In this document: positions 1-64,000 of the stretch, one piece after another
How positions within the stretch are numbered: position 1 is the first letter of the stretch
How the letters are laid out: each line of letters begins with the position of its first letter
Assembly: GCA_041550235.1 (NCBI GenBank)
Contig: JBFEPE010000001.1
Span: forward strand, 8,003 to 72,002
Direction: 5' to 3'
DNA from: Minisyncoccia bacterium
GTDB lineage: Bacteria > Patescibacteriota > Minisyncoccia > UBA6257 > JAAZHW01
DNA: 64,000 nucleotides
The notes under the pieces: model-generated
Databases searched by the model: none
What the model was told of the DNA's origin: nothing
What the model saw: the letters and a program-made list of their open reading frames with translations, nothing else
Program-made: the position numbers and the translations under genes

Positions 1-864
1 GTTCTTCATGTAATTCCGAGAGAATATTCTGTTGATGATTTACAAAAAATAAAAGACCCATTGGGGATGCATGGAATAAAGTTAGAGGTTGATAGTTTGA
101 TTATTGCAGGATTTATTCCAAATCTAAAAACAACAACAAAGGCATTTGATGAATTAGGAATGAGAGTGGAGGATAAGATATTTAAGCCATTAGCGGCCGC
201 GAGGTCATCAGTCTCAAGAAAGCAAGAAGAAGTTGGGACGGTTTTGGTTGATTTAGGGGGAGATTCAGTTAGTTTTGTTATATTTGAAGAGGGGAGAATT
301 TTGTCCTTGGGTAGTTTTCCTATTGGCTCTAATCACATTACTCATGATATCGCCATTTGCCTTAAAACGAGCTTGGATGTAGCGGAAAAGATAAAGCTTC
401 ATTACGGCTCTGCTATTTCAAGCGAGGTTCAAAGAAAAGATGTCTTTGATTTAAGCAAAATATCGCCTGAATTAGAAGGTGAGATTTCTAAGAAATATTT
501 AGCTGAAATTATTGAAGCGAGATTGGAAGAAATTTTTGGATTTATTATGGCTGAATTAAAGAAGATTGATAGATTTGGAAAATTGCCGGGAGGAGTTGTT
601 TTGGTTGGCTCAGGGGCAAAGATGCCACGATTAGTGAATTTTGTTAAGAATTATCTTCGGTTGCCTGCGAGAATTGGGAGGCCAATAAATTTGGAGGAGG
701 ATTCTGTTCCAGAAGAGATACTGGAGATAATTGATGATCCTTCTTATGCTTCTGCGGTTGGGACATTTCTTTTGGCGATAGATAATCTAAATGCGGATGT
801 TTCCCATAGCCCCTCGCCGTTCTTATCAAAGATAAGGAAAATAGGCAGGATGTTCTTGCCTTAA
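1..864 (+). CDS. ftsA: Cell division protein FtsA, C-terminal part (5' end lies upstream of window)
   Basis: Frame 1 is open from nt 1 (VLHVIPREYSVDDL...) into the listed ORF 61..864. Actin-like ATPase motifs VLVDLGGDSVSFVIFEEG and LVGSGAKMP are typical of FtsA. Confidence 0.7.
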   Translation, partial: VLHVIPREYSVDDLQKIKDPLGMHGIKLEVDSLIIAGFIPNLKTTTKAFDELGMRVEDKIFKPLAAARSSVSRKQEEVGTVLVDLGGDSVSFVIFEEGRILSLGSFPIGSNHITHDIAICLKTSLDVAEKIKLHYGSAISSEVQRKDVFDLSKISPELEGEISKKYLAEIIEARLEEIFGFIMAELKKIDRFGKLPGGVVLVGSGAKMPRLVNFVKNYLRLPARIGRPINLEEDSVPEEILEIIDDPSYASAVGTFLLAIDNLNADVSHSPSPFLSKIRKIGRMFLP

Positions 865-873
865 TCAAGGGGC

Positions 874-901
874 TTGACAAATTATTTATTTATGCTATAA
901 T
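874..901 (+). promoter_or_regulatory. Sigma70-like promoter TTGACA-N16-TATAAT upstream of small ORF pair
   Basis: cttgacaaattatttatttatgctataatgggg has perfect -35 and -10 hexamers. A GGGAGG SD precedes the ATG at 977. Confidence 0.55.
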
Positions 902-976
902 GGGGTCAGGAAAAGTGGATGTTTCATTTTTTCCGAATAAATCAAATTTAAAAATAAAAAACGGGAGGAAAAGAAA

Positions 977-1258
977 ATGAGTAAAAAAGTGGTAGATTAT
1001 TTAAAAGGTGGATGTTTCTTTTTAAGCGAAGTTGATGTGGAGAGATTGCAAAATCTCGGAATGGGAGTGAGTCCGTTAGAGTTTGTCTGCGGCGGAAATG
1101 CACTTCTTTATATGGTTAATCTCCCTGTTGGCTACTTAAAAGTAGTTGGACCAGTTAATGAGGGAAAACCTGTGAAGGCAACCATTATGTCGCCAAAAGG
1201 CAATCCGGTTGTGAGTTGTTGTTGTGATGAAGAAAACAACATCGCCAATAGTAAATGA
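977..1258 (+). CDS. Hypothetical small Cys-rich protein (93 aa)
   Basis: ORF with SD gggagg 8 nt upstream and a consensus promoter. No recognisable family. C-terminal CCCDEENN. Confidence 0.5.
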   Translation: MSKKVVDYLKGGCFFLSEVDVERLQNLGMGVSPLEFVCGGNALLYMVNLPVGYLKVVGPVNEGKPVKATIMSPKGNPVVSCCCDEENNIANSK

Positions 1259-1279
1259 ATTAAAGTGGGAGGAATTACC

Positions 1280-1621
1280 ATGAGAGAGTTAAATCTTGAT
1301 TTTAGTGGCGACCGGTTGTTAAAACCAGTTATGCAAAATTTTTTTTGGATAACCGGAATTAAGACGGCTTCTAGTTGTTCGTCTAATGATGCGATGGATG
1401 TTCTTTGCTTCATCATTACCCCCAATAAAAGACAACCAAATTGGGAGAGTAGAGATGCCGAAAGAGCGGCATCCTTGCTCCTAGATTTTTGCTCTTTGTC
1501 AAAAATTATCATGGACGACTCACGAAAGAGTTGCCTCAAGATTGGGGAAAAGATGTTTGACTTAGAATCTACGACCCCTAATGAGTTGTTAGATTATTCA
1601 AAAATTTATTTAAAGAAGTAA
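1280..1621 (+). CDS. Hypothetical protein (ORF listed from 1265 GTG; ATG at 1280 preferred)
   Basis: SD gtgggagga precedes the ATG. An antisense ORF 1132..1539 overlaps, so coding strand is uncertain. Confidence 0.4.
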   Translation: MRELNLDFSGDRLLKPVMQNFFWITGIKTASSCSSNDAMDVLCFIITPNKRQPNWESRDAERAASLLLDFCSLSKIIMDDSRKSCLKIGEKMFDLESTTPNELLDYSKIYLKK

Positions 1622-1766
1622 GATTGATAGAAGGTGATAAGAAGTAAGAAAGGTGTGTGCGGTATTTAAATATCATCTACAGAAGCACTTGTTTATCGGT
1701 GTGGAGTAGTTGAGGCAGGTGGTCGCCAAAGAGCCACCAAAAACGAACTAATTAAAACTAATTAAA

Positions 1767-1796
1767 AGGGAACCGAAGGGCTCCCTTTTTCATTTC
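1767..1796. terminator. Bidirectional hairpin terminator between the small ORFs (+) and dnaB (-)
   Basis: aagggaaccgaagggctccctttttc: GC stem with GAAG loop, flanked by A-run on one side and T-run on the other. Confidence 0.55.
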
Positions 1797-1835
1797 TTTA
1801 AAATATATAAATCTAATTCTATATAATAATCAATT

Positions 1836-3212
1836 CTACCCCTGATATTCTTCTACACCGCTGAAATTATCATCTATCTCTCTAAACATTGTTGTCTCTG
1901 GTTTAAATTTCAAATTAATGCTACCGAGAGGCCCATTTCTATGTTTGGCAACAATTAATTCCGCCGTATTTTTTTCTTCTTCGCTCACATCATCAGGATG
2001 TTTCTCTCTGTCTTTTCTATGAATAAACATAACAATATCAGCATCCTGCTCAATAGAGCCGGAGTCTCTCAAGTCCGCCAATCGTGGTCTCTTGTGGTCT
2101 CTTTGCTCAATCGCTCGAGATAGTTGTGAAATAGCAATGATAGGAATATTCAATTCTCTCGCCAATGTCTTTAACCCTCTTGATATTTCAGTTGTTTGCT
2201 GAACGAGACCACTGAACTTTGTGTCTCTTGGAATAATCAATTGGAGATAATCAACAATAAGCATATTCAACCCCTTCTCTGCTTGAAGTCGTCTTGCCAT
2301 TGTTCTTATCCTCATAATATTTGATGAGGGAGCATCGTCTATATATATCGGAGACTGGGATATTTGATCAATTCCTTGATGAAGTAAATCGTAATCATTT
2401 TGGCTCTTGCTTAATTTCCCCGTCCTTATTTTCCAAAGATCAACTCCTGATGCCATACTAATAAATCTATCTACTACTTGGTCTCGGGACATTTCCAAGC
2501 TAAAAACACCGATTGAATTTTTTTCCTTTACGGCGGCTTGAAGGGCGATGTTAAGAGCTAATGATGTTTTTCCTAATGATGGGCGAGCAGCTAATATAAT
2601 AAGGTCAGATTTTTGAAATCCGGATAATAAATTATCTAATTTTGTAAATCCAGTGCTTACCCCCCTTATCTTTTTCTCATCTTGCCTGTCTAATCTTTCC
2701 ATAAATTGAGGGATATCTTCTTTAATGCCCTTCAATTGTTGGCTAATAAGAGAGCTTTGGGTTACTTGAAATATTTTTTGTTCAACCTCATCAAGTAAGT
2801 CATCAACATTTCTGTCCTCTTGTCTTCCAAGCCCGTCTATTTCTTGAGCGGTAAAAATTAAATCTCTAAGAATTCTTTTTTGCTGGACTATCTTTGCATA
2901 AGAAGTTATGTGGCTTGATGTTGGAACTCCGCTTGCTAATGTTGATAAGTAAGTTGCTCCGCCGACGGATTCTAATATTTTTTTTGATTTTAATCTTTCG
3001 GTTAGATTTACTATATCAATTGGCTCTCTTTGGTTATATAATTCTAAAATTGTTTCGTATATTTTTTGATGAGCGGGTTTGTAGAAGTCGCTGGGGCTCA
3101 AGAAGTCTCCTATTTTTATAACTCCATTTTTGTCTATTAAAAGAGCCCCCAAAACTGATTGTTCGGCTTCAATATTTTGAGGAGGTATTATGTTTTTATC
3201 AATATTTGACAT
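1836..3212 (-). CDS. dnaB: Replicative DNA helicase DnaB
   Basis: N-terminal PPQNIEAEQSVLGALLID. Walker A AARPSLGKTSLALN. RecA-like C-terminal domain. 458 aa. Confidence 0.9.
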   Translation of the reverse strand: MSNIDKNIIPPQNIEAEQSVLGALLIDKNGVIKIGDFLSPSDFYKPAHQKIYETILELYNQREPIDIVNLTERLKSKKILESVGGATYLSTLASGVPTSSHITSYAKIVQQKRILRDLIFTAQEIDGLGRQEDRNVDDLLDEVEQKIFQVTQSSLISQQLKGIKEDIPQFMERLDRQDEKKIRGVSTGFTKLDNLLSGFQKSDLIILAARPSLGKTSLALNIALQAAVKEKNSIGVFSLEMSRDQVVDRFISMASGVDLWKIRTGKLSKSQNDYDLLHQGIDQISQSPIYIDDAPSSNIMRIRTMARRLQAEKGLNMLIVDYLQLIIPRDTKFSGLVQQTTEISRGLKTLARELNIPIIAISQLSRAIEQRDHKRPRLADLRDSGSIEQDADIVMFIHRKDREKHPDDVSEEEKNTAELIVAKHRNGPLGSINLKFKPETTMFREIDDNFSGVEEYQG

Positions 3213-3252
3213 TTTTTTGTTTTATGATATTATTTTTTATAGGAGGTACAAC

Positions 3253-3654
3253 ATGGGAAAAACAACTTATGAATTTGGCACTCTCTCTGATAATATTCCA
3301 AGGGATAAAATAAATGGTGTAGTGGATGAAATAGAAAATATTGTTTCTGAAAGAGGGGGGGGCTGGATTTTTAAAAAATCAGTAGAAAAAGATAATGACA
3401 GGGAAAAAATAAAGGTATTAATCTTAAAAGAAGGAAAGGGAGTTGTAGATATTGAAATTGATGAAAAAGCATTGGGTTTTGTTGGCTGGCTGGACAAATT
3501 CCCATCCAGACTAAAAGATACTTTTTATCCCCCCAAAATGGAAGTGCTTATTGGAGAGCAAGGTGATGGGTGCAATGATGAAATTGTTGAATTAGGAGAG
3601 AGTATAAGCGACATAATAAGTGGCCATCTACATCTCTTTACAACGACATCTTAA
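3253..3654 (+). CDS. Hypothetical protein (start MGKTTYEF; listed ORF begins 3190)
   Basis: Strong SD taggaggt 6 nt before the ATG at 3253. No family recognised. Confidence 0.5.
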   Translation: MGKTTYEFGTLSDNIPRDKINGVVDEIENIVSERGGGWIFKKSVEKDNDREKIKVLILKEGKGVVDIEIDEKALGFVGWLDKFPSRLKDTFYPPKMEVLIGEQGDGCNDEIVELGESISDIISGHLHLFTTTS

Positions 3655-3739
3655 GGAGTCGTTGATTCGCTGGTTGTTGCTCGCAGTAAGAGTGATAGCC
3701 GGCATTTTTTTAATCAAGGTGGCATAATTCCTTGCCAAG

Positions 3740-3880
3740 GGCAGATATAATTCCCCTCTAATAGAGGGGTGGCTCGCCACGAAAGAAATTGCTTTGCAAT
3801 TTCAACGTGGCTGAGACGGGGTGTTTTTCTTATTCTTTAGACCCCCGCCTTCGCGGGGGTGACAAGAGGGGGTATTTCGT
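3740..3880. repeat. Cluster of GC-rich hairpin repeats (dispersed family; reverse-complement copy near 21680-21735)
   Basis: ccctctaatagagggg, gtggctcgccacg..cgtggctgagacggggtg and acccccgccttcgcgggggt. The segment 3765-3825 is the near reverse complement of 21683-21737. Confidence 0.7.
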
Positions 3881-3962
3881 AATTCAAGATTATTATTATA
3901 TTATCAACATTTTTCAATTAGGCAATGAGAATTATTTTTGATATAATATTATTCGATTATAT

Positions 3963-4031
3963 GGGTCCGCCAGGTTTGGGTGATCTGTATTACCACACAG
4001 CATCTTGGGGGTTCGATTCCCCTCGGATCCA
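3963..4031 (+). tRNA. tRNA-like gene (7-bp acceptor stem, canonical T-arm; anticodon arm not cleanly resolved by eye)
   Basis: 5' gggtccg pairs with 3' cggatcc (one G-U). T-arm GGGGG-TTCGATT-CCCCT. D-arm aggt/atct is plausible. The anticodon stem has mismatches, so this may be an atypical tRNA or a pseudogene. Confidence 0.4.
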
Positions 4032-4057
4032 CATAATCTTTATCCACAACTAAACTA

Positions 4058-4090
4058 TTGACAAAAAAATTAAAAGATATACTATAGTAT
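4058..4090 (+). promoter_or_regulatory. Possible sigma70 promoter (TTGACA plus imperfect -10) driving a short transcript that ends at the 4131-4165 terminator
   Basis: Perfect TTGACA at 4058-4063. tatact/tactat lie 14-16 nt downstream. Confidence 0.35.
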
Positions 4091-4130
4091 TATTGGTAAT
4101 ACAGATCTTTCCAAACTTGGATAGATGCTT

Positions 4131-4165
4131 CGCCCTCTCGGGGGCGTTTTTTTATTTATTTTTTA
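4131..4165 (+). terminator. Rho-independent terminator
   Basis: ttcgccctctcgggggcg followed by tttttttattt. Confidence 0.6.
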
Positions 4166-4188
4166 AATTACATGGAAGCCACTAAAAA

Positions 4189-5598
4189 CTATAATTTCTC
4201 TATATCTTGCCCCTCACTCGTATCCCTCACATCATATCCTAATTTTTTTAACTCATTTCGCAAGTCATCAGAAGTTTTCCAGTCTTGACTATCTCGAGCA
4301 ATCTTTCTTTTTTCTAACAAATCAGAAACCTCATCAGGAATATCAAAATCTTTTCTCGCCTCAGAGTTTCTCAAAATATCCAAACCCAAAATATTATCCC
4401 AATCAGAAATCAATCTTATTTTTTCTGACGAAGAAATATTTTCTGACTTTAACATATTCCAAGCAGTCGCCAATGCTTGAGGAGTATTCAAATCATCTGA
4501 TAAAGCAGAAATAAATTTATCTTGCCATTTTTTAGAATTTTCTAAATTATTATTCTCATCATCATCACTCTTTTCTAAAATCTCACTCACTAAATCATAT
4601 AAATTATTAAGAGAATTATCTGCTCCTCGCATCGTCTCCCAACTAAAATTCAAACCCTTTCTGTAATGAGAATTCATTGTCAAATATCTAAAAGATAGGG
4701 GATGATATCCCTTTTCCTTTATATCATCAATCAAAATCATTGAAGCAGGGTCGCTCTTTGCTATTTTCTTTCCCTCATAACTCACCCATTCATTATGGAG
4801 CCAAAAATTAGATGTCTGCTCTCCAAATGCAGCAGTTGCTTGAGCAACTTCATTTGTATGATGGACTGGAATATGCTCTTTTCCGCCAGTATGAATATCA
4901 AATTTTTTACCCAAATATTTTACTGACATTGCAGTGCATTCAATGTGCCATCCCGGGAAGCCAACACCCCAAGGACTTTCCCATTTCAAAATATGTTGTG
5001 GCTGATTTGTTATCCAAAGAAGGAAGTCCCATGGTTGTTTTTTTTCTTCATCAACATCAACTCTTTTGCCGGCTTCTTGCTCTTTCAAATTTAAATTAGC
5101 AAACTTTTCATATTCTTTAAACTTTGAGGTATCAAAAACTAACCCTGTCTTTGTTTGATAAGTAAATCCTTTTTCTTCTATTTTTTTAATTAAATCTATC
5201 TGCTCTTTAATATGCTCGGTTGCTTTTGATAATATATCTGGCTTTTTAATATTTAATTCGTCCAATGATTTTAAGAATTGCTTTGTATATTTTTCTGCTA
5301 TTTCCATCACTGATAATCCTTCTCTTTTTGCTCCCTTTTCCATTTTGTCTTCACCTGTATCTTCATCAGAGGTGAGATGCCCCACATCTGTGATATTCAT
5401 TACCCACTTCACTTCATAATTTTGGCTCTTTAAGAATCTAACTAATATATCCCAAACGATATAAGCGAACATATGCCCGATATGTTGGTTCCAATATACT
5501 GTTGGGCCACAAGAATATATTCCCACCTTGTTTTTTTCAATGGGTATAAATTCTTGCTTTTTTCTTGTGAGGGTGTTGTATAATTTAATCTCTTTCAT
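4189..5598 (-). CDS. cysS: Cysteinyl-tRNA synthetase
   Basis: CGPTVYWNQHIGHM contains the HIGH motif. Class I fold. 469 aa. C-terminal DALR-like helical domain. Confidence 0.9.
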   Translation of the reverse strand: MKEIKLYNTLTRKKQEFIPIEKNKVGIYSCGPTVYWNQHIGHMFAYIVWDILVRFLKSQNYEVKWVMNITDVGHLTSDEDTGEDKMEKGAKREGLSVMEIAEKYTKQFLKSLDELNIKKPDILSKATEHIKEQIDLIKKIEEKGFTYQTKTGLVFDTSKFKEYEKFANLNLKEQEAGKRVDVDEEKKQPWDFLLWITNQPQHILKWESPWGVGFPGWHIECTAMSVKYLGKKFDIHTGGKEHIPVHHTNEVAQATAAFGEQTSNFWLHNEWVSYEGKKIAKSDPASMILIDDIKEKGYHPLSFRYLTMNSHYRKGLNFSWETMRGADNSLNNLYDLVSEILEKSDDDENNNLENSKKWQDKFISALSDDLNTPQALATAWNMLKSENISSSEKIRLISDWDNILGLDILRNSEARKDFDIPDEVSDLLEKRKIARDSQDWKTSDDLRNELKKLGYDVRDTSEGQDIEKL

Positions 5599-5676
5599 AT
5601 TGTCATTATTCTAATACAAAAAGAGCCGAAATAAAATCAACAGCCTATCCACTCCCAATCCACCACCTCACAAAAT

Positions 5677-5705
5677 TTGACAAATAAATTAAAATGTGAT
5701 ATACT
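5677..5705 (+). promoter_or_regulatory. Sigma70-like promoter TTGACA-N17-TATACT
   Basis: ttgacaaataaattaaaatgtgatatact lies in the cysS/5759 intergenic region. Confidence 0.5.
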
Positions 5706-5758
5706 GGCGGAAGTGTAAAAAACAAAAATGAAAAATATAAGATTAGTGGAGGTAAAAG

Positions 5759-6067
5759 ATGAAGATGTTATTAGTTTTGTTTTGGACTAAATTAAAAAAT
5801 GGAAAATGCATTTCAAAATTCAATGATGACTTTCCAGTTGAAATACTTCCTTTTTTAAAAGAAGGGATGCCAATCGAATTTCCCGATGGTAGAAGTATTA
5901 GAAATATGAAGATTCTTAATTTTGATAAAATTATTGGATCTAGAACGGGTTATTGGTGCCTTAAGGTTGAAGTGAAAATAGAGGGAATAGAAGATAATGA
6001 AGATTTATCAGGATGGAAAGGATGGGAGGAATTAAAAAAAAATTTAAAAGAATTTAGTAATTGGTAG
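5759..6067 (+). CDS. Hypothetical protein (102 aa)
   Basis: SD ggaggtaaaag precedes ATG ATG. No family recognised. Confidence 0.45.
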   Translation: MKMLLVLFWTKLKNGKCISKFNDDFPVEILPFLKEGMPIEFPDGRSIRNMKILNFDKIIGSRTGYWCLKVEVKIEGIEDNEDLSGWKGWEELKKNLKEFSNW

Positions 6068-6181
6068 ATAGTAGATAGTAAAATTTTTTCTTAAAAAAAG
6101 AATAACGAGGTGTAATCACAAAATTATGGAAGATATAATTTTGTGGTTATGCCTTGTTTTTTTATTAATTTATTAATTGGG

Positions 6182-6210
6182 CATACCCCCCGCCGTAGGC
6201 GGGGGGTATG
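6182..6210. repeat. GC-rich hairpin repeat (CCCCCCGCC-GTAG-GGCGGGGGG)
   Basis: cataccccccgccgtaggcggggggtatg is a perfect palindromic stem. Confidence 0.7.
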
Positions 6211-6274
6211 GGATAGATACAACGAGGTTGGACAAAAATGAATTTATTAAAATAAAAATAGCAAAAAAATAAAA

Positions 6275-6814
6275 TTAAGAGGAGAGCCAGATATATATTC
6301 CGGTGAAGATGTCTGAAAATATATTTTCTAATTTTTCTAAATCTCTTTTTGAAAATTTCTTGAGGACAATATCGCCGGCTCTTAACATTTGCTTGCCTTT
6401 TGACAAACTCTGAATAGGTCTTATCCCTATTCTTAATCTCCAAATTTTTTTCGTCCCCAATAATTTAATAATTGAATCAATTCCCTTATGTCCAGCCGAA
6501 CCCCTCTCATATTGCATCTTATATTTCCCCAAAACCAAATCATAATCATCGTGGATTATCAAAATATCATTTGTCTTTGCTTTAAAATATTTTGCGAGCT
6601 TGGAAACTGATTTTCCAGATTCATTCATATATGTTTGAGGAATACAGACAACAAAGCCATTATTTTTTGAAATAAGAGAATTTAATTTCTTATCAAAATC
6701 AAACTCAGATAATTTTTGAGACTCTTGGAATTTTTTGACTATAAGAGACCCGACATTATGCGGAGTATTTTCAAATTTTTCCTCAGGATTCCCCAACCCA
6801 ATTATCAGTTTCAT
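6275..6814 (-). CDS. pth: Peptidyl-tRNA hydrolase
   Basis: MKLIIGLGNPEEKFENTPHNVG is the canonical Pth N-terminus. 179 aa. Confidence 0.9.
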   Translation of the reverse strand: MKLIIGLGNPEEKFENTPHNVGSLIVKKFQESQKLSEFDFDKKLNSLISKNNGFVVCIPQTYMNESGKSVSKLAKYFKAKTNDILIIHDDYDLVLGKYKMQYERGSAGHKGIDSIIKLLGTKKIWRLRIGIRPIQSLSKGKQMLRAGDIVLKKFSKRDLEKLENIFSDIFTGIYIWLSS

Positions 6815-6904
6815 ATATTTTATTTCTAATAATATTTATTTAAAGTTGTCTGATTATAATGTATGGCGATTACCTTCTTTGTTATTCGTGTTTTTTTCTC
6901 TGTC

Positions 6905-7200
6905 ATGCCTGTCCGCCAAAGGCGGATAATACTTCGGCAGCCTGCCCGCCTTTGGCGGGGCATCTCATGTTTTTCTCATTTTTTAGATTCCTGCTTTCGC
7001 AGGAATGACAAAAAATTTGAAAAACATTCTTGCATCATTTAAAAATAATTCTAATATAATCATTCTAATCTAATAATATAGCAAGAGCAAGCCATAGTCT
7101 TGTCATTCTCCTTCAAAGGCGGATATAATTCCCCGCCATAGGCGGACATTCTGCCCTCTAATAGAGGGGTGGTCCGCCTCAGGCGGAGCGGGGTGTTCCT
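6905..7200. repeat. Intergenic array of GC-rich hairpin repeats (CCGCC-N4-GGCGG cores, ccctctaatagagggg)
   Basis: gtccgccaaaggcggat, cccgcctttggcgggg, ccccgccataggcggac, ccctctaatagagggg and ggtccgcctcaggcggagc. Confidence 0.7.
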
Positions 7201-7244
7201 GCACGATTTTTTGAGATTTTGGCGAAGAGATATATAATAAAAAT

Positions 7245-8207
7245 ATGAAAAATGTTTGGGAAAAATTAAGAAATAAAAAAGGGGGATTTTTTTGTTTGGC
7301 CCCAATGTCGGGAATTACAGATATAACATTCCGTCAAATAATATCAAAAATTGGAAGACCCGATATATTTTGGACAGAATTTTTATCATGCGATGGCATC
7401 TGCTCAGCAGGAAAAAAAGAATTATTATCAAACCTTATCTTTGATGAAAAAAAAGAGAGACCAATTATCGCCCAATTTTTTGGCAAAAATCCCGAAAATT
7501 TTTATCAATGCGGAAAATTAGCAAAAGAAATGAAATTTGATGGAGTAGATATAAATTTAGGATGCCCCGACAGGGCAGTTATAAAGCAGGGAGCAGGGGC
7601 AAGTCTTATCAAGGACAAGTTATTAGTCAAAGAGATAATTTCTGCCACTAAAAAAGGAGCAAAAGATTTGCCTGTTTCAGTAAAGACAAGAATTGGCTGG
7701 GATAAGAATGAGGTGGATGATTGGATTTCTTTTTTATTAGAAAATGATTTGACTGCCATCACAATTCACGGGCGAACAAAGAAGCAGGTTTATTCCGGAG
7801 TGGCTAATTGGGAAGCAATAGGAAAAGCGGTGGAGATAAGAAATAGAATGGATAAGAAAACAATAATTATCGGCAATGGAGATATTAAGAGTGCTCAAGA
7901 GGGGATTGATAAGATGAGAATTTTTGGTGTGGATGGAGTTATGATTGGAAGGGGAGTGTTGGCAAATCCATGGGTTTTTTCAGGAAGAGATGGTGATGAT
8001 ATTTCAAGAGAGGAGAGAATTAATACCTTATCAAATCATTTAAAATTATTTAGTAAGATATATAAAGGCAAGAAGCCGTTCAATGAGATGAAGAAATATT
8101 TTAAGCCATATATCTCCGGCTTTTTAGGAGCAAAGGAATTAAGAATTAAGTTGATGAATAGCAATTCAGTCAATGATGCAATTCACATCCTTTTGTTAAA
8201 AAAATAG
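7245..8207 (+). CDS. dus: tRNA-dihydrouridine synthase
   Basis: FCLAPMSGITDITFRQI. TIM-barrel FMN motifs and conserved Cys (NLGCP). 320 aa. Confidence 0.85.
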   Translation: MKNVWEKLRNKKGGFFCLAPMSGITDITFRQIISKIGRPDIFWTEFLSCDGICSAGKKELLSNLIFDEKKERPIIAQFFGKNPENFYQCGKLAKEMKFDGVDINLGCPDRAVIKQGAGASLIKDKLLVKEIISATKKGAKDLPVSVKTRIGWDKNEVDDWISFLLENDLTAITIHGRTKKQVYSGVANWEAIGKAVEIRNRMDKKTIIIGNGDIKSAQEGIDKMRIFGVDGVMIGRGVLANPWVFSGRDGDDISREERINTLSNHLKLFSKIYKGKKPFNEMKKYFKPYISGFLGAKELRIKLMNSNSVNDAIHILLLKK

Positions 8208-8269
8208 AGGGCGATGATTTTGATATTAGATTAATATCAGCATCGCCACTCCTCTTGATAAGGGCATTA

Positions 8270-8770
8270 TCAAAACCCCAGTGCCTTTTTCAGTTTCATT
8301 TCTCTCGGGTCATCAAAATTCCCGTTTTTATCCGCTCCTGATATTATTTTTTCAATAAACATTTTCAACTGATAATCCGTCTGCATTGCCTTTTTGAAAA
8401 TTAATATCATCAAATCTTTATATGGCGAGTCCCAATCCTTGCCAGTGGCAGGAATACTTCTTATAAACAATCCGAAATTGGCGAGAACATTGTTGAGGAC
8501 ATTGAAACATAAGCCACCCGGCATTGAGCCAAATGCGGCGGAAAAGTTTGAGGGGATGTATCCAAGTGTCAGTTGCTCTGTTTTTCTTTCTTGTGAAGCA
8601 ATCTCACTCATCGCTTTTTTATAATCATGACCCATTGCCTTTTTGATTTTCTCATATTTTGCCAGTATTTTTTTGACATACGGCTCAATATGCCCTGTCA
8701 TATCAGCCCCCTTCTCAAACAATTCATTCAATCCTTCTAATTCAGAATCTGAAATTATTGATTCGCTCAT
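8270..8770 (-). CDS. Hypothetical protein (166 aa)
   Basis: Long ORF with ordinary codon usage. No family recognised. Confidence 0.45.
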   Translation of the reverse strand: MSESIISDSELEGLNELFEKGADMTGHIEPYVKKILAKYEKIKKAMGHDYKKAMSEIASQERKTEQLTLGYIPSNFSAAFGSMPGGLCFNVLNNVLANFGLFIRSIPATGKDWDSPYKDLMILIFKKAMQTDYQLKMFIEKIISGADKNGNFDDPREMKLKKALGF

Positions 8771-8913
8771 TTTTTTACCTCGCTTTATTTTTATATTTTC
8801 AAATCCGGACTACCCGAATCTGAATACATCTTGCCATATATAAACTCCCTTGTCAAATTCATCATCCCGCTTTTAAAATTTCATAATACAAGTATAATAA
8901 AAAGCAATATAAT

Positions 8914-9540
8914 ATGGATATTGCGATAATAATTTTTCAATTTATTGTCTTAATGTTCTCCGCTATGATTCATGAAATATCACATGGGTCAGTCGCATAT
9001 ATATTAGGCGACAGAACAGCAAGGGAATTAGGACGAATGACGATGGACCCCAGAAAGCATTTTGACTTATGGGGGTCTCTTGTTTTGCCACTACTACTTC
9101 TATTAGCAAGTGGTGGAAGAATAATGTTTGGTTGGGCAAAGCCAGTCCCTTATAATCCATTTAATTTGAAAAATCCAAAAAGAGATCCCGGACTTATCGC
9201 ATTAGCCGGTCCAATGAGCAATATTTTGATGGCAGTTATTTTTGGATTAGCAATAAGATTAATTGTCGGATTTAATATAGTATCATTATTTAATTTGATA
9301 ATTTGGTTTGATGTGATAGTCCAAATCAATCTAATTTTGGCAATATTTAATTTAATTCCAATTCCACCACTTGATGGAGCAGGAATATTATTCTCATTTT
9401 TACCAAGGGCAGCTGAAAGATTATTTAATGTCATCGCAAGATATGGATTATTTATATTATTAATATTTTTGCTTTATGGATTTAGATTGATATATCCCAT
9501 AATAAGTTGGCTTAGATGGCTCATCATCGGCTCTTTTTAA
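8914..9540 (+). CDS. Site-2 protease family (M50) intramembrane zinc metalloprotease
   Basis: HEISH zinc motif near the N-terminus. NLIPIPPLDGAGI LDG motif. Multiple TM segments. Confidence 0.7.
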   Translation: MDIAIIIFQFIVLMFSAMIHEISHGSVAYILGDRTARELGRMTMDPRKHFDLWGSLVLPLLLLLASGGRIMFGWAKPVPYNPFNLKNPKRDPGLIALAGPMSNILMAVIFGLAIRLIVGFNIVSLFNLIIWFDVIVQINLILAIFNLIPIPPLDGAGILFSFLPRAAERLFNVIARYGLFILLIFLLYGFRLIYPIISWLRWLIIGSF

Positions 9541-9600
9541 TTATCATCTCACATTAAGACTAAAATTGATTTATGTATTTAAAAATAATATAATCAAAAT

Positions 9601-10863
9601 ATGCTTCAATCAAAATTATTTGGAAAAACAAGGAGGGAATCTCCAAAAGATGAAGTCTCAAAAAATGCTCAATTATTAATTAGAGCCGGTTTTGTTGACA
9701 AAGCATCCGCCGGAGTATATTCATATTTGCCATTAGGATTAAGAGTGCTAAGAAAAATAGAGAAAATAATAAGAGAGGAAATAGAGGCAATAGGCGGACA
9801 AGAAGCATTATTTCCAATTCTTATGACAAAAGAACTTTGGGAAAAAACAGGCAGATATAATATTGATATATTATTTAAATTAAAAGATAGAAGCGACAAA
9901 GATTTTGTATTAGGGCCTAGTCACGAGGAAATAATCACAGAAGTAGCAGCAAAAAATATTCTAACCTATAAAGATTTACCACTTGCCGTATATCAAATTC
10001 AAGAAAAATTTCGTGATGAACCAAGACCAAAGGCAGGTCTTATGAGGACGAAGGAATTTATTATGAAAGATTTATATAGTTTTCATGAAAATGAGCAAGA
10101 TTTAGATTTATTTTATGAAAAAGCAAAAAAGGCATATCTAAAAATATTCAAAAGAGCAGGGCTAACCGCTTTTGCAGTTGAGGGCTCTGGAGGTGATTTT
10201 ACTGATGAAATTTCTCATGAATTTATGGTCAAAACAAAAGCAGGTGAGGACATTACCTTTCTTTGTGAATTATGTGGTTGGGCGAGAAATAAAGAGATAA
10301 TTGAAAATTCAAAAACATGCCCTAATTGTGGTGGAAAGTTAAAGCAAGAGAAAACTGTTGAAGGGGGAAATATTTTCAAATTAGGAGATAAATATAGTAA
10401 AGATTTGGGGGTGTATTTCGTTGGTAGAGATGGTCTGAAAAAATTGGCTATTATGGGATGTTATGGCATTGGAACTGGGCGACTTATGGGAACAATCGTT
10501 GAGGCGGTTGGAGATGAGAAGGGGATTATTTGGCCCGATTCAGTCGCTCCATTTTTTGCCCATCTTATCTATTTGCCAAGCGCTGATTCAAAGATGGATA
10601 AGAAGGTAAAATCAGCGGCTGATAAAATTTATCAATCAATATCAAAAATGGGGATAGAAGTTCTTTATGATGATAGAACGGAAATGAGCACAGGAGAGAA
10701 ATTTGCTGATAGTGATTTGATTGGTATTCCTTTTAGGATAATAATGAGCGAGAGAATGTTGGCGAAAAATCAGGTGGAAGTTAAGAGAAGGGGAGAAGAA
10801 AAATCAAGGTTTATTTCTATTAAAGAAATAGTTAAGTTTTTGCAGGATGAGTTGGGTAAATAA
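9601..10863 (+). CDS. proS: Prolyl-tRNA synthetase (short form with Cys4 zinc-ribbon insertion)
   Basis: Class II motifs (FRDEPRPKAGLMRTKEF, GCYGIGTGR). CELCG...CPNCGG insertion. C-terminal anticodon-binding domain. 420 aa. Confidence 0.85.
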   Translation: MLQSKLFGKTRRESPKDEVSKNAQLLIRAGFVDKASAGVYSYLPLGLRVLRKIEKIIREEIEAIGGQEALFPILMTKELWEKTGRYNIDILFKLKDRSDKDFVLGPSHEEIITEVAAKNILTYKDLPLAVYQIQEKFRDEPRPKAGLMRTKEFIMKDLYSFHENEQDLDLFYEKAKKAYLKIFKRAGLTAFAVEGSGGDFTDEISHEFMVKTKAGEDITFLCELCGWARNKEIIENSKTCPNCGGKLKQEKTVEGGNIFKLGDKYSKDLGVYFVGRDGLKKLAIMGCYGIGTGRLMGTIVEAVGDEKGIIWPDSVAPFFAHLIYLPSADSKMDKKVKSAADKIYQSISKMGIEVLYDDRTEMSTGEKFADSDLIGIPFRIIMSERMLAKNQVEVKRRGEEKSRFISIKEIVKFLQDELGK

Positions 10864-10885
10864 AGATCAATTTTTTGTAAAAAAA

Positions 10886-10945
10886 TATATCCCCCGATGA
10901 AATCTTGGGAGATATTTTTTGAGAAGCATGATGCTTCTTCTATTT
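10886..10945 (+). terminator. Tandem hairpin terminators after proS
   Basis: tatcccccgatgaaatcttgggagata + tttttt, then gaagcatgatgcttc + ttctattttt. Confidence 0.5.
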
Positions 10946-11773
10946 TTATTCTTTTTCGTCGTTTTCATCAGGAAGCAGAAAGGCAAACTTGTAGTCGGAA
11001 GGCCACTCATTGTCCGGGCTAGCCGAATTAGTAAACAAACTAAGGCCGTAACTACCGCGACCCAGGGAGAAGATGTGCGGATTGCCCTTGGAATCGGCAA
11101 TCGGATTAGTTTTAAACCGTAAGAACTTACCCATTATCCATTCATAATGCTTCTTTGATGAACCAAGAAGCAAGGCCAAATCATGAGGGCAATCTTTTAA
11201 CCCCATTTCCTCACTCACTCTCCATATATTTTGAGTCGTATCTTTTTCCATGTTTAACCGTCCTACTTCAATAATCACAAACCTTAGAATTTTACCTTTG
11301 AGAGTAGTTTGAAAATTTTTATGAGTAGCCATTTTCTTTGCCGGCTCTGAATAATTACCCCCATTTTTATTTATGCCCCTCAAGAGTTGCTTGGCATCTT
11401 TTCCATTAGCCTCTACTTCAGCGATTTCTACTTCATTTGGTGAAATTGATGAAATGAATATTCTAATTCCCATAGAAACCAATAATGGCAAAAGTCCGAC
11501 ATATTCCCGCAAAAGACGGCCATCTTTGCTGTTTTTAAAACTATATTTAAATATCTCACCACACCAAATTTCCGTTTCGGGTGTAATTTGATCCGGGGTG
11601 ATGGCTATTTTTTCAGGGAGGACATTGAAGTGGAGAGATAGATCAATCCTTGGATCCCTCTTTCTCATCGCATTATCAAATGCTTCCCTAATTTCCTCGC
11701 TACTTAATCCTTTGTGCTGATTAATTAATTTAGAAAAATATTTTTCTAAATCATTATGTCGTTGCGCCGTCAT
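10946..11773 (-). CDS. Hypothetical protein (275 aa)
   Basis: Long ORF. No family recognised. Confidence 0.5.
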   Translation of the reverse strand: MTAQRHNDLEKYFSKLINQHKGLSSEEIREAFDNAMRKRDPRIDLSLHFNVLPEKIAITPDQITPETEIWCGEIFKYSFKNSKDGRLLREYVGLLPLLVSMGIRIFISSISPNEVEIAEVEANGKDAKQLLRGINKNGGNYSEPAKKMATHKNFQTTLKGKILRFVIIEVGRLNMEKDTTQNIWRVSEEMGLKDCPHDLALLLGSSKKHYEWIMGKFLRFKTNPIADSKGNPHIFSLGRGSYGLSLFTNSASPDNEWPSDYKFAFLLPDENDEKE

Positions 11774-11849
11774 TTTAAAACCTCCTTTTAGTCATATATT
11801 TTTTTAAAATCTCTGCTTTCAGAATAATATATATTTATTGATTTGTCAA

Positions 11850-12140
11850 ATTGAGTAGCGGGGGAATTATTGTCAAATTTTTGATTGTGAATATAATTGA
11901 TGATATAGGAATGATGAGAGGGAGAGGCGACCCGCCTTCGTCCGCCTATGGCAGACTTCGGCGGGCGAGGGAAAACACCCCGCCTTCGCCAAGGCTTCGG
12001 CGGGCAATGCCCGTCTCGCCAAGAGGCGAGCCACCCCTCTATTAGTAGAGGGCAGAATGTTCGCCTAAAGAGGGCAGAATGTCCGCCTATGGCGGGGAAT
12101 AATATAATAATTATTTTAATCCTCTCCCCGCCGTAGGCGG
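11850..12140. repeat. Intergenic array of GC-rich hairpin repeats
   Basis: cgcctatggcagacttcggcggg, ccctctattagtagaggg, ccgcctatggcgggg and ctccccgccgtaggcggggagagg. The internal ORFs 11851..12045 and 11948..12136 are artefacts of the GC-rich repeats. Confidence 0.7.
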
Positions 12141-12184
12141 GGAGAGGATGGCGAGAAGTAGTATATTATTCTTAAATTACAAAG

Positions 12185-14068
12185 ATGAAATATTTGGAAT
12201 TAAGAAAAAAGTTTTTTGATTTTTTTGAAAGTAAGAAGCATAAGATAATTGCTTCGGCGAGTTTAATTCCCGAAAATGATATCTCCACCCTCTTTATTTC
12301 TGCTGGAATGCAACCACTTATTCCTTATATATCCGGCAAAGAACATCCACAAGGAGACAGATTGGTAAATATTCAAAAATGTATTAGAACAATAGATATT
12401 GATGAGGTGGGAGATGAAAGTCATCTAACATTTTTTGAGATGATGGGGAACTGGTCCCTTCAAAATTCATATTGGAAAAAAGAATCAATAGAAATGAGTT
12501 GGGAATTTTTGACGGGGGAGAAATGGCTGAATTTAGACAAGAAAAATTTCTCGGTTTCTGTTTTCAAGGGAAATTCAAATTCACTTTTTGATGAGGAAGC
12601 ATTTGATATTTGGAAAAAATTAGGAATTCCTGAGGAAAAAATTGAGAAATTAGGTGAAGATGATAATTGGTGGAAGGTAGGCGAGACAGGTCTTTGTGGT
12701 CCCGACACAGAAATTTTTTATAATGAAACAGAAGTTTGGAATAATGTATTTATGATGTTTAATAGGCGAGTAAGTGGAGAATTGGAAAAATTAGAAAATA
12801 GAGCAATTGATACTGGAATGGGATTGGAGAGGATATTTGCAGTTTTGAATGGCGAGGATGATATTTATAGAACAGAATTATTTTTGCCCATCATTAAAAA
12901 AATAGAGGAAATCTCAGGGGAAAAATATGAGGATAATAAGAGGGAGTTTAGAATTATTGCCGACCACATAAAGGCAAGTGTTTTTATATTGTCAGAAAAA
13001 ATAGAGCCATCAAATACTGAAAGAGGATATGTTTTGAGGCGATTGATTAGAAGGGCGATAAGATATGGAAATTTATTGGGAATAAGAGATGAGTTTTTGA
13101 AAAAAATATCTGACCCAGTTTTTGATATATATTCAGAAATATATCCTGAGTTGGAAGAAAATAAGGAATTTATTTTTGAACAATTAGAGGCAGAGGAAAA
13201 AAAGTTCGGCAAGACATTGATTAGAGGCTTGGAAAAACTTAGAGAAGATTTAAATAATTTCATATCAGGGAAGGACTTTTTTGACTTATATCAAACATAT
13301 GGTTTTCCAATAGAATTAGCCATAGAGGAATTAAAATTGAAAGAAAGGATAATGGATTCTTTGCCTAAAGTTCCAAAATTTGTTAAAGATTCAATAGAAA
13401 AACCAATTGAATTAAAAAGTAAATTAGATGAGGCAAGTAAAAATATTCAAAACGATTTAAAAATAATAGGCCAACAGGTTAATGATGTTGTTAAATATAT
13501 TCCATTTGAAAAAATTGAAAAAATAAAGAAGCAGTTTGAAGAAGAATTAAAAAAACATCAAGAATTATCAAGGACGGCAATCAAGGGAAAATTTAAAGGT
13601 GGTTTGGCTGATAATTCCGAGCAGGCAAAAAAATATCACACAACTGCCCATCTTCTTTTGGCTGCTCTTAAAAATATATTAGGCGATGATGTGGAGCAGA
13701 GGGGAGGCAATATAAATTCAGAGAGATTGAGATTTGATTTTTCTTATCCTCAAAAATTAACTGATGAGCAGAAAAAAGAAATTGAGGACTGGATAAATGA
13801 TAAGATATCAAAAAAATTAGAAGTAGAAAAAGAGGAAATGAGTTTGGAAGAGGCAAGAAATTCTGGAGCAACAGGAATCTTTGATGAGAAATATGGTGAC
13901 CCTGTTTCTGTTTATAGTATTTTAGAAAAAGAAACAGGTGAGACTTTCAGTCGGGAAATTTGTGGTGGTCCTCATATAGAAAATACAAGTGAATTAGGTA
14001 GATTTAAAATAATAAAGGAGGAGTCCGCCTCCTCCGGAATAAGACGAATCAAGGCAGTGTTGGGATAA
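12185..14068 (+). CDS. alaS: Alanyl-tRNA synthetase, short form (catalytic, tRNA-recognition and editing domains only)
   Basis: N-terminal MKYLELRKKFFDFFESKKHKII...FEMMGNWS. Editing HxxxH (HTTAHLLLAAL) and CGGPH. 627 aa, versus about 870 for typical AlaRS. Confidence 0.85.
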   Translation: MKYLELRKKFFDFFESKKHKIIASASLIPENDISTLFISAGMQPLIPYISGKEHPQGDRLVNIQKCIRTIDIDEVGDESHLTFFEMMGNWSLQNSYWKKESIEMSWEFLTGEKWLNLDKKNFSVSVFKGNSNSLFDEEAFDIWKKLGIPEEKIEKLGEDDNWWKVGETGLCGPDTEIFYNETEVWNNVFMMFNRRVSGELEKLENRAIDTGMGLERIFAVLNGEDDIYRTELFLPIIKKIEEISGEKYEDNKREFRIIADHIKASVFILSEKIEPSNTERGYVLRRLIRRAIRYGNLLGIRDEFLKKISDPVFDIYSEIYPELEENKEFIFEQLEAEEKKFGKTLIRGLEKLREDLNNFISGKDFFDLYQTYGFPIELAIEELKLKERIMDSLPKVPKFVKDSIEKPIELKSKLDEASKNIQNDLKIIGQQVNDVVKYIPFEKIEKIKKQFEEELKKHQELSRTAIKGKFKGGLADNSEQAKKYHTTAHLLLAALKNILGDDVEQRGGNINSERLRFDFSYPQKLTDEQKKEIEDWINDKISKKLEVEKEEMSLEEARNSGATGIFDEKYGDPVSVYSILEKETGETFSREICGGPHIENTSELGRFKIIKEESASSGIRRIKAVLG

Positions 14069-14096
14069 TTTTTATATGGTATAATAATGATGTAAT

Positions 14097-14576
14097 ATGA
14101 GTAAGAAACAAATCTATATATTTATCTTTGCAATAGCAATAGTCGTATTAGCGATGATATTTTTAGTTCCTTCTGGAAATGATGATTGGGTTTGTCAAGA
14201 TGGCGAAGTGCCATCAGGGGGAGCATGTATTATAGATGAAAATAATAATATGAAAGAATTGAAAATAGAGATAATAAGTGAAGGCGATGGCGATGCCATC
14301 TCTTCAGGTCAAACTGCGGTCGTTCATTATGAGGGGCGATTGGAAAATGGACAAAAATTTGATTCCAGTTTAGATAGGGGAGTTCCTTTTGAGTTCCTCC
14401 TCGGTTCAGGATTTGTTATTGCTGGTTGGGATCAAGGAGTTGTTGGAATGAAGATTGGAGAAAAGAGAAAGTTGACTATCCCATCTCATTTAGGATATGG
14501 AGAAAATGAGATTCCCGGAATGATTCCCGCAAACTCAACCCTTATTTTTGAAGTAGAATTGTTGGATATAAAATAG
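14097..14576 (+). CDS. FKBP-type peptidyl-prolyl cis-trans isomerase with N-terminal membrane anchor
   Basis: [17 protein letters not shown]...[30 protein letters not shown] is a canonical FKBP domain. Confidence 0.8.
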
Positions 14577-14692
14577 GGTTTTGCTATTGACATTGTTTTT
14601 TAATTGTTTAGTATAATAAAGAAATGAATAAATATATAAAATATTATTATTTGAAATTGGAAAGCAGTTAAAAAACATTAGTTGTGTTTTTA

Positions 14693-14764
14693 CAACCGCT
14701 TTCTTATAGGCGGTTTTTTCTTTTCTGTCGGGGGGCAAAAATGATTTTTCATTTTTGCCCCCCG
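14693..14764 (+). terminator. Hairpin terminator followed by a perfect 38-bp GC-clamped palindrome
   Basis: caaccgctttcttataggcggtttttt, then ggggggcaaaaatgatttttcatttttgcccccc. Confidence 0.5.
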
Positions 14765-15345
14765 GAAGACAAGATGGATATTGGCAGGCGAGCGAGGAGC
14801 TTAAAAATTTGATATAAGGGTATAAAATTGTATTTTTAATTTTCTAAATTGTTATGCGGAATAATTTAGAAAAAAGATGAGATATCGATTCCAAGCATCA
14901 CTTTTGTTATTTTTTAGAGGGGCGATTTATTAATTCCCTCCCCCGCCGTAGGCGGGGGAGGGAATGGAGTTAGAAAATAATAAGAGTGATGTTTGGATAA
15001 TAATATTTCTCATCGGGGCAGATAATTAAGGGTGTGTGGTGGATGCCTTGACTTGTAAAGGCGAAGAAGGACGTGGCGTGGCTGCGATAAGCTTCGGGGA
15101 GTTGCTTAGCAAACTTTGATCCGGAGATTTCCGAATGGGGAAACCCATCTCGAATTTAAACTCGAGATATCCCATCTTATCTTAAAGATGGGGAGCTAAC
15201 CCGCTGAAGTGAAACATCTCAGTAAGCGGAGGAAAAGAAAAAAAGATGAATTATTTGTTCCACTTGTTTTAAATATTAGAACAAGTAGAACATCTAATTC
15301 ATTCATTCCCTAAGTAGCGGCGAGCGAAAGGGGAAGAGCCCAAAC

Positions 15346-15448
15346 CCAGCCCCAGTTTTTATCTAGTGACGAAATTTGTATTTGATTAATTTATTAAGAA
15401 AAAGATTATTTATTCAAATAAAAGTGGCTGGTTAAAAACTGGGGCTGG
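15346..15448 (+). mobile_element. 23S intervening sequence copy a (hairpin element with CCAGCCCCAGTTTT / AAAACTGGGGCTGG termini)
   Basis: About 103-nt AT-rich insert bounded by a perfect 14-nt terminal inverted repeat. About 95% identical to copy e at 17801-17901. Confidence 0.7.
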
Positions 15449-15765
15449 GGGTTGTAAGATTATAAAATCTCGTTTAATCGTGGTAGAGAAAAAATTAAGT
15501 TTATTAATAGAATTTGCTGGGAAGCAAAACCAAAGAAGGTGATAGTCCTGTATATGAAAATTTACTTATCTCTATGTTTATTTTCTTGAGTACTTCGGAA
15601 AAGGAAAAATCCGAAGGAATCTAGCTGAACTATCAGCTAAGGCTAAATACTTTACAAGATCGATAGCGAACCAGTACCGTGAGGGAAAGGTGAAAAGCAG
15701 GCCGGTGAGGCCAGTGAAATAGTACCTGAAACCACACATTTACAAGCAATCAGAGTCTGTCATAT

Positions 15766-15945
15766 CTGTTTGTTCTTTTTAAATTTAAAATCTTTTTGAT
15801 CTACTTGCAGAAGGTCTTGAGATGCATTTTAGTTAGCAGGGGGGAGGCATTTTTTGCCTGGTTAAGACCATATTTTCCCTAGACCCAAACGGGATACCCC
15901 CATTGCTTTATTTAATAGTGTCCTTTTTAAAAAAAGGACAAACAG
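15766..15945 (+). other. 23S expansion segment / IVS bounded by ctgtttgttc...ggacaaacag
   Basis: About 180-nt insert relative to consensus 23S domain I/II. Closed by a 10-bp inverted repeat. Confidence 0.5.
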
Positions 15946-16011
15946 ATGTGGCGGATAATGGTGTGCCTATTGAAGAATGAGCCAACGAGTGTATGGATAT
16001 TGCTGATTAAC

Positions 16012-16119
16012 CCAGCCCCAGTTTTATGATAGTTTTCTAAAGTGAATAAAATTTTGATTCGCTTTGGAACGAGCGACATGTGTGTTGCTGATAAAACTTA
16101 TTGGTAAAACTGGGGCTGG
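16012..16119 (+). mobile_element. 23S intervening sequence copy b (same terminal inverted repeats, different interior)
   Basis: cccagccccagtttt...aaaactggggctgggg. Confidence 0.7.
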
Positions 16120-16660
16120 GGAAGTCAAAGGGAAACCAAGTCTTAACAGGCGACAACAATTTTTTCTTTTGGTCTTATTGGCTAAAGGAAAAATTTGTAA
16201 GTAGTATTCATACGACCCGAAGCCAGAGCGAGCTTGCCATGGCCAGGGTGAACCTCATCGAAAGATGAGGGGAGGCCCGAACCGTTAGGTCGTGCAAATC
16301 CTTCGGATGAGCTGTGGTAAGAAGTGAAAAGCTAATCGAGCCTGGTAATAGCTGGTTCTCCTCGAAATAGTTTTAGGACTAGCGTCTATTTTATCCTATT
16401 GCAGGTAGAGCTACTGGTTGAGAAGAATAGGGGGCAACCTCGGCTTCTTAGTCAAACTCCGAATGGTGATAGGTTATGAATAGGCAGTTAGACTGTGGGG
16501 GCTAAGCTCCATGGTCAAAAGGGCATGAACCCAGATCGCCATCTAAGGTCCCTAAATCTAGACTAAGTGTTGCAAAAGGTAGTGATCGACCGAAGACAGG
16601 TAGGATGTTAGCTTAGAGGTAGCTATCATTTAAAGAGTGTGTAACAACCCACTGCCATAT

Positions 16661-16762
16661 CCAGCCCCACTTTTTAACTTGAAATCTAAATTTTTCATTG
16701 GTTTATAATTGCAAAAAGTTTTAAATCGTGATTTATAGATTCTAGCTAAAAAGTGGGGCTGG
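16661..16762 (+). mobile_element. 23S intervening sequence copy c (variant termini CCAGCCCCACTTTTT / AAAAAGTGGGGCTGG)
   Basis: Inserted between gagtgtgtaacaacccactg and ggtcg of the conserved helix. Confidence 0.65.
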
Positions 16763-17377
16763 ATTGGTCGGTTGCATCGAAAATGTATCGGGGCTAAGTC
16801 TAGTACCGAAGTTGCGAATTTCCTCGCTTTTTAGTGGGGGAGTGGTAGAGGAGCATTCCATATGTGATGAAGCTGGACCCGAGAGGGCTGGTGGAGTATA
16901 TGGAAGAGAGAATGTTGGCATGAGTAACCGCAAGCAAGGTGAGAAACCTTGTCGCCGAAAACCCAAGGTTTCCGTGGCAATGTCAATCAGCCACGGGTTA
17001 GGCGGCCCTAAGGCGATGGCGAAAGCCGTAGTCGATGGACAGCTGGTTAATATTCCAGCTCTTCTAAGTAAATTCGATGGAGTGACGGGGGAAATAAGGT
17101 TGAGTGTCTTATTGGTTTGGCATTACTACCCCTAAGAAATGTTTTTTTGGTAAATCCGGAAAACTGCTTTTAATAGCGAATTTCGGGGGATGCAAAATTC
17201 CGCTTCGGCGGGAAATTTGACTGAATAGCCCTCCAAGAAAAGCTTCTAAGATATATTTATTTAGAATCCGTACTCTAAACCGACACAGGTGGGTAGGTAG
17301 AGAATACCAAGGCGAACGGGTGAGTCTTCCTTAAGGAACTCGGCAAAAAAGCGACCGTAAGTTCGCGATAAGGTCTT

Positions 17378-17683
17378 CCAGCCTCAGTTTTGTGTTATAA
17401 TTTATGATATGTGGGTTGTATATATCATACAAAATGATTTTTCAGAAGAAATCTATATCGGCATAACCAAGGATTTAAAAAGAAGAATCTCAACTCATAA
17501 TTCTAATGGCAAAAAATTTACCACTAGGAAAAATGGTAAATGGATTTTGATTTATGCTGAGGCATACAAGTCAAAAAAAGATGCTATTGTAAGAGAGATG
17601 AAATTGAAAAATCATGGAAGTGCAAAGCATAATTTAATTAAACGAATTAAAAATAGTTTAATTGAACACAAAACTGAGGCTGG
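17378..17683 (+). mobile_element. 23S intervening sequence copy d, carrying a GIY-YIG endonuclease ORF (termini CCAGCCTCAGTTTT / AAAACTGAGGCTGG)
   Basis: Same terminal inverted-repeat architecture as copies a-c and e, but 306 nt long with an internal ORF. Confidence 0.7.
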
Positions 17684-17756
17684 ACGCAGCGAAAGTATCC
17701 CTGGCGACTGTTTATCAAAAACACAGGTCCCTGCTAACTCGCAAGAGGATGTATAG
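17409..17756 (+). CDS. GIY-YIG family homing endonuclease-like ORF inside 23S IVS (C-terminal ~25 aa read through into rRNA exon)
   Basis: VYIIQN...YIGITKDLKRRISTHN matches GIY-(10)-YIG with conserved R and H/N. The ORF starts 18 nt inside the IVS. Confidence 0.6.
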   Translation: MWVVYIIQNDFSEEIYIGITKDLKRRISTHNSNGKKFTTRKNGKWILIYAEAYKSKKDAIVREMKLKNHGSAKHNLIKRIKNSLIEHKTEAGRSESIPGDCLSKTQVPANSQEDV

Positions 17757-17800
17757 GGGCTGATGCCTGACCGATGCGGGAAGGTTAAATCTGGCGGTCC

Positions 17801-17901
17801 CCAGCCCCAGTTTTTATCTAGTGACGAAAATTTGAATTTAATTAATTTATTAAAAAAGATTATTTATTCAAATAAAAGTGGCTGGTTAAAAACTGGGGCT
17901 G
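17801..17901 (+). mobile_element. 23S intervening sequence copy e (near-identical to copy a)
   Basis: ccagccccagtttttatctagtgacgaaaatttgaattta...aaaactggggctgg. Confidence 0.7.
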
Positions 17902-18379
17902 GGGGCTAACTGGATGAAGCCCCCGTCAATGTCGGCCGTAACTATAACGGTCCAAAGGTAGCGAAATTCCTTGTCGGGTAAATTCCGACGTGCATGAACG
18001 GCTTAACGACTGGGGAACTGTCTCAAGGAAGAGCCCGGTGAAAATGCAATTTCAGCGAAGATGCTGAGTACCCGCAGCAAGACGAAAAGACCCCGGGAGC
18101 TTTACTGTAGCTTGGTATTGGGCTTGAGAATGTAATGCGTAGCATAGGTGGGAGACTTTGAAGTTTCAATTTCGGTTGAGATGGAGTCGCCAGTGAAATA
18201 CCACTCTTTATATTTTTAAGTTCTAACCTTGATGGAAAAAACATTAGGGGACAGTGCCTGGTGGGCAGTTTTTCTGGGGCGGAATCCTCCCAAAGAGTAA
18301 CGGAGGAGTTTATTAAGGTCAGCTAGGTGCGGATGGAAATCGCACTGATAGTGTAAAGGCAAAAGCTGGCTTAACTGCG

Positions 18380-18480
18380 AGGCCTACAAGCCGAGCTCTA
18401 TTTCGTGTTTCGCATAAGAACTTTCAAGAAAATAATAATTCTACCCCCGCCCATACGGGCGGGGGTAGAATAGGCAAATT
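18380..18480 (+). repeat. 23S expansion containing a GC-hairpin repeat (ctacccccgcccatacgggcgggggtag)
   Basis: About 100-nt insert relative to consensus. It carries the same hairpin family seen in intergenic regions. Confidence 0.5.
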
Positions 18481-18596
18481 TAACTCTGGAATTTCTTGTG
18501 CGGAGCATGAGATAGACTTTCTAGATAATTATATTTAGATCGAGATACGAAAGTAGAACTTAGTGACCCGATGGTTCTCTGTAGAAAGGCCATCGA

Positions 18597-18628
<32 letters not shown>

Positions 18629-18766
18629 TTAGTTGCGCCCAAGAGTCCATATCGACGGCGCAGTTCGACACCTCGATGTCGGCTCATCTTATCCTGGAGG
18701 CGGAGAAGCTTCCAAGGGTTTGGCTGTTCGCCAATTAAAAAGATACGCGAGCTGGGTTCAGACCGT

Positions 18767-19122
18767 TGAGTAGTCAAGATAATTTTTGGTTTTTAGGGTG
18801 GATAGTGTGTTTCTTTCTCTTAAATTAATTAAAATTATTATTAAATTGACTTTTCAGCAGTCTGAATCCGAGGAATAAGACATCAATTTACGGCGGCATT
18901 TCGTAGTAATACGGAATGAAAAACCGACTCATATCGGTGGAATCCCAATGGGACAATACCGAGGGAAGTTGTGTATGTTAATATCATGGTGGTCATTTCG
19001 TCAAATAAAAGATAATGTTAAATGACATGCATTAACCCCGTAGAGACTATATGTCGGTCTCCTCTTTTGACAAAGAGGACGAAGATATAGTCCAATGCAC
19101 TTAGTAATAAGTGGGAAACATG
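18767..19122 (+). mobile_element. Group I intron in 23S rRNA (ORF-less, ~356 nt)
   Basis: Exon junction gaccgt|cgtaagacaggttgg reconstitutes conserved GAACGUCGUGAGACAGUUCGG. Intron follows a U and ends in G. R-like gtagagacta (19040-19049) and S-like aagatatagtcc (19082-19093). Confidence 0.6.
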
Positions 19123-19263
19123 CGTAAGACAGGTTGGTCTCTATCTGCTGTGGGCGTTGATACTTGAGGGAATTTGACCCTAGTACGAGAGGACCGGGTT
19201 GAACGAACCTCTGGTCTATCAGCTTTCCTACCAGGGGAATTGCTGAGTAGCTAAGTTCGGTTG

Positions 19264-19296
<33 letters not shown>

Positions 19297-19480
19297 CATC
19301 CCAAGATTAGGTATCCATTTCAATTTATTGGAAGTCATCCCCTCAGAGACGATGAGGTTGATAGGCTTTAGGTGTAAGGTCAGTAATGATTTTAGCCAAG
19401 AAGTACTAATCGGATGAGTTCTGCCTCGATGAGAGATATTATTTATTATTAATATCAATTTTTACCCTTATATTTTTAAG

Positions 19481-19739
19481 CATCCAGATCCGGTTTTGGT
19501 TCTTTTAAAAACCATTCAATAATGGGCAAAGGAGAGCGAGCGGGCAAATAAAACAATTTGGGCCTTTGAGGACGAAAGTGGCCAGAACCTTAAATTTATT
19601 TGAAACTCCCTGAGTAGCGGCGAGCGGAAAGGGAGAATAGCCATGGCAAGAATAAAATAAATAAAAAAGGGGAAAATAAATAGCCTCATGTCGCTCGCTC
19701 TCTGCCCACCCTTTTAAGAATCAAAACCGGATCTGGATT
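19481..19739. repeat. Nested inverted-repeat element in the 23S-5S spacer carrying a 23S-like fragment
   Basis: Outer inverted repeat catccagatccggttttg / caaaaccggatctggatt. Inner inverted repeat ggagagcgagcgggca / tgtcgctcgctctctgcc. Internal ctccctgagtagcggcgagcggaaaggga resembles the 23S segment at about 15304-15330. Confidence 0.6.
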
Positions 19740-19753
19740 ATAATGTTAAAATT

Positions 19754-20080
19754 ATGAAAACAATAAAGTTTGAGAAATCTCTTGTTCCTTTGGTATTATC
19801 AGGGGAGAAATATTCTACATGGAGAATGTTTGATGATAAGGATTTATCAGTTGGTGATGAGTTGTCGCTTGTGAATAAAGAAACAGGAGAAGAATTTGGA
19901 AAAGCGAAAATAAAGAATATAATAATAAAGAAATTTAAAGATATAGATGAGAATGATTTTAAGGGACATGAGAAATTTTCAAGTTTAGAAAATATGGAGA
20001 ATAAGTATAGAGAATATTATGGCGATAAGTTTTCTATCAACGAAGATGTAAAGATGATTGAGTTTGATTTATTAAGATGA
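19754..20080 (+). CDS. ASCH-domain protein (108 aa) located between 23S and 5S rRNA
   Basis: MKTIKFEKSLVPLVLSGEKYSTWRMFDD...GDEL matches the ASCH/PUA-like beta-barrel signature. Followed by GC hairpin caccaccgcccattcgggcggtggt. Confidence 0.55.
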   Translation: MKTIKFEKSLVPLVLSGEKYSTWRMFDDKDLSVGDELSLVNKETGEEFGKAKIKNIIIKKFKDIDENDFKGHEKFSSLENMENKYREYYGDKFSINEDVKMIEFDLLR

Positions 20081-20258
20081 TATATCACCACCGCCCATTC
20101 GGGCGGTGGTCTAAAGAACGAAGCAAAAGAACACCTCGTCCAGCCCCTAACTTGCAGAGGCTGGACGCCCCTCTATAAGAGGGGAATAATACAAAGAAAT
20201 AAATGATTTTTCTACTTATTGATTAAAAAATATATTAAAAAATTTAAAATTTTTTGTA

Positions 20259-20373
20259 TATTGGTATTTTATCTAAGTGTGACCCACCTGTTCCCATTCC
20301 GAACACAGAAGTGAAAGCATTTAGACCCGATGGTACTTGCCCGAACACGGTTGGTAGAGTAGGGTATGCCAAT
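20259..20373 (+). rRNA. rrf: 5S ribosomal RNA
   Basis: ccacctgttcccattccgaacacagaagtgaaag...ccgatggta...agagtagggtatgcc. Helix I pairs ttggtat with atgccaa. Confidence 0.8.
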
Positions 20374-20386
20374 ATTCAAAAGATTT

Positions 20387-21097
20387 TTAATTTTTTTTAT
20401 TTATTTCAATAATCTTGATATTCTTCTTTCTCCACTCATCTATTTTCTTATGATGTCCGGAGAGGAGGACTTTTGGGACTTTCCAAGCGGCCTTCTTATT
20501 TTTTGAATTTGGATAGAAAATCTCAGGTCTTGTATAAGAGGGGACACTAATCAATTTTTCGCCCATTCTCTTTGCCCTCTTGTTCTCTAATGATTCAATA
20601 TTCCCCATAAAATTTGGCAGAAGCCGAGATATGCTTTCTACTATTGCTAATGCTGGAATTTCTCCTCCGCTCAAAACAAAGTTTCCAAGTGAGATTTCTT
20701 CGTCGGCAATATATTTTGATACCCGCTCATCAATCCCTTCATAATGCCCGCAAATAAGTATTATATGGTCGTATTTTGATAATGCCCCTGCTCTTTTCTG
20801 ATTGAAAACCTTGCCTCCCAATGAAAGAAGGATGGTTCTAATCTTTGAATCCTTTTTTCTTATTTTTGATTTTATTTTTTTAACCGCTTTAAATATCGGC
20901 TCTATTTTCAAAACCATTCCCGGTCCTCCGGCAAAAGGTCTATCATCTACTTGCTTATGTTTGCCAATGGAAAAATCCCTTAGATTATAAAGGTTTATTT
21001 TTATTATTTTTTTGTCCCTTGCTTTTTTCAAGAGGGAAGCATCAAAGTATTTTTCAATTGCTTCAGGAAATATTGTGATGATATGAAATGTCGTCAT
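20387..21097 (-). CDS. trmD: tRNA (guanine37-N1)-methyltransferase
   Basis: MTTFHIITIFPE...DDRPFAGGPGMV. SPOUT knot motifs. 236 aa. Confidence 0.9.
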   Translation of the reverse strand: MTTFHIITIFPEAIEKYFDASLLKKARDKKIIKINLYNLRDFSIGKHKQVDDRPFAGGPGMVLKIEPIFKAVKKIKSKIRKKDSKIRTILLSLGGKVFNQKRAGALSKYDHIILICGHYEGIDERVSKYIADEEISLGNFVLSGGEIPALAIVESISRLLPNFMGNIESLENKRAKRMGEKLISVPSYTRPEIFYPNSKNKKAAWKVPKVLLSGHHKKIDEWRKKNIKIIEINKKN

Positions 21098-21139
21098 ATT
21101 TTTTTAAAAATTATGAAATAATAAAAAAATATTGATGGC

Positions 21140-21224
21140 ATCACTACCCCCGCCGTAGGCGGGGGTAGTGATATAAAAGTTGGCGGACATCTCTACCCCC
21201 GCCGTAGGCGGGGGTAGAGATGTA
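21140..21224. repeat. Two tandem GC-hairpin repeats (ctacccccgccgtaggcgggggtag)
   Basis: cactacccccgccgtaggcgggggtagtg and ctctacccccgccgtaggcgggggtagag. Confidence 0.75.
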
Positions 21225-21268
21225 AAATAGTTATCTATAATGTTAATAATTAAAAAATAATAAGCGAT

Positions 21269-21517
21269 TTAAATTCCCATGCCCATCATTTTCTTTGCCA
21301 TTCTCATCTGAAGTTCCTTTACGGCGGAATTGAATAATTCCTTTATTATTTTTTCTTGTTCTGATGTGGCTAATTCTGGGTTTAGGATTATCTCATCCAT
21401 TGTGAAGTCTCCTCTCACGACGATTTTAACTCCTTGTTTCTCAATCTCAACTTTCTTATTTTTTATTTCATTGCTAATACCCTTCATCTGAGAAATTTGT
21501 TTTAATTTATCAAACAT
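21269..21517 (-). CDS. ybaB: YbaB/EbfC-like nucleoid-associated protein (short)
   Basis: MFDKLKQISQMKG...VKIVVRGDFTMDEIILNPEL. 82 aa. Confidence 0.65.
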   Translation of the reverse strand: MFDKLKQISQMKGISNEIKNKKVEIEKQGVKIVVRGDFTMDEIILNPELATSEQEKIIKELFNSAVKELQMRMAKKMMGMGI

Positions 21518-21682
21518 ATTTTTGTTTTTAGATTATTTTTTTCTTGCGACTGAATTGCTTCTATTCTAACAGATTTTTTTGGATTTTGCTAAAATCTCAC
21601 AATCGCTTTGTGTTTTTTATTTATATAGATATAATGATTTTATGTATCTCACTTCTTTAAAGTCTAATAGGATAAATAAGAA

Positions 21683-21840
21683 CACCCCCGTCTCAGCCAC
21701 GTTGAAATTGCGAAGCAATTTTTTACGTGGCGAGGCGAAACCCGCCTTCGTTAAAACTTCGGCGAGGCGAAACCCGCCTTCGTTAAAACTTCGGCGAGGC
21801 GAAACCCGCCTTCGTTAAAACTTCGGCGAGGCGAAGAAAA
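21683..21840 (+). repeat. GC-hairpin repeat followed by 3 tandem copies of a 32-bp unit (gaaacccgccttcgttaaaacttcggcgaggc) ending at the aspS start codon
   Basis: Direct reading. The last unit ends ...cttcggcgaggcgaagaaaaatATG. Confidence 0.8.
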
Positions 21841-21842
21841 AT

Positions 21843-23147
21843 ATGAGGATATATATTAAAGATATAAAAAATAAAATAGGGGAGGAAATTAAAATAAAAG
21901 GCTTTGTTCAAACAATAAGAGACCAAAGTAAAATAAAATTTTTGATAATAAGAGATATTTCTGGAATCATTCAGGCAGTATTATTATCAGAAAACTCGGA
22001 GGCATTTAAGGCGACAGATGGATTAACCAATGAATCAGTGGTAGAGATTATTGGCAAGGCAAAAGAGGAAAAACAGGCACCCGAAGGAGTAGAAATAGAG
22101 ATAAGGGAAATTAAGATATTATCATTAGCCGACCCAAACTTGCCAATTCCGGTTGTAGAAAAAACAGGTGGAGAAGTAGATGTAAATAAAAGATTTGATT
22201 GGCGATGGATTGATTTAAGAAAGAATGATAAATTGATGATGATGAAGATATGGACTGAGATGGAAAGATTTTTTAGAAAATTTTGGGAAGAAAATAAATA
22301 TTTGGAAATACACTCACCAAAATTAATGGGCTCACCAAGTGAAAGCGGGGCAAATGTTTTTGAAGTAAAATATTTTGATAGAAAAGCATATTTGGCTCAG
22401 TCACCACAATTTTATAAGCAAATGGCGATGGCTTCTGGATTGGAAAAAGTTTTTGAGGTTGGTCCAGTATTTAGGGCAGAGCCATCATTTACCACAAGGC
22501 ACTCAACCGAATTTGTCGGTTATGATGCTGAAATTTCATATATTGAATCTCATCAAGATGTTATCGGCGAGATAGAGAGAATGATTAATTTTGTGTTAAG
22601 TGGAATTAAGGATAAATTTGAGGGAGAGATAAGGGATGTATTTGGGCAGGAAGTTGTTGTTCCTCAAATTCCATTTCCTCAATTAACAATGGCCGAGGCG
22701 AAAAAAATATTATCTAATTTAGGTGTTCCAAGCCAAGACAATGATTTGAGTCCCGAAGAAGAAAGGGCAATATGCGATTATATTAAAGAAAAAGAGGGGC
22801 ATGAATTTGTTTTCATCACAGAATATCCCATTGATATTCGTCCATTTTATCATATGAGAAAAGAAGATAACCCCAATATTACAAAAAGTTCAGATTTGCT
22901 TTGGAAAGGTGTTGAGATTATCACCCTTGCCCAAAGAGAGCATAGATATGATGTTTTAGTAAATCAAGCGAAAGAAAAGGGATTAGGCAATTCAGTTGAT
23001 TTTTATACTAATTTTTTTAAGTATGGCTGTCCTCCTCATGGTGGCTTTGGATTGGGTGCTTCAAGATTTTTAATGAAGATGTTGGACTTGCCAAGTATTA
23101 GAGAGGCGACATATCTTTTCCGCGGAGTAAATCGGCTGGAACCATAA
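21843..23147 (+). CDS. aspS: Aspartyl-tRNA synthetase, archaeal/eukaryal-type (class IIb, 434 aa)
   Basis: N-terminal OB fold. Motif 2 FRAEPSFTTRHSTEF. Motif 3 GGFGLGASRFLM. Confidence 0.85.
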   Translation: MRIYIKDIKNKIGEEIKIKGFVQTIRDQSKIKFLIIRDISGIIQAVLLSENSEAFKATDGLTNESVVEIIGKAKEEKQAPEGVEIEIREIKILSLADPNLPIPVVEKTGGEVDVNKRFDWRWIDLRKNDKLMMMKIWTEMERFFRKFWEENKYLEIHSPKLMGSPSESGANVFEVKYFDRKAYLAQSPQFYKQMAMASGLEKVFEVGPVFRAEPSFTTRHSTEFVGYDAEISYIESHQDVIGEIERMINFVLSGIKDKFEGEIRDVFGQEVVVPQIPFPQLTMAEAKKILSNLGVPSQDNDLSPEEERAICDYIKEKEGHEFVFITEYPIDIRPFYHMRKEDNPNITKSSDLLWKGVEIITLAQREHRYDVLVNQAKEKGLGNSVDFYTNFFKYGCPPHGGFGLGASRFLMKMLDLPSIREATYLFRGVNRLEP

Positions 23148-23151
23148 AAAA

Positions 23152-24528
23152 ATGATAAATTTGGAGAAAATTAAAAAAATATATTTTGTCGGCATAAAAG
23201 GAGTTGGAATGTCGGCATTGGCAAGCATATTTAAAAATGCTGGATTTTCAGTTCTTGGCTCAGATGTGAATCAAAAATTTTTCACTGATGAAGTTTTAAA
23301 AAAAGAAGGAATAAAGTTTCACAATGGATTTGATGTCAATAATCTAAAAAAATTTAACCCTGATTTAGTGATTTATTCCTCTGCTCATAAAGAAAATAAA
23401 GAATTAGAAAAAGCAAAAGAATTAGAAATTCCCGCCATTGATTATGGGCAGGGAATGTCTTTGATTTTTAATAAGAAATTTGGAATAGCCGTCTGTGGTT
23501 CTCATGGAAAAACAACTGTCTCTGCTTTGTTGGGGCAAGTATTGGAGGAGGCAAAATTAGACCCGACCGTTTTAGTTGGTTCCCGAGTGGAGAAATGGAA
23601 GGCAAGCAGTAGAATAGGCGAGTCAAATATAATGGTGGCAGAAGTTGATGAATATCAAAATAAATTAAAAAATTATTTTCCAAATGGAGTTGTTTTATTG
23701 AATGTTGATTTTGACCATCCAGATTTTTTTAAAAGCAAAAAAGAATATGACGATGTTTTTATAAAATTTATTAGCAAAATACCAAGAGACGGATTTTTGG
23801 TTGCTAATTTTGACGATAAGAAAGTAAGAAAGATGGCGGGTAGGGTGAAGTGCGAGGTGATATCTTTTGGATTGGAGAGCGGAGAATTTCAAGCAAAAAA
23901 AATAAAATATATTTCATCAAGAAAAATATTTCAATTTGAAGTTTGGCAGGGAGAAAAAAATATGGGAAAAATAGAAACGGGGCTTATTGGAGAGCATAAT
24001 GTTTTAAATATATTATCGGTGATTTCTACCTCTTTGAAGTTGGGAGTTGATTTCAAATCTATCAAAAGGGGAATCTCATTATTTAAAGGCACGAAGAGGA
24101 GGATGGAATTTAAGGGCGAGGTAGATGGGGTAAAAGTGATTGATGATTATGCTCATCATCCAGCAGAGATTAAGGCGACATTATCGGCAATAAGAAATGT
24201 ATTTCCAAAGAAAAGAATTATTTGTATATTTCAGCCACATACATTTTCTCGGACAAAATCATTATTAAATGATTTTGCTAAATCTTTTGTTGAGGTGGAT
24301 TCAACGATAATTTTAGATATTGATGGTTCGGCAAGGGAGAAGTCGGGCGATATTCATTCTCTTGATTTAGTCAAAAAGGCAAAAAAATTTAGCAATATTA
24401 AATATATTTCTAATTTTGATGAGACAATAGATTTTTTGAAGAGTGATTTGGAAAGGGGAGATATTCTCATAACAATGGGGGCGGGTAATGTCTGGCAAAT
24501 AGGCGAAGATTTTTTGAATTTAAAATAA
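23152..24528 (+). CDS. murC: UDP-N-acetylmuramate--L-alanine ligase
   Basis: IYFVGIKGVGMSALASIF, GSHGKTT and Mur ligase C-terminal motifs. 458 aa. Confidence 0.9.
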   Translation: MINLEKIKKIYFVGIKGVGMSALASIFKNAGFSVLGSDVNQKFFTDEVLKKEGIKFHNGFDVNNLKKFNPDLVIYSSAHKENKELEKAKELEIPAIDYGQGMSLIFNKKFGIAVCGSHGKTTVSALLGQVLEEAKLDPTVLVGSRVEKWKASSRIGESNIMVAEVDEYQNKLKNYFPNGVVLLNVDFDHPDFFKSKKEYDDVFIKFISKIPRDGFLVANFDDKKVRKMAGRVKCEVISFGLESGEFQAKKIKYISSRKIFQFEVWQGEKNMGKIETGLIGEHNVLNILSVISTSLKLGVDFKSIKRGISLFKGTKRRMEFKGEVDGVKVIDDYAHHPAEIKATLSAIRNVFPKKRIICIFQPHTFSRTKSLLNDFAKSFVEVDSTIILDIDGSAREKSGDIHSLDLVKKAKKFSNIKYISNFDETIDFLKSDLERGDILITMGAGNVWQIGEDFLNLK

Positions 24529-24614
24529 TGAGAGGATGTTTTTTTTGGAGATAGAAATTATCCCCCCGCCCGCCTACGGCGGGCGGGGGGATTTAATGCT
24601 CTATCTAAATAAAT

Positions 24615-24648
24615 TTGACAAGGGCTTAAAATTGTGATTATATGTAAG
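24615..24648 (+). promoter_or_regulatory. Sigma70-like promoter (TTGACA-N17-TTATAT) preceded by GC hairpin
   Basis: ttgacaagggcttaaaattgtgattatatg. SD ggagg lies before the ATG at 24692. Confidence 0.45.
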
Positions 24649-24691
24649 GCAGAGACAATTTGTCTTAAAAAATATAAAATGGAGGTTTAAA

Positions 24692-25303
24692 ATGGAATTA
24701 AAAAAAGATTTACAGGATTTAAAAATTGAAGATCGTCTAAATCTCAATAGACAAAGTTGGGTTGAGTATTGGGAGAATCAATATCCTACCCTAAAAGGTT
24801 TTGTTAATTTTGAAAAGTTAGAGATTGGCAGAGAAAGATATCTGAAAGTGTTAGCAGAAATATTTAAATTAGAGGATATAATTCCAGAAGATTATCTATT
24901 TGAGGTAATTAAAATTAGGAGAGAGGACCTAATAAGCACATTAGAAGAATTAAAAAGTTTTTTGGATGGAGAAATTAATTATATGAGGGGTGAGGTGGAG
25001 ACTTATGGACTCAAATCGCAGGAACAATCTCATTTATTACTCTACTTAGAAGAAATTAAACATTTTGAAAAAAATCTGATAGAACTTCTATCTTTTGATG
25101 GTTTTGTTTATGGCAATCTATCCCCTTATGGAATTATGTTCAGAATTACGTTTTTTTATTTGAAAGCAATTGTTGAACTTAGATACAAAGATCCTTATAA
25201 AGATCTTGATGATAAATCTTTTATAGGATTTTACAAAAATTTTATTGATTTTAAAATGTGCTTTATAGAGAGTATTGTCAGTCAATATCATTTTTGGTAT
25301 TGA
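24692..25303 (+). CDS. Hypothetical protein (203 aa) between murC and murD
   Basis: SD aatggaggtttaaaATG. No family recognised. Confidence 0.5.
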   Translation: MELKKDLQDLKIEDRLNLNRQSWVEYWENQYPTLKGFVNFEKLEIGRERYLKVLAEIFKLEDIIPEDYLFEVIKIRREDLISTLEELKSFLDGEINYMRGEVETYGLKSQEQSHLLLYLEEIKHFEKNLIELLSFDGFVYGNLSPYGIMFRITFFYLKAIVELRYKDPYKDLDDKSFIGFYKNFIDFKMCFIESIVSQYHFWY

Positions 25304-25645
25304 AATAATGCTATTCGATAAATAATAATGGAGGATTCCGAAAGGGATTCTCTTTTTTTAGGAGTTAAAAGATGAGAGAAGGGCAAAGACGAGCCAAGCA
25401 TATTTTCACATTTTTTGTCATTTCTGCGAAGGCAGAAATCTAAAAAATGAGAAAATATGAGATTCTTCGCCGAAGGCGAACGGGCCGACGGAGTATTATC
25501 CGCCCGCCATAGGCGGATGTACCACCTATGGCGGACGGGAATGACAAGAGAGAGGTGGGAATGACAGGGGAGAGAATGGCAAATAAAGAATGCCTTTACT
25601 TTTTGTAATTATGATAACGATGTGTAAAATAATAATATATAAAAA

Positions 25646-27070
25646 ATGAATAAAAATAAATTTAAAAACAAAAAGGTTCTATTGATGGGATTGGGGATAT
25701 TGGGTGGTGGAGTAAATATCGCAAATTGGCTCATTTCACAAGGAGCTATTTTGACTATCACGGATTTAAAAAAGAGAAGCCAATTAAAAGAATCAATTCT
25801 CAAATTAAAAAATAAAGACAAGCAAAAATTTGTATTAGGAAAGCATAGAAAAGAAGATTTCATCAACAATGAAATTATTGTCTTAAATCAAGACATCCAA
25901 TTAAACAACCCCTTTTTAAAAATCGCCGAAGAAAATAATAAGCAAATAGAAGACGAACTCACTCTATTCTATAAAAATAGCCCATCAAAAAATATAATTG
26001 CCATTACCGGCACAAGAGGAAAAACAACCACATCAAATTGGATAGCCCATCTATTAAGAAAAAAATTTAAGGGAATAAAGGCAATAGGAAATTCTCCTGA
26101 AAATTCTTTGATAGGGAATATAAATAAAATAAAGAAGGGGGAGCCAATAATCATTGAATGCCCATCCTGTATTTTGGAGCAAGCAAACAGAGTCAAATTT
26201 TCTCCAAAAATAGCAGTCATCACAAATATTTATAGGGACCATTTAAATAGACATAATGGGAAAATTAGGGAATATGCCATTACAAAAGCAAATATATTTT
26301 TAAATCAGAGCAAGAGTGATCTTTTGATTTTGAACTATAAAAATAAATGGACGAACTTTTTTATCAAGATGAAACCAAGGGCGAAAATTTTATTTTTCTC
26401 TACTTCTAATTTGTCAACCCAATTGAATGGAATATTTATTAAAAAAGGGGAGATATTTTTCAGGGAAAATGGCAGGGAAAAATTTATTTTTCATACAAAG
26501 AAATTTGTTGAAAAATGGGGAAGTCATAATTTGGAAAATATTCTGCCAGCCATTTTAGTTTCTTTGAAAAATGAAATCTCTGTGAGTGATGTCGTGAGTG
26601 GGATTGATGAAATTCCTCAAATCAAGTTTAGGCAAGAATTAGTTTTTAATAATGGCAGATTAAAAATATATAACGATACGGCATCTACCTCTCCAGAAGC
26701 AGGCATTTCTGCTATAAAAAGATTTTATAATAATGGGAGTGGCGATAAGGTTGTTTTAATAACTGGTGGAACAGATAAGGATTTGGATTATTCAGAGTGG
26801 GCAAAGTATTTGAAAAAATATTTCAAAAAAGAAAATGTTGTTTTTCTTTCTGGGAGTGCGACTGATAAGATGAAGAAGGAGGTTGAATGGGAAAAAGTGA
26901 TTGAGTTTAATTCTCTGAAAGAATGTTTTGATAAGGCGATAAGAATGACTGGAGAAAATAATTCAGCAACTATTGTCTTTTCGCCCGCCTCAAAGTCATT
27001 TGAGAAATTTAATAATGAGTTTGATAGGGGAGAGCAATTTAATAATCTCATCAATAAATTAAGTATTTAA
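25646..27070 (+). CDS. murD: UDP-N-acetylmuramoylalanine--D-glutamate ligase
   Basis: KKVLLMGLGILGGGV Rossmann N-terminus. IAITGTRGKTTT P-loop. 474 aa. Confidence 0.85.
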   Translation: MNKNKFKNKKVLLMGLGILGGGVNIANWLISQGAILTITDLKKRSQLKESILKLKNKDKQKFVLGKHRKEDFINNEIIVLNQDIQLNNPFLKIAEENNKQIEDELTLFYKNSPSKNIIAITGTRGKTTTSNWIAHLLRKKFKGIKAIGNSPENSLIGNINKIKKGEPIIIECPSCILEQANRVKFSPKIAVITNIYRDHLNRHNGKIREYAITKANIFLNQSKSDLLILNYKNKWTNFFIKMKPRAKILFFSTSNLSTQLNGIFIKKGEIFFRENGREKFIFHTKKFVEKWGSHNLENILPAILVSLKNEISVSDVVSGIDEIPQIKFRQELVFNNGRLKIYNDTASTSPEAGISAIKRFYNNGSGDKVVLITGGTDKDLDYSEWAKYLKKYFKKENVVFLSGSATDKMKKEVEWEKVIEFNSLKECFDKAIRMTGENNSATIVFSPASKSFEKFNNEFDRGEQFNNLINKLSI

Positions 27071-27112
27071 ATAATTGCTAAATTATAAATATTTTATAGA
27101 ATTAAAATAATC

Positions 27113-27425
27113 GCCAATGTAGCTCCCGCCGAAGGCGGGCGAAGCAGTTGGTGGAGGTTGGAACATTACGAAGTTGTGTTTCAACCCGTGGTAAGGAGTA
27201 CATTTATTTATATTTTGCCAATGTAGCTCCCGCCGAAGGTGGGCGAAGCAGTTGGTGGAGGTTGGAACATTACGAAGTTGTGTTTCAGCCCATGGTAAGG
27301 AGTATATTTATTTTTATTTTGCCAATGTAGCTCCCTCCGTCGCCAAGGCTATGGAGGGGCATGCAGTTGGTGGAGGTTGGAACATTACGAAGTTGTGTTT
27401 CAACCCATGGTAAGGATTAGATATA
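27113..27425 (+). repeat. Three tandem ~104-bp repeats, each a scrambled tRNA-Thr-like fragment with an embedded GC hairpin
   Basis: Each unit starts gccaatgtagctc (the tRNA-Thr 5' end), carries cccgccgaaggcgggcga and ends c(c/a)tggtaagga(g/t)ta (anticodon loop + 3' stem). Units start at about 27113, 27217 and 27321. Confidence 0.75.
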
Positions 27426-27456
27426 TCTTCTCAAATATTAAAATCTGAAAAAATAT

Positions 27457-27494
27457 GCCAATGTAGCTCAGCTGGTAGAGCAACTCCATGGTAA
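27457..27494 (+). pseudogene. 5' half of a split tRNA-Thr(GGT) gene (acceptor through anticodon loop)
   Basis: gccaatg-ta-gctcagctggtagagc-a-actcc-atggtaa. The 3' partner lies at 45551-45592. Confidence 0.75.
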
Positions 27495-27650
27495 TTTCTC
27501 TCCCGTGATAAGTAGAGTGAAATTAGTTAGAATACAAGAGAAAGTTAATGGATAAGGGGGTTTTAGCGGGGAGGCATCTGGCAAAAATGGGTCGTGGTCG
27601 GTAGATGTAAAAATTATCATTAAACAGCAAAAGGTTATTATATCTCTTTT

Positions 27651-27723
27651 GCCGTTGTAGCTCAGTTGGTAGAGCAACGCCGTGGTAAGGCGTAGGTCAG
27701 CGGTTCAAGTCCGCTCAACGGCT
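27651..27723 (+). tRNA. tRNA-Thr (anticodon GGT), island-borne copy
   Basis: gccgttg/caacggc acceptor. D-arm gctc-agttggta-gagc. Anticodon arm acgcc-gtGGTaa-ggcgt. T-arm agcgg-ttcaagt-ccgct. Discriminator T. Confidence 0.85.
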
Positions 27724-27748
27724 CCTTAAAAAGCATTACAGATTAGTA

Positions 27749-28660
27749 ATGTTTTTTATTATTATGGATATACAAATTTTAGTTCGTAAGTTTTGTGATT
27801 ATTCAACTTTTATTAAAGGATATACTCCGCAAACAATTAAGAGATATAGGCAGACAATTCGTTCCTATATCAAATTCGCTAATATCACTGAAATAGAGGA
27901 AGTGAATTTAGAGAATGTTCGTAATCTTTTTTATTCTGGCCGAACCCAAAGGAATTGGTCAACCAATACCTATATCTGCTACCATAAATCTTTAATTGTT
28001 TTCTTTCGTTGGTGTGTAAGTGAAGGCCACCTTCAATCCAATCCAGCCGAAGAGATTGAAGTGCCGAAACTGGAAAAGAAAATTCCGCCTAAATTAACCA
28101 AGCAAGAAACGATGAGGATATTGGAAGTAGTAGAAAATTATCCTTATATCAATGATTTTTTAAGGCAAAGAAATTATGCTATCTTTGCCACAATCATAAT
28201 GGCAGGATTGAGAAAAAATGAGATTATCAATTTAAGGTGTGTTGATATAGATATTGAAAATCTCTCTATTTTTATTCGGCAGGGGAAAGGAAGTAAGGAT
28301 CGGATTGTGCCAATCAATTACAAATTAGCTGAAATTTTAAGCAAATACGAAAAAGAAAGAAAAAGATTGAAAAAAACTTGCCCCGAATACTTTGTTTCTC
28401 TCTATAAAAATATGGGGATTAGGCATAATGGCTTAAAGTTATTGGTAGAACAAATATCAAAAGCATCGGCGATTAAATTCACTCTTCACAAATTAAGGCA
28501 TACCTTTGCCACAATGATGTTGGAGGGAGGATGTGATATTTATTCTCTCTCTAAAATGATGGGCCATAATGATATAAAAACAACCACAATTTATTTGGCC
28601 GCCAGCATAGAGCATTTAAGAGAACAGATGATTAAACACCCAATGGGAGATGTTTTGTAG
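27749..28660 (+). CDS. Tyrosine site-specific recombinase/integrase (XerC/D-like)
   Basis: C-terminal catalytic box HKLRHTFATMMLEGGCDIYSLSKMMGHNDIKTTTIYL (R..H-R..Y). 303 aa. Adjacent to the tRNA. Confidence 0.9.
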   Translation: MFFIIMDIQILVRKFCDYSTFIKGYTPQTIKRYRQTIRSYIKFANITEIEEVNLENVRNLFYSGRTQRNWSTNTYICYHKSLIVFFRWCVSEGHLQSNPAEEIEVPKLEKKIPPKLTKQETMRILEVVENYPYINDFLRQRNYAIFATIIMAGLRKNEIINLRCVDIDIENLSIFIRQGKGSKDRIVPINYKLAEILSKYEKERKRLKKTCPEYFVSLYKNMGIRHNGLKLLVEQISKASAIKFTLHKLRHTFATMMLEGGCDIYSLSKMMGHNDIKTTTIYLAASIEHLREQMIKHPMGDVL

Positions 28661-28730
28661 GCACTCTTGGATTTACACTTGACTTTTTGTGTGTTTATGG
28701 TTAATATAGTAAGGGAGGTAAAAATAAAAA

Positions 28731-29326
28731 TGTTTACAGAAAAAATAAAAAAGAAAAAAAGAAACATTTCTCAATGCGAATTAACAAGTAGAAGTTCTGA
28801 GAAGCAAAAATCAGAATTAAAAAAGAAAAGAAAGGGATTGGCCAATAAAGACATAAGAAATCTTTTGAAGTTAAGCTCATTTGTTAAGGAGATAATGGAT
28901 TATAATGGTTATAGGGTATTTTTAACTCCAAATGGAGCTGGTGAGATCAGTGGAAGGTTTAAGCAGGTAAAAAGACATATATTAGAGCATAAAATCAAAG
29001 TGAAAACTTCAATACAAAGGTTATTGGAGTATAAAAAAACACTCATAGAAAATGGATCTGGAATAATAGAAAAAGATATTGCCACTATAAACAGAGAAAT
29101 ATATTTTAACTATCATTTATACAAACAAACGAAAAACAGAGAAAAGAGAATTAGAAAAAAGAACAACCCAATAATTGAAGGAATTTCTGAAAGTGGAAAA
29201 GAAAATAGACGACAAAGAAAATTATCAGGAGATGAAGATCAGCAGGTAAGAATAGCTTGGAAAAAATCCCACGATATTATAACCAAAAGTAAAACAAGGA
29301 ATGCTAATCTCAAAAAAGCTAAATAA
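28731..29326 (+). CDS. Hypothetical basic protein (listed ORF from 28667; ATG at 28731 preferred)
   Basis: SD gggaggt precedes 28731. Lys/Arg-rich. No family recognised. Confidence 0.4.
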
Positions 29327-29334
29327 TTAGCACA

Positions 29335-29365
29335 AATCCGTTCTAACTCAGAGCGGATTTTAATT
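29335..29365 (+). terminator. Hairpin terminator
   Basis: aatccgttctaactcagagcggatttt. Confidence 0.5.
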
Positions 29366-29400
29366 TATCTCTTGCCAATAAGAAATTTCGCCGTATAATA

Positions 29401-29592
29401 AAATCAATAATTTAATATGCCTAACCCCTATGATTATTCATAGGGTATGGCGATAAATCCATCCCTGTATTGAGCTCCTCGTTCAGCTTATCAGGGATGG
29501 TCATATTCGGAAACGGATATGGATGATCGCAAGATCGTCAGGTTGGCGGGGAGCTTTGTGTTCCAAGTCAACCACTAAAACCATCCCTAAAT
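29401..29592 (+). ncRNA. Candidate structured cis-regulatory RNA in the 5' leader of the 29593 membrane-protein gene
   Basis: Locally GC-richer. Hairpins ccctatga-ttat-tcataggg; ccatccctg...cagggatgg; tattcg-GAAA-cggata; gatc-GCAA-gatc; ggttg...caacc. A second ccatccc copy abuts the start codon. Confidence 0.4.
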
Positions 29593-30564
29593 ATGAAAAA
29601 CAAAAGCGAAAAATCAGATATATTTGCTCGCATATTCTATATATTTGGTTTTATCCTCAATAGATTATTTTATGTTTTCATTTCTCTATTGGTTATATAT
29701 CTAATTGAAGAATTTGTTTTCAAATCATTAGATATAGCCATTCCTTTTAATAATTTCTTTTGGTGGCTGATTATTTTAGTTAATTTCACAGGATATTTTC
29801 TAAAAATGTTTGGCTGGAAACAAGAAATTAAAATTACCGGCCAAGCATTCATTATCATCTCTTTTGTTTGGATGTGGCTTCAATTTTCCTTTGGTCAATT
29901 CTTAATCTTATTTCCCATTTATTTCTTAACCAAAACAATTGCCGATGTGATTATGATTTTAATAATAAGTTCAGATAAGTTTAATTCCAGTATTAAAGAA
30001 AAAGCCCAGAGAAGAGAAAAAAGCAGATGGATTATCAAAAAAGCTGAAAAGAGAATTTGGTCTGCGAGAGAAGGAGAATGGATTTTCAAGAGAATAAAAG
30101 AATTAACCCAAGAAGAATACCCTAATTTAGAAAAATGGCTTAAAGACGAACCCGAAGATTTTATAGAAAGTATAAAACAAAATGTTTTTATCAATATAGA
30201 GAAAGATATTAAAACAGAGACCGAAGATTTTTTTGAAGAAATTAAAAATCTTTATCTGACAGAAGAGATGAAAATAGCTCTTGATAGGTTAGAAAACGAC
30301 AAAAAAGAAGGCATAACTCGTTTTGAAGGCCTATCCGAAGAAATATCTTTTGACGGCCAAAATACAATTCTTTTTGGAGTAAAACTGACCAAATATCCAA
30401 TCATTGAAGAAAAACTATTATCCAATCCCGAAGTAGTTTATATGAAAGTCCAAGAAGTATCTGAAAAATATCATAACAACAATTACGAAACAGCCATCTC
30501 AATGATTGAAATGGATTTAACCCCTCTTTCAGAAGAAAAAAGAGAGCAATGGTGGAACAGATAG
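29593..30564 (+). CDS. Hypothetical membrane protein (4-5 N-terminal TM helices, acidic cytoplasmic C-terminal domain)
   Basis: Hydrophobic segments LFYVFISLLVIYLI, FWWLIILVNFTGYF and FIIISFVWMWLQF. No family recognised. Confidence 0.5.
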   Translation: MKNKSEKSDIFARIFYIFGFILNRLFYVFISLLVIYLIEEFVFKSLDIAIPFNNFFWWLIILVNFTGYFLKMFGWKQEIKITGQAFIIISFVWMWLQFSFGQFLILFPIYFLTKTIADVIMILIISSDKFNSSIKEKAQRREKSRWIIKKAEKRIWSAREGEWIFKRIKELTQEEYPNLEKWLKDEPEDFIESIKQNVFINIEKDIKTETEDFFEEIKNLYLTEEMKIALDRLENDKKEGITRFEGLSEEISFDGQNTILFGVKLTKYPIIEEKLLSNPEVVYMKVQEVSEKYHNNNYETAISMIEMDLTPLSEEKREQWWNR

Positions 30565-30705
30565 ACCCCATTTGGCACCAAATTGGCACACGGAAAGGGA
30601 TGAGCCAAAAAACATAGGAATATACTCAAATCAAAGAAACAAGCCCAAAAATTGAAAATTTGCCCTCAAATTCGGCACTCCACAGATATATTTCATTGAT
30701 TTCTA

Positions 30706-30774
30706 CCTCAAGAAGAGTAGTATTAGGAATATATAATATCAGAGGATAATAAATCCCAATACTCTTCTTGAGAT
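30706..30774. promoter_or_regulatory. 18-bp inverted repeat upstream of the R-M operon (possible operator)
   Basis: ctcaagaagagtagtattagg ...30 nt... cccaatactcttcttgag. Confidence 0.35.
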
Positions 30775-30837
30775 AGGGATTAAATTTTTAACAAAATCAT
30801 TGATAAATAGTTAAAAATAAGCGATAATATAGATATT

Positions 30838-33216
30838 ATGGATATAAAAATAGTAAATAAATATCTAAGTTCTCAAAAATTGAAAGCAGTGGAAATGCTT
30901 GATTTTGAAAATGGGAAAATAAAGTATTCTGATTTAATTAAACAATACAGGGAAATAAAGAATTTTAAAGGAAATGAAGAAATTGTTAGAGCTTATTTAT
31001 TATCCAAACTTTCTAATGAATTAGGATATAAGTTGGAAAATATTGAAATAGAAAAAGAATATGATATTGGTCGGCCAAAGGTTAATAAGCCAAGAATTGA
31101 TTTAATCGTCAGGGACGATGAAGGAAATGCTTTTCTATATGTTGAATTAAAAAGCCCTGAGGAATATGAAAAAAACAAGGATGAAGTAATTGAAAAACAA
31201 TTATTTGGCTTAACTTCTCAGGAAAAGGGACAAGGAAAAAATGTGAAATATCTTGTTCTCTATTCTTTTGAAATTATAAACGAAGAAATAAAAGATAGAG
31301 CAATTATTATTGATTATGAAAAATATTCATCTTTTGATAAGTGGGAAGAAGAAAGAAATTTTACTGATGAATTGCCAAAAAGATACGGTAAAGCCCAAAA
31401 AGAGCCATACAAAAAAGGTGGCAAAAAAGACTTGAGAGCCGATTTTGCTCCCGAAGAATTAGAAGCAAAAAGAAAAAATCTTCATAATGTTTTATGGGGT
31501 GGGGGCGGAACAGACGATAACGAAATCTTTGCCTCTTTGGTAAGAATTATTTTAGCTAAAATTCAAGATGAAACTGAAAGAAAAAATGGTGAAAAATATG
31601 AATTTCAGATTTTTTCTTTTCAAGACGGGGATAGCTTTGAAAGTAATGAAGAAATTTTTGAAAGAATAAATAAACTTTACAGAAGGGCTTTGAAGGAAAA
31701 AATGTATATTACCGATGAAAACAAGATAGAAAAATCTTTTGTTATTGATGAAAACAAGTTTTCTATTAGTAAATTAAAATATACTATTTCCGAGTTAGAA
31801 GAATATTCTTTTGTTGATGGAAAAGATAGCTTTAATGGAAAGGATATTTTAGGCCAATTTTTTGAGGGTATTGTCCGAGACGGCTTTAAGCAAAATAAAG
31901 GGCAATTCTTTACTCATTCTAATATTGTCCAATTTATCCTTTATGCCCTTCAATTAGATAAATTGGCGATAGAAAGAATAAATAAAGATAAAGAAATTCC
32001 TTATTTGATTGATCCTTCGGCTGGAAGCGGAACATTTTTGATTGAGTATATGAATTTTATTACTCAAAACATTAAATACAAACAAAAAGATAAATTAGAT
32101 AATAACCGAGATATTGAAGATAAATTCAATGACTGGTTTATGCCTTATAATAGAGAGAATAAATGGGCTAAAGATTTTATCTATGGCGTAGAACATAACT
32201 TTGATTTAGGAACTGCCTCAAAAGTTAATATGATTTTACACGGAGACGGCTCAACAAATATTTTTGTTAAAGACGGACTTCTTCCTTTTAATTACTATAC
32301 CAAAGACAAAGGAGTTAATATTCTTGATGATGAGAAAGAAGATAAAGAATATTTTGATAAGAATATCAACGGAAAATTTGATGCTATTATTACTAATCCG
32401 CCTTTCTCGGTGGATTTAGATAAAGATACTAAAAAAACACTAAAAGATAGTTTTGTTTTTGGGGATAAGAAAAATTCTGAAAATCTTTTTGTTGAAAGGT
32501 GGTATCAATTATTAAAAGAGAATGGAAGATTGGGAGCAGTCTTGCCTGAAAGTGTTTTTGATACTACGGAAAATAAATATATTAGATTATTTTTATATAA
32601 ATATTTTAAAATAAAGGCGGTTGTTTCTTTGCCTCAATTAGCTTTTCAGCCCTATACTTCCACTAAAACCAGCTTGCTTTTTGCCCAAAAGAAAACCCAA
32701 GAAGAAATTAAAAAATGGGATGAATTATGGGCGACTTATTCTAAGGATTATAGTCAATTAAAAACAAGGGTAGAAAAAGAGGTAGAACATTTTATCAAAG
32801 GAAAAGAAATTCAAAAGAGTTGGGCTATTGCTAAAGAAACAGAGAAAAGAAGAAAGGATAATGTTCTTTATCTTCTTAATCAAGTTATAGATAGAAAGAT
32901 TGATTTAGATTTATCTCTTCAAGAATTGGTTGAAAAATATCAAGACGAAATAATAGATCTGTTGAAAATAGAGAAAGAAACAGATGTTTTTGGCTTTGTT
33001 AATGCTTGGTGGGTATTTGGTGCTGTTTCTAAAGAATTGGATTATCCAATCTTTATGGCCGAAGTTGAAAATGTTGGTTATAAAAGGACAATAAGAGGAT
33101 TAAAACCAATGCCAAATGATTTATTCAGAAGGAATGAAAATGGCGAAATTATGATTGATGATAATAAAAAAGAAACCGCTTTAGATTTTATGAGGTCGGA
33201 TGTGGAGTGGGATTAA
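30838..33216 (+). CDS. Fused restriction-modification enzyme: N-terminal PD-(D/E)XK nuclease + gamma-class N6-adenine DNA methyltransferase (Type IIG/IIB A-subunit-like)
   Basis: PRIDLIV...FLYVELK (D...ExK). MTase motif I LIDPSAGSGTFL. Motif IV AIITNPPFS. HsdM-like VVSLPQLAFQPYTSTKTSLLF. 792 aa. Confidence 0.8.
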   Translation: MDIKIVNKYLSSQKLKAVEMLDFENGKIKYSDLIKQYREIKNFKGNEEIVRAYLLSKLSNELGYKLENIEIEKEYDIGRPKVNKPRIDLIVRDDEGNAFLYVELKSPEEYEKNKDEVIEKQLFGLTSQEKGQGKNVKYLVLYSFEIINEEIKDRAIIIDYEKYSSFDKWEEERNFTDELPKRYGKAQKEPYKKGGKKDLRADFAPEELEAKRKNLHNVLWGGGGTDDNEIFASLVRIILAKIQDETERKNGEKYEFQIFSFQDGDSFESNEEIFERINKLYRRALKEKMYITDENKIEKSFVIDENKFSISKLKYTISELEEYSFVDGKDSFNGKDILGQFFEGIVRDGFKQNKGQFFTHSNIVQFILYALQLDKLAIERINKDKEIPYLIDPSAGSGTFLIEYMNFITQNIKYKQKDKLDNNRDIEDKFNDWFMPYNRENKWAKDFIYGVEHNFDLGTASKVNMILHGDGSTNIFVKDGLLPFNYYTKDKGVNILDDEKEDKEYFDKNINGKFDAIITNPPFSVDLDKDTKKTLKDSFVFGDKKNSENLFVERWYQLLKENGRLGAVLPESVFDTTENKYIRLFLYKYFKIKAVVSLPQLAFQPYTSTKTSLLFAQKKTQEEIKKWDELWATYSKDYSQLKTRVEKEVEHFIKGKEIQKSWAIAKETEKRRKDNVLYLLNQVIDRKIDLDLSLQELVEKYQDEIIDLLKIEKETDVFGFVNAWWVFGAVSKELDYPIFMAEVENVGYKRTIRGLKPMPNDLFRRNENGEIMIDDNKKETALDFMRSDVEWD

Positions 33217-34672
33217 AAAAACTATGGGAAACAACCAAACTTCAGAAAAAATAAAAATAGAGATAAAAGATGTTATGCCTGACTTTAAAGAGCATTTATC
33301 ATTAAAAGGAAATGATAGAGTGTTTTTTTCTGGTAAATTTGGAATTGGAAAGAGTTATTTCTTAAAAGAATTTTTTAGATTAGGAGAGGAAAACTATGAG
33401 GTTTTTTATCTATTACCAACGAGGTATCAAATAAGTCCCAATGAAGATATTTTAGATTTTATAAAATACGATGTTTTAGTTGATTTAATAAATAAAAATA
33501 AAGAAATTTTTAAAGGCAACAATTTTAATAGCTTTATAGATCTAAAAAGATTGTTTTATATTTGGGGCAAGGATAATTTTTACGAGATTTTTAAAAAGGG
33601 GTTAGATTTTATTCCAAAATTAGGCAAACCTTTAAAAGAAGTCGTTAATTTAATTGATAATTTTAGAAATTTCAAATACGAAGTTGAATTAGGCGACAAG
33701 GGTTTTGTAGATAATTACATCAAGGAAATAAAGTCCAAAGATATAGTTGAAAGCGATCATTTAAGTTATTTATTAACTGAAAAAATAAACAATTTAAAAG
33801 GAGAAAAAGAAAGTGTTTTGATAATAGACGATTTAGATAGAATTGACCCAGACAATATTTTTAGAATTTTAAATATTTTTTCTGTTTATTTCAACGAAGA
33901 TAATTCTGAAATGCCTAATAAATTTGGTTTTGATAGGATTATTTTTGTTGGCGACCATAAAAATATAAGAAGTATTTTTAACCATAAATATGGAGAAAAT
34001 ACCGATTTCAGAGGTTATTTCAATAAATTTTTTAGATATAAAATTTATGAATTTGATAACGACAAGGCTATAGAAAATGCTGTAAGTATATTGATAGATA
34101 GTATGAAAGAAGTTGGAATAAATGTATCAAAAATTTTTGAAAAATTAGGATACGGCAGGCTTTTATTGGAAGATGTTTTAAAGAGATCAATAAATTTAAA
34201 ATCAAATAAAGAAAAGGTTAATTTAAGGCAACTTTTAAATGTTTATCTTTTTCCAAGTCTTCATTTAAAAGATAACAAATACTATAACGATCAATTTCTC
34301 TCTATTGCTAAGAAAATGATCCAATTTATAGATTTATCAATTAAGTTTTTAATTGATATTTTTGGTGGAGATGAAAAATTTTTGATAGAAGTTTTGAATA
34401 AGATAATTCTTGAATCTGGATTTTATAAAAATCAAAATTATAGAGATGACCTCTATAATCATTATTCAAGAGCTATATTAAGTGAGATTTTAAATAAAAA
34501 TTTTGTAAAAGATAGTAATAATCCTGCGGAAGAAAAGTGGGAAGAAAATTTAGGTAATGTTATAGGGAATGTGGCCGGAGGCCCTGAATTAAAAGTATTT
34601 TATACCTTGTTAATTAAATACTTAGAAAGTGGTAAATATAAAAAGGATAGTATTAGAAATTATGATTTATAG
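33200..34672 (+). CDS. KAP-family P-loop NTPase
   Basis: Walker A FSGKFGIGKSYFLKEF. KAP-type Walker B VLIIDDLDRIDPDNIF. 490 aa. Overlaps the preceding gene by 17 nt. Confidence 0.65.
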   Translation: MWSGIKKTMGNNQTSEKIKIEIKDVMPDFKEHLSLKGNDRVFFSGKFGIGKSYFLKEFFRLGEENYEVFYLLPTRYQISPNEDILDFIKYDVLVDLINKNKEIFKGNNFNSFIDLKRLFYIWGKDNFYEIFKKGLDFIPKLGKPLKEVVNLIDNFRNFKYEVELGDKGFVDNYIKEIKSKDIVESDHLSYLLTEKINNLKGEKESVLIIDDLDRIDPDNIFRILNIFSVYFNEDNSEMPNKFGFDRIIFVGDHKNIRSIFNHKYGENTDFRGYFNKFFRYKIYEFDNDKAIENAVSILIDSMKEVGINVSKIFEKLGYGRLLLEDVLKRSINLKSNKEKVNLRQLLNVYLFPSLHLKDNKYYNDQFLSIAKKMIQFIDLSIKFLIDIFGGDEKFLIEVLNKIILESGFYKNQNYRDDLYNHYSRAILSEILNKNFVKDSNNPAEEKWEENLGNVIGNVAGGPELKVFYTLLIKYLESGKYKKDSIRNYDL

Positions 34673-34681
34673 AGAATTAAA

Positions 34682-36124
34682 ATGCTAAAAAATTTTACAA
34701 CACAATTTAGAGATTTAGGCAAAGAAACATCAATTAGATTTGATTTCAGTTTTATTGATTTTCAAAATACTTTTTTAGTTAAAGATTATTATTCTTTTAG
34801 TGATTTATTTGAAATTAAGGAGAACAACAGAAAGGATATTTCTGAAATAAAGGATGATTTTTACTATTCAGAAATAGGAAATGTTAATAAATTGGGAGAG
34901 GTTGATCCAGTAAAATTAAATTTTGATGAAAAGTCTGAAGAATATTTAGATTATTTTAAGAAAATAGAGAGGGGAGATATTATTGAGGTCGGGGAAGGGG
35001 AAATTCTAATATCAAAAGTTCGTCCTAATCTAAAGAAATATGTTTTTATTGATGATAAAAATAAAGAATATTTTTATACTTCTGCTTTTATTCACTTAAA
35101 ACCAAAAAAATTAAATAAAGTTTTATATTATTCATTAAGAAGTTTATTTTTTGATAATTTAATAGCTATTTCAAGACAGGGCAAAGGTTATCCTACTTTG
35201 AAAAATGAAGATTTATATTACTTAAAATTCAATAAAGAAATGATTGATAAATTAGAAAGTAAAGAAAAAGATATAAATAGCAAAATAATCCCCAATGAAA
35301 ATAAAATTAAGGAATTGAAAGACAAAATAGAAAAACCGCAGGATATAATCAATGAAGTTTTTGCTAATGAATTTAGTTTTGATTTAAAAAAATTTGAGGA
35401 ATTAAAGAAAGAAAATATTTTTTCTGTTAATTTTAGTGATTTTTCTAATTACCACAGCCTAAGATTTGATTTTAAAAACAAGAAATTTTTTCCAATTTTT
35501 GAAGATATTATTTCAAAACTTGATACAATTAGACTAAAAAATATTGTTTTAGAAGATCCGCTTTATGGAGCAAATGAGCCTGCTATTGATGGTGTTGTTG
35601 GTAATGATATAAGATATGTAAGAATAACTGATATAGATGATTTGGGGGAATTAACAAATAACGAATGGAAAACCGCCGAAAATATAGACGAAGTTTATTT
35701 ATTAAAAGATTTAGATTTTCTTTTTGCGAGAAGTGGTAATACGGTCGGTAAAAGTTTTTTATATAATTCAAATAAACACGAAAAATCTATTTTTGCTGGA
35801 TATTTTATAAAATTTAAAATTGATTTTAAAAATTTAAATCAATTATTTTTCCTTTATTATTCAAAATCTTTTATTTTTGAATTATGGAAAAATGGAATTG
35901 TAAGAGTAAAGGGGCAACCAAATATAAATGCTAACGAATATTTAGAACTTCAAATTCCTAATATCCCATTATCTAAACAAAAAGAAATAGTTAAAAAAAT
36001 AAAATCTCGATTAGATAGACAAGAAGAAATCAAAAAAGAAATAGAAAAAGAGAGGGATAAGATAGATAAAATAATTGAAAATGCTATAATACAAACACTT
36101 GAGGGCTATAAGCCCCTGCTCTAA
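34682..36124 (+). CDS. Type I/IIB restriction-modification specificity (HsdS-like) subunit with two target-recognition domains
   Basis: Two TRD signatures (ISRQGKGYPTLKNEDLYYLKF; ARSGNTVGKSFLYN). C-terminal coiled-coil spacer KQKEIVKKIKSRLDRQEEIKKEIEKERDKIDKII. 480 aa. Confidence 0.7.
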   Translation: MLKNFTTQFRDLGKETSIRFDFSFIDFQNTFLVKDYYSFSDLFEIKENNRKDISEIKDDFYYSEIGNVNKLGEVDPVKLNFDEKSEEYLDYFKKIERGDIIEVGEGEILISKVRPNLKKYVFIDDKNKEYFYTSAFIHLKPKKLNKVLYYSLRSLFFDNLIAISRQGKGYPTLKNEDLYYLKFNKEMIDKLESKEKDINSKIIPNENKIKELKDKIEKPQDIINEVFANEFSFDLKKFEELKKENIFSVNFSDFSNYHSLRFDFKNKKFFPIFEDIISKLDTIRLKNIVLEDPLYGANEPAIDGVVGNDIRYVRITDIDDLGELTNNEWKTAENIDEVYLLKDLDFLFARSGNTVGKSFLYNSNKHEKSIFAGYFIKFKIDFKNLNQLFFLYYSKSFIFELWKNGIVRVKGQPNINANEYLELQIPNIPLSKQKEIVKKIKSRLDRQEEIKKEIEKERDKIDKIIENAIIQTLEGYKPLL

Positions 36125-36152
36125 AATTCGGGGTGAGGGTTTTTGTAAAAAT

Positions 36153-37706
36153 ATGAAATTATTATTAGCTGGGCCAGGGACAGGAAAAACAACAAAAATA
36201 AAAGAGATAATTAACTCCAAATCTGAGAAAGATAGGGTTCTTGTTATATCTTTTACTAATGCTACGGTTCAAGATCTTTTAGCCGATTTTCGCAAAGATG
36301 AAATTAACATAGAAGAAAAAGATTGTAGCACTTTACATAAATATGCTCTACGAATTAACCACCAAAAAAAATTACATATTTTGAATGAGTTTGAAAAAAA
36401 GATATTAGAATTTTATGCTAAAAAATTTAATTCTAATTTTGATGATTTATGTAGAACGCTTGGCTGTATAACCTTTGATCAAATGATCATACAAACATCC
36501 GAATATATAAAGTCAAATCCTTTATATCTAAACGAAATTATTGATGATATTGATTTGTTTATTGTTGATGAATACCAAGATTTCAACCTTATTGAAAGAA
36601 ATCTTATTGATCTAATAGCACAAAAAGCAAAAGATGTTTTTGTACTCGGCGATGATGACCAATGTATCTATGATTTCAAGGACGCAAATTCCGATGGCAT
36701 TATTGAGTTGTATAATTCAAAAAATGTTGAAAATGTTTCGCACGATCATATTTGTTATAGATGCCCCGATAAAATAGTCAGTGCTTGTTTTAATCTAATA
36801 AATAAAAACCAAAAGAGAATTAAAAAAGAGTGGAGGCCAAGTGAAAAAGAGGGAGATCTGATATTTAATCAGATATTAACACAACAGGAAACATCAGAAT
36901 ATATTTTGAATGAGATAAATAAAATTAAACAAGATGACCCCACTTCTTCTATTATGATATTATCTTCAGTAAGGTTTGCCGTTGAGGATTTATTAAATTT
37001 TTTTGATGATAACAAAATGGATTATGTTGATTTTTGGAAACCCAAAATGGATTTAGAAAAATTAAAAAGAATTTGGGAAATAAAAATCGTTTTTGGCGAA
37101 AAAAAATTATTAAATCTTTTATTCCTAATACAATTAAGCATTAAAGGAAAAAATAGCCACATAAAAAAGTGTCAAAAAATAATAAATGAAAATTTGGATT
37201 TTGATGATTTATTAGATTTTTCAAAAGAAAACAATTTATTGGGAGATGAAGTTATTAAATTATTTGATACTAAAATATCCTTAGAAGACATTCTAAAGAT
37301 TAAAAAATATGAATTCTTAAGCGATCACATAAGAGAAGAGTTTCTAAAAGAAGATTTAGAAAAATTGACAAAAATTGTATCGGAGCCAGTAGAATTTAAT
37401 CCAAGTGGAATAAATGTATCTTCTATACACAAATCAAAGGGACTACAGGCAGACTATGTTTTTATATTGGGGGTTGTTGAGGGAATAATACCTAATTCTC
37501 TAAAGGGATTAGATACGATTGAGGCTCAAAGAAGATTATTATTTGTTGGAATGAGTAGGGCAAAAAAGAGGCTTTATCTCGTCTCTACCGCTGAATGGGA
37601 TGGCAAATATGTTCATAGGGTTGATAAAAACAAATTTAAGTTTGATCCAAAATCAAGAAAACACTTAGCAAGCTCATCAATTTTTATTTCAGATCTTGAT
37701 TTATAA
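36153..37706 (+). CDS. UvrD/Rep-like superfamily 1 helicase (short, ~517 aa; listed ORF begins 36099)
   Basis: Walker A LLAGPGTGKTT. Motif II FIVDEYQDFN. Motif III VFVLGDDDQCIY. Motif V SSIHKSKGLQADYVFI. Motif VI LLFVGMSRAKKRLYL. Confidence 0.8.
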   Translation: MKLLLAGPGTGKTTKIKEIINSKSEKDRVLVISFTNATVQDLLADFRKDEINIEEKDCSTLHKYALRINHQKKLHILNEFEKKILEFYAKKFNSNFDDLCRTLGCITFDQMIIQTSEYIKSNPLYLNEIIDDIDLFIVDEYQDFNLIERNLIDLIAQKAKDVFVLGDDDQCIYDFKDANSDGIIELYNSKNVENVSHDHICYRCPDKIVSACFNLINKNQKRIKKEWRPSEKEGDLIFNQILTQQETSEYILNEINKIKQDDPTSSIMILSSVRFAVEDLLNFFDDNKMDYVDFWKPKMDLEKLKRIWEIKIVFGEKKLLNLLFLIQLSIKGKNSHIKKCQKIINENLDFDDLLDFSKENNLLGDEVIKLFDTKISLEDILKIKKYEFLSDHIREEFLKEDLEKLTKIVSEPVEFNPSGINVSSIHKSKGLQADYVFILGVVEGIIPNSLKGLDTIEAQRRLLFVGMSRAKKRLYLVSTAEWDGKYVHRVDKNKFKFDPKSRKHLASSSIFISDLDL

Positions 37707-37715
37707 ATAAAAACT

Positions 37716-38603
37716 ATGACAAAAAAAGAGAATGATTTGTTTATAAACGATTTTCCAATGGTAAATTCAGATGAAGAATTAGAAGAATTATCATTACAAT
37801 ACCCAAAATATGATCCATATTATATAGCCAGTGGCTCAATAAAGGACAGAAAAGAGTATTTTGAAAAACTTTGGAAGATTTATAGAAACTATGCTGATAA
37901 GCATTTTTTGAAAGAAGTTAAAACCAATTTTCATCAGAGGAGTTGGGAGATGTATTTATCTAATTTATTTATTGAAAATGGATTTGAAATTTCCTCTAAA
38001 GATAAGGGGCCTGATATAAAAATTGATTTGGGAGATAGGAATTTATGGATAGAATGCGTGGCTTCAAAAAAAGGCGAGAAATCTGATAAGGTTCCAGATA
38101 TGATGTATGAGGTTGTTCAAGATGTGCCAGCAGATAAAATGTTATTAAGAATAACCAACTCAATAGATAAAAAATTTAAGAAATATCAAAAATATGTGAA
38201 AGACAGCATAATAAAAAAAGGGGATTATTATATTATTGCTGTGAATGCCGGAGGGTTTGGATATATTGTTGATACAGATATGCCTTTAATTCTTAAATGT
38301 TTAATTTCTATTGGTTTTTGGAGTTATAAAAAATTAGAAGATGGATCATTTAGTAAGCCATTTCTTAGCAGGAGAGAATATATAGAAAAACAAAACAAGA
38401 AAAAAGTAAAAATGAATTATTTTGAAGATAAGAAATATAATGGAATTAGCGGAGTTATCTATACTCCAAACAATGTTCTAAATTTAAGAGATAAAGATGA
38501 TTGTATATTTATTAGCAATCCCTTGGCTAAAAATGAGTTGCCAAAAAGTTATTTACCATTTATTCGTGAAGTCAAAATAACAAAAGATAAAATAATTTTT
38601 TAA
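37716..38603 (+). CDS. Hypothetical protein with possible PD-(D/E)XK nuclease core
   Basis: GPDIKIDLGDRNLWIECVASKKG resembles a D...E.K active-site arrangement. Otherwise unrecognised. Confidence 0.4.
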   Translation: MTKKENDLFINDFPMVNSDEELEELSLQYPKYDPYYIASGSIKDRKEYFEKLWKIYRNYADKHFLKEVKTNFHQRSWEMYLSNLFIENGFEISSKDKGPDIKIDLGDRNLWIECVASKKGEKSDKVPDMMYEVVQDVPADKMLLRITNSIDKKFKKYQKYVKDSIIKKGDYYIIAVNAGGFGYIVDTDMPLILKCLISIGFWSYKKLEDGSFSKPFLSRREYIEKQNKKKVKMNYFEDKKYNGISGVIYTPNNVLNLRDKDDCIFISNPLAKNELPKSYLPFIREVKITKDKIIF

Positions 38604-38612
38604 TACGAAAAT

Positions 38613-39065
38613 ATGATAAAAATAAGAAACAAAAAAATTGAAGTTTTGGTTGCCTATACTACTCCCGAAATGTGGGATGCTGTTGAAGATACAAAAATAG
38701 CAGTTCAGGGCCAAAGTGCCAAAGACGCTGATTATTTTGCTTTTGCGAGAATGGGATTAAAAGAAAATAAAGGAAGAGCGATAATTACTCATATTGCCGA
38801 AATTGGCAAAACAAAATCAAATGTTCCAGTTGAAGAATATATTAAAAAATTTCCTAAATTATCAGAATACTTTAGAAAAAGAAATTGGAATGGTTTTAGT
38901 AAGGAATACTATTTAGAGAATATCCGAGAATTAAAAAATCCCATTTATCATAAAATAGGCGACAAAGCCAAGGGAAGAGTAAGATTTTATACAAATTTGA
39001 ATGAGTTAAAAAATGCTAATTTTATGAGGGATATTAAAACATTAAGTCAGTTAAATAAAAGATAA
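38613..39065 (+). CDS. Hypothetical protein (150 aa)
   Basis: Tightly linked within the operon (10-nt gap). No family recognised. Confidence 0.4.
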   Translation: MIKIRNKKIEVLVAYTTPEMWDAVEDTKIAVQGQSAKDADYFAFARMGLKENKGRAIITHIAEIGKTKSNVPVEEYIKKFPKLSEYFRKRNWNGFSKEYYLENIRELKNPIYHKIGDKAKGRVRFYTNLNELKNANFMRDIKTLSQLNKR

Positions 39066-39321
39066 AAATATGGTAGTTTATTATGGTCCGCCAGATATGA
39101 GCGGGATTGAAAAAGAAATAGAGAAATCAAATTCTTCATCTACTCGTTATAACAAGAAAATGCTTTGGGTGGCTGTGGCAACTTTGATTTTTACCATTAT
39201 CGCAGTGGCTATAAGTGCTTATTTAATACTTTGATTTTTTCAATAATTGGTTTAGAAATTTTATTGTTAGAATTTTTATTAAAGTTGAAAATCATAAAGA
39301 AATTAAAAAACATTAAAAACT

Positions 39322-41454
39322 ATGGAAATATCACAATTATTATCAGCAATAAACAAAAAAGAAATAGTCGTTCCTGAGTTCCAAAGAGAATATGTTTGGA
39401 GATTAGAACAAGCAAAAGAATTGATGACTTCTCTGTTTAAGGATTATCCAACAGGAAGTATTTTAGTTTGGCCAACAAATAAACCGCCAAAGATAAAAAA
39501 CAATGCTGTTGATATTAAAGATATTGGGACGGTTAGGGTTTTATTAGATGGCCAACAGAGATTAACCACTTTATATCTCTTAATTAAAGGACAAATTCCG
39601 CCATATTACAGAGAAGACGACATAACGAATGATCCAAGACATTTATATTTCAATTTAGAAACAGGAGATTTCAACTACTATCAAAAACAAAAAATGGAAG
39701 GGAACTCTTTTTGGAAAAGAGTTGTTGATTGTTTCAATGATGATTTTGATATTTTTTCTTTGGAAAATGATATAAAAGAAAAAGGTGGAGATTTTTCTGA
39801 ATTAGGGAGAAAAATAAACAATAACATTGGAAAATTAAAAAGTATTTTAAGAGAAGATTATCATATTCAACAAGTTCCCGATGGGGTAGAAATTGATGAA
39901 GCTATTGATATTTTTGATAGAGTTAATTCAAAAGGAACAAAACTTACTGATGCCGAGCTTGTTTTAACTCATATCGCTGGAAAATGGCCGGAAGTTAGAG
40001 AGAAGATGAAAGAAAGCATAAGAGAATATAGAAAAACTGGTTTTGATTTTAGTTTAGATTTTCTAACAAGATGTATGACAATAATTATTACCAAATCAGC
40101 CCTCTTTGAAAAAATGAATGATGAGATTTATAAGAATACAAGAGAAGAAGATTATAAAGAAAAATGGAAAAATCTAACCAAGATATTTAATTATTTGCTT
40201 CCAATCTTAAAAGAAAATGGTTATATAAACGGAAGTGGAGATTTAAGCACTAATAATGTTTTAGTTCCAATAGTTGCCTATATTTCTCAAAATTCTTTTT
40301 CTTTTCCAAATACTCCAATTAGAAACTATTTCTTATACTGGATGTTTTTGGCTTCTGTTTGGGGCCGATATAGTAGCCGAACCGACCAAAGTTTAGACAG
40401 AGATGTTTATCTTGCTATAAACAGCCAAAATCCGATAGATGACTTACTTAAAGAAATAGAAGACCAAAGGGGAAGATTAGAGGTAAAACAAGCAGATTTA
40501 GAAGGGAGAGGATCGGCACACCCGCTCTATAAAATGCTTGGAATTTTGGCTCGGTATAATAAGGCGATTGACTGGAAGAATGGCGGATCTCTCAATGAAA
40601 CATTAGGAGAAGAATATGCTATTCATAGTCATCATATTTTTCCACAAGGTCTTTTATATAAAAATGGATATACTTCCGATAATCATTTAGATAAAAAAAT
40701 TGTTAATGAGATAGCAAATAGGGCTTTTATAACAAGAGATGCCAACCTTGATATTTCAGACAAGAAACCGCTTGATTATCTAAGAGAAATAAAGAAAAAA
40801 TATCCCGAAGCTCTAAAACAGCAATTTATACCTGAATTTGAAAATTTATGGGATATAGGCAAATTTAGAGATTTTTTGGCCGAAAGAAGAATTTTAATAG
40901 CTCAATCTATAAATGATTTTCTTGATAATCTAAAAGCTGAAGGTGAAAAGATAGAGATTGATAGAGTTGATTATGAAAAGATTATAGAAAGAGGAGAAGA
41001 CAATTACATAGAGTTCAAATCTTCTTTAAGGTGGGATATGAATAGAAATACAACTAACTCAGATTTAAAAAAAGAAATAGCCAAAGCAATGTCAGCCTTT
41101 ATGAATACGGAAGGAGGCAGATTATTTATTGGAGTTAATGATGAGGGTGAAATTTTAGGATTAGATAATGATTATAAGACATTAGGAACACGACAAAATA
41201 AAGACGGATTTCTTCAAAAAATGGATCAGGTAGTTGAAAATTACTTAGGAAGGGAATTTTTTGAGTATATTAGCATTAAGATAATAAAAATAGATGATAA
41301 GGATGTCTGTTTAGTTGAATTAACTAATAGCGGAAAACCTGTCTATCTGAAATTAAAAGACAAAGAGGAGTTTTATATTAGGGGATCAGCCTCTTCTCGT
41401 CCATTAAGTTTGAGTGAAGCCAATGAATATATTAAAAATCATTCTTGGGAATAA
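39322..41454 (+). CDS. GmrSD-like Type IV restriction-type protein: DUF262 (ParB-like NTPase/nuclease) + DUF1524 (His-Me/HNH) + C-terminal Schlafen/AlbA_2 domain
   Basis: N-terminal VVPEFQREYVW (DUF262). Central EYAIHSHHIFPQGLL...NRAFITRDANLDISDK (DUF1524). C-terminal IEFKSSLRWD...AFMNTEGGRLFIGVNDEGEILGL (AlbA_2). Confidence 0.75.
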   Translation: MEISQLLSAINKKEIVVPEFQREYVWRLEQAKELMTSLFKDYPTGSILVWPTNKPPKIKNNAVDIKDIGTVRVLLDGQQRLTTLYLLIKGQIPPYYREDDITNDPRHLYFNLETGDFNYYQKQKMEGNSFWKRVVDCFNDDFDIFSLENDIKEKGGDFSELGRKINNNIGKLKSILREDYHIQQVPDGVEIDEAIDIFDRVNSKGTKLTDAELVLTHIAGKWPEVREKMKESIREYRKTGFDFSLDFLTRCMTIIITKSALFEKMNDEIYKNTREEDYKEKWKNLTKIFNYLLPILKENGYINGSGDLSTNNVLVPIVAYISQNSFSFPNTPIRNYFLYWMFLASVWGRYSSRTDQSLDRDVYLAINSQNPIDDLLKEIEDQRGRLEVKQADLEGRGSAHPLYKMLGILARYNKAIDWKNGGSLNETLGEEYAIHSHHIFPQGLLYKNGYTSDNHLDKKIVNEIANRAFITRDANLDISDKKPLDYLREIKKKYPEALKQQFIPEFENLWDIGKFRDFLAERRILIAQSINDFLDNLKAEGEKIEIDRVDYEKIIERGEDNYIEFKSSLRWDMNRNTTNSDLKKEIAKAMSAFMNTEGGRLFIGVNDEGEILGLDNDYKTLGTRQNKDGFLQKMDQVVENYLGREFFEYISIKIIKIDDKDVCLVELTNSGKPVYLKLKDKEEFYIRGSASSRPLSLSEANEYIKNHSWE

Positions 41455-41690
41455 TTATGCTATCAAAATAAGAAACAAAAAATTTTATCAAAAAGCATAT
41501 AGGGATAATTTTGATGAAGAAATTATTAGAAAAGAAATAGGCAAAACAGGTGTTAGAATAACCAATTTATTTGAGAGAGTTTTTGGCCTATTTAAATTAA
41601 AATAAATAGAATAGAATGGATTATTATTGAGAGAAAAGAATTAAAAAACTGATAATTGAAACCAGTTTTTAATACTCCGAAATTAAACCA

Positions 41691-42575
41691 TCAGTCATCA
41701 TCCACCAAATCAGTCTCAAAAATCGCATAAATCGGATAATGGTCTGAAATGTCTTCAATCAAATCTTGGTCCGTAATCCCGTATTCTTGGTCAAAGTAAA
41801 AGACACTGGCTGTATTGGTTGAGTATTCAGAGAAATAAGTGTCTGCCTTCATAACAATCCGGTCATAAGTCCAGTCGGTTTTAGTCATTGTATCCATATC
41901 ATTACTGATTACCCAGTAATGATTTATTGTTTTGAAGGGATTTGTTGTTGTATTTTCATCAAAATAACTTCCATCGGCATTAAAGTCTCCCATTACAATA
42001 ATATCTTTTTCATTGGGATTTTGAGAAAGAATATAATTATATACATCTTCTAAATGGGCTATTTCTCTGTTTGTATCATCGGGTTTAGTGTGAATCCCTG
42101 CTAATGTAAAATCAAAATCTCCACTTCTGAAAGAAGCAATATATGGTTCTCTCTCAAAAACATTTCTTATGTCATTATAGATATAATCAGAGCCAGTAAT
42201 AAAATTTACCTTGTCTGTATTATAGAAGTAAGCATAAGATTCTTTACTATTTGTTCTTCCTACCCCCTCGCTTTTTACAAAGGCATATTTATCAGAGCCA
42301 ATATCTTCATTTATCTTTTCTAAATAATAATCTGCTGTTTCTTCTTGGGCATCTCTTATTTCCTGAACCAACATAATATCAAATTCTTGAGCTATTTTAA
42401 CTAATTGCTCCATTACTTCGGGCTTATTTCTTTTTGTTTCCCCAAATATCTGAATGTTAAAAGCCCCCACCTTGATTGGACCGGGAAGAGTAGATTGACT
42501 TGTTCCAAAGAATACAAGAACTCCAGCCAAAATTGCTGGAATTATGATTTTTAATAATTTTTTGATATTAAACAT
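41691..42575 (-). CDS. Secreted/membrane-anchored endonuclease-exonuclease-phosphatase (DNase I-like) family nuclease
   Basis: N-terminal signal/TM. EEP motifs GAFNIQIFG, MLVQE, GIHTKP, GDFNA and SDHYP. Confidence 0.75.
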   Translation of the reverse strand: MFNIKKLLKIIIPAILAGVLVFFGTSQSTLPGPIKVGAFNIQIFGETKRNKPEVMEQLVKIAQEFDIMLVQEIRDAQEETADYYLEKINEDIGSDKYAFVKSEGVGRTNSKESYAYFYNTDKVNFITGSDYIYNDIRNVFEREPYIASFRSGDFDFTLAGIHTKPDDTNREIAHLEDVYNYILSQNPNEKDIIVMGDFNADGSYFDENTTTNPFKTINHYWVISNDMDTMTKTDWTYDRIVMKADTYFSEYSTNTASVFYFDQEYGITDQDLIEDISDHYPIYAIFETDLVDDD

Positions 42576-42581
42576 AACTTT

Positions 42582-42815
42582 TTAATGAATTCTATCTCTT
42601 GGTGGCATTGGATCTTTCCCATAACTATCTTTATCCTGTATTTTTCCATCTTTCCCGTGAATTATATGTTCTACTTCATCTTTTTTGGCTTGTTTAATGG
42701 ATGCTTTTATTGCCCGATCTTTTGTTGAATGAGAAGAAAGAGGGGTTTTTCTTCCTTCTTGGATTGTTCGCCACCCTCCATCCTTATATGTTGTGTGAAT
42801 GTTTTTCTTAGGCAT
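42582..42815 (-). CDS. Small hypothetical protein (DUF2188-like?)
   Basis: YKDGGWRTIQEG...AIKASIKQAKKD resembles small KGGW proteins. Weak. Confidence 0.35.
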   Translation of the reverse strand: MPKKNIHTTYKDGGWRTIQEGRKTPLSSHSTKDRAIKASIKQAKKDEVEHIIHGKDGKIQDKDSYGKDPMPPRDRIH

Positions 42816-42936
42816 AATTTTTATTTAATTAACGACCTTTGTAAAAATCCGAAAACTGAATTACTTCCGATTTTTATAAATCCTTGAATTAGATTTGCTT
42901 TTATTATATCAGAATTAGTGTTAAAGTTAAACCAAT

Positions 42937-43131
42937 ATGCTAACAGATAAAGAAATAGATGATTTTATTGAGTTATACAAGAAAAAATTTGGAAAAGAAA
43001 TTGGCAGAGAAGAGGCGATTAGAAAAGGGGCAAAATTAGTTCGGCTTGTAGAAGCTATTTTGAAACCTAAAGATAGTAATCCTAAAAAAGCGGAACATAT
43101 TATTGATGAAAGCCACAAAAAACCTATTTAA
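42937..43131 (+). CDS. Small hypothetical protein (64 aa), possible DNA-binding
   Basis: Helical, basic. Located upstream of the iteron-like repeats. Confidence 0.3.
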   Translation: MLTDKEIDDFIELYKKKFGKEIGREEAIRKGAKLVRLVEAILKPKDSNPKKAEHIIDESHKKPI

Positions 43132-43169
43132 TAAATGGGTTTTTGTTTATTTTTTATGATAAAAGTAAT

Positions 43170-43465
43170 AAAAAAATGCTGGCTACTACTGGCTACGCGA
43201 GGGGGTAATGACAAAAAATACTTAAATTTTTAAGTGATTGGGAAAACTTAATATCAAAACCTAAAAAAGCAAGTAAATAAAAGGTTTTTTCTATTTTTTA
43301 GGTCAAAATAATTATCAAAAAAATGATGGCTACTAATGGCTACAAGAAGGGATTATAAAATAAAAAATCTTGGAAAATCTTGGAAATTTGAGGGGGTATG
43401 ACAACATAGGTAGTGCTGTTTTTTTGTTTGCCCTATTGATTTTTTAGGGTAAAATAAGGTTATAA
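43170..43465. repeat. Two ~140-bp tandem units each with paired TGGCTAC iteron-like direct repeats spaced 10 bp
   Basis: tggctactactggctac (43180-43196) and tggctactaatggctac (43326-43342). Further shared blocks gggggta(a)tgacaa and tttt(t)agg(g)t(c/a)aaataa. Confidence 0.65.
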
Positions 43466-43480
43466 TTTTGTTAACAAAAA

Positions 43481-44308
43481 ATGAAAGATAATAAAGAAAA
43501 CAAAAAATCCTATTTAACTCAAGGAGATAAGAAATTATTGATATCTTTTAGAAGATTTTTGAAAAGAGAGCCAGTTTTATTAAAAATTCAAGATTTAAGA
43601 AAGAAATATGATATACCAAAAAATGGATTAAAAAAGAATGAAGTTTTTAAGCCAAATGAAGATGGATATCAAATCTATGTGGGAGATTTTGATTTTCCAA
43701 TCAGGATTGATTTTAATTCCGCCCTTAGAAAAGATATTAAAGAATATCTTCTTGAAGAATTTCCTGTAAAATCTAATTTTATTATACATCTAACGAAGAT
43801 GTTTATTTTGTATAACAACATTGATGATTATATAGATTTTGATAAATCCAAAGAAGAAGTTGATTTAGAATTATTTAACATATTTGATTTAGTTGATGAT
43901 ATGGAGATAGGTTATGATGTTATGAATGATCGTGATGCTGGGACTGGTCAAATTCACGGCTTTATTGAAGAAATAATGAATAGAGGAATGGAATATCCAA
44001 TTTCAATAGGAATACCAAACGGAGCCACTAAAAGGGATTTATTAGAATATATAAAGAAAAATTGGAATAAAATTGAAAAATTAAGAAATTCCAAAAAAGA
44101 AAATAAAAAATGGTTAGCCGTAAGAAAAAGTAATCCCGAGATTGAGAGAAGAGATGATTTTATTTATAAGCATAGAAAAAAATCATTAAAAGAAATAAAG
44201 GATTTAGTTATAGAAAAATTTGAAGGAAGTTTAGATGGCGATAGAAGGATTTTATATACTTGGCAAATTAAAAATATAATTGATAGAGAAAAGAAAAAAA
44301 GGAGCTAA
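43481..44308 (+). CDS. Hypothetical protein (275 aa) upstream of second integrase
   Basis: No family recognised. Lys-rich termini. Confidence 0.45.
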   Translation: MKDNKENKKSYLTQGDKKLLISFRRFLKREPVLLKIQDLRKKYDIPKNGLKKNEVFKPNEDGYQIYVGDFDFPIRIDFNSALRKDIKEYLLEEFPVKSNFIIHLTKMFILYNNIDDYIDFDKSKEEVDLELFNIFDLVDDMEIGYDVMNDRDAGTGQIHGFIEEIMNRGMEYPISIGIPNGATKRDLLEYIKKNWNKIEKLRNSKKENKKWLAVRKSNPEIERRDDFIYKHRKKSLKEIKDLVIEKFEGSLDGDRRILYTWQIKNIIDREKKKRS

Positions 44309-44417
44309 GTGTATCACACTTAGTTTTTAGTGCCATTTCGTTTTATTTCTTAAAATCTGGTTAATAATCAGATTTTTTTATTTTTCAAGAAATATCTGAT
44401 TTAAGATTTTAGGAAAT

Positions 44418-45344
44418 ATGAAAGATCTATTTGAACAATTTATAAAACAGCAAGAATATGTTGAAAGGAAAAGAAAAAAGACGATAGAAAATTATCGGCA
44501 GAATTTTAATTTATTGTTTGGCTTTAAGCCTGATTTGAAATTGGAAGATTTAACCGAAGAAACAATGATTGATTTCTTTGAGTATCTTGATACAAGGGAA
44601 AGAAGGGTCGGAAAGAAAATGATTGTTAGAAAAATTAAAAATTCCAGTATCGCCACAATAAGAGGAAAATTAGAGGTATTTTTTAGGTGGTTAGTTGATA
44701 GGGAGCATATCAAATCTAATCCATTTGAAAAAATACCATACCCGGAAGTTTCCTACACAAGCAAAGAGGCTTTCACGAAAGAGGAATTTGATAAAATTTT
44801 TATAAACATCGTTAGAGATATTAAATGGGTCAATGATTTTTTGCGAAAAAGAAACACAGCAATGATAATGACTTTAGTATTAACTGGGATAAGAAGAGAA
44901 GAGTTATTAGAATTAAAGCTGTCTGATATTGATTGGAAGAATAAAAAAATAACAATTAGAGATGAAACTTCTAAATCTAAAAGAACAAGAACTATTCCTA
45001 TGTCGCCAGATTTGAGGCCATTTTTAGAGGATTATTTAATAACCAGAACTAATAAGAAAAATAGTTTTCTTTGGGTCAATGGCAGAGATGAAAAATTTAC
45101 TGAACACGGCTGGAAGCATCTTGTTAAAAAACTAAAAGAAGAAACAGAAACTAATTTCCGCACCCATAGATTTAGACATACATTTGCTTGTAATTATTAT
45201 CGGCAGAGAAAAGATCCGGTTGGATTACAAAAAATGATGGGACATCAAGATATTAAAACTACTTTTAAGGTATATTTGCGATCCATAGATGATGATGATT
45301 TAACAAAAGAAATGAATAAATTTAAGATTTCTAAGTTTTATTAA
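44418..45344 (+). CDS. Tyrosine site-specific recombinase/integrase (second copy, divergent from 27749)
   Basis: HRFRHTFACNYYRQRKDPVGLQKMMGHQDIKTTFKVYL. N-terminal SAM-like core-binding domain. 308 aa. Confidence 0.9.
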   Translation: MKDLFEQFIKQQEYVERKRKKTIENYRQNFNLLFGFKPDLKLEDLTEETMIDFFEYLDTRERRVGKKMIVRKIKNSSIATIRGKLEVFFRWLVDREHIKSNPFEKIPYPEVSYTSKEAFTKEEFDKIFINIVRDIKWVNDFLRKRNTAMIMTLVLTGIRREELLELKLSDIDWKNKKITIRDETSKSKRTRTIPMSPDLRPFLEDYLITRTNKKNSFLWVNGRDEKFTEHGWKHLVKKLKEETETNFRTHRFRHTFACNYYRQRKDPVGLQKMMGHQDIKTTFKVYLRSIDDDDLTKEMNKFKISKFY

Positions 45345-45550
45345 AAATGGTCTTGCTAAAGTAAAATGTATCCGCTATTATTGAAGCATCTTAACAATTA
45401 AACAGCTTTTCTTTTTTGCTTTTTAGGGTCTTTTTTCCAAATGAGCGAAATTGGTAAATGGGTCGTGCTAAAAACCAAGTGTTTTGAGTGAAAATCCCCA
45501 TTTTATCAGGTTTTATCGGCATTTTTAGAGAAAAAGGGTGGAGCTGTTTA

Positions 45551-45592
45551 ATGGTAAGGAGTAGGTCAGCGGTTCAAGTCCGCTCATTGGCT
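45551..45592 (+). pseudogene. 3' half of the split tRNA-Thr(GGT) gene
   Basis: atggtaa-ggagt-aggtc-agcgg-ttcaagt-ccgct-cattggc-t. Complements the 5' half at 27457-27494 (gccaatg/cattggc, actcc/ggagt). Confidence 0.75.
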
Positions 45593-45599
45593 CTTTTAG

Positions 45600-45625
45600 A
45601 GAGATTGATTAAATCTCTTTTTTTG
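45600..45625 (+). terminator. Hairpin terminator after the tRNA 3' half
   Basis: agagattgattaaatctct + ttttttg. Confidence 0.45.
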
Positions 45626-45636
45626 TTTTTCTTTTA

Positions 45637-45716
45637 AAAATATGTTAAAATATATACATATTTAGAGGGCAAAAGCCCCTGCTCTGAATCTTTGGGGTAG
45701 GGGTTTTAATATAAAT
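45637..45716 (+). repeat. Copy 1 of a ~50-bp direct repeat plus hairpin cassette (second copy at 48282-48371; partial third at 36101-36152)
   Basis: aaaaatatgttaaaatatatacatatttagagggcaaaagcccctgctct...ggggtaggggtttt...atATG. Confidence 0.75.
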
Positions 45717-46928
45717 ATGAACAAAGATATATCTAAAATTTTTATACCAAAACTTACATATAATGAGTTATCTTTTGTTAAAGGGAAGGGGGTTCCAGCA
45801 ATAATAATGGATGCTTATTTAGTTGCTTATAGAAAAAAAGTTGCTGATAAAATCAGACAGGAAACAAGTTTGTTTATCATTGATCCTAATACCAATTATT
45901 TTGTTGATGATTATTGTAAGAAAAAACCTAGTTTTAAAAGTTTATCAACTACCCCAAAGAAACCATATAAAATAGATGAATTATTGACCGATGAAGGAGT
46001 TAGAAAATACGAAATGGTTTTAAATAATATTAGAAATCAGATAAATAACAATGCTGGATTAATAATATTGCCTTATTTATATATGGACAGCATAGATGAT
46101 GTTAAATTTAATTTAAATTTAACGATGATTAGTGATGGTTTGAGAGTTATAAAAGATAATAAAATAAAATACCCGACATATGCAATGATTAATATAGGTA
46201 ATAATATTTTTAATGATTATTCTAAAATAGATTTCTTAATAGGAAGATATTTTGTTGATTTCAAAAATGAATTAGACGGATATTTTGTAATGATAAACAA
46301 TTTTGATTGTCGCAGAGCTAGTAAAGAGGAGTTATTGGGATTAGCATATTTAACTTTTCGTTTATCAGGAAAAAAGGATCTTTATTTTTTGAAGATGGGA
46401 GATTATGGAGAAATTCTTTGTAGTATAGGTGCTACTGGTTATAGTAGTAGTTTGGCTGGAGGCGAAACTTTTAATGCAGACAATTTATCTAAGAAAAAAA
46501 TAGGAAAGATTTTTGGTAGGAATCATAAGGAAATAACTTATGTAGCTGAATTATTTATTTATCTAAATGATGAGATTTTAAAGAAGATAAAGTATTCTTG
46601 CGATTGTGAAGTTTGTAAAGGCAATATCCCAAGCAGCTGGAATGATACGAGGATGCATTTTCTCAATAGAAAATTAATGGCGATAGAGGAATTAAATAAG
46701 ATAGAAGATGGTGAAAAAATTAAATTTATGATTTCTAAAATAAATAATTCTATTGAACAAGTCGCTGAATATAATTCAAAATTTGCCCCCTTGTCAATTA
46801 AAGCAGATTTTCTTTTGAAATGGAAGCAAGTTTTAAAAGAAGTAATAAATTGGAAAGACGATGACTCAAAGAAAGTTGATACGATTGATTTAGATAAAAT
46901 TATAGAGGAGGCACGAAAATCTCAATGA
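45717..46928 (+). CDS. Hypothetical protein (403 aa) with tRNA-guanine-transglycosylase-like motifs
   Basis: VMINNFDCRR (cf. TGT catalytic xMFDCV) and SCDCEVCKG (CxCxxC zinc subdomain) followed by H 15 aa later. Otherwise unrecognised. Confidence 0.45.
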   Translation: MNKDISKIFIPKLTYNELSFVKGKGVPAIIMDAYLVAYRKKVADKIRQETSLFIIDPNTNYFVDDYCKKKPSFKSLSTTPKKPYKIDELLTDEGVRKYEMVLNNIRNQINNNAGLIILPYLYMDSIDDVKFNLNLTMISDGLRVIKDNKIKYPTYAMINIGNNIFNDYSKIDFLIGRYFVDFKNELDGYFVMINNFDCRRASKEELLGLAYLTFRLSGKKDLYFLKMGDYGEILCSIGATGYSSSLAGGETFNADNLSKKKIGKIFGRNHKEITYVAELFIYLNDEILKKIKYSCDCEVCKGNIPSSWNDTRMHFLNRKLMAIEELNKIEDGEKIKFMISKINNSIEQVAEYNSKFAPLSIKADFLLKWKQVLKEVINWKDDDSKKVDTIDLDKIIEEARKSQ

Positions 46929-47371
46929 ATATAGTCCCCGATACTAATTTGTTATTAAAGGGATTATTGTTTAGGGGTGATGCTAGACAAATAATCAATT
47001 TAGCTTATTCAAAAAAAATAAACCTTTATGGGAGTAAGGGCTCTTTTGAGGAGATAAAGAGAGTCGTTTATTATAAAAATTTTAAAAAATATCTTGAAAA
47101 AGAAATTTATACGCCAGAGAAATTAATTGTTTCTTATAGATCATTAATTAATATAGCTACAATAAACAAAAATTATAAAGATTTGAAAGTTGTAAAAGAT
47201 GATCCAGACGATGATGAATTCTTAAAAATAGCAAAGACAATAGAATCGCAGATCATAATATCTAGCGATAAGCATTTAAGAAGAATCGAAAAATATGATG
47301 ATATCAGAATAATAGAGCCAGAGATTTTTATTAAAATTTACCCTAAAATATTAGGCAGAAAATTCATTTAA
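46925..47371 (+). CDS. PIN-domain nuclease
   Basis: MNIVPDTNLLL (first acidic residue), DDPDDDEFL, ISSDKHL. Start overlaps the upstream gene (ATGA). Confidence 0.7.
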   Translation: MNIVPDTNLLLKGLLFRGDARQIINLAYSKKINLYGSKGSFEEIKRVVYYKNFKKYLEKEIYTPEKLIVSYRSLINIATINKNYKDLKVVKDDPDDDEFLKIAKTIESQIIISSDKHLRRIEKYDDIRIIEPEIFIKIYPKILGRKFI

Positions 47372-48022
47372 TATTTTTTTGTTTAATATTGATTCAGCCG
47401 CTAAATTAAATTTATATTTGTTTAGTGCTTTTTTTGGTTTAAGATTTGTGATCTCAAGTCCTTTATTTTCAAGATTTAATATTATTAATCCAATTTCATG
47501 TTTTTCTAACAATTTCTTATCTATAAGGTGTTCCTGAGATGATGGCATAGCTAAATATACTTTATTAGCAAATGATTTATATCTATTGGCTTGAAGTATG
47601 CCTCTTTTCCAGTTTTTTAGTTTAGCTTCTATAGCAATTATCTCCTTAGCAATGGGCATCCACCCATTTATTTTATAATAATATTGATCGTCAATTATTT
47701 TAATGAAATTATCATCTTGTAGTTTTTTTAAATATTTATACTTCAGTGTATTTCTTGATATTTTTAATCTATTGATAATAAATTCTATATCCACCTTTTT
47801 TCTTTTTCCCATTTCTGGCAAAAGATCAAATATTCTAAAATAATCTTCATTTTCGATTGATTTATATTGTTTATGATTCTTTCTTATTAAACAATTATTA
47901 GAGTCGAGCTTAAATAACACTAAATCAGCTATACCATAACCAACCCCAACTTCCCTTTTGGTTAGATAGCCATTTTTAGACAACTCTTTTTCTAGCAAGG
48001 AGACAAAATATTTTTCTGTCAT
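47351..48022 (-). CDS. PD-(D/E)XK nuclease-family protein (Mrr/Hjc-like core)
   Basis: GYGIADLVLF...IAIEAKLKNWKRGILQANRY shows a D / E-x-K / Q-x-x-R-Y arrangement. 223 aa. Confidence 0.5.
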   Translation of the reverse strand: MTEKYFVSLLEKELSKNGYLTKREVGVGYGIADLVLFKLDSNNCLIRKNHKQYKSIENEDYFRIFDLLPEMGKRKKVDIEFIINRLKISRNTLKYKYLKKLQDDNFIKIIDDQYYYKINGWMPIAKEIIAIEAKLKNWKRGILQANRYKSFANKVYLAMPSSQEHLIDKKLLEKHEIGLIILNLENKGLEITNLKPKKALNKYKFNLAAESILNKKILNEFSA

Positions 48023-48281
48023 ATTAATATTATACTATAATAATAGATTTAATGACATACTTACTCTTAAATAGTGAAAGACGGCGAGCAATCTTGTCGC
48101 TTTGTTGATTTAATAATACCATAATTAAAGATAATATAAAGTCTAAAATTCCAGAAGTAATTATTTAGAGAATTAAGCATTCAAAAATTTAGTATTTTTA
48201 ATATTATATAGATTGCTTTTTATTGTCAGATTTTTTATTTATCAAATTTGCCATAATAATACAGGCAAATTTATTTTATTT

Positions 48282-48371
48282 AAAAATATGTTAAAATATA
48301 TAAATATTTAGAGGGCAAAAGCCCCTGCTCTATTTGTGTCGAGATGGGGCTTTTATTATTAAATTAAAAAT
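48282..48371 (+). repeat. Copy 2 of the direct repeat plus hairpin cassette
   Basis: aaaaatatgttaaaatatataaatatttagagggcaaaagcccctgctct; perfect stem aaaagcccc/ggggctttt, then attattaaattaaaaatATG. Confidence 0.75.
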
Positions 48372-48677
48372 ATGAATTATTATAATTTAGAAAACAGAAA
48401 AATATTGGGTGGCATTCTTGTTGTTATCTCATTAGTAATCTTTTTCTCAATTATTGGTGGAAATAATAATATAGCATCCAATCAAATTAAAAATGACAAT
48501 CAATTTAGAAGTGAATTAAAAAATTGTTTAGAAAAGGTAGATGAAATATACAATACAGCAAAATTAATGAGATCGTCAATTTATGAGCAATACAATTTTT
48601 CTAAGAAAGAGAAGGATGAATATGTAAGGATAATGGAAGAATCAAGGCAAAAAGATGTGGGGCAATGTTATGAATAA
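48372..48677 (+). CDS. Small membrane-anchored hypothetical protein (101 aa)
   Basis: N-terminal TM ILGGILVVISLVIFFSIIGG. Confidence 0.4.
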   Translation: MNYYNLENRKILGGILVVISLVIFFSIIGGNNNIASNQIKNDNQFRSELKNCLEKVDEIYNTAKLMRSSIYEQYNFSKKEKDEYVRIMEESRQKDVGQCYE

Positions 48678-48701
48678 TATGAATTATTATATCAAAACAA
48701 T

Positions 48702-48932
48702 TTGGGGGCAGTAATAATCTTGACTTTAATCATACCCTTATATATACTTTGGTATATGAATACAAATACTAAAAATAAAACCATTCTAAATATAAAAACG
48801 GATAAGGGGTTAAAAGGGCCATCAAAAATGCTAAAAGAGATTATTAAAAAAGCCAATGAAGATTATAAAAAGGGGGATGTTTTTGGTCCTTTTGATAATG
48901 TCAAAGATCTTGTTAAAAGTTTAGAATCGTAA
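48702..48932 (+). CDS. Small membrane hypothetical protein (76 aa)
   Basis: N-terminal TM. No family recognised. Confidence 0.3.
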   Translation: MGAVIILTLIIPLYILWYMNTNTKNKTILNIKTDKGLKGPSKMLKEIIKKANEDYKKGDVFGPFDNVKDLVKSLES

Positions 48933-49040
48933 TTTTATGAGTTTTTTGAATAAAATTTTGTTTTAAGTGGCTTGATTTATGGGATATATAATATAATATA
49001 AGAACACTCATAGTGTTATGAGGTTTGTTATAATTAGAAA

Positions 49041-50615
49041 ATGGATGCAGATATAAATTACCTAAAAATTGGTAAGGCAAGCGAAATAAAAAACAGGAAA
49101 GATAGGCGAATCTTTCGTTTTTTTGAGATATTGCCGGGGGCACTATCATGGCTCACTCTAATCCTTATATTCATTATTTCTTGGCTCTACCCAATATGGG
49201 CAGTTGTTTTTGTTGTCTTATTTGATACATATTGGTTTTTTAAAACATTATTTTTTACAATCCATGCCGTTCATACATTCAAAATTTTAAGAAAAAGTTT
49301 AAAAACAGATTGGTTGATAGAGTTAAAAAATCTGCCAAAAGAAAAGTATAATTCACAAGGGATATCTTCTTGGGAGGATATATATCACCTTATTATATTC
49401 CCAATGGTTATTGAGGAATATGAAGTTGTGCGAGAAACATTTTTGGCGATAGAAAAATCAAATTATCCATTGGAAAAATTAATAGTTGTTCTCGCTTATG
49501 AGGAGAGAAAAGAAAATCATGGAAAAGAAGTGGTAGAAAAGATAAAAGATGAGTTTGGTAATAAATTCTTCAAATTATTAATAACAAAACATCCTGATGG
49601 AATAGAGGGGGAATTAGCAGGCAAGGGGGCCAATGAGACATGGGCGGCAAGAAGAGCCAAGGAAGAGATAATTGATGAGTTGAAAATACCATATGAAAGG
49701 GTTGTTGTATCCTCATTTGATGTTGATACTGCAATTTCTCCAAACTATTTCGCCTGTCTTTCATATAGATATCTCACTGCAAAAAATCCTCTTCGCTCAA
49801 GCTTTCAGCCAATCCCATTTTTTACAAATAATATTTGGCAAGCCCCAGCATTAGCAAGGGTTATTTCTTTTTCTGCAACATTTTTTCAATTCATTCAGCA
49901 ATCTAGACCAGAAAAAATGACTACTTTTTCTTCACATTCTATGCCCTTTGCATCTTTGGTAGAAATAGATTTTTGGCAGACAAATGTAGTGAGCGAAGAT
50001 TCCCGAATTTTTTGGCAATTTTATCTTTTTTATAATGGAGATTGGGAGGTAGTCCCTCTTTTCTACCCGGTTAATATGGATGCGAATGTTGATAGAACAT
50101 TTTGGGGAACAATGGTGAATCAATATAAGCAACAAAGGAGGTGGGGATATGGTGCTCATGATTTGGCATATATATTTTTTGGATTTACAAAGAACAAGAA
50201 AATTTCTTTAAAAGATAAGTTGTCTTGGGGTTTTGTGGCATTAGAAGGATTCTACTCATGGGCGACGAGTGCCTTGATTATTTTTCTTTTAGGTTGGTTG
50301 CCTAATATTTTAGGTGGAGCAAGATTCAGCACCACGATTATTTCATTCAATCTACCAAAAATAACTAGTTATATAATGACTGCTGCTACGGTTGGTTTAA
50401 TTATTATGGCAATATTAAGTTTTTGGTTTTTGCCACCTCGTCCTCCAAGATTTGGAAAATTTAGATATGTTTGGATGGTTCTTCAGTGGATATTTGTTCC
50501 TGTGGCGATGATTGTTTTTGGTTGTATTCCGGCACTGGAAGCTCAAACAAGATTAATATTTGGAAAATATATGGGATTTTGGCCCACCCCAAAGCATAGG
50601 CAAGCGGACGAATAG
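49041..50615 (+). CDS. Processive family-2 glycosyltransferase (cellulose/chitin-synthase-like) integral membrane protein
   Basis: DxD (SSFDVDT), SEDSRIF and QQRRWGYG (QxxRW). Multiple TM helices at both ends. Confidence 0.75.
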   Translation: MDADINYLKIGKASEIKNRKDRRIFRFFEILPGALSWLTLILIFIISWLYPIWAVVFVVLFDTYWFFKTLFFTIHAVHTFKILRKSLKTDWLIELKNLPKEKYNSQGISSWEDIYHLIIFPMVIEEYEVVRETFLAIEKSNYPLEKLIVVLAYEERKENHGKEVVEKIKDEFGNKFFKLLITKHPDGIEGELAGKGANETWAARRAKEEIIDELKIPYERVVVSSFDVDTAISPNYFACLSYRYLTAKNPLRSSFQPIPFFTNNIWQAPALARVISFSATFFQFIQQSRPEKMTTFSSHSMPFASLVEIDFWQTNVVSEDSRIFWQFYLFYNGDWEVVPLFYPVNMDANVDRTFWGTMVNQYKQQRRWGYGAHDLAYIFFGFTKNKKISLKDKLSWGFVALEGFYSWATSALIIFLLGWLPNILGGARFSTTIISFNLPKITSYIMTAATVGLIIMAILSFWFLPPRPPRFGKFRYVWMVLQWIFVPVAMIVFGCIPALEAQTRLIFGKYMGFWPTPKHRQADE

Positions 50616-50779
50616 TCTTGGAATAGATACTCAAAATCTTTTGTTGAAGAGAATCGCCCAAAATTTAATATTTGGTATCGGAAGTCTAATAAAAAAATCA
50701 AAAATCCCCTAAATTATCAGAGGATCTTTGATTGGTTTAAGTGGGGCATTTGCTGTCAATAGCAAGTCTTGTTTAACGA

Positions 50780-51226
50780 TTATGGGTAGGGCTTGATAAT
50801 GAGGCAACGATTTTCTTTTTCGCCCTCGCTTTCGGTAATGATATTAGGATTTATTGATAAGCCATTATGAATAATCATTCTCTCATAGGAATTAAGACCG
50901 GGAAGTCGGACTGGCTTCTTTGTTACTAAAACTCTGTGAGCCGCTTCTTTGGCTGCTTGAATGAGTTTCTCTTCTTGTATTTTTTTATAATTATTAACAT
51001 CTAATGAAGCCCTCTTTGAGGGGTCGTCCATTATTTTTCTCACTAAAAGATTGAAAATATATTCAAGGTCTTTCAAATTTGCTCCTTCTTTTCCAATGAG
51101 CCAGCCAGCATAATCAACTTTTATATTTGCCTTTATTGAGTCATCAGATTCCCATATTTTTATCTCTGCATTTTCAACTGAAAGATATTTAAGAATTTTT
51201 TCAATTATATTTTTTATTTCTTCCAT
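50780..51226 (-). CDS. jag: Jag/KhpB-like RNA-binding protein (KH + R3H)
   Basis: KH: VDYAGWLIGKEGANLKDLEYIF. R3H: VRLPGLNSYERMIIHNGL. Synteny with yidC. Confidence 0.75.
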   Translation of the reverse strand: MEEIKNIIEKILKYLSVENAEIKIWESDDSIKANIKVDYAGWLIGKEGANLKDLEYIFNLLVRKIMDDPSKRASLDVNNYKKIQEEKLIQAAKEAAHRVLVTKKPVRLPGLNSYERMIIHNGLSINPNIITESEGEKENRCLIIKPYP

Positions 51227-51378
51227 TATAAATAGGTTAATCTATTTATAGTTTTTTGTAAAGAGCGAAGGGGCATTATTCTTGAATTAATTTCAGGAGT
51301 GAAAAAATGTTTTATTGCTTAATAACTAAAAAAATTAGCACTAACACAAATGCTTCTTGCATTCTTGTTAATGCCATA

Positions 51379-52023
51379 TTATTGGTATTTCTTAATTTCC
51401 TCAATACATCTAAATACTCCATTTGGAATATCTTGTTTAGATATATCACCTTTTTCAGCATAGTTAATTAATCTTTCTATTTTAGCAATAGATCGATAGG
51501 CAAACTCTCTTTTAGGACGATCGATTAAATCCAATAGGGATCCTTCGGGCGGACAACAAATTAGTTCAATTTTAGGATATTGTTTTTGAAAAGTAGCCAC
51601 ACATCTTCTCATATGACTTGGCTTTGCCACTAAAATCAGACACTTATGATTGATTTCATACTCATCTAATTTTTTAATACCAAATTTAACATTTTCTAAA
51701 GTATTAGTTGCCTCCGCTTCTTTAATAATAGCACTTTCAGGAACTTTGTTTTTAATTAAAAAATTAGATATAATTTCAGCCTCGGAAATCAAATTACCTT
51801 CTGAAAAATTATTAGACCCAATACCGCCGCTAATTAAAATATGTGGGGCATATCCTCTTTGATATAATTCCAATACCCTGCTATGAACCAGTGGCAATTT
51901 TACACTCCCAAATACAAAAATAACATCCGCTTTTTTTGGTTTATTTCTTATAACCAAAAAATTCTGGATCGGCTCTAATAATTTTTCAAATTCTTTTTCA
52001 GATAAATCTTTTATCGCCTTCAC
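51379..52023 (-). CDS. DUF218/YdcF(SanA)-like protein
   Basis: ADVIFVFGSVKL...ISGGIGS...ESAIIKEAEATNTLENV. Confidence 0.6.
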   Translation of the reverse strand: MKAIKDLSEKEFEKLLEPIQNFLVIRNKPKKADVIFVFGSVKLPLVHSRVLELYQRGYAPHILISGGIGSNNFSEGNLISEAEIISNFLIKNKVPESAIIKEAEATNTLENVKFGIKKLDEYEINHKCLILVAKPSHMRRCVATFQKQYPKIELICCPPEGSLLDLIDRPKREFAYRSIAKIERLINYAEKGDISKQDIPNGVFRCIEEIKKYQ

Positions 52024-52299
52024 TTCATCCTCCTATCAATTAAAAATTTTAAATAAATTCTTTATTCTATATGACTTTACCATTTTATCTATATTTTATA
52101 TTGAATAAAAATTTATAATTGTCAAATCATAATTATTATCTAATACAAAATCATCTTGGAATAACCCTCTTCCCTTATATTTTAAGTTAATTAACCCGCA
52201 AATTAATTCTTTGGTTTTTAAATAAAAAATTGATTATCACCCCTTAAAAAATTCTTATTTTAAGGGGCGATAATCTTAAGAGATAAGCCTAATTCCATT

Positions 52300-52497
52300 T
52301 CAGATATATTTCTTAATCAGACGACCTTTTTTCTCCCTACTTTTTACAAAGTAAAGATGTATTCCCATGATTGTCAGTAAGATGACAAGATAGCCCAGTG
52401 AATAAATTGGGACATTAGCTTGAGCTGTTATCGGTGCTGTTATTACAAAAACAATCAAAAGTATAAGATAAGTCATTATTTGTTCCTCCAATATCAT
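52300..52497 (-). CDS. Small membrane hypothetical protein (65 aa)
   Basis: Single long hydrophobic segment. Weak. Confidence 0.25.
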   Translation of the reverse strand: MILEEQIMTYLILLIVFVITAPITAQANVPIYSLGYLVILLTIMGIHLYFVKSREKKGRLIKKYI

Positions 52498-52610
52498 TTT
52501 TTTAACTCCGTTACTTCTAAATACAGACTATCACAAATATATTCATTTGTCAAATATAAGATTTGTTGAAAATAGAAAAAATTATTTTTTGTTCTTAATT
52601 AAATATTAAG

Positions 52611-53345
52611 TTAAACTTCTTTCTTATCCTCATCTATATTTATATTCTTTTGGACGAGCCATTGTTGGAATATGGAGAATAGAGTTGATACTGACCAATA
52701 GACTGCCAATATAGAAGGGAGTCGGACAAGAATAACAAATGTTATGAGCGGGGCAATCAGGCCTATATTTTTTTGTAGCGAGGCAGTTATTCTTTGCATC
52801 GGAACTTGTGGTTCGTCTTTTGATGATTTATTTGGAGATGGTGGGATTAGCATCTTTGATGAGATAAATTGAATAATGGCAGTTATTATTGCCAACCAAA
52901 TATTTGGTTGAGACAAATCTATAATCCCCAAAAAATAGATATTAACAACATCTGGCTGAGTGATGAAATTATATAGTGTAGCCATTCTTTCATCAGAAAA
53001 TCCATTTAAGAAAACACGATAGACGGCTAATAATATTGGCAATTGAAGTAGTGTTATGAGGCAACTTCCAAATGGACTGGCTCCATATTTTTTATATAAT
53101 TCCATTTGTGCCTTAACTAATTTTTCTTTATTGTCTTTATATTCTTTTTGTAATTTTGCTAATTCTGGCTGGATTTTGCTCATCAGAATTTGTTGCTTTG
53201 TGCTTTTCTGAAATAGGGGATACAAAATAGCCCGAATAATAACGGTAAGAATAATTGTCGCCACTCCAATATCAGGGATAATATTATAGATAAATATTAG
53301 GGCATTAAACAATGGTTGAACTAAAAATGCATCAAATGGATTCAT
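52611..53345 (-). CDS. yidC: Membrane protein insertase YidC (short, 244 aa)
   Basis: Five TM core. ILYPLFQKSTKQQILMSKIQPELAKLQKEYK. Synteny with yidD and rnpA. Confidence 0.85.
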   Translation of the reverse strand: MNPFDAFLVQPLFNALIFIYNIIPDIGVATIILTVIIRAILYPLFQKSTKQQILMSKIQPELAKLQKEYKDNKEKLVKAQMELYKKYGASPFGSCLITLLQLPILLAVYRVFLNGFSDERMATLYNFITQPDVVNIYFLGIIDLSQPNIWLAIITAIIQFISSKMLIPPSPNKSSKDEPQVPMQRITASLQKNIGLIAPLITFVILVRLPSILAVYWSVSTLFSIFQQWLVQKNINIDEDKKEV

Positions 53346-53349
53346 ATTT

Positions 53350-53580
53350 TTAATTATTTATATTATTAGAAAATGGGTGGCATTTTGCAATTCTCTTCAT
53401 TGCTAATTTTCCTCCCCTTAAAAAACCTTTTTCTTGGATATTTCTTGCCGCAAATTCTGAACAGGTTTCATTAAATCTACAAGGAATATTAACTAACCAA
53501 ATATTACGAAATACTCCTTTTTGAGGAGATAAGAATAATTGATATATTTTTATTAGAAATAAAAAAAAGTTTTTAATCAT
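53350..53580 (-). CDS. yidD: Membrane protein insertion efficiency factor YidD
   Basis: KIYQLFLSP...CRFNETCSEFAARNIQEKGFLRGGKLAMKRIAKCHPF. Confidence 0.8.
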   Translation of the reverse strand: MIKNFFLFLIKIYQLFLSPQKGVFRNIWLVNIPCRFNETCSEFAARNIQEKGFLRGGKLAMKRIAKCHPFSNNINN

Positions 53581-53915
53581 ATAAGGTTAGATTTCTTTAA
53601 TAGCAATTCAACTGCTTTCTTAACTTCTGAAAAATCTTTTTCCAAGATTTCTTTTTTAGGGAAGAAAATTATATCGTAGCCAGATAGATTTTTTAATAAT
53701 GGTCGGATTATCTCAAGAATTCTTCTTCTTGCTTTATTTCTCGTTACTGCCTTTTTAGATGTTTTCTTACTTATTATAACTGATATTCTTGTATGATCTA
53801 ATTGATTTGGAATATATTTAATATCTAATCCAGCGACTCTGTTAAATTCGCCTTTTTCTGATATTTTTTCAAAATCTCTTTGTAGTTTCAAGCGAAATTT
53901 TTTTGCCAAAGCCAT
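53577..53915 (-). CDS. rnpA: RNase P protein component
   Basis: LKLQRDFEKISEKG...ISVIISKKTSKKAVTRNKARRRILEI contains the RNR motif. Overlaps yidD by 4 nt. Confidence 0.85.
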   Translation of the reverse strand: MALAKKFRLKLQRDFEKISEKGEFNRVAGLDIKYIPNQLDHTRISVIISKKTSKKAVTRNKARRRILEIIRPLLKNLSGYDIIFFPKKEILEKDFSEVKKAVELLLKKSNLI

Positions 53916-54019
53916 ATTTTTATTTTTTTGTTTTTCTATACTTGGGGCGGAGTGATTTATAGCAGGGATACAATCTCAAAAAAATCAAAATTTTGAATAT
54001 CTAAAAAGTATTTGTGCTA

Positions 54020-54052
54020 CCCCCCCCGCCTCTGGCGGGGGGGGTAGCATGA
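54020..54052. repeat. GC-hairpin repeat (tgctaccccccccgcctctggcggggggggtagca)
   Basis: Near-perfect palindrome. Confidence 0.75.
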
Positions 54053-54402
54053 CGGTATTCATACTATTTATACAGTGAGTTGTTTTCTGCCCTTCCTTCG
54101 CCTTCTCTTTAAGACATTTTGCCCATAATTATTTTGGCTTCTTTTCCTAAATCCATGGGTTCTTTTCCTTTTTTTATTTTTTGGCTGGTATGGTCTTTTC
54201 ATATTATTTGATAATTTATTATTTTTATTATTGCCATTCTATCATTTTATTTTATTTTTAGCAATGCGAGTCTTGTCCAAGGCAATTATTAAATTTGACA
54301 AGTTTTGATATACATTATATTATCAAAGTGGTTTTACAATGTCGGCAAATGATTTAAAAATTTAAAAAAATATGAGTGATGAAAAAATAAAGGAGGTGTA
54401 AT

Positions 54403-54693
54403 ATGGCTGATGTAACAGGTGGTATAGTTTTTAGGAAAGAAGGAATATCTGCTTGGCAACCCGATGGTAATATTCTTTCTGGAGGATCTTATCCTCGCCT
54501 TTCGCTGTCAGAAATTCTTATAGAGATTATAGATGGAACGGGTGAATATGCTCTTAGAAAGATTATTGAATCTGACGAGGGCAGGGTATTTTTAAGGAAA
54601 TTAGGATATGATCTTGTTTTTGAGGATGATGATAGTCCCCAAGATGATTATGATATTGATAGAGAAGCAGAAATTGATGCTTGTTATAGATAA
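54403..54693 (+). CDS. Hypothetical small acidic protein (96 aa)
   Basis: Strong SD aaggaggtgtaatATG. Terminator-like hairpin at about 54700-54750. Confidence 0.5.
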   Translation: MADVTGGIVFRKEGISAWQPDGNILSGGSYPRLSLSEILIEIIDGTGEYALRKIIESDEGRVFLRKLGYDLVFEDDDSPQDDYDIDREAEIDACYR

Positions 54694-54769
54694 AAGTGTT
54701 GATTAAGCAAAAGGGGCGGTTGGATCAATCCAGCCGTCTTTTTTTAGGAAACTATGGGTGACGGGAGGC

Positions 54770-54845
54770 AGAGATTCCCCGCCATAGGCGGGCAGGCCGC
54801 CGGAGTATTATCCGCCTCAGGCGGACGGGAATGACAGGGGAGATA
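54770..54845. repeat. GC-hairpin repeats
   Basis: ccccgccataggcgggcaggccgccggagtattatccgcctcaggcggacggg. Confidence 0.7.
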
Positions 54846-55079
54846 ATTTTTCTATTTCGTAATTCAAGGTTTATCGTGAAATAAATCCCCAATAATATTA
54901 TTTGACAATTATTTTTTTAGTAGTAATATAGAAAAGTGTTTAGTAGAAAGGCGAAACAATCTATGAGTTGATATAGAGTGGTATTAATATCATCTCTCTT
55001 GCTGATTTTGTCGGCGAAAAGGGATGTAAATCAGTCGTTTTATTAATCTTTTATTTTTAAATAAAATAATAAAAATCTT

Positions 55080-55955
55080 ATGATTTTACCAAAAAAACCA
55101 AAAGTTGTTGAAGAAAAAGACAACTTCGCAATATTTGAAATAGAGGGATTATATCCCGGATATGGTCTCACATTAGGCAATGCATTAAGAAGAGTGCTCT
55201 TATCCTCATTGGAAGGTGCAGCCATCACAAGTGTTCAAATCAAGGGAGTGAGCCATGAATTTTCCACTATTGATGGAGTGATGGAGGATGTTGTTCAAAT
55301 CATTCTCAATCTAAAAAAGATTAGAGTCTCTCTTTTTTCTAACGAACCACAAAAAATAACATTATCCGCTAAGGGCGAAAAAGTTATTACAGCAAAAGAT
55401 ATAAAAGAAAACTCCAATGTAGAAATTTTAAATAAGGATGCTCATATTGCCACATTATCAAGTAAAAAATCATCATTGGAAATGACAATGGTTGTAGAAA
55501 GAGGATTAGGATATTCTCCTTCTGGGACAAGAAGCGAGGAGAAATTATCAGTTGGGAACATTAGTTTGGATGCCCTTTTCTCTCCGGTTATGAAGGTAAA
55601 TTATGAAGTGAAAGATATGAGGGTAGGCGATAGAACTGATTATAATAAATTAAGATTATATATTGAAACTGATGGATCTCTCACTCCAAAATTAGCTCTA
55701 AAAAAGTCAGTTAATATTTTATTGGGTCATTTGAAGGTGGTAGGCGATTTAGGAATTGATGATGATGGAGAATTATCTTCTCCTGATGATGAAGACAAAA
55801 ACAAGGATGAGGAAAATGAGACAAAGAGGCATGACTTTTTGATTTATGATGGCGAGGAACCAGCAGGTGAAGGCAGGGGTTCTGACGATGATTATTTTCC
55901 AGCCAAGGAAAAAGAATCATCAAAAAAGAGTAAGGGCAAGAGTAAGAAAAAATAA
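55080..55955 (+). CDS. rpoA: DNA-directed RNA polymerase alpha subunit, lacking a recognisable C-terminal domain
   Basis: N-terminal domain motifs (FEIEGLYPGYGLTLGNALRRVLLSS...). 291 aa. The last ~65 aa are an acidic/Lys-rich low-complexity tail with no helix-hairpin-helix alpha-CTD. Confidence 0.8.
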   Translation: MILPKKPKVVEEKDNFAIFEIEGLYPGYGLTLGNALRRVLLSSLEGAAITSVQIKGVSHEFSTIDGVMEDVVQIILNLKKIRVSLFSNEPQKITLSAKGEKVITAKDIKENSNVEILNKDAHIATLSSKKSSLEMTMVVERGLGYSPSGTRSEEKLSVGNISLDALFSPVMKVNYEVKDMRVGDRTDYNKLRLYIETDGSLTPKLALKKSVNILLGHLKVVGDLGIDDDGELSSPDDEDKNKDEENETKRHDFLIYDGEEPAGEGRGSDDDYFPAKEKESSKKSKGKSKKK

Positions 55956-55964
55956 TCAAATATT

Positions 55965-56318
55965 ATGAAAAATTTAAAGACTGGACGAAAATTTAATAGA
56001 AAAAAAGGACAAAGAAGATCATTCTTAAGGCAGATGATGGCTAACTTGATATTGAATAAGAGAATAGAGACAACGGAGGCAAGGGCAAAAGAAATAAGAC
56101 AGAAATTAGAGAAAGAAATCACTCTTGCAAAAAAACAAAATTTAGCAAGTTTGAGATTATTAATAAGTCGATTAGGGGAGAAGCCGGCATTTGAACTTCA
56201 AAAGAATGTTGCTCCTAAGTTTGAGAATAGAAATGGCGGTTATTTGAGAATTATAAAAAGTCCTGTTTTGACAAAAAGAGATGGAAGCAAAAAGGCCGTT
56301 ATTGAGTTCGTTGAGTAG
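55965..56318 (+). CDS. rplQ: 50S ribosomal protein L17
   Basis: KTGRKFNRKKGQRRSFLRQMMANLI...GGYLRIIK. Confidence 0.9.
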   Translation: MKNLKTGRKFNRKKGQRRSFLRQMMANLILNKRIETTEARAKEIRQKLEKEITLAKKQNLASLRLLISRLGEKPAFELQKNVAPKFENRNGGYLRIIKSPVLTKRDGSKKAVIEFVE

Positions 56319-56358
56319 TACCCGCCTTCGTCAAGACTTCGGCGGGCGAAGAAAAAAT

Positions 56359-56709
56359 ATGAGGGAGATAAAGATTGATGCAGAAAATAAAATAATTGGG
56401 AGATTGGCAACAAGGATTGCTGTTCTTTTGTGTGGCAAGGATTTGCCATCATACAACCCAAGATTAGAAGGAGATACGAAGGTTATTATTGAAAATATAA
56501 AGAAGGCAAAATTTTCTGGAAATAAATTTGAAAAAAAATTATATAGAAGACATACTGGATACATTGGTCATTTAAAAGAATTCACGGCTAAACAAGTTTT
56601 TGAAAAAGATCCAAGAGTATTATTGCAAAAAGCAGTAATGGGGATGTTGCCTAAAAATAAGTTGAGGGCGAGGAGAATAAAAAATTTAGTTTTTTTGAAG
56701 TCAAATTAA
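56359..56709 (+). CDS. rplM: 50S ribosomal protein L13 (listed ORF begins 56281; ATG at 56359)
   Basis: MREIKIDAENKIIGRLATRIAVLL. Preceded by hairpin ...cttcggcgggcgaagaaaaaatATG. Confidence 0.9.
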   Translation: MREIKIDAENKIIGRLATRIAVLLCGKDLPSYNPRLEGDTKVIIENIKKAKFSGNKFEKKLYRRHTGYIGHLKEFTAKQVFEKDPRVLLQKAVMGMLPKNKLRARRIKNLVFLKSN

Positions 56710-56783
56710 GAAACCCGCCTTCGTCAACCCACCTTCGCTAAAGCTACGGCAGGGCAGGGGACTTCGGCGGGCGAAGAAAAAAT

Positions 56784-57251
56784 ATGGAAAAAAAATCTAC
56801 ATCTACAAAAAAAACTGATACTACAAAAAAAGTTGTTAAAAAAAGTGGGTCAGTGGCAAAAAAAGAAAAATACTATGAGGCGGTAGGAAGAAGGAAAACT
56901 TCTACGGCGAGGGTTCGTTTATTTACAAAAAAGAAGGGATTTACAATAAATGATAAGGAGTATAAGGAATATTTTCCAATTCTTAGGCTTCAGAAAAAAG
57001 TCAATATTCCTTTTGATAAGATGAATATTGAGGATAAGTTTGGTGTCTCTGTTAAGGTTGTCGGGGGAGGAATTAATTCCCAATCCGATGCTATTAAGTT
57101 GGGAATTAGTAGGGCATTAGTAAAATTTAACCAGGATTTTAAGAAAAGACTTCGACGGGTTGGGCTTCTCACTCGTGATGCAAGGGAGGTGGAGAGAAAG
57201 AAGCCAGGGCTTCGCAAGGCCCGAACTGCCCATCAATGGAGTAAGAGGTAG
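56784..57251 (+). CDS. rpsI: 30S ribosomal protein S9 with Lys-rich N-terminal extension
   Basis: C-terminal GLLTRDAREVERKKPGLRKARTAHQWSKR. Confidence 0.9.
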   Translation: MEKKSTSTKKTDTTKKVVKKSGSVAKKEKYYEAVGRRKTSTARVRLFTKKKGFTINDKEYKEYFPILRLQKKVNIPFDKMNIEDKFGVSVKVVGGGINSQSDAIKLGISRALVKFNQDFKKRLRRVGLLTRDAREVERKKPGLRKARTAHQWSKR

Positions 57252-57305
57252 TTTAATAAAAAAGGTCTTATTTATATAATTTTTCTATAATAATATAATA
57301 AAAAT

Positions 57306-58598
57306 ATGAAAAAAATATTATTGTTCCTCGTTGTCGTTTCTTTAATTATTCCCTTTGTCCCCGCCAATGCGGAGGATAATGTCATTAATGATGAGAATAT
57401 TATTAATCTGATTGTTGGTGAGGAGAAAAAGATATCTGATGATATTTCTTTAAAATTGATCAAACTAATGGAAGTAGAAGGCAATGCTTTGTGTACAAAA
57501 ACTAATCTGGAACCTTGTCTCAGCTATATAGAGATAAAAATGGGTAATATGTCAAAATCTACCGTAATAACTATGGAAAATTTTTATCCGATATCAAGTT
57601 TTTATCCGACAATCTCTTCTGATTTTAAAATAGGTCTGATTGGAAAAAAAGATTATCAAACCGGAATTTTTGAAATACAAAAAGAAGGATTAATATCTAG
57701 TGTATCCGAGTTAGAACAAGAAATAACACCTTCTTCGCCCAAACCTATTTTAGAAAGTGATATTTCTGAGCCAATTTCTTATCAAACTATTAAGCCTCAA
57801 ATTGGAATAAAGGAATCAATAACAATATCATCTGATCAAATATCAATTTATAACGAAGAAAAAGAAACAGAAACAATATATAATGCTCCAACTTCGGTTG
57901 AAGAGACAAAAACAGCAATAAAAATAGAGGTTGGTGATATAGAATCGGGAAAAAGAGAAATTAATATCAAGCCAGTTAGAGATAAATTAATTTTAGAAAT
58001 GGTAAAAGGAGCGACTAATGAGGATTGCGAGATGTATTCATCTGAGTGCAAAAAGGGGGATGAGATTCTTTGCCAAAAATATGATTTTAATTGCTCTAAT
58101 TTAGAAAAACAAACTTGTGAAAATTATCTCTTGTCTTGTAAAAAAGGCAATGAAGATGCTTGTGTTAAATGGGATTTAAATTGCAAGCAGAAAGAAGTAA
58201 CCCCAGAATTTTGTGGTAAAATTTTATCTCTTTGCCAAGATGGGCTCATAGAGAGATGCAAGGAATATAATGTTTCTTGCCAACAGAAAGAAATTGTTTC
58301 TGTTTCCACCAAAGAAGTTCTTAATATTAAGGAAAATAAAATATTTATGAATGAAAAAGAGATTAAGGTGATGCCGGACACAGCTAGTGAAAGTGCTATT
58401 GATAAATTATCTCTCAATAAAGATGTTGAAATAGAATTGAAAGATACTGGCAAGCCAGTTTATGAGGTGATTGGCTCCCAAGAAAAAAGAATTTTAGGTC
58501 TTTTCAAGACAGCAGTAAAAGTAACAACAACTCTTAGTGCAGAAACAGGAGAAATTGAGAAAACAAAGAAGCCATGGTGGAGTTTCTTGGCATGGTAA
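57306..58598 (+). CDS. Secreted Cys-rich hypothetical protein (430 aa)
   Basis: Signal peptide MKKILLFLVVVSLIIPFVPANA. About 14 Cys in a repetitive CxxC/CxxxC block. Confidence 0.5.
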   Translation: MKKILLFLVVVSLIIPFVPANAEDNVINDENIINLIVGEEKKISDDISLKLIKLMEVEGNALCTKTNLEPCLSYIEIKMGNMSKSTVITMENFYPISSFYPTISSDFKIGLIGKKDYQTGIFEIQKEGLISSVSELEQEITPSSPKPILESDISEPISYQTIKPQIGIKESITISSDQISIYNEEKETETIYNAPTSVEETKTAIKIEVGDIESGKREINIKPVRDKLILEMVKGATNEDCEMYSSECKKGDEILCQKYDFNCSNLEKQTCENYLLSCKKGNEDACVKWDLNCKQKEVTPEFCGKILSLCQDGLIERCKEYNVSCQQKEIVSVSTKEVLNIKENKIFMNEKEIKVMPDTASESAIDKLSLNKDVEIELKDTGKPVYEVIGSQEKRILGLFKTAVKVTTTLSAETGEIEKTKKPWWSFLAW

Positions 58599-58859
58599 GA
58601 TATCTATTGACAAAAAATAAAATATGATTATAATGAGGGGACTTTTTGATTTTTTGACAAAATAATTAATTTGTCCCCTTATTAGGGCTGATAATCGCCC
58701 CAATTATCTTGTGATTTTAAATAAAAATAAGATAAATTAATAAAAGATTAATTTTAGAACCCATTGCTTTTTGCGGGTTGTTTTTGTTCTCATTTTTTAT
58801 TTTATTGCTTGAGGCTGTGGATAAGTGAAATAGAAGGTAAGAACAAGTATAACTGCGAT

Positions 58860-59060
58860 TAGGAATAGGCGAGCATGATGCTTCCTGTCACCCCTGCGAA
58901 GGCAAGGGTCTAAATAAATGGCAAGTGAGTGGTAATAGTGAGGTTGAGATTCCCGCCTTCGCGGGAATGACAAAGAAGAAATAGGAATGACAAAGGAGAG
59001 AGGATGACGCCCCCTCCTGTCGCCTCCGCGAAGGCGGAGGTCTAAAGAAAAGAAAGTAAG
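58860..59060. repeat. GC-hairpin repeat array
   Basis: cacccctgcgaaggcaagggtc, cccgccttcgcgggaatgacaa and cgcctccgcgaaggcggaggtc. Confidence 0.7.
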
Positions 59061-59193
59061 GACTGAATTAAAAATTGAATATAATCTATTTTAGGATTTG
59101 ATTGAGGTAAGGTGGAATAATAAAAAACGGAGGTGGCAATTATCAATTTATTAATTGCCATTTATCCTCCAAGGTTGCCTGTTGTTGATATCA

Positions 59194-59490
59194 CTAATTT
59201 TTAATTTTAAATTCGATTAATAATCCTTTTAGACTATCCTCATCAATTTTAGCAAATCTTAACTCGTCAGATTCAAGGTATTTCAAATGCAAACGAAGAT
59301 TCAAAACATTAGTTGAGCAAGAATCAGTTTTAAAGCTCACAAGAGATAATCCCTCACAAGATTTTCCATAAACAAGAAATGGCACCCATCCATTTATGAA
59401 TTTGCGACTATGATTAATTGCAATAACTATATCACCATCTTCTAAATTCTCTAGTTTCTTAAAATATTTGTCTTCTACTTCTATTGTCAT
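59194..59490 (-). CDS. Hypothetical protein (98 aa) inserted between rpsI and rpoB
   Basis: Preceded on the minus strand by TTGACA-N15-TATAAT and SD aggagg. No family recognised. Confidence 0.45.
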   Translation of the reverse strand: MTIEVEDKYFKKLENLEDGDIVIAINHSRKFINGWVPFLVYGKSCEGLSLVSFKTDSCSTNVLNLRLHLKYLESDELRFAKIDEDSLKGLLIEFKIKN

Positions 59491-59536
59491 GCCTACCTCC
59501 TGAAATCAGATTATAATAGAGAAATTGTTTTGTCAA
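59491..59536 (-). promoter_or_regulatory. Promoter/RBS cassette (TTGACA-N15-TATAAT-ctgatttcaggaggt-ATG), copy 1
   Basis: Reverse complement of 59491-59536. Near-identical copy at 63677-63722. Confidence 0.55.
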
Positions 59537-59539
59537 TGG

Positions 59540-59823
59540 GGAGATTCCCGCCTTCGCGGGAATGACAAAGAAGAATGGAATAAAAATAAATCAAATAATC
59601 CCTCCCCCCGCCTTCGGCGGGGGGAGGGGATAAGGAAGAAACAGGAACGACACCTCTCCCGTGTCACCCCCGCGAAGGCGGGGGTCTAAAAACCAAGGGA
59701 AACACGATGAGAATTGTTGAGATGCCTGCCTCCGCAGGCATGACAATAAAATATTTAAATAATACCCGCCTTCGTTAAAATAGAATATCCGCCTCTGGCG
59801 GACTATGGCGGGCGAAGAAAAAT
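59540..59823. repeat. GC-hairpin repeat array ending at the rpoB start
   Basis: cccgccttcgcgggaatgacaa, ccccccgccttcggcggggggagggg, cacccccgcgaaggcgggggtc, gcctgcctccgcaggcatgac and ...ctatggcgggcgaagaaaaatATG. Confidence 0.75.
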
Positions 59824-62800
59824 ATGGCTAAAAAAATAAAAGTTTTCTCAAGTGAGCCGGATGTGTTGGAGGGATTAAAGAATTTGCCTAATCTTTGCGA
59901 AATCCAATTAAACTCATATAACTGGCTCATAAAAAAAGGGTTTAAGGATTTATTTAAGGAAGTTTTTCCAATAAGTGATTATACCGGCAATGAATTAGAA
60001 ATAGATTTTGATGGTTATTTCTTAGACCAGCCAAAATTTGACGAGATCTCATCAAAAGAAAAACGACTCACTTATGAAGCACCCTTGAGAGTCAATTTCA
60101 AATTAACAGACAAGAAAAGCAAAAGAGAAACAAAGCAAGAAGTATATTTTGGAGACTTTCCTGTCATGACAGACAGGGGAACTTTTATTATAAACGGAGT
60201 AGAACGAGTTGTAATTTCTCAAATTGTTCGCTCCAGTGGATTATATTTCACAGCCGAGATGTTAAAAGGAAGGAAGCATTTTGGTGCAAAAATAATTCCT
60301 GATAGAGGAGCATGGTTGGAATTTTCAACTGGCTTGGATAGAGCAATTTATGTTAAGATTGACAAAAAAAGAAAAATCGCCGTTTCGGCATTATTGAGAA
60401 TATTTGGATTAGATTCAGATGAGAAAATATTAGAGGCATTTAAGGGGACGGATATTGGGGAAGTAAGTTTTATAGAAAAGACGATTAAAAAAGATGCATC
60501 AAAAAATGAAGAAGAGGCATTTATGGAAATTTATAGAAGAATTAGGCCAGGTGATTTAGCCACACCAGAGAGTGCAAAAAGTTTAGTTGAGGCAATGTTT
60601 AAGAGAGATGACAGATATGATTTGAGTGATGTTGGAAGATATAAATTAAATCAAAGATTGGGGATGGGCGATAAAAATAATAGTAGGCAATTGACAATAG
60701 AAGACTTAATTGAAGTTGTTAAAATAATAATAGAATCAAATAATGATAGAACAAAAGAGCCAGACGATATTGATCATTTAGGAAATCGTCGTGTGAGGGC
60801 AGTTGGAGAAGTTTTGCTTTCGCGGATAAGGGTTGGGCTTATGAGATTAAGAAGGGTAGTTCAGGATAGAATGTCTACTTATGATAGGGAAACATTGATG
60901 CCAACTCAATTAATAAATATCAGAACTGTTATGGCGGTCGTTGATGAGTTTTTCAATACCTCTCAATTATCGCAATTTATGAATCAAGAAAATCCATTGT
61001 CCGAGTTAGAGCATAAAAGGAGAATGTCTGCAACAGGTCCGGGTGGATTAAATAGAAAGAGGGCTGGGTTTGAAGTGAGAGATGTTCATCGCACTCACTA
61101 TGGAAGGATTTGTCCAATTCAAACACCAGAAGGAGCAAATGTGGGATTAGTGAGTCATTTGTCTTGTTTTAGCCGTCTCAATGATTTTGGATTTATAGAA
61201 ACACCTTATTTTAAAGTTGAAAATGGAGTAATAACAAAAAAATTAGAATATTTAAATGCTTGGGAGGAGGAAAATTATTATATCGCATCAGCGGGATTTA
61301 AAAAAGATAAAAATAATAAAATAACGGGAAAAGAAGTTGGGGGAAGATATAAGGGAATTCCAGGCTTCTACCCAACTTCAAAAATTCAATTCTCAGATGT
61401 TTCACCATTTCAAATATTTAGTATTGCTACTGGACTTGTTCCATTTGTTGATCACAATGATGCCAACCGTGCTTTGATGGGATCAAATATGCAAAGGCAA
61501 GCTGTCTCTTATGTTTTGTCTCAAGCCCCATTAGTTGGAACGGGTATGGAGGAAAAGGCAGCTGTTGATTCAGGGCAGACATTGGTAAGTAAAGATGCGG
61601 GCGAAGTAACAGAAGTAGATGCTAACCATGTAAAAATAAAAAATAAAAATGGCAAATTAAAATTATATAATCTCCATAATTTTAAGAGAACAAACCAAGA
61701 TACTTGTTTATCTCAAAGGCCAATTGTTAAGGTTGGGCAGAAAGTTAAAGAGGGGCAGGTTTTGGCTGATAGTTTGATGACTGATAATGGAGCATTGGCA
61801 TTAGGACAAAATCTTTTGGTGGCCTTCTTGTCATGGGGTGGTTCTAACTATGAGGATGCTATTGTTTTGTCTGAGAGAGTAGTTCAAGAGGATAGATTTA
61901 CATCAATGCATATTGAGGATTTTTATTGTGATGTGAGGGATACAAAACTTGGTCCGGAATTAACAACATTAGATATTCCAAATGTATCCCTTGAAAGATT
62001 AAAGAATTTGGATGAGGAGGGGATTGTGAGAGTAGGAGCAGAAGTTGGCTCTGGTGACATTTTAGTTGGAAAAATTTCTCCAAAAGGAGAGACTGATTTA
62101 ACGGCTGAGGAGAGATTATTGAGGGCAATATTCGGAGAAAAGGCAAGAGATGTTAAGGATACATCTCTCACTATGAAGCACGGAAAGAGGGGAAGAATAG
62201 TTGGGATAAGAATATTTTCTCGAGAAAATGGAGATAAATTAGAGCCGGGCATAATCAAAAGAATTCAAATTCAAGTTGCTCAAATGAGAAGAGTTTTGGC
62301 TGGGGATAAGTTGGCTGGAAGGCATGGAAACAAAGGAATTATTTCAAAAATTGTCCCAGTAGAGGATATGCCATATATGGAAGACGGGACTCCGGTGGAT
62401 ATTATTCTTAATCCACTGGGTGTTATTTCAAGAATGAATTTAGGGCAGATATTAGAAACTCATTTGGGATTAGCTGCTTCAAAGTTGGGTTATCGTGCAG
62501 TTACCCCTGTTTTTGCTGGTGCGACTGAGGATGAGATACGAAAAGAATTGAAAACGGCTGGTTTTCCAGAAGATGGAAAGGTGGTCCTTTATGATGGGCA
62601 AACAGGAAGGGCATTTGATCAAAGAGTTGTTGTTGGTTATCAATATATGTTGAAGTTGAATCATATGGTTGAGACAAAAATTCATATGAGGTCTATTGGT
62701 CCATATTCTCTAATTACACAGCAACCATTAGGCGGAAAGGCTCAATTAGGAGGACAGAGATTTGGAGAGATGGAAGTATGGGCATTGCAAGGATATGGAG

Positions 62801-63081
62801 CGGCTTATGCTTTGCAAGAAATGCTCACTGTAAAATCAGATGATGTGATGGGAAGGGTTTCTGCTTATGAGGCGATTGTCCGAGGGCAAAAGTTTAGCCC
62901 ACCAAATATTCCAACTTCATTTGATGTATTGATAAATGAGTTGAAGAGTATGGGGTTGAATGTTGAACTTATTGGTGGAACGAAAAAGTTTTTTGATGAT
63001 GATAAGGGAGCGAGAGGTGAGGTAAATGAGATAAGGGGAGAGGCATCAGAAGCATTTTCAGAAGACTCCGAAAGAGAGTAG
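59824..63081 (+). CDS. rpoB: DNA-directed RNA polymerase beta subunit
   Basis: Conserved blocks throughout (GTFIINGVERVVISQ, HRTHYGRICPIQTPEG, NMQRQAV, GGQRFGEMEVWAL). 1085 aa. Confidence 0.95.
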   Translation: MAKKIKVFSSEPDVLEGLKNLPNLCEIQLNSYNWLIKKGFKDLFKEVFPISDYTGNELEIDFDGYFLDQPKFDEISSKEKRLTYEAPLRVNFKLTDKKSKRETKQEVYFGDFPVMTDRGTFIINGVERVVISQIVRSSGLYFTAEMLKGRKHFGAKIIPDRGAWLEFSTGLDRAIYVKIDKKRKIAVSALLRIFGLDSDEKILEAFKGTDIGEVSFIEKTIKKDASKNEEEAFMEIYRRIRPGDLATPESAKSLVEAMFKRDDRYDLSDVGRYKLNQRLGMGDKNNSRQLTIEDLIEVVKIIIESNNDRTKEPDDIDHLGNRRVRAVGEVLLSRIRVGLMRLRRVVQDRMSTYDRETLMPTQLINIRTVMAVVDEFFNTSQLSQFMNQENPLSELEHKRRMSATGPGGLNRKRAGFEVRDVHRTHYGRICPIQTPEGANVGLVSHLSCFSRLNDFGFIETPYFKVENGVITKKLEYLNAWEEENYYIASAGFKKDKNNKITGKEVGGRYKGIPGFYPTSKIQFSDVSPFQIFSIATGLVPFVDHNDANRALMGSNMQRQAVSYVLSQAPLVGTGMEEKAAVDSGQTLVSKDAGEVTEVDANHVKIKNKNGKLKLYNLHNFKRTNQDTCLSQRPIVKVGQKVKEGQVLADSLMTDNGALALGQNLLVAFLSWGGSNYEDAIVLSERVVQEDRFTSMHIEDFYCDVRDTKLGPELTTLDIPNVSLERLKNLDEEGIVRVGAEVGSGDILVGKISPKGETDLTAEERLLRAIFGEKARDVKDTSLTMKHGKRGRIVGIRIFSRENGDKLEPGIIKRIQIQVAQMRRVLAGDKLAGRHGNKGIISKIVPVEDMPYMEDGTPVDIILNPLGVISRMNLGQILETHLGLAASKLGYRAVTPVFAGATEDEIRKELKTAGFPEDGKVVLYDGQTGRAFDQRVVVGYQYMLKLNHMVETKIHMRSIGPYSLITQQPLGGKAQLGGQRFGEMEVWALQGYGAAYALQEMLTVKSDDVMGRVSAYEAIVRGQKFSPPNIPTSFDVLINELKSMGLNVELIGGTKKFFDDDKGARGEVNEIRGEASEAFSEDSERE

Positions 63082-63202
63082 TTATTCTTTAAAAATTAAA
63101 AATCAGATTTCAGGATTTTTTCAGGAGTGGGTTGGTGGGGAAATAAAAAAGGGCAGAGGTTGCTTTTTCTCAAAGCAACATGCCCGGTGAATACGAGATT
63201 AT

Positions 63203-63676
63203 TTAATTTAAAAAATTAAAAGATATTTCGATCTCGGATACCTCTGATAATTCCAATTTGGTGAGACCACTAAAGAAATTGATTAAGGCCAAAGATGGTC
63301 TTTCACATTCATGTCCCAATTTGATTTGTCTTTTCCAAAACCTTCTCTTCTCTAATACCTCTTCAATATGATAGATGTTGTGATAGACCTTATGCTCAGT
63401 TCTTTCAATGACCTTGAGAACTCTTTTCAGATGACCGCCTTCGGGAAATGTGATAATTAACCCCTTATGCATTTTTTCTTTATTAACCATTTGCCTGTAC
63501 TTAATCATTTTTTCGTAGTCGCATAAATATTGAACGATGCAATAAATTGGAATTTCATTATAAGATGAAACAAGGTCGGCTGTTTTTGCCTCAACTAGTT
63601 CATAAAACACGGCACCATTTTCATCAGGCTCCATCTTCCTTAGTTCAAGATTAAGAAATTCTTCTTTTTTACCCAT
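63203..63676 (-). CDS. Hypothetical protein (157 aa) inserted between rpoB and rpoC
   Basis: Same promoter/RBS cassette as 59194..59490. No family recognised. Confidence 0.45.
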   Translation of the reverse strand: MGKKEEFLNLELRKMEPDENGAVFYELVEAKTADLVSSYNEIPIYCIVQYLCDYEKMIKYRQMVNKEKMHKGLIITFPEGGHLKRVLKVIERTEHKVYHNIYHIEEVLEKRRFWKRQIKLGHECERPSLALINFFSGLTKLELSEVSEIEISFNFLN

Positions 63677-63722
63677 TGAAACCTCCTGAAATTAGATTAT
63701 AATAAATAAATTATTTTGTCAA
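63677..63722 (-). promoter_or_regulatory. Promoter/RBS cassette, copy 2 (TTGACA-N15-TATAAT-ctaatttcaggaggt-ATG)
   Basis: Reverse complement of 63677-63722. Confidence 0.55.
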
Positions 63723-63729
63723 TAATATA

Positions 63730-64000
<271 letters not shown>

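Follow-up and report, generated by a model that had tools for sequence, protein, structure and literature searches.

The window, that is, the whole 64-kb stretch of DNA analysed here, holds a 23S rRNA gene of 4415 nt, and the comparison of this length with the 2925 positions of the corresponding model indicates that around 1.5 kb of it are insertions. Five of the inserted segments, named copies a to e, have common termini, and their positions are listed below together with those of the gene carried by copy d and of a further hairpin outside the 23S gene.

14891..14996, + strand: hairpin with 27-bp arms (CCAAGCATCACTTTTG...), from a hairpin scan; possible diverged sixth member or ordinary processing stem (uncertain)
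15015..19429, + strand: host 23S rRNA gene (Rfam RF02541, 2144 bits, full length)
15346-15448 (15345..15449 with the flanking C..G pair), + strand: copy a, ORF-less hairpin at the apex of H15, from the motif search
15346-15359 and 15435-15448, + strand: arms of copy a, aligned by the covariance model as the H15 stem
16012-16119 (16011..16120 with the flanking pair), + strand: copy b, ORF-less hairpin in the apical loop of H28, E. coli ~612-616
16661-16762 (16660..16763 with the flanking pair), + strand: copy c, ORF-less hairpin in the 3'-strand internal loop of H42, E. coli ~1110-1112
17378-17683 (17377..17684 with the flanking pair), + strand: copy d, ORF-bearing element in the slot of H63
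17377-17396 and 17665-17684, + strand: arms of copy d, 20 bp, 100% complementary, from the inverted repeat search
17393..17401, + strand: extended -10-like box TGtTATAAT, read from the sequence, ending 7 nt before the ATG
17409..17756, + strand: GIY-YIG ORF, 115 aa (Pfam PF01541, E 3.7e-18; domain at residues 1-86)
17801-17902 (17800..17903 with the flanking pair), + strand: copy e, ORF-less hairpin at the apex of H68

The relationship among the five copies was studied through their termini. When the window was searched for CCAGCCCCAGTTTT with up to 2 mismatches, 10 matches were found versus 0.36 ± 0.56 expected, a count reached in 0 of 100 shuffles, and all of them form five inverted pairs located within the 23S gene. 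These data support the preliminary description of the locus, in which the five insertions had been taken as one family with common termini, at coordinates that agree with ours within 1 nt. Its account of the interiors is equally borne out, as copies a and e are around 95% identical throughout (2 substitutions and 3 gap columns), and the similarity of copies b and c is confined to the arms, their interiors being unlike. The termini form the extended stem that had been proposed, perfect over 16-20 bp in the window copies, in such a way that the flanking bases pair too (C..G or T..A) and the arm changes are compensated, G to C with C to G in copy c, and C to T with G to A in copy d. Long hairpins are predicted for all five copies, their z-scores ranging between -6.7 and -10.6 (copy a, -47.7 kcal/mol and z -7.7; copy b, -10.1; copy d, -6.7; copy e, -10.6). 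No homology beyond the arms was detected between the interiors of the ORF-less copies of the window and copy d, supporting that the former are not recent deletion derivatives of the latter.

The insertion points were mapped with the E. coli numbering of MG1655 rrlB, the aberrant 23S copy of Nissle (2567 nt) being left out. Conserved helices had been proposed as the targets, and the mapping led instead to peripheral, variable sites: three helix apices (H15, H28, H68), the H63 slot and an H42 internal loop. The placement of copy c in the H44 loop by the covariance model was discarded as an alignment artefact, as both the pairing of CUGCC with GGUAG and the comparison of empty with filled alleles locate it in H42. 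The helix H63 is usually missing from the 23S rRNA of CPR bacteria. A true group I intron lies elsewhere in the window, at 18767-19122 (Rfam match at 18874-19114). Regarding the hairpin located 19 nt upstream of the 23S 5' end, its core differs from the family core at 6 of 10 positions, and it encloses a GC-rich palindrome of another repeat family.

The search for the termini in other CPR genes, suggested earlier as a check, showed that the family is confined neither to one rRNA gene nor to rRNA. Matching termini bound hairpins of around 100 nt in 45 genome loci from many Patescibacteria lineages and CPR classes, and these copies were located by Rfam or BLAST inside 23S, 16S and RNase P RNA (P12, P16/17), beside 5S and tRNA genes, and in intergenic DNA. 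At least nine kinds of site hold ORF-bearing copies (H63, H68, H9/H10, the vicinity of H28 and the leader in 23S; h10 and h17 in 16S; P15-17 in RNase P RNA; and non-rRNA DNA), and in one Saccharibacterium the protein gene sits inside the RNase P RNA gene. No credible case of a family copy interrupting a protein-coding gene was found, and the terminus pattern gave 0 matches in viral contigs. The sites in stable RNA genes are exposed, peripheral and variable, and the copies make up a widespread and apparently undescribed family of hairpin-ended selfish elements of Patescibacteria.

The occupancy of the sites was compared among relatives (loci are designated by L numbers). Empty alleles, which carry simple GNRA-capped helices, were found for all five window sites. 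At the H15 site (copy a), L044, L083 and L033 carry an insert and L048 and L049 do not, the H68 allele of L049 being likewise empty, and the H28 site (copy b) is empty in 15 other distinct 23S sequences, those in which both anchors were credibly found. At the H42 site (copy c), inserts with the arm variant CCCTCC were found in L114, L115, L119 and L120, and empty alleles in L048, L049, L052 and others. The H63 site (copy d) is filled in around 65 of the 80 loci fetched by protein similarity, its single empty allele being that of L131, and copy e is the sole family-type insertion at H68 among the credibly anchored loci surveyed; a distant ORF-bearing relative was found at the H68 tip in L134. 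The same type of subfamily interior appears at different sites, as in L044 (assigned to H15) and L052 (upstream of H28), or in copies a and e of the window and the RNase P P12 of L039. Minimal hairpins of 31-45 nt without cargo were also found (L026, L033, L083). The empty alleles and the 95% identical a/e pair support mobility.

The designation of the short copies as MITE-like holds loosely, since terminal inverted repeats and dispersed copies are present, and target-site duplications and a known transposase as parent are not. Direct repeats of at least 4 nt were found at 1 of 52 copies (0.19 in shuffled controls), and no transposase domain was found in the elements, the parent-like form encoding the GIY-YIG nuclease alone. 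A common target sequence was not found in the flanks of the copies. The flanks of intergenic copies showed a modest enrichment in complementarity (2.6 versus 1.6 contiguous pairs), an excess that comes partly from the extra Y..R pair and from an expanded repeat of one MAG. That intergenic copies were inserted into the loops of pre-existing hairpins is a lead.

The terminal inverted repeat can be written as YCC-NNN-NNNN-A-N-UUUU(GG) at the 5' side, with its complement at the 3' side. Across 54 distinct stems, 96.8% of the cells are paired versus 76.6% in shuffles, the ends of the stems being biased by the best-stem search used to locate them, in which G.U counts as a pair; slid registers reach at most 58% of pairing. 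Both sides have changed at 16 of the 20 stem pairs, and the covariation score was 0.516 versus 0.147 in shuffles, a value reached by 0 of 500 of them. This covariation, together with the bias among sense-strand wobbles (17 G.U versus 3 A.C), argues that the stem is selected in RNA; part of such a bias could also reflect transcription-associated C-to-T mutation of the non-template strand. Taken with the occupancy data, the family is dispersed and polymorphic, with filled and empty alleles, and it has moved between sites, its stem being kept by compensatory change.

The sequence of the arms drifts freely while pairing persists, with 27 distinct cores seen. The arm variants, including the rare CCAGCCGTAGATTT, are largely common to the ORF-bearing and ORF-less copies of one locus, in such a way that the mean core distance is 2.7 to the own locus versus 4.3 to other cores. 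This co-variation within loci is imperfect, with exceptions in L085, L120 and L129, and concerted evolution could also yield it. The shared, co-varying arms fit an autonomous form with miniature derivatives, and this part of the earlier interpretation of the locus stands; its other part, classic homing, does not, given the lack of a DNA-binding domain and of a shared target and the many sites occupied.

Whether the inserts might leave the transcripts was approached through their RNA features. Splicing had been contemplated before; no group I or II ribozyme core was detected by Rfam in the five elements, even at E values up to 10, and no Rfam family passed the gathering thresholds, in such a way that just generic long-hairpin matches far below the cut-offs (plant miRNA precursors, WsnRNA46) appeared at E up to 10. 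Without a ribozyme signature, self-splicing is unlikely. The junctions are continuous perfect helices without bulges, in place of the bulge-helix-bulge of archaeal-type introns. The stem is probably an RNase III-type excision signal, for which the sense-strand G.U bias and the literature on CPR transcripts offer indirect evidence; an RNase III gene was not found among the 20 window ORFs scanned, a set that leaves out the other 25 of at least 130 aa.

Copy d encodes a GIY-YIG ORF that reads into the rRNA, as previously noted, with a stop codon 72 nt past the 3' arm, within 23S sequence. The residues HKTEAG come from the 3' arm, and the C-terminal 24 residues result from read-through of the 23S, a tail that is common to homologs. 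The protein is present in run SRR29257546. The protein is a minimal UPF0213/Slx1-like GIY-YIG domain, a bare catalytic domain of 86 aa without a DNA-binding domain. Its structure model (pLDDT 89) is closest to UPF0213 and Slx1, which give its best matches (1ZG2, E 1e-4; Slx1, TM 0.6-0.66, rmsd 2-3 Å), and a weak similarity to an NCBIfam group I intron endonuclease, below the cut-off (E 1.5e-4), covers the 34 N-terminal residues. The catalytic residues Y5, Y16, G18, R26, H30, N31, R62 and E63 are invariant in homologs, and the conserved nuclease is apparently active. Of the 80 loci that were fetched through protein similarity alone, 79 have a 17-31 bp stem of like design around the ORF, and the same was found for paralogs with 36-43% identity and for a distant homolog; the distant homolog L135 was left out of this assessment because its contig is too short.

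A -10-like box lies 6-8 nt before the start codon in 39 of 64 distinct leaders, versus 3.0 ± 1.6 in shuffles, and 26 of these 39 carry the TG extension; SD-like motifs were found in 3 of 65 leaders. The extended -10 box is a putative promoter of the element's own, and, as the start codon is at the predicted transcription start, its mRNA would be leaderless. This promoter overlaps the inner 5' arm (TTTTGG-TATAAT), suggesting that arm and gene co-evolved as one unit.

We consider it likely that the five segments are copies of one selfish family of intervening sequence (IVS) type, in which a stem signal acting at the RNA level is combined with a nuclease that spreads ORF-less copies in trans. In the transcript, the arms make up a continuous 16-30 bp stem, by which a peripheral helix of the host molecule is extended or replaced. 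Copy d represents the full-length form and carries the minimal GIY-YIG gene with its own putative extended -10 promoter, and the short forms, copies a, b, c and e, retain just the arms around unrelated A+T-rich, self-pairing interiors. In this model, the stem would be the signal in the RNA, with RNase III as the most likely enzyme to cut it, by analogy with classic IVSs, in such a way that the insert would be removed, leaving functional, possibly fragmented host RNAs. The nuclease, in turn, probably supplies DNA mobility: it would act on DNA, spreading the element and mobilising ORF-less copies in trans through the shared arms, and what it recognises would probably be the arms, or a hairpin or cruciform structure, and not an extended target sequence.

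A bolder reading, which we hold as a tentative possibility, is that of an unrecognised class of mobile elements, in which a minimal Slx1/UPF0213-like nuclease targets DNA structure without target-site duplication and the arms double as RNA excision signals. The structures targeted would be the apices of hairpins or cruciforms, such as the tips of stable-RNA helices or terminator-like palindromes, and essential RNAs would tolerate the insertion without harm thanks to arm-directed excision. The cutting of branched or structured DNA by Slx1 offers a lead towards a structure-directed action of the nuclease on DNA hairpins or cruciforms. If this reading were true, the nuclease would be the first candidate mobility enzyme for IVS-type insertions.

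The GIY-YIG protein could also be a passenger, or a parasite of the hairpins. In one such reading, which we consider unlikely, the hairpins of around 100 nt are independent, either useful to the host or selfish, and a free-standing GIY-YIG homing gene invades their apices, so that ORF-bearing copies would be parasitised hairpins and not the source of hairpins. The strict location of the ORF inside the arms, the lack of relationship between ORF-less and ORF-bearing interiors, and the existence of the minimal cargo-free hairpins would be explained in this way, as would the MAG WFTA01, rich in ORF-less copies and with no GIY-YIG gene in the stretches fetched. However, four ORF-less copies persist unconverted beside an ORF-bearing one in a single gene, the promoter overlap suggests arm-gene co-evolution, and the arm variants follow those of the ORF-bearing copy resident in the locus, which would be expected of an enzyme acting on the arms.

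It is quite improbable, in our opinion, that the stem binds a host protein, is retained in the mature RNAs and has spread by host benefit, like the K-turn/L7Ae module of archaeal rRNA and RNase P RNA. In its favour are the covariation at the RNA level, a stem conserved in sequence across phyla around variable interiors, and the exposed positions in several stable RNAs, where the insert replaces the native P12, P16/17, H15 and H63. By contrast, its presence among relatives is patchy, with empty alleles that function with simple GNRA-capped helices, the free drift through 27 cores fits a structural requirement better than a sequence-specific one, and the nuclease cargo, the intergenic copies and a decayed copy in L004 point to a selfish element.

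Classic homing, with the GIY-YIG protein as an H63-specific endonuclease, an intron-like insert that is spliced out, and ORF-less hairpins unrelated to mobility, would account for the exact H63 position of around 65 of the 80 copies ascertained by protein and for the N-terminal similarity to group I endonucleases. We find it very improbable, as a ribozyme signal is lacking in every copy and the protein, nearer to UPF0213/Slx1 than to I-TevI, is devoid of a DNA-binding domain. Moreover, at least eight further kinds of site hold ORF-bearing copies, whose flanks have no sequence in common, and H63 is poorly conserved and usually lacking in CPR (PMC9297842). Finally, vertical inheritance of ordinary expansion segments or processing stems, made alike by gene conversion or convergence with nothing mobile, would fit the classic expansion- and IVS-tolerant positions of the insertions and the many insertions known in CPR 23S genes (PMC11270868), and is hardly credible in view of the identical 14-17 nt termini at five unrelated helices, the matching termini that distant lineages carry in 16S, RNase P RNA and intergenic DNA, the 95% identity of copies a and e with site e filled here alone among credibly anchored loci, the subfamily interiors shared by differing sites (L044 and L052; window a/e and L039), and the contradiction posed by empty and filled alleles and by copies outside rRNA.

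The preferred reading, a selfish IVS-type family spread by its nuclease, would have several consequences. The origin and spread of rRNA intervening sequences have been an open question since around 1990, and to our knowledge no convincing enzyme has so far stood behind the idea of an IVS-borne ORF as mobility factor. An IVS-like family with a conserved nuclease, miniatures with matching arms and demonstrated site changes makes the mobility of IVSs directly testable. It would account in one way for a considerable part of the "uncharacterised short insertions" and of the "non-intron GIY-YIG insertions" by which CPR rRNA genes are enlarged, with one parasite family invading RNase P RNA and 16S as well as 23S, and it provides a simple signature of sequence and structure for masking inserts in rRNA surveys and annotation of Patescibacteria. 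It also suggests a biological role for part of the large and poorly understood family of stand-alone UPF0213-type GIY-YIG proteins.

Among known systems, the palindromic elements of Rickettsia and the GC-cluster or double-hairpin elements of mitochondria are short palindromic mobile repeats that can enter RNA genes at tolerated positions. They are unrelated to the present family in sequence and host, and we know of no dedicated GIY-YIG cargo with shared arms for either of them. Group I introns with I-TevI-type endonucleases resemble the family in encoding a GIY-YIG catalytic domain within an rRNA-gene insertion, whereas the family lacks the ribozyme and the linker and DNA-binding domain of the enzyme, and its sites are variable and peripheral instead of conserved and functional. 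UPF0213/YhbQ proteins and the Slx1 nuclease domain give the best matches in sequence and structure, although the family nuclease has neither the Slx4 partner nor the RING/PHD domain of Slx1. We know of no description of UPF0213 proteins associated with elements bounded by inverted repeats, and literature searches on UPF0213/YhbQ, on GIY-YIG with MITEs and on RNase P insertions of Patescibacteria returned nothing relevant.

REPIN/RAYT systems and MITEs share with the family the many non-autonomous intergenic hairpins of around 100 nt, often just downstream of genes, the nuclease gene flanked by inverted copies of the same repeats, and the match between repeat variants and the resident copy of the enzyme. 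However, a GIY-YIG nuclease takes here the place of the HUH/Y1 RAYT or DDE transposase, the arms themselves are no REP palindromes, and many copies lie inside stable RNA genes, so the architecture of REPIN/RAYT is analogous only.

The closest comparison is with the classic 23S IVSs of Salmonella, Leptospira, Campylobacter and Coxiella, which are likewise inserted at helix apices of the 23S, form a long stem from terminal inverted repeats (28 bp in Coxiella), and show a sporadic distribution, horizontal spread and, in some cases, an ORF. The present copies resemble an IVS in being extra sequence at a helix apex or exposed loop compared with empty relatives, and in the stem that their complementary termini form. 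The stems of Coxiella and other IVSs are cut mid-stem by RNase III, and in the cases studied the excision proceeds without re-ligation (PMC4990558); for the present family, excision is a prediction. According to Brown 2015 (as cited in PMC9297842), transcripts lack the CPR rRNA insertions. Classic IVSs lie at H25 and H45, whereas the family occupies H15, H28, H42, H63 and H68 of a single gene and also 16S, RNase P RNA, tRNA spacers and intergenic DNA, and the classic cargo, the S23p/23S_rRNA_IVP four-helix protein, is replaced by a GIY-YIG nuclease with its own putative promoter. The idea of the IVS-borne ORF as a mobility factor is credited in PMC4990558 to Ralph and McClelland (1993). For CPR rRNA genes, Tsurumaki et al. 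2024 (PMC11270868) drew up a catalogue of non-intron "insertion sequences", following Brown et al. 2015. That work contains 0 occurrences of inverted repeats, hairpins or palindromes, draws no link between ORF-less and GIY-YIG insertions and describes no copies outside rRNA; it handles these insertions as separate uncharacterised items.

Copies a-e, the five short insertions with common terminal inverted repeats (arms) in the 23S rRNA gene of the window, belong to a single family, most likely one of IVS-type selfish elements. The Rfam search identified their host as a full-length bacterial 23S rRNA gene, 4415 nt long against the 2925 positions of the model, with a 5S gene downstream and no linked 16S. 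The copies were placed with the help of alignments of this gene with E. coli rrlB and the Rfam model, and of a comparison with related 23S genes; the features are:

15015-19429, 23S rRNA gene
15250-15304, insertion outside the family
15346-15448, copy a, apex of H15, its arms aligned by the Rfam model as the H15 stem
15756-15955, insertion outside the family at H25, a classic IVS site, with its own 25-nt arms CTGTTTGTTCTTTTT/AAAAAGGACAAACAG
16012-16119, copy b, apical loop of H28
16155-16197, insertion outside the family
16661-16762, copy c, branch off the internal loop in the H42 3' strand
17378-17683, copy d, slot of H63, carrying the ORF
17393-17401, -10-like box TGtTATAAT of copy d, 7 nt before the ATG
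17409-17756, GIY-YIG ORF of copy d (Pfam, E 3.7e-18), with its stop 72 nt past the 3' arm
17801-17902, copy e, apex of H68
18397-18542, insertion outside the family
18767-19122, group I intron without an ORF (RF00028, 57 bits), at E. coli position 2593
20259-20375, 5S rRNA gene

The sites are peripheral positions and not the conserved helices proposed in the preliminary description, and H63 is among the helices usually missing from CPR 23S rRNAs (PMC9297842). The inverted pairs are real, as CCAGCCCCAGTTTT, allowing up to 2 mismatches, has 10 matches in the 64-kb window, where 0.36 would be expected, and every match belongs to one of the five pairs. The predicted fold of every copy is a single long hairpin (z-scores -6.7 to -10.6). 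The near-identity noticed between a and e amounts to 2 substitutions and 3 gap columns (95% identity), and b and c, described as having the same termini around different interiors, indeed share the arms alone. The arms of c and d carry single differences, each compensated on the opposite arm, and the base immediately outside the arms likewise pairs (C..G or T..A).

The GIY-YIG ORF reported for copy d, including its reading past the 3' arm, was also confirmed, and homologs at 57-70% identity mostly have the same C-terminal tail, made of the translated 3' arm and 23S sequence. When 80 metagenome loci were taken by protein similarity alone, 79 of them had the ORF enclosed in a stem of 17-31 bp built in the same way. 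Paralogs at 36-43% identity are bracketed likewise, at 16S h17, in a decayed copy in non-rRNA DNA, and in a Saccharibacterium RNase P RNA, within the P15-P17 arm, with an ORF-less copy at P3 as well (L005, about 2426-3145). In this last locus the GIY-YIG copy appears to replace P15-P17, so that a protein-coding gene would lie inside the RNase P RNA gene, an RNA that scores below the Rfam threshold and was placed by reading the flanks. For one distant homolog the site is the tip of 23S H68. In another locus (L051) the two classic types of IVS cargo are close together: about 650 nt downstream from a non-rRNA GIY-YIG element there is a 23S_rRNA_IVP gene (PF05635, 4933-5367), with surface-protein genes on either side.

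The enzyme is conserved, its catalytic residues being invariant in the homologs, and its structure model (pLDDT 89) most resembles UPF0213 (1ZG2) and the nuclease domain of Slx1, with UvrC and I-TevI ranking behind. A -10-like hexamer ends 6-8 nt before the start codon in 39 of 64 distinct leaders (5' arm to ATG), against 3.0 +/- 1.6 in shuffled leaders; 26 of these boxes have a TG extension, typically within TTTTGGTATAAT, and Shine-Dalgarno-like motifs are almost missing (3/65 leaders). From these motifs we infer that a promoter of its own drives the ORF and that the mRNA is leaderless. The clade of the nuclease (799 clusters at 50% identity, E up to 1e-10) consists mostly of stand-alone proteins of 80-120 aa. 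The predicted nuclease would most likely supply mobility at the DNA level, miniature copies included. A less likely, rival reading makes the nuclease gene a secondary parasite of the hairpins. In most cases, though not in all, ORF-less hairpins have the same arm variant as the ORF-bearing copy of their locus. CCCTCC is common to both forms in three loci (L048, L073, L115), CCAGCC in the window and L052, CCAGCACCAC in L100, and CCAGCCGTAGATTT, a rare variant, in L109. The mean distance is 2.7 to the own-locus core vs 4.3 to other cores.

The stem is under selection. In 54 distinct stems 96.8% of the cells are paired vs 76.6 +/- 0.9% in shuffles, 16 of 20 stem pairs have changed on both sides, and the covariation score is 0.516 vs 0.147, a value reached by none of 500 shuffles; slid registers give at most 58% pairing. 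The pairing of the termini, claimed from the window alone, extends to the family. Since G.U predominates over A.C (17 vs 3) among the non-Watson-Crick cells on the ORF/rRNA sense strand, pairing in RNA, beyond identical DNA ends, is argued for, with the reservation that C-to-T mutation linked to transcription could account for part of this excess. In the transcript the arms would most likely serve as an excision signal of the RNase III type, like those of the Coxiella and Salmonella IVSs (PMC4990558). Less probably, the stem could be a retained protein-binding module.

About 65 of the 80 protein-fetched loci are at 23S H63. A classic homing endonuclease for H63 is nevertheless contradicted by the data, the remaining loci being at 16S h10, the H9/H10 region of 23S, a position adjacent to H28, the leader of 23S, and DNA without rRNA homology. 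Dispersal of the family was further documented by a terminus-pattern scan, with one genome per species, that yielded 45 loci, nearly all from Patescibacteria of many classes; one MAG has copies on ten contigs. Rfam/BLAST placed copies as follows:

L039, within RNase P RNA, aligned as the P12 stem
L003, within RNase P RNA, aligned as the P16/P17 arm
L004 and L005, adjoining the RNase P RNA P4 strand
L027 and L032, within 16S
L033 and L044, within 23S

Others lie downstream of a 5S or beside tRNAs, and the rest are intergenic, often 20-70 nt beyond the end of an ORF. The search of other CPR rRNA genes for the terminal repeats, proposed with the preliminary description, was positive, and the repeats are not confined to rRNA, occurring also in RNase P RNA and intergenic DNA. 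Arms are conserved and interiors unrelated between lineages. Around the hairpin copies we found no credible case of an interrupted coding sequence, no target-site duplications, and only a modest enrichment of flank-to-flank complementarity. Minimal hairpins of 31-45 nt (arms plus a 3-4 nt loop, e.g. CCAGCCCCACTTTT-ATT-AAAAGTGGGGCTGG), at L026 5510-5625 and at the H15 site of L033 and L083, may be what an internal deletion or an excision left behind.

All window sites are polymorphic, with both filled and empty alleles known, which contradicts vertically inherited expansion segments conserved in all relatives. Among the loci surveyed, site e is filled in the window only. Site c also holds a copy in other lineages, at the identical position but with the arm variant of each lineage, and site d is empty in L131, which has its ORF-bearing copy elsewhere. 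These alleles and the 95% identity of a and e show that copies have moved between sites. Short native hairpins occupy the empty H63 of L131 (CCGCCC-UCG-GGCGG) and the empty H15 of L049 (CCCAGGTCC-GCAA-GGACTTGGG), with outer pairs similar to the element's outer arms, which may be coincidence, footprint or target preference.

Other elements accompany the family. The group I intron of the window occupies a known LAGLIDADG-intron site in CPR and has no endonuclease ORF. A second dispersed repeat of this A+T-rich genome, GC-rich hairpins CCCCCGCC-N3-6-GGCGGGGG, has 7 copies in the window vs 0 expected (6187, 14940, 18444, 21147, 21196, 54023, 59605), one falling within the insertion at 18397-18542 and another within the 23S leader hairpin (14891-14996). 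A third inverted-repeat family, with arms TGAAGTTCA..GAGGA, is found within the 23S of relatives (L048 3142-3471, L052 994-1245, L049 4588-4760), the first copy having a tRNA-like Rfam match (3322-3392, 49.7 bits). In the window, a tRNA is followed directly by a Xer/phage-type integrase gene, with a LOOT RNA (RF03000, 86.6 bits) close by (27651-28660 and 29418-29539).

No description of the shared arms was found in the literature searched, the coverage of which was incomplete, so an earlier one is possible. Tsurumaki et al. [quoted passage not shown] We rate the elements as a variant of the IVS/miniature-repeat type, a general type that is already known.

Follow-up and report, generated by a model that had tools for sequence, protein, structure and literature searches.

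The 829-nt spacer between the 23S (15016-19428) and 5S (20259-20375) rRNA genes, both placed by Rfam, in the window (the whole 64-kb stretch of DNA analysed here) is in our judgement best read, at slightly better than an even chance, as a strain-variable patchwork of tolerated insertions and not as a purpose-built rRNA-processing module. The source belongs to the ultra-small CPR bacteria, whose rRNA genes are famously swollen and whose RNase P RNAs are odd. The content of this spacer is real, comprising a nested hairpin, a 23S look-alike, an intact ASCH gene and GC hairpins, the anatomy and coordinates of which had been given correctly in the initial annotation. In order, it holds:

19420-19480, + strand: 3' strand of the 23S processing stem, pairing with 14999-15022 and 14800-14840
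19482-19504, + strand: left arm of the outer hairpin, ATCCAGATCCGGTTTTGGTTCTT, of the family-A type (CCAG-N5-GTTTT)
19505-19715, + strand: 211-nt interior (loop cargo), a multi-branched fold closed by the inner stem
19523-19542, + strand: left strand of the inner stem, GGGCA..GAGAGCGAGCG, partner of 19692-19708
19606-19635, + strand: look-alike of the 23S helix 13/14 hairpin, CTCCCTGAGTAGCGGCGAGCGGAAAGGGAG, stem intact, one extra loop G
19692-19708, + strand: right strand of the inner stem, CGCTCGCTCTCTGCCC
19716-19738, + strand: right arm of the outer hairpin, AAGAATCAAAACCGGATCTGGAT
19739-19744, + strand: consensus -10 box TATAAT, 9 nt 5' of the ASCH ATG
19754-20080, + strand: ASCH-domain gene, 108 aa, intact in the window, with every residue that is invariant in its CPR family
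20087-20110, + strand: GC hairpin ACCACCGCCCATTCGGGCGGTGGT, with the same apex as hairpin 18440-18469 in a 23S insertion
20137-20167, + strand: second GC hairpin CGTCCAGCCCCTAACTTGCAGAGGCTGGACG, core CCAGCCCC / GGCTGG
20168-20184, + strand: third, small GC hairpin CCCCTCTATAAGAGGGG
20237-20396, + strand: 5S rRNA (20259-20375) in an extended processing stem (20237-20267 / 20366-20396)

The 23S processing stem is supported by co-folding of the 23S flanks, which yielded 57 intermolecular pairs in three helices, and by an inverted repeat (I4) that agrees with them. The nested hairpin (257 nt, 19482-19738) begins 1 nt past this stem and 53 nt past the 23S 3' end, and folds with -94.9 kcal/mol (z = -7.4 against shuffles). 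A spacer hairpin is present in all three strains (the window, L016 and, in a short form, L002). Its outer inverted repeat, 19482-19504 / 19716-19738, is 23 nt long and 96% complementary. Both nested repeats had been described as perfect, which is true of the 17 nt quoted for the outer one; the inner repeat, GAGAGCGAGCG at 19532-19542 / 19692-19702, is perfect over 11 nt only and not the 16 quoted, with GGGCA/UGCCC pairs lengthening the stem past a bulge. The Rfam scan that had been proposed for the element was run, and no family of any kind, be it ribozyme, intron or sRNA, matched in 19430-20258 at E <= 10. A hammerhead-like reading of CUGAGUAG...CGAAAG was rejected on the misfit of its core and the same lack of an Rfam match. 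The outer-stem 21-mer had no match in species-representative genomes, a set that does not contain the source species, and its single match in JGI metagenomes, in an unrelated high-GC contig (L012), was dismissed as chance.

The segment inside the hairpin said to resemble 23S domain I proved genuine, though short. Against the 23S gene it aligns over 28 nt at 89% identity and over ~59 nt at 78% (E = 6e-6), and it is the counterpart of the hairpin at E. coli 23S ~235-262. The window has exactly two copies of AGTAGCGGCGAGCG, one at 15313 and one at 19613 (0.06 expected), and the genuine helix 13/14 copy is intact at 15307-15334. The 211-nt interior that carries the look-alike is found in the window and in L016, while in L002, whose flanks are 96-99% identical, a 22-nt loop stands in its place; because L002 has a spacer hairpin with this short loop only, the interior, 23S-like piece included, is dispensable cargo. 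Neither the window nor the fetched loci held a further copy of it, except the 23S helix itself. A degraded GIY-YIG gene was also considered as the origin of the interior, and tblastn gave no signal. Counting against the patchwork, the helix 13/14 copy folds perfectly and is the same in two strains, which leaves room for a decoy function that it may have.

The arms of the spacer hairpin point to a family of repeats inside the 23S gene itself, here called family A, with arms CCAGCCYCASTTTT / AAAASTGRGGCTGG and the design CCAG-N5-GTTTT / AAAAC-N5-CTGG. Five copies lie within this 23S gene, making six in the operon with the spacer hairpin; they are listed together with a leader hairpin that is probably a diverged member:

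14890-14997, + strand: 23S 5' leader hairpin, TCCAAGCATCACTTTTG...AGAGTGATGTTTGGA, whose apex holds a nested GC hairpin; 21 bits
15345-15449, + strand: family-A hairpin at the helix-15 site of 23S, 10 nt past the genuine helix 13/14
16011-16120, + strand: family-A hairpin in 23S, E. coli ~586-611
16660-16763, + strand: family-A hairpin in 23S, E. coli ~1118
17377-17684, + strand: long family-A member in 23S, E. coli ~1708-1772, with a GIY-YIG ORF in its loop
17800-17903, + strand: family-A hairpin in 23S, E. coli ~1854-1882, for the most part closely similar to the copy at 15345

The motif CCAG-N5-GTTTT occurs ten times in the 64 kb (0.49 expected), always at the arms of four of the 23S hairpins and of the spacer hairpin. 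The 23S copies have perfect 17-bp basal stems, and the ORF at 17409-17756, inside family-A arms, encodes a GIY-YIG nuclease (PF01541, E = 3.7e-18). Another 23S insertion, 18393-18520, has a GC hairpin at its apex like the leader hairpin. A covariance model trained solely on four copies inside the 23S gene, for which true members score 29-66 bits, found the short spacer hairpin of L002 at 34.1 bits, its best match outside the training set, and had no match in ~100 kb of control CPR DNA. The long spacer hairpin of the window was not detected by this model. Its arms agree with the family consensus at 11 of 14 positions each, the changes being compensatory, and the end motif is shared exclusively; given these three differences per arm, the case for homology is made by the shared ends together with an approximate E-value of ~1e-5. 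We therefore place the outer spacer hairpin in family A as a putative diverged member, a placement that forms part of the overall patchwork reading and has the same slight balance in its favour. The link of the spacer hairpin to repeats inside the 23S gene and across CPR stable-RNA genes, and the lack of the rRNA-like interior in L002, were beyond what the initial annotation could see.

In the patchwork reading, the long hairpin directly past the base of the 23S processing stem would be a diverged copy of a CPR-wide family whose members, in which a U/A tract comes after a basal stem rich in GC (CCAG-N5-GUUUU ... AAAAC-N5-CUGG), would colonise stable-RNA genes and their spacers, and of which the GIY-YIG-bearing 23S copy may be an autonomous form. 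Hairpin loops would be sites at which more DNA inserts. The spacer loop would thus have acquired 211 nt, including a non-functional copy of 23S helix 13/14, probably as a side effect of recombination that was associated with the element and involved the rRNA gene. An ASCH gene, of the type that serves nucleotide house-cleaning, would have been relocated into the spacer, where it would be expressed from its own -10 box and evolve under no evident constraint, and the remaining space would be filled by GC hairpins resembling a repeat type that is dispersed in this genome. Judged by duplex length alone, the long perfect duplexes in the rRNA precursor would serve as cleavage sites for a double-strand-specific RNase of the RNase III type, such that the insertions would be cut out or off and the maturation of 23S and 5S left undisturbed; within this mechanism, insertions would accumulate in stable-RNA transcripts because excision makes them harmless. 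We count in favour of the patchwork that nested insertion is locally common and that rRNA scraps recur beside such elements: at locus L044, a family member is flanked by a duplicated 3' fragment of 5S, and the spacer of that locus holds a 5S-like piece.

Beyond the window, exact family-A arms were found at 45 loci, almost all of which bear CPR group labels. They lie in RNase P RNA, 16S, 23S, one 5S trailer, tRNA spacers and intergenic DNA, with none in viral contigs. About 14 of the 49 exact-arm copies lie in or beside stable RNA genes; the majority of copies are in ordinary intergenic DNA. Interiors are alike within a genome and unrelated between genomes, the minimal form being a loop of 3-5 nt; the MAG WFTA01 holds ~11 copies with arms and interior in common. 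Arms that share the design and differ in sequence also surround three further GIY-YIG genes, one in 16S, one in RNase P RNA and one at an unplaced locus. No direct repeats that could be target-site duplications flank either the copies of the window or the 49 with exact arms, and the flanks tend to lengthen the inverted repeat.

This distribution bears on the alternative that family A is not mobile DNA at all and is instead a functional RNA module, a sequence-specific helix that selection keeps in stable RNAs and that a protein conserved in CPR recognises (a chaperone, a modification enzyme or a nuclease of RNA processing), which would make the spacer hairpin a genuine processing signal at the foot of the 23S stem. 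Many CPR classes have the same 14-nt arms around loops that vary, a degree of conservation stronger than a view of the family as neutral junk predicts, and a sequence-specific protein partner could account for it. The enrichment in and beside stable RNA genes points the same way, as do the sites shared by distant lineages (23S helix 15, occupied in the window and in L059 with compensatory arm changes, and sites in RNase P RNA) and the retention of the spacer hairpin at its position 1 nt past the processing stem in three of three strains. Set against this are the majority of copies in ordinary intergenic DNA, the bursts of copies with the same interior within one genome, as in WFTA01, the nuclease gene within one copy, and the saccharibacterial 23S (L051), whose plain and unrelated helix 15 has no such arms and which also led us to reject the arms as simply the native helix 15. 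As all four observations fit a spreading element, we hold the functional module to be unlikely, if still deserving of serious consideration.

Among known systems, the closest in form are the intervening sequences (IVS) of bacterial 23S and 16S genes (Salmonella, Leptospira, Coxiella and others), which RNase III excises without religation; insertions of this kind are known to abound in the 23S genes of CPR. Family A resembles these in its extended stem-loops with long perfect duplexes, its location at helix tips, its sporadic and probably horizontal spread, and its occasional ORF. The five 23S copies lie at helix tips inside the rRNA gene, whereas the spacer hairpin, 53 nt past 23S, does not; its 23-bp outer stem is a near-perfect duplex suited to RNase III, as are the 17-bp stems of its sister copies. 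Family A differs from IVS in being one sequence family with conserved arms at many 23S sites, and in occurring also in the leader, the spacer, RNase P RNA, tRNA spacers and ordinary intergenic DNA. About half of CPR rRNA insertions have been left unexplained, being neither introns nor carriers of an ORF (PMC11270868), and the short uncharacterised ones are probably of the IVS kind.

The second comparison is with MITE-like palindromic repeats transcribed into RNA hairpins, such as the Correia elements of Neisseria, RUP, ERIC and the Rickettsia palindromic elements. Like them, family A consists of multi-copy units of ~100 nt with conserved inverted ends and variable middles, mostly intergenic, tolerated within genes and forming RNase III-type duplexes on transcription, and its terminal inverted repeats are shared among the six operon copies and the ~11 of WFTA01. 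Unlike them, it showed no target-site duplication, no DDE transposase partner was found, and its arms are conserved across whole CPR classes and not within one genus. The sole ORF found inside family-A arms, in the copy at 17377-17684, encodes a small GIY-YIG nuclease, a type of enzyme that is not, to our knowledge, a known transposase; the arms around the other GIY-YIG genes differ in sequence.

In the literature examined we found no description of hairpin family A. We tentatively propose, at rather less than an even chance, that the CCAG...GUUUU-armed hairpins are an undescribed CPR-wide class of element specific to stable-RNA transcripts, with the GIY-YIG copies as its autonomous form and the loops as landing pads. 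Such a class would tie together short rRNA insertions, GIY-YIG insertions, extended RNase P helices and spacer hairpins, and the arm sequence and candidate nuclease would offer a testable handle on how insertions spread and are tolerated. If true, nested insertion and the capture of rRNA fragments, as in this spacer, would explain how the rRNA operons and RNase P RNAs of CPR came to be so expanded. Hairpins and rRNA scraps of this sort also disrupt the detection of rRNA and RNase P genes by covariance models, as well as assemblies.

The second occupant of the spacer is a protein gene. Its assignment to the ASCH domain holds over the full length (PF04266, residues 4-107, E = 3e-12; 47.6 bits, above the gathering score of 21.2). 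With the YqfB type it shares a single ASCH domain of ~105 aa, a GxK..T.R-like motif and a GHE motif, but it scores only 20.7 bits against the NCBIfam cut-off of 93 for the YqfB equivalog NF003443 (N4-acetylcytidine amidohydrolase) and so lies outside it; a nucleoside amidohydrolase is its nearest named family, weakly. Sequence comparison with solved structures gave spurious matches only. Homologues of ~60% identity in seven other CPR contexts have NUDIX, HD, dCMP-deaminase, NTPase and phosphatase genes as neighbours, and an Rfam scan of five of these seven found no rRNA gene. The TATAAT at 19739-19744 is likely a promoter element for a leaderless or short-leader ASCH mRNA; an exact TATAAT stands 3-15 nt upstream of 8 of the 44 other ORFs in the window, against 1.6% of random positions. 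Comparison with a sibling strain gives a dN/dS of 0.76, from nine substitutions only. In L002 a near-invariant Lys is lost, and in L016 an 8-bp duplication shifts the frame, although in this short-read contig an assembly error is possible. The sibling strains also carry, ahead of the ASCH gene, a 137-aa ORF that the window does not have; its alleles are 34% identical, and it is an orphan with no Pfam or NCBIfam family and no homologue in a large protein collection.

The presence of a protein gene between 23S and 5S had been flagged as unusual, but for CPR this is already described: Lui et al. 2021 (PMC8172020) report CPR rRNA operons with protein genes in the 16S-23S or 23S-5S spacer, often homing endonucleases. 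The present case matches in having a same-strand protein gene between 23S and 5S with no 16S near, and differs in that the gene is of the ASCH type, was relocated out of a neighbourhood of nucleotide-metabolism genes and seems to be in decay.

rRNA mimics occur in the leaders of ribosomal-protein or rRNA-methylase genes (the L20 leader, the 23S-methyl motif). On that model, 23S, hairpin, ASCH and 5S could form one functional unit in which ASCH is an RNA-binding rRNA-maturation factor and the helix 13/14 mimic, by binding ASCH or a 23S-binding protein, recruits or titrates it. The look-alike retains its loop sequence and closed stem and lies ~120 nt 5' of ASCH on the same strand, like the rRNA-hairpin copies of such leaders; no canonical terminator stands between 23S and 5S, and the ASCH gene of the window strain is intact with every family-invariant residue. 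ASCH is, however, not known to bind that rRNA site, and the look-alike is conserved no further than two identical strains. A regulatory mimic would be expected to be conserved with its gene, whereas L002 retains ASCH without the mimic-bearing interior. ASCH is moreover damaged in two of three strains, its relatives do not adjoin rRNA in the contexts examined, it has its own -10 box, and its nearest named family, if weakly so, acts on nucleosides. A functional unit is accordingly highly improbable, and the suggestion of the initial annotation that ASCH is co-transcribed rRNA-processing cargo did not survive the house-cleaning contexts of its homologues, the TATAAT box, the dN/dS and the damage in siblings; because of its own TATAAT, a dN/dS of ~0.8 and the damage in two sibling strains, the gene fits neutral cargo and not an rRNA-processing factor. 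The case advises caution, since a gene and an rRNA look-alike within an rRNA operon may be unrelated to ribosome biogenesis.

That the spacer content is a chimeric join, an artefact of assembly or binning, is next to impossible: metagenome rRNA regions are frequently mis-assembled and the sequence past 5S varies between strains, but four independent assemblies from different runs (the NCBI contig and Logan SRR29257546, SRR29257342 and SRR15144438) share the identical order of 23S end, hairpin, ASCH and 5S across every junction, and the chimerism check raised with the initial annotation is thereby settled. The spacers of relatives were also sought through the neighbouring TrmD gene; in those with 68-97% identical TrmD the gene does not adjoin rRNA. 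In the relative at 97%, divergence begins exactly at the 5S end.

The GC hairpins fill what remains of the spacer. That at 20087-20110, a perfect 10-bp stem followed by CTAAAGAACG, had been taken for the ASCH terminator; it has no U-tract and looks like the GC hairpins of a repeat type that is scattered over the window, and a terminator scan listed no + strand intrinsic terminator in the spacer. The hairpin at 20137-20167 is absent from L002 and has another apex in L016.

The 829-nt spacer between the 23S and 5S rRNA genes is best read as a strain-variable patchwork of tolerated insertions. Its host is a member of the CPR (Patescibacteria, a group of ultra-small bacteria), since relatives of its ASCH and TrmD proteins are labelled Paceibacterota or other Patescibacteria, and the window is AT-rich, with a G+C content of ~24-42% in 2-kb windows. 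Rfam placed both rRNA genes and found no 16S gene in the window.

Features of the rRNA operon
15016-19428, 23S rRNA gene, 4.4 kb (Rfam)
17409-17756, + strand, GIY-YIG ORF (E = 3.7e-18) inside the long 23S hairpin copy at 17377-17684, which has family-A arms
18874-19114, group I intron in 23S at ~E. coli 2593 (57 bits), within a 356-nt insertion
19482-19738, outer spacer hairpin, with a 211-nt interior at 19505-19715
19754-20080, + strand, ASCH-domain gene, 108 aa
20259-20375, 5S rRNA gene (Rfam)

The Rfam 23S model has 2925 positions, and the 4.4-kb gene therefore carries ~1.5 kb of insertions, which alignment to the E. coli 23S places at ~232, 286, 544, 586-652, 1118, 1708-1772, 1854-1882, 2368 and 2593 (E. 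coli numbering). The insertion near 544 (15761-15946, 186 nt), in helix 25, the classical site of rRNA intervening sequences (IVSs), has its own 25-nt inverted arms, which end in a T-run. A 93-aa minus-strand ORF without a Pfam match (19001-19282) lies at the group I intron insertion. Some 9 kb downstream of the operon, at 29418-29539, is a LOOT RNA match (RF03000, 86.6 bits).

A repeat search of the operon revealed hairpins ending (T/C)CCAGCCCCAGTTTT...AAAACTGGGGCTGG(G/A) at five places within the 23S gene, with a similar hairpin in the 23S leader (14890-14997). We refer to hairpins with the arms CCAG-N5-GTTTT / AAAAC-N5-CTGG as family A; the 23S copies all fold with perfect 17-bp basal stems. 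Ten copies of the motif CCAG-N5-GTTTT lie in the window, where 0.49 would be expected, and every one is an arm of either the spacer hairpin or one of four 23S hairpins, the fifth 23S hairpin differing from it by one base. In a covariance model trained on the four intragenic copies only, the top match outside the training set was the short spacer hairpin of the sibling-strain contig L002, at 34.1 bits; unrelated true members from other genomes scored 29-66 bits, and ~100 kb of control CPR DNA gave zero matches. On this evidence the outer spacer hairpin is best regarded as a putative, diverged member of family A.

When co-folded, the 23S flanks form a long processing stem, one base past which the spacer hairpin starts. 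The contents reported in the initial annotation, namely an outer repeat, a 23S-like piece and an ASCH ORF encoding a full-length domain, are all present, and an assembly chimera is excluded because the parts stand in the same order in four independent assemblies. The inverted repeats are indeed nested: the outer is 96% complementary over 23 nt, and the inner is perfect over 11 nt, not 16. The hairpin folds at -94.9 kcal/mol, far more stably than shuffled sequences (z = -7.4). Neither the sequence nor a terminator scan revealed U-tracts after the spacer hairpins, so the terminator attributed to the ASCH gene is not supported.

Comparison with L002 and L016, sibling-strain contigs from other sequencing runs, shows spacers that differ by whole modules, and the spacer is thus an insertion/deletion hot spot in which the 211-nt interior is dispensable. 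Across the 23S end, ASCH and 5S segments L002 matches the window at 95-99% identity, and its outer hairpin has only a 22-nt loop, without the interior and its 23S-like piece; L016 aligns nearly unchanged, with an identical interior. Both siblings carry before ASCH a charged 137-aa orphan ORF that is absent from the window (L002 385-798, L016 486-899), whose two alleles are 34% identical whereas the flanking DNA is 96-99% identical, and for which a large protein collection yielded no other relatives. In the block 3' of ASCH the window has three GC hairpins and L016 has two, whereas L002 lacks them. Past the 5S stem (~20398), the DNA differs completely among near-identical strains, with TrmD in the window and unrelated sequence in L002 (1343-1479); in L013 (3395-4789), a close relative's contig whose TrmD is 97% identical, an SLT-domain gene replaces the 5S beside TrmD. 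The 3' edge of the operon is a synteny breakpoint. A ~110-nt repeat is also shared by the window (58881-58992, 59662-59746) and L013 (2267-2375), at 77-86% identity.

The proposal that the ASCH gene is co-transcribed rRNA-processing cargo finds no support: its relatives (56-64% identity) adjoin NUDIX, HD, dCMP deaminase, NTPase, phosphatase and DUF1653 genes, with no rRNA genes detected in the five loci scanned with Rfam, and the gene is damaged in the siblings. No invariant residue is missing from the window copy; L002 differs from it by seven non-synonymous and two synonymous changes (dN/dS 0.76) and has lost the near-invariant Lys19, and in L016 an 8-bp duplication cuts the product short at 58 aa. 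Among named families the nearest is N4-acetylcytidine amidohydrolase, whose match lies far below cut-off. As a TATAAT lies 9 nt ahead of its ATG, ASCH is likely to be expressed independently, in a leaderless-type manner. Across the window, an exact TATAAT stands 3-15 nt before the ATG of 8 of 44 ORFs (18%, against a 1.6% background) and a Shine-Dalgarno-like motif precedes only 6 of 32 long ORFs, which suggests that leaderless or short-leader mRNAs may be widespread in this genome. One locus with an ASCH homologue (L011), in which no rRNA was detected, has a free-standing group I intron match (5080-5328, 71.5 bits) between protein genes, ~700 nt upstream of the homologue.

When species-representative genomes were scanned for exact arms at a spacing of 60-90 nt, 45 loci were recovered, almost all of them labelled as CPR groups of many classes; one MAG held ~11 copies over ten contigs. 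Interiors are alike within a genome and unrelated between genomes, and the minimal form has a 3-5-nt loop. Around 14 of 49 copies lie in or beside stable-RNA genes: within 16S (L042, L047) and 23S (L048, L059), trailing 5S (L044), between or before tRNA genes (L024, L022, L028), and in the interior of RNase P RNA (L018 and the close relative L054, whose gene at 1803-2381 is inflated by two hairpins). The remainder are intergenic. In L020 (2426-3233), a short copy sits just 5' of the aligned RNase P RNA and a GIY-YIG insertion occupies the P15-P16 region, which together bring the match below the Rfam gathering score. The 23S helix-15 site is occupied in the window and in a Nomurabacterium, with compensatory arm changes, and is a plain helix in a saccharibacterial 23S. 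Family A is thus best read as a CPR-wide hairpin family that inhabits stable-RNA transcripts, and an RNase III-type enzyme may cleave the duplexes.

Homologues of the GIY-YIG ORF occur in L047 (inside 16S), L020 (inside RNase P RNA) and L019, each between inverted arms with a GC-rich run then TTTT, of the same design as family A and different in sequence. Family A may be mobilised by the GIY-YIG nuclease. An extended -10-like box, TGTTATAAT, directly precedes the ATG of the window ORF. GIY-YIG insertions unlike any intron have been described in CPR rRNA by Tsurumaki et al., who left short ORF-less insertions uncharacterised, perhaps IVS-like (PMC11270868), and protein genes in CPR 23S-5S spacers are already known (PMC8172020). 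In open-access text, neither the shared arms nor an occurrence of the element outside rRNA was found described.

The 14-mer AGTAGCGGCGAGCG has only two sites in the window, 15313 in the true 23S and 19613 in the spacer, where the 23S-like piece matches the true 23S at 89% over 28 nt and 78% over ~59 nt. It corresponds to the hairpin at E. coli ~235-262, helix 13/14 of domain I, of which the real 23S retains its own copy. Because family-A copies adjoin this helix, one lying at helix 15, 10 nt downstream of the true helix 13/14, and another upstream of it in L059, recombination involving neighbouring copies could carry it along. Such capture is supported by 5S scraps in L044, a Kaiserbacteria operon (1700-2310, minus strand) whose 270-nt 23S-5S spacer contains a 5S-like piece and where, after the 5S, a family-A hairpin is embedded in a duplicated partial 5S (3' fragment), in the order ACGGCAGTTAA, hairpin, GATGGTAGTCTTCTGG. 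Most likely, the spacer look-alike is cargo that was captured and has no function.

Hairpin loops here habitually take in further palindromes, as nested GC hairpins at apices and a dispersed GC core attest, and the 211-nt interior fits this pattern. Apical GC hairpins occur in the 23S leader hairpin and in the 23S insertion at ~18393-18520, and an apex CCGCCCAT-N-CGGGCGG is common to the hairpin after ASCH and that inside the 23S insertion. The core CCCGCC-NNN-GGCGGG has 11 copies in the window against 0.00 expected (6189, 6945, 12127, 14942, 21149, 21198, 24569, 27125, 54025, 54778 and 59607). These hairpins, often with a GTA loop and without U-tails, form a second repeat family that looks REP-like; they are dispersed between genes and also cap the 23S leader hairpin.

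Follow-up and report, generated by a model that had tools for sequence, protein, structure and literature searches.

How does a tRNA-Thr(GGT) gene come to lie in two pieces some 18 kb apart, and what takes its place? We analyzed a 64-kb stretch of DNA (the window) from an ultra-small Patescibacteria (CPR) bacterium, in which the host gene is cut into two dead halves by an 18-kb island. The 5′ half (27457–27494, plus strand; tRNA nucleotides 1–38, here attL) reads GCCAATGTAGCTCAGCTGGTAGAGCAACTCC followed by ATGGTAA at 27488–27494. The 3′ half (45551–45592, plus strand; attR) reads ATGGTAA at 45551–45557 followed by GGAGTAGGTCAGCGGTTCAAGTCCGCTCATTGGCT at 45558–45592, beyond which a terminator-like hairpin and T-run reach to about 45625. 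Fused through a single ATGGTAA, the halves give 73 nt that ARAGORN calls as tRNA-Thr(GGT), with a 7-bp acceptor stem and a 5-bp anticodon stem that are both perfectly paired; at the two junctions as they stand, ARAGORN finds no tRNA. Identity between the junctions is exactly 7 bp, and the bases next to it differ (C/A on the left, T/G on the right). Within the window, the 14-mer GGTTCAAGTCCGCT of the T-arm is present only at the host 3′ half and in the intact tRNA described below, against an expectation of 0.09. The initial annotation had joined these two segments into one tRNA-Thr(GGT) that retains ATGGTAA at both junctions, and it proved right in every coordinate. We consider it very probable that positions 27495–45550 are an integrated member of a conserved Patescibacteria (CPR) family of integrative islands, and that the host tRNA has been replaced by a cargo copy.

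That cargo copy sits just inside the left end of the island. The one tRNA that ARAGORN and Rfam detect across the 64 kb is an intact, intronless tRNA-Thr(GGT) at 27651–27723/5 on the plus strand (69.5 bits in Rfam; 27651–27723 as the gene), with the anticodon loop GTGGTAA at 27682–27688. It differs from the host tRNA at 8 of 73 positions, and six of these differences compensate one another in three pairs, 4:69 and 5:68 of the acceptor stem and 29:41 of the anticodon stem; its stems match neither host half. The gene is thus intact and compensatorily changed, as had been claimed. Its description as genuinely foreign applies to the locus, but the gene is not remote, since 65 of 73 positions, including the whole T-arm, are the same as in the host tRNA. 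The cargo tRNA of a related contig (L102) is identical at 72/73 positions to the host tRNA interrupted by another island (L086), which indicates that cargo tRNAs are captured Patescibacteria genes. A consensus scan gives a weak promoter-like site upstream of the cargo tRNA (27614–27641), and a terminator-like hairpin (27731–27752) with a T-run separates the tRNA from the start of the adjacent recombinase gene, which it abuts. The same order of tRNA, hairpin, and ATG is seen in L086, L089, L102, and L103.

The island carries two different tyrosine recombinases, one per end, as initially annotated. The left one, int1 (27764–28660, plus strand, 298 aa), is Xer-like, with a PF00589 match at 1e-29 and a SAM-like N domain; the open reading frame was called from 27749, and 27764, at a conserved MDIQIL, is its likely true start. 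The right one, int2 (44418–45344, plus strand), matches PF00589 at 2e-31. Aligned with each other, the two are 29% identical. Both reading frames are full length and keep their catalytic residues, and the catalytic columns (R..HxxR..H..Y in int1) are invariant in 32-sequence alignments of the int1 and int2 families. Relatives of int1, 64–76% identical, occur in more than 120 Patescibacteria cluster representatives, and int1 and int2 are found together on at least 14 contigs. In 5/5 independent loci that extend into chromosomal DNA (the window, L003, L083/L084, L085, and L086), ATGGTAA and the 3′ half of a tRNA-Thr(GGT) gene come some 200 nt after an int2 homologue (52–57% identical). We also considered the two proteins as XerC/XerD chromosome-dimer resolvases and rejected this assignment: the best NCBIfam matches are XerA/XerC/XerD, all far below the equivalog cut-offs (int1 scores 172 and 167 bits against cut-offs of 335 and 330, and int2 113 and 109), and the associated site lies in a tRNA anticodon loop and is not dif.

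Between the cores and these genes lie two conserved arms. The left arm (27495–27650, plus strand; the P′ side of attP) has a AAATGGGTCGT motif at 27585–27595 and is not tRNA-like past the core; it can be aligned to its counterparts in L086 and C957 and to the attP-type contigs L102/L103 through a conserved block, TAAATRGGTC(G/A)TCC. The right arm (45345–45550, plus strand; the P side) contains GGTAAATGGGTC at 45445–45456 and GGTGGAGCTGTTTA at 45537–45550 and shows invariant blocks in an eight-way alignment. GGTGGAGCTGTTTA mimics tRNA nucleotides 18–31, and the end of the right arm matches the D-loop-to-anticodon segment column for column.

Two other complete islands share the backbone of the window, one of 9 kb (L086/L087/L088) and one of 13.6 kb (Ga0265297_10000004; L089+L083). 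From the left, each has a split host tRNA-Thr(GGT), a left arm of about 150 nt, a cargo tRNA-Thr(GGT), and int1; there follow unrelated cargo with a LOOT RNA, then int2, a right arm of about 200 nt, and ATGGTAA. Both sister islands interrupt their own host tRNA sequence, and their left flank is TIM-TPR, as opposed to MurD in the window. Two further right junctions (L003 and L085) match that of the window. That the layout recurs in independent genomes of Patescibacteria that differ in host tRNA, flanks, and cargo bears out the proposal of a mobile island in the anticodon loop, and such two-recombinase islands with a split tRNA and a cargo tRNA form a widespread and apparently undescribed family.

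The search for an uninterrupted gene succeeded for one of the sister islands. In two close relatives of the Ga0265297_10000004 carrier (L100 and L101), TIM-FBA-TPR is followed, without integrases, by an intact tRNA-Thr(GGT) that agrees with the joined halves at 73/73 positions; the TPR genes are 91–93% identical to that of the carrier. The prospect that related genomes would be split everywhere, with no empty site, is answered in the island's favor by this exact match. At the window locus neither an empty site nor a circular junction was found, with L001 and L002 as the only near relatives found. The contig of L001, from the same strain, breaks inside the first of three tandem units at the left edge, and synteny with L002, the nearest relative (93% in MurD), extends no further than 27105. 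For family members, an attP-type junction is present in short contigs (L102 and L103/L104), in the order int2, right arm, one ATGGTAA, left arm, cargo tRNA, int1. L005 likewise has int2 and int1 adjacent across a junction, with the core ATGGCA and without a tRNA. These contigs could be junctions of tandem arrays and not circles.

Taken together as a mechanism, the circular form would run int2, right arm, ATGGTAA, left arm, tRNA-Thr(GGT), int1, cargo, LOOT RNA, cargo. Integration would be site-specific, between the 7-bp core of attP and the identical anticodon-loop heptamer (nucleotides 32–38) of a chromosomal tRNA-Thr(GGT). On its left side, the attP core is preceded by about 14 nt that imitate tRNA nucleotides 18–31; the sequence to its right is not tRNA-like, so that two dead halves result and no hybrid gene is rebuilt. 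Decoding of ACY (ACU/ACC) would be upheld by the predicted replacement, the whole cargo tRNA-Thr(GGT) lying about 130–155 nt inside the left end. We infer that int2 is a putative target-specific recombinase and that the much more conserved int1 is its putative partner in a XerC/XerD-like heterotetramer. The TAAATRGGTC motifs of both arms may serve as accessory binding sites, and they resemble the AGGTC of the tRNA variable loop and T-stem. Expression of int1 would probably depend on read-through of the hairpin after the cargo tRNA.

One alternative accepts that the island integrated as proposed but holds that it is now decaying and fixed, with the tandem units as debris of earlier rearrangements. 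The lack of a detected empty site or circle for the window island would fit such an immobile relic, as would the complex tRNA-derived repeat array at its left edge and the low GC that extends beyond its right end to about 49 kb. We nevertheless regard it as unlikely, since both recombinases are full length with their catalytic residues, the two identical cores are undamaged, and the family motifs persist in both arms.

It is very unlikely that the island instead consists of two elements, in tandem or nested, with int1 and the tRNA belonging to one and int2 to the other. Tandem arrays at tRNA genes are known, the recombinases share only 29% identity, and int1 relatives appear to outnumber those of int2. 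Against this, no att-like repeat and no third tRNA fragment lie between int1 and int2, exactly one int1 on the left and one int2 on the right are found in all three complete islands, comparison with the sister empty site shows that the entire segment is there or missing as one block, and a single core is flanked by both genes in the attP-type contigs.

The single mobile island that we favor can also be compared with known tRNA-targeting elements. Insertion into the anticodon loop had initially been thought unusual; it is common, with an anticodon-centered attP in 2083/3919 tRNA/tmRNA islands in the Islander survey (PMC4383910). Like the tyrosine-integrase islands of the "A" sublocation (Williams 2002; PMC4383910), the element inserts site-specifically inside a tRNA gene, crosses over in the 7-nt anticodon loop to leave a short direct repeat at both ends, and has recombinase genes beside the att sites and variable cargo; attB, attL, attR, and attP forms are all observable within its family. 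Unlike them, it has no functional tRNA fragment at the attP core, so that no hybrid target forms and the 5′ and 3′ halves are dead; the right arm holds only a 14-nt mimic of nucleotides 18–31. It also differs in carrying a complete tRNA gene 130–155 nt from the core and in having, in place of one integrase, two recombinases of Xer size in which no arm-binding domain is obvious. The unusual feature is that the target is not regenerated from an attP-borne fragment and that a separate, whole tRNA gene is carried.

A canonical island of the Islander type would make the tRNA at 27651 the regenerated hybrid, 45552–45596 the displaced host 3′ fragment, and the half at 27457 an unrelated relic. An intact tRNA next to an integrase, with a 3′ fragment (91% identical over 45 nt) further downstream, is indeed the signature used by island finders (PMC4383910). 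We judge this reading extremely unlikely, because the displaced fragment mismatches the 5′ part of the intact tRNA at three stem positions and pairs perfectly with the half at 27457, the sister-island halves equal the uninterrupted gene of relatives, and the attP contigs have a complete cargo tRNA about 130 nt from the core with no abutting 3′ fragment.

As in XerC/XerD pairs and IMEX, there are two paralogous tyrosine recombinases of about 300 aa with SAM-like core-binding domains, and the core site is asymmetric, which fits one protein on each half. In contrast to XerC/XerD, the genes come with the element and not from the host, a tRNA anticodon loop is targeted in place of dif, and action as a heteromer is a prediction.

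Introns or splits have reportedly been proposed, by Randau and Söll in 2008, to protect tRNA genes from integrating elements. The present case resembles split tRNA genes and that idea in that a gene lies in two pieces and, in relatives, an intron falls exactly at the integration core; it differs in that the split is caused by an element and reversed in relatives, the organism is a bacterium, and the intron belongs to group I and is not of the bulge-helix-bulge (BHB) type. An ancient, fixed split or permuted tRNA with ordinary chromosome between halves joined as RNA, as in the trans-spliced genes of Nanoarchaeum, is practically untenable and was rejected: the split arrangement does occur in several genomes, but close relatives of one carrier keep the exact, uninterrupted gene, the DNA between the halves is wholly different in each genome, a complete and seemingly functional copy is present, island GC is below that of the flank, and no extended inverted repeat links the junction regions as a trans-splicing signal, the only match close to a junction being a 32-nt inverted repeat, 72% matched, inside the right arm.

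The introns are found in the cargo tRNAs of four family members (L086, L089, L102, and L103), where 191–222 nt are inserted at position 36/37, inside the 7-bp core. The 5′ exon ends in U and the intron in G, and P1–P9 with a P3/P7 pseudoknot can be drawn; in this group-I-type fold 40/40 pairs form in the four sequences, with 13 compensated pairs, the fold having been drawn from those same four. RF00028 gives no match to these sister-island introns and ARAGORN misses them too. "Divergent group I introns" at 36/37 of Patescibacteria tRNA-Thr(GGU), missed by RF00028 and ARAGORN, have been described (PMC13011429, which cites Castelle et al. 2018 for them), and those in the sister islands share both the position and the escape from detection. 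The text of PMC13011429 makes no mention of integrases, islands, or split host copies; unlike in that account, the intron-bearing gene here is island cargo adjoining int1, with the intron within the island's own crossover core. An altered core may protect the cargo tRNA from the island's own recombinase, the alteration being the 36/37 intron in the four members and the one-base change to GTGGTAA in the window. This idea of self-immunity is weaker for the window, where the cargo tRNA is intronless and only one core base and one stem pair away from a perfect attB.

The variable cargo (28667–44308) is mostly anti-phage defense by Pfam and PADLOC. It comprises a type I/IIG-like N6-MTase (30838–33216), a KAP NTPase (33200–34672), an S-subunit-like protein (34682–36124), a UvrD/GajB-like helicase (36099–37706), a PD-T7-5-like protein (37716–38603), GmrSD-N+Schlafen/HEC-05 (39322–41454), and, on the minus strand, an EEP nuclease (41691–42575) and a DUF2188 protein (42582–42815). 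Several open reading frames of no assigned function lie in the same region. No cargo open reading frame of the window is shared with either of the two sister islands. We propose that the host may benefit from the load of defense genes that the island brings. In the same region an orphan structured RNA, the LOOT RNA (Rfam RF03000), lies at 29418–29539 on the plus strand (86.6 bits against a gathering threshold of 46.4; model positions 1–121). It is conserved in every sister island (L086, L003, L085, and L083/L089) and was not found in the empty-site loci L100/L101. GC is 24–30% in the island cargo versus 32–35% in the left flank. Low GC persists past the right end, as far as about 49 kb.

The three tandem tRNA-Thr-derived units at the left edge (27113–27435, plus strand; about 104/115 nt each, at 27113–27216, 27217–27320, and 27321–27435) fall outside the island model; the initial annotation did not describe them, although its range, from 27113 on, takes them in. 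TRF gives a period of 104, 2.8 copies, and a 90% match. Each unit starts with tRNA nucleotides 1–13 (GCCAATGTAGCTC), continues with a GC hairpin, a D-loop-like CAGTTGGTGGAG, and a second hairpin, and ends with C(A/G)TGGTAAGGAGTA and an AT spacer. ARAGORN does not call the units as tRNA, even joined to the host 3′ half, and among more than 100 related loci no homologue was found except in L001, from the same organism. The units fold on the plus strand at z −3.0 to −3.9, better than on the minus strand, and the stem differences among them preserve G-U pairs or are compensatory. Just upstream of the first unit, a consensus scan gives a promoter-like site, TTGCTA-16-TAGAAT (27075–27102, plus strand), which is possibly the original promoter of the host tRNA.

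ARAGORN and Rfam call a single tRNA within the 64-kb window, an intact tRNA-Thr(GGT) at 27651-27723, and reading of the sequence places the two halves of a second tRNA-Thr(GGT) on either side of the island that carries it. The 5' half (27457-27494) reads GCCAATGTAGCTCAGCTGGTAGAGCAACTCC-ATGGTAA and then gives way to non-tRNA DNA, and the 3' half (45551-45592) reads ATGGTAA-GGAGTAGGTCAGCGGTTCAAGTCCGCTCATTGGCT with non-tRNA DNA before it. Joined through one ATGGTAA, the halves form a 73-nt canonical tRNA-Thr(GGT); the split gene and the island proposed in the initial annotation are real and correctly placed, and the identity across the two junctions is exactly the 7 bp of the proposed core. A 14-mer from the T-arm occurs in only two places in the 64 kb, the intact tRNA and the 3' half (expected 0.09). 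The attB junction of the joined host gene is ...AACTCC-ATGGTAA-GGAGTAGG..., and the attP junction of the window island, as we infer it, is ...GAGCTGTTTA-ATGGTAA-TTTCTCTCC.... The intact and split tRNAs differ at 8 of 73 positions, with three stem pairs altered on both sides, because of which the cargo tRNA is not a hybrid of either half; the canonical hybrid-tRNA reading is ruled out by stem complementarity, and the intact gene is a different tRNA-Thr(GGT), as first described. The island has thus inserted at a 7-bp anticodon-loop core without regenerating its target, and carries a complete tRNA gene inside.

Genomic islands classically land in tRNA genes, and the textbook rule is that an island rebuilds the gene it cuts. 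The island family described here breaks this rule, on which island-finding software relies, and brings a whole replacement tRNA. Software pairing the intact tRNA with the 3' fragment would set the left border about 190 nt too far in and miss the dead 5' half. In Islander, attP holds a tRNA fragment, hence integration restores a functional gene (PMC4383910); the window family differs from such islands in its non-restoring attP, its whole replacement tRNA gene and its paired recombinases. Insertion into the anticodon loop had also been called unusual, which is wrong, since anticodon-centred crossover is the commonest sublocation, found in 2083 of 3919 Islander islands (PMC4383910).

Homologues of int2, the right-end recombinase (50-57% identity), come from Patescibacteria contigs. 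At the related loci L003, L083/L084, L085 and L086, about 200 nt after int2, GGTRGRRCTRTTTA-ATGGTAA is followed by a tRNA-Thr(GGT) 3' half whose sequence differs each time; ARAGORN calls no tRNA at these right junctions. Two sister islands could be read end to end, one of 9 kb (L086, also L087 and L088) and one of 13.6 kb on the 957-kb contig Ga0265297_10000004, pieced from L089 plus L083. Both open with a host 5' half whose last bases are ATGGTAA. A left arm about 130 nt long leads to a complete cargo tRNA-Thr(GGT) and then the left-end recombinase int1, and both islands continue through cargo, the Rfam RNA LOOT, int2 and the right arm to the matching tRNA 3' half; the halves of each are complementary to each other and not to the cargo tRNA. 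The three complete islands have only int1, int2, the tRNA and LOOT in common, and share no cargo ORFs. int1 is far more conserved than int2, and the two lie on one contig in at least 14 cases. With more than 120 int1 cluster representatives (64-76% identical, all >64%), the family appears abundant in Patescibacteria. A database look-up gave no exact-protein match for the window's int1, int2 or right-flank protein, and scans of IMG/VR with the intron motif, int1 and the int1 alignment gave no close relatives, so that by this measure the family is absent from that viral collection. No earlier description of such Patescibacteria islands was found in the literature searched, coverage of which was incomplete, and the window island is a member of a widespread, apparently undescribed Patescibacteria family.

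Mobility is supported by this shared layout, by an empty site for a sister island and by attP-type junctions. In two relatives, L100 and L101, a TPR protein 91-93% identical to that of the sister island lies in the same gene order (TIM-FBA-TPR) and is directly followed by an intact tRNA-Thr(GGT) identical to the joined sister-island halves (73/73) and then by tRNA-Tyr; these loci contain no integrase. A lack of any uninterrupted gene in relatives had been named as grounds against a mobile insertion; one exists for the sister island, and none was obtained for the window's own host, because L001, from the same strain, ends inside the first of the tandem units upstream and L002 (MurD 93%) diverges from the window at 27105. 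A MurD look-up gave only L001 and a contig search with MurD only L002. The short contigs L102 and L103/L104 carry int2, right arm, a single ATGGTAA, left arm, cargo tRNA and int1, and L005 is similarly arranged but with the core ATGGCA and without a tRNA. Whether circles or tandem junctions, these arose by recombination at the core. The family thus shows both presence/absence polymorphism and attP-type junctions.

On the 957-kb contig (L083 11200-20360), the tRNA-Thr 3' half and tRNA-Tyr are separated by about 9 kb that encodes a 2110-aa surface-type protein and an ABC transporter. The gap is just 36 nt in the relatives L100 and L101, so a second insertion has taken place at the same hotspot. 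Downstream of tRNA-Tyr(GTA), L100 (11140-11300) and L101 (11095-11262 and 11300-11480) have one or two units of about 170-190 nt that open on GGATTCGAAC, a T-arm in reverse complement, and close with a duplicate of the tRNA-Tyr 3' end, AAATCCCTCCCGGCCCA. A further small element or repeat thus duplicates the end of a tRNA here, and is possibly an analogue of the tandem units in the window.

The window carries two different tyrosine recombinases, one at each end as first noted: int1 (27764-28660; the ORF call begins at 27749) and int2 (44418-45344), 29% identical to each other. In NCBIfam both match XerA/C/D best, with all scores far under cut-off. The window arms align with the family arms, which contain conserved blocks on the right (CTTAACAATTAAATAG, GGTAAATRGGTC and GGTRGRNCTRTTTA) and on the left (GAATTGC and TAAATRGGTC(G/A)TCC). 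In the alignment, the final 14 nt of the right arm match tRNA nt 18-31 column for column, which fits either mimicry of a core-type half-site or decay of a former 5' half. The two Xer-sized recombinases may act jointly on an asymmetric site, with the variable int2 setting the choice of target and the conserved int1 serving as common partner, and the TAAATRGGTC motifs in both arms, resembling the tRNA AGGTC segment, are putative accessory sites. In every member the cargo tRNA is followed by a hairpin whose T-run abuts the int1 ATG, and int1 might be expressed by read-through of this hairpin. With two recombinases and a defined 7-bp target, the family provides a small system open to direct testing.

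In L006 (2046-2440), L008 (1444-1700; loop CTCTTAA) and L011 (712-1000; loop TTGCAAT), more remote relatives of int2 (36-40% identity) precede the 3' parts of other tRNAs, and the next gene in L006, starting at about 2432, is int1-like. Other tRNA targets may thus also be served by a two-recombinase design, with the arm motif shifted to GAAACAGGYC. L009, a 34% int2 relative adjoining an intact tRNA-Thr(GGT), was checked for an int1 neighbour and has none; it is probably a conventional relative.

The cargo tRNA gene of L086, L089, L102 and L103 is interrupted between nt 36 and 37 by 191-222 nt (ATGGT|G...G|AAGGAG). Because the Rfam group I model does not match these introns, even when a 291-nt slice is searched at E<=10, a fold was built by hand. 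A group-I-type fold fits, with U·G pairing at the 5' splice site, a terminal G, a guide (C/U)UUGCC pairing with both exons, helices P2-P9 and a P3/P7 pseudoknot. Each of the four sequences pairs at 40 of 40 positions, and 13 pairs are compensated, a result that none of 500 shuffles equalled; the fold was drawn from the same four sequences on which it was scored, and its core helices are invariant. Just such "divergent group I introns", undetectable by RF00028 and ARAGORN, were described at 36/37 of tRNA-Thr(GGU) in 3 of 95 complete Patescibacteria genomes (GCA_001029635.1, GCA_016700375.1 and GCA_030583745.1), in a paper that mentions neither integrases nor islands (PMC13011429, 2026). A genomic setting is now given for these introns and for the orphan LOOT.

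The sister-island intron sits within the island's own crossover core, where it takes the place of the right half-site, and the cargo gene therefore does not present a substrate-like copy of attB. The window cargo tRNA has no intron, and its core is GTGGTAA. From these sequences, the cargo tRNA may be immune to the island's own recombinases. The L102 cargo tRNA is identical to the L086 host tRNA at 72 of 73 positions; the cargo tRNAs are therefore captured Patescibacteria genes. We tentatively propose, as a reading we consider possible but less likely than not, a tRNA replacement with self-immunity in which LOOT is functional in the element and int1 and int2 form a new heteromeric tRNA-targeting pair. 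The islands would knock out the host tRNA-Thr(GGT), leaving the cell dependent on the island-borne copy, whose attB-like site would be disarmed by the intron inside the 7-bp core or by the window's point change; LOOT would serve the element, for example in recombination or expression control. If true, this would account for the odd introns in Patescibacteria tRNA-Thr(GGU) and lend bacterial support to tRNA introns as guards against integrases, and imprecise loss of the island would mean loss of ACY (ACU/ACC) decoding, an addiction effect.

LOOT (RF03000), to our knowledge an orphan Rfam motif without known function, lies at 29418-29539 in the window (86.6 bits). It occurs once per readable family island, on the recombinase strand (L086 8087-8208, L003 844-965, L085 4955-5067, L089 14193-14313), and is absent from both empty-site loci; it has the look of a part of the element's backbone, not of a free-standing sRNA.

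By family matches and a defence-system search, anti-phage defence predominates in the window's cargo: a type I/IIG-like N6-methyltransferase with an S-like subunit, a KAP NTPase, a GajB-like UvrD helicase, a PD-T7-5-like protein, a GmrSD-N/Schlafen (HEC-05-like) protein and an EEP nuclease. Since the family appears abundant and carries such genes, it is probably a main route of defence-system exchange among tiny-genome Patescibacteria. The host belongs to the Patescibacteria/CPR, its nearest genome being a "Candidatus Paceibacteria" MAG, and the GC content of the island is 24-30% vs 32-35% in the left flank. GC stays low (25-29%) past the right end too (45717-49000), across a gene for a 403-aa protein without family match, a PIN-domain gene (46925-47371) and small ORFs, which may be more foreign DNA or a toxin-antitoxin patch beside the tRNA site.

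Three tandem units (27113-27435; period 104, 90% match) precede the 5' half. Each runs from tRNA nt 1-13 through a GC hairpin, a D-loop-like CAGTTGGTGGAG, which has the island's GGTGGAG and not the host's GGTAGAG, a second hairpin and C(A/G)TGGTAAGGAGTA to an AT-rich spacer. Unit 1 occupies the place expected of the host tRNA, directly after a promoter-like site and the point where synteny with L002 stops. With low confidence, we regard the units as attR-like relics of earlier family elements, multiplied by unequal recombination between cores; these older elements might have had a right arm with a fuller 5' half. A miniature element repeated core to core was also considered, as was a functional tRNA-minihelix-like RNA. 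The units fold better on the + strand than shuffles (z -3.0 to -3.9) and than the - strand, and pairing is kept across their few stem differences. They match no Rfam family, and nhmmer found no homologue in the other retrieved loci. That they are themselves tRNAs was rejected by ARAGORN, with or without the 3' half and with introns allowed.

Dispersed short repeats of 40-100 nt also occur in the window (58885-58986, 59655-59751, 3836-3876 and 54828-54867) and recur at different places in the related MAG L002 (1382-1491 and 4924-5027), which suggests a small dispersed repeat family of this lineage. The 23S rRNA match (15016-19428) spans 4413 nt against a 2925-position model, so the gene has about 1.5 kb of insertions, as expected of Patescibacteria rRNA introns; the 5S rRNA lies at 20259-20375.
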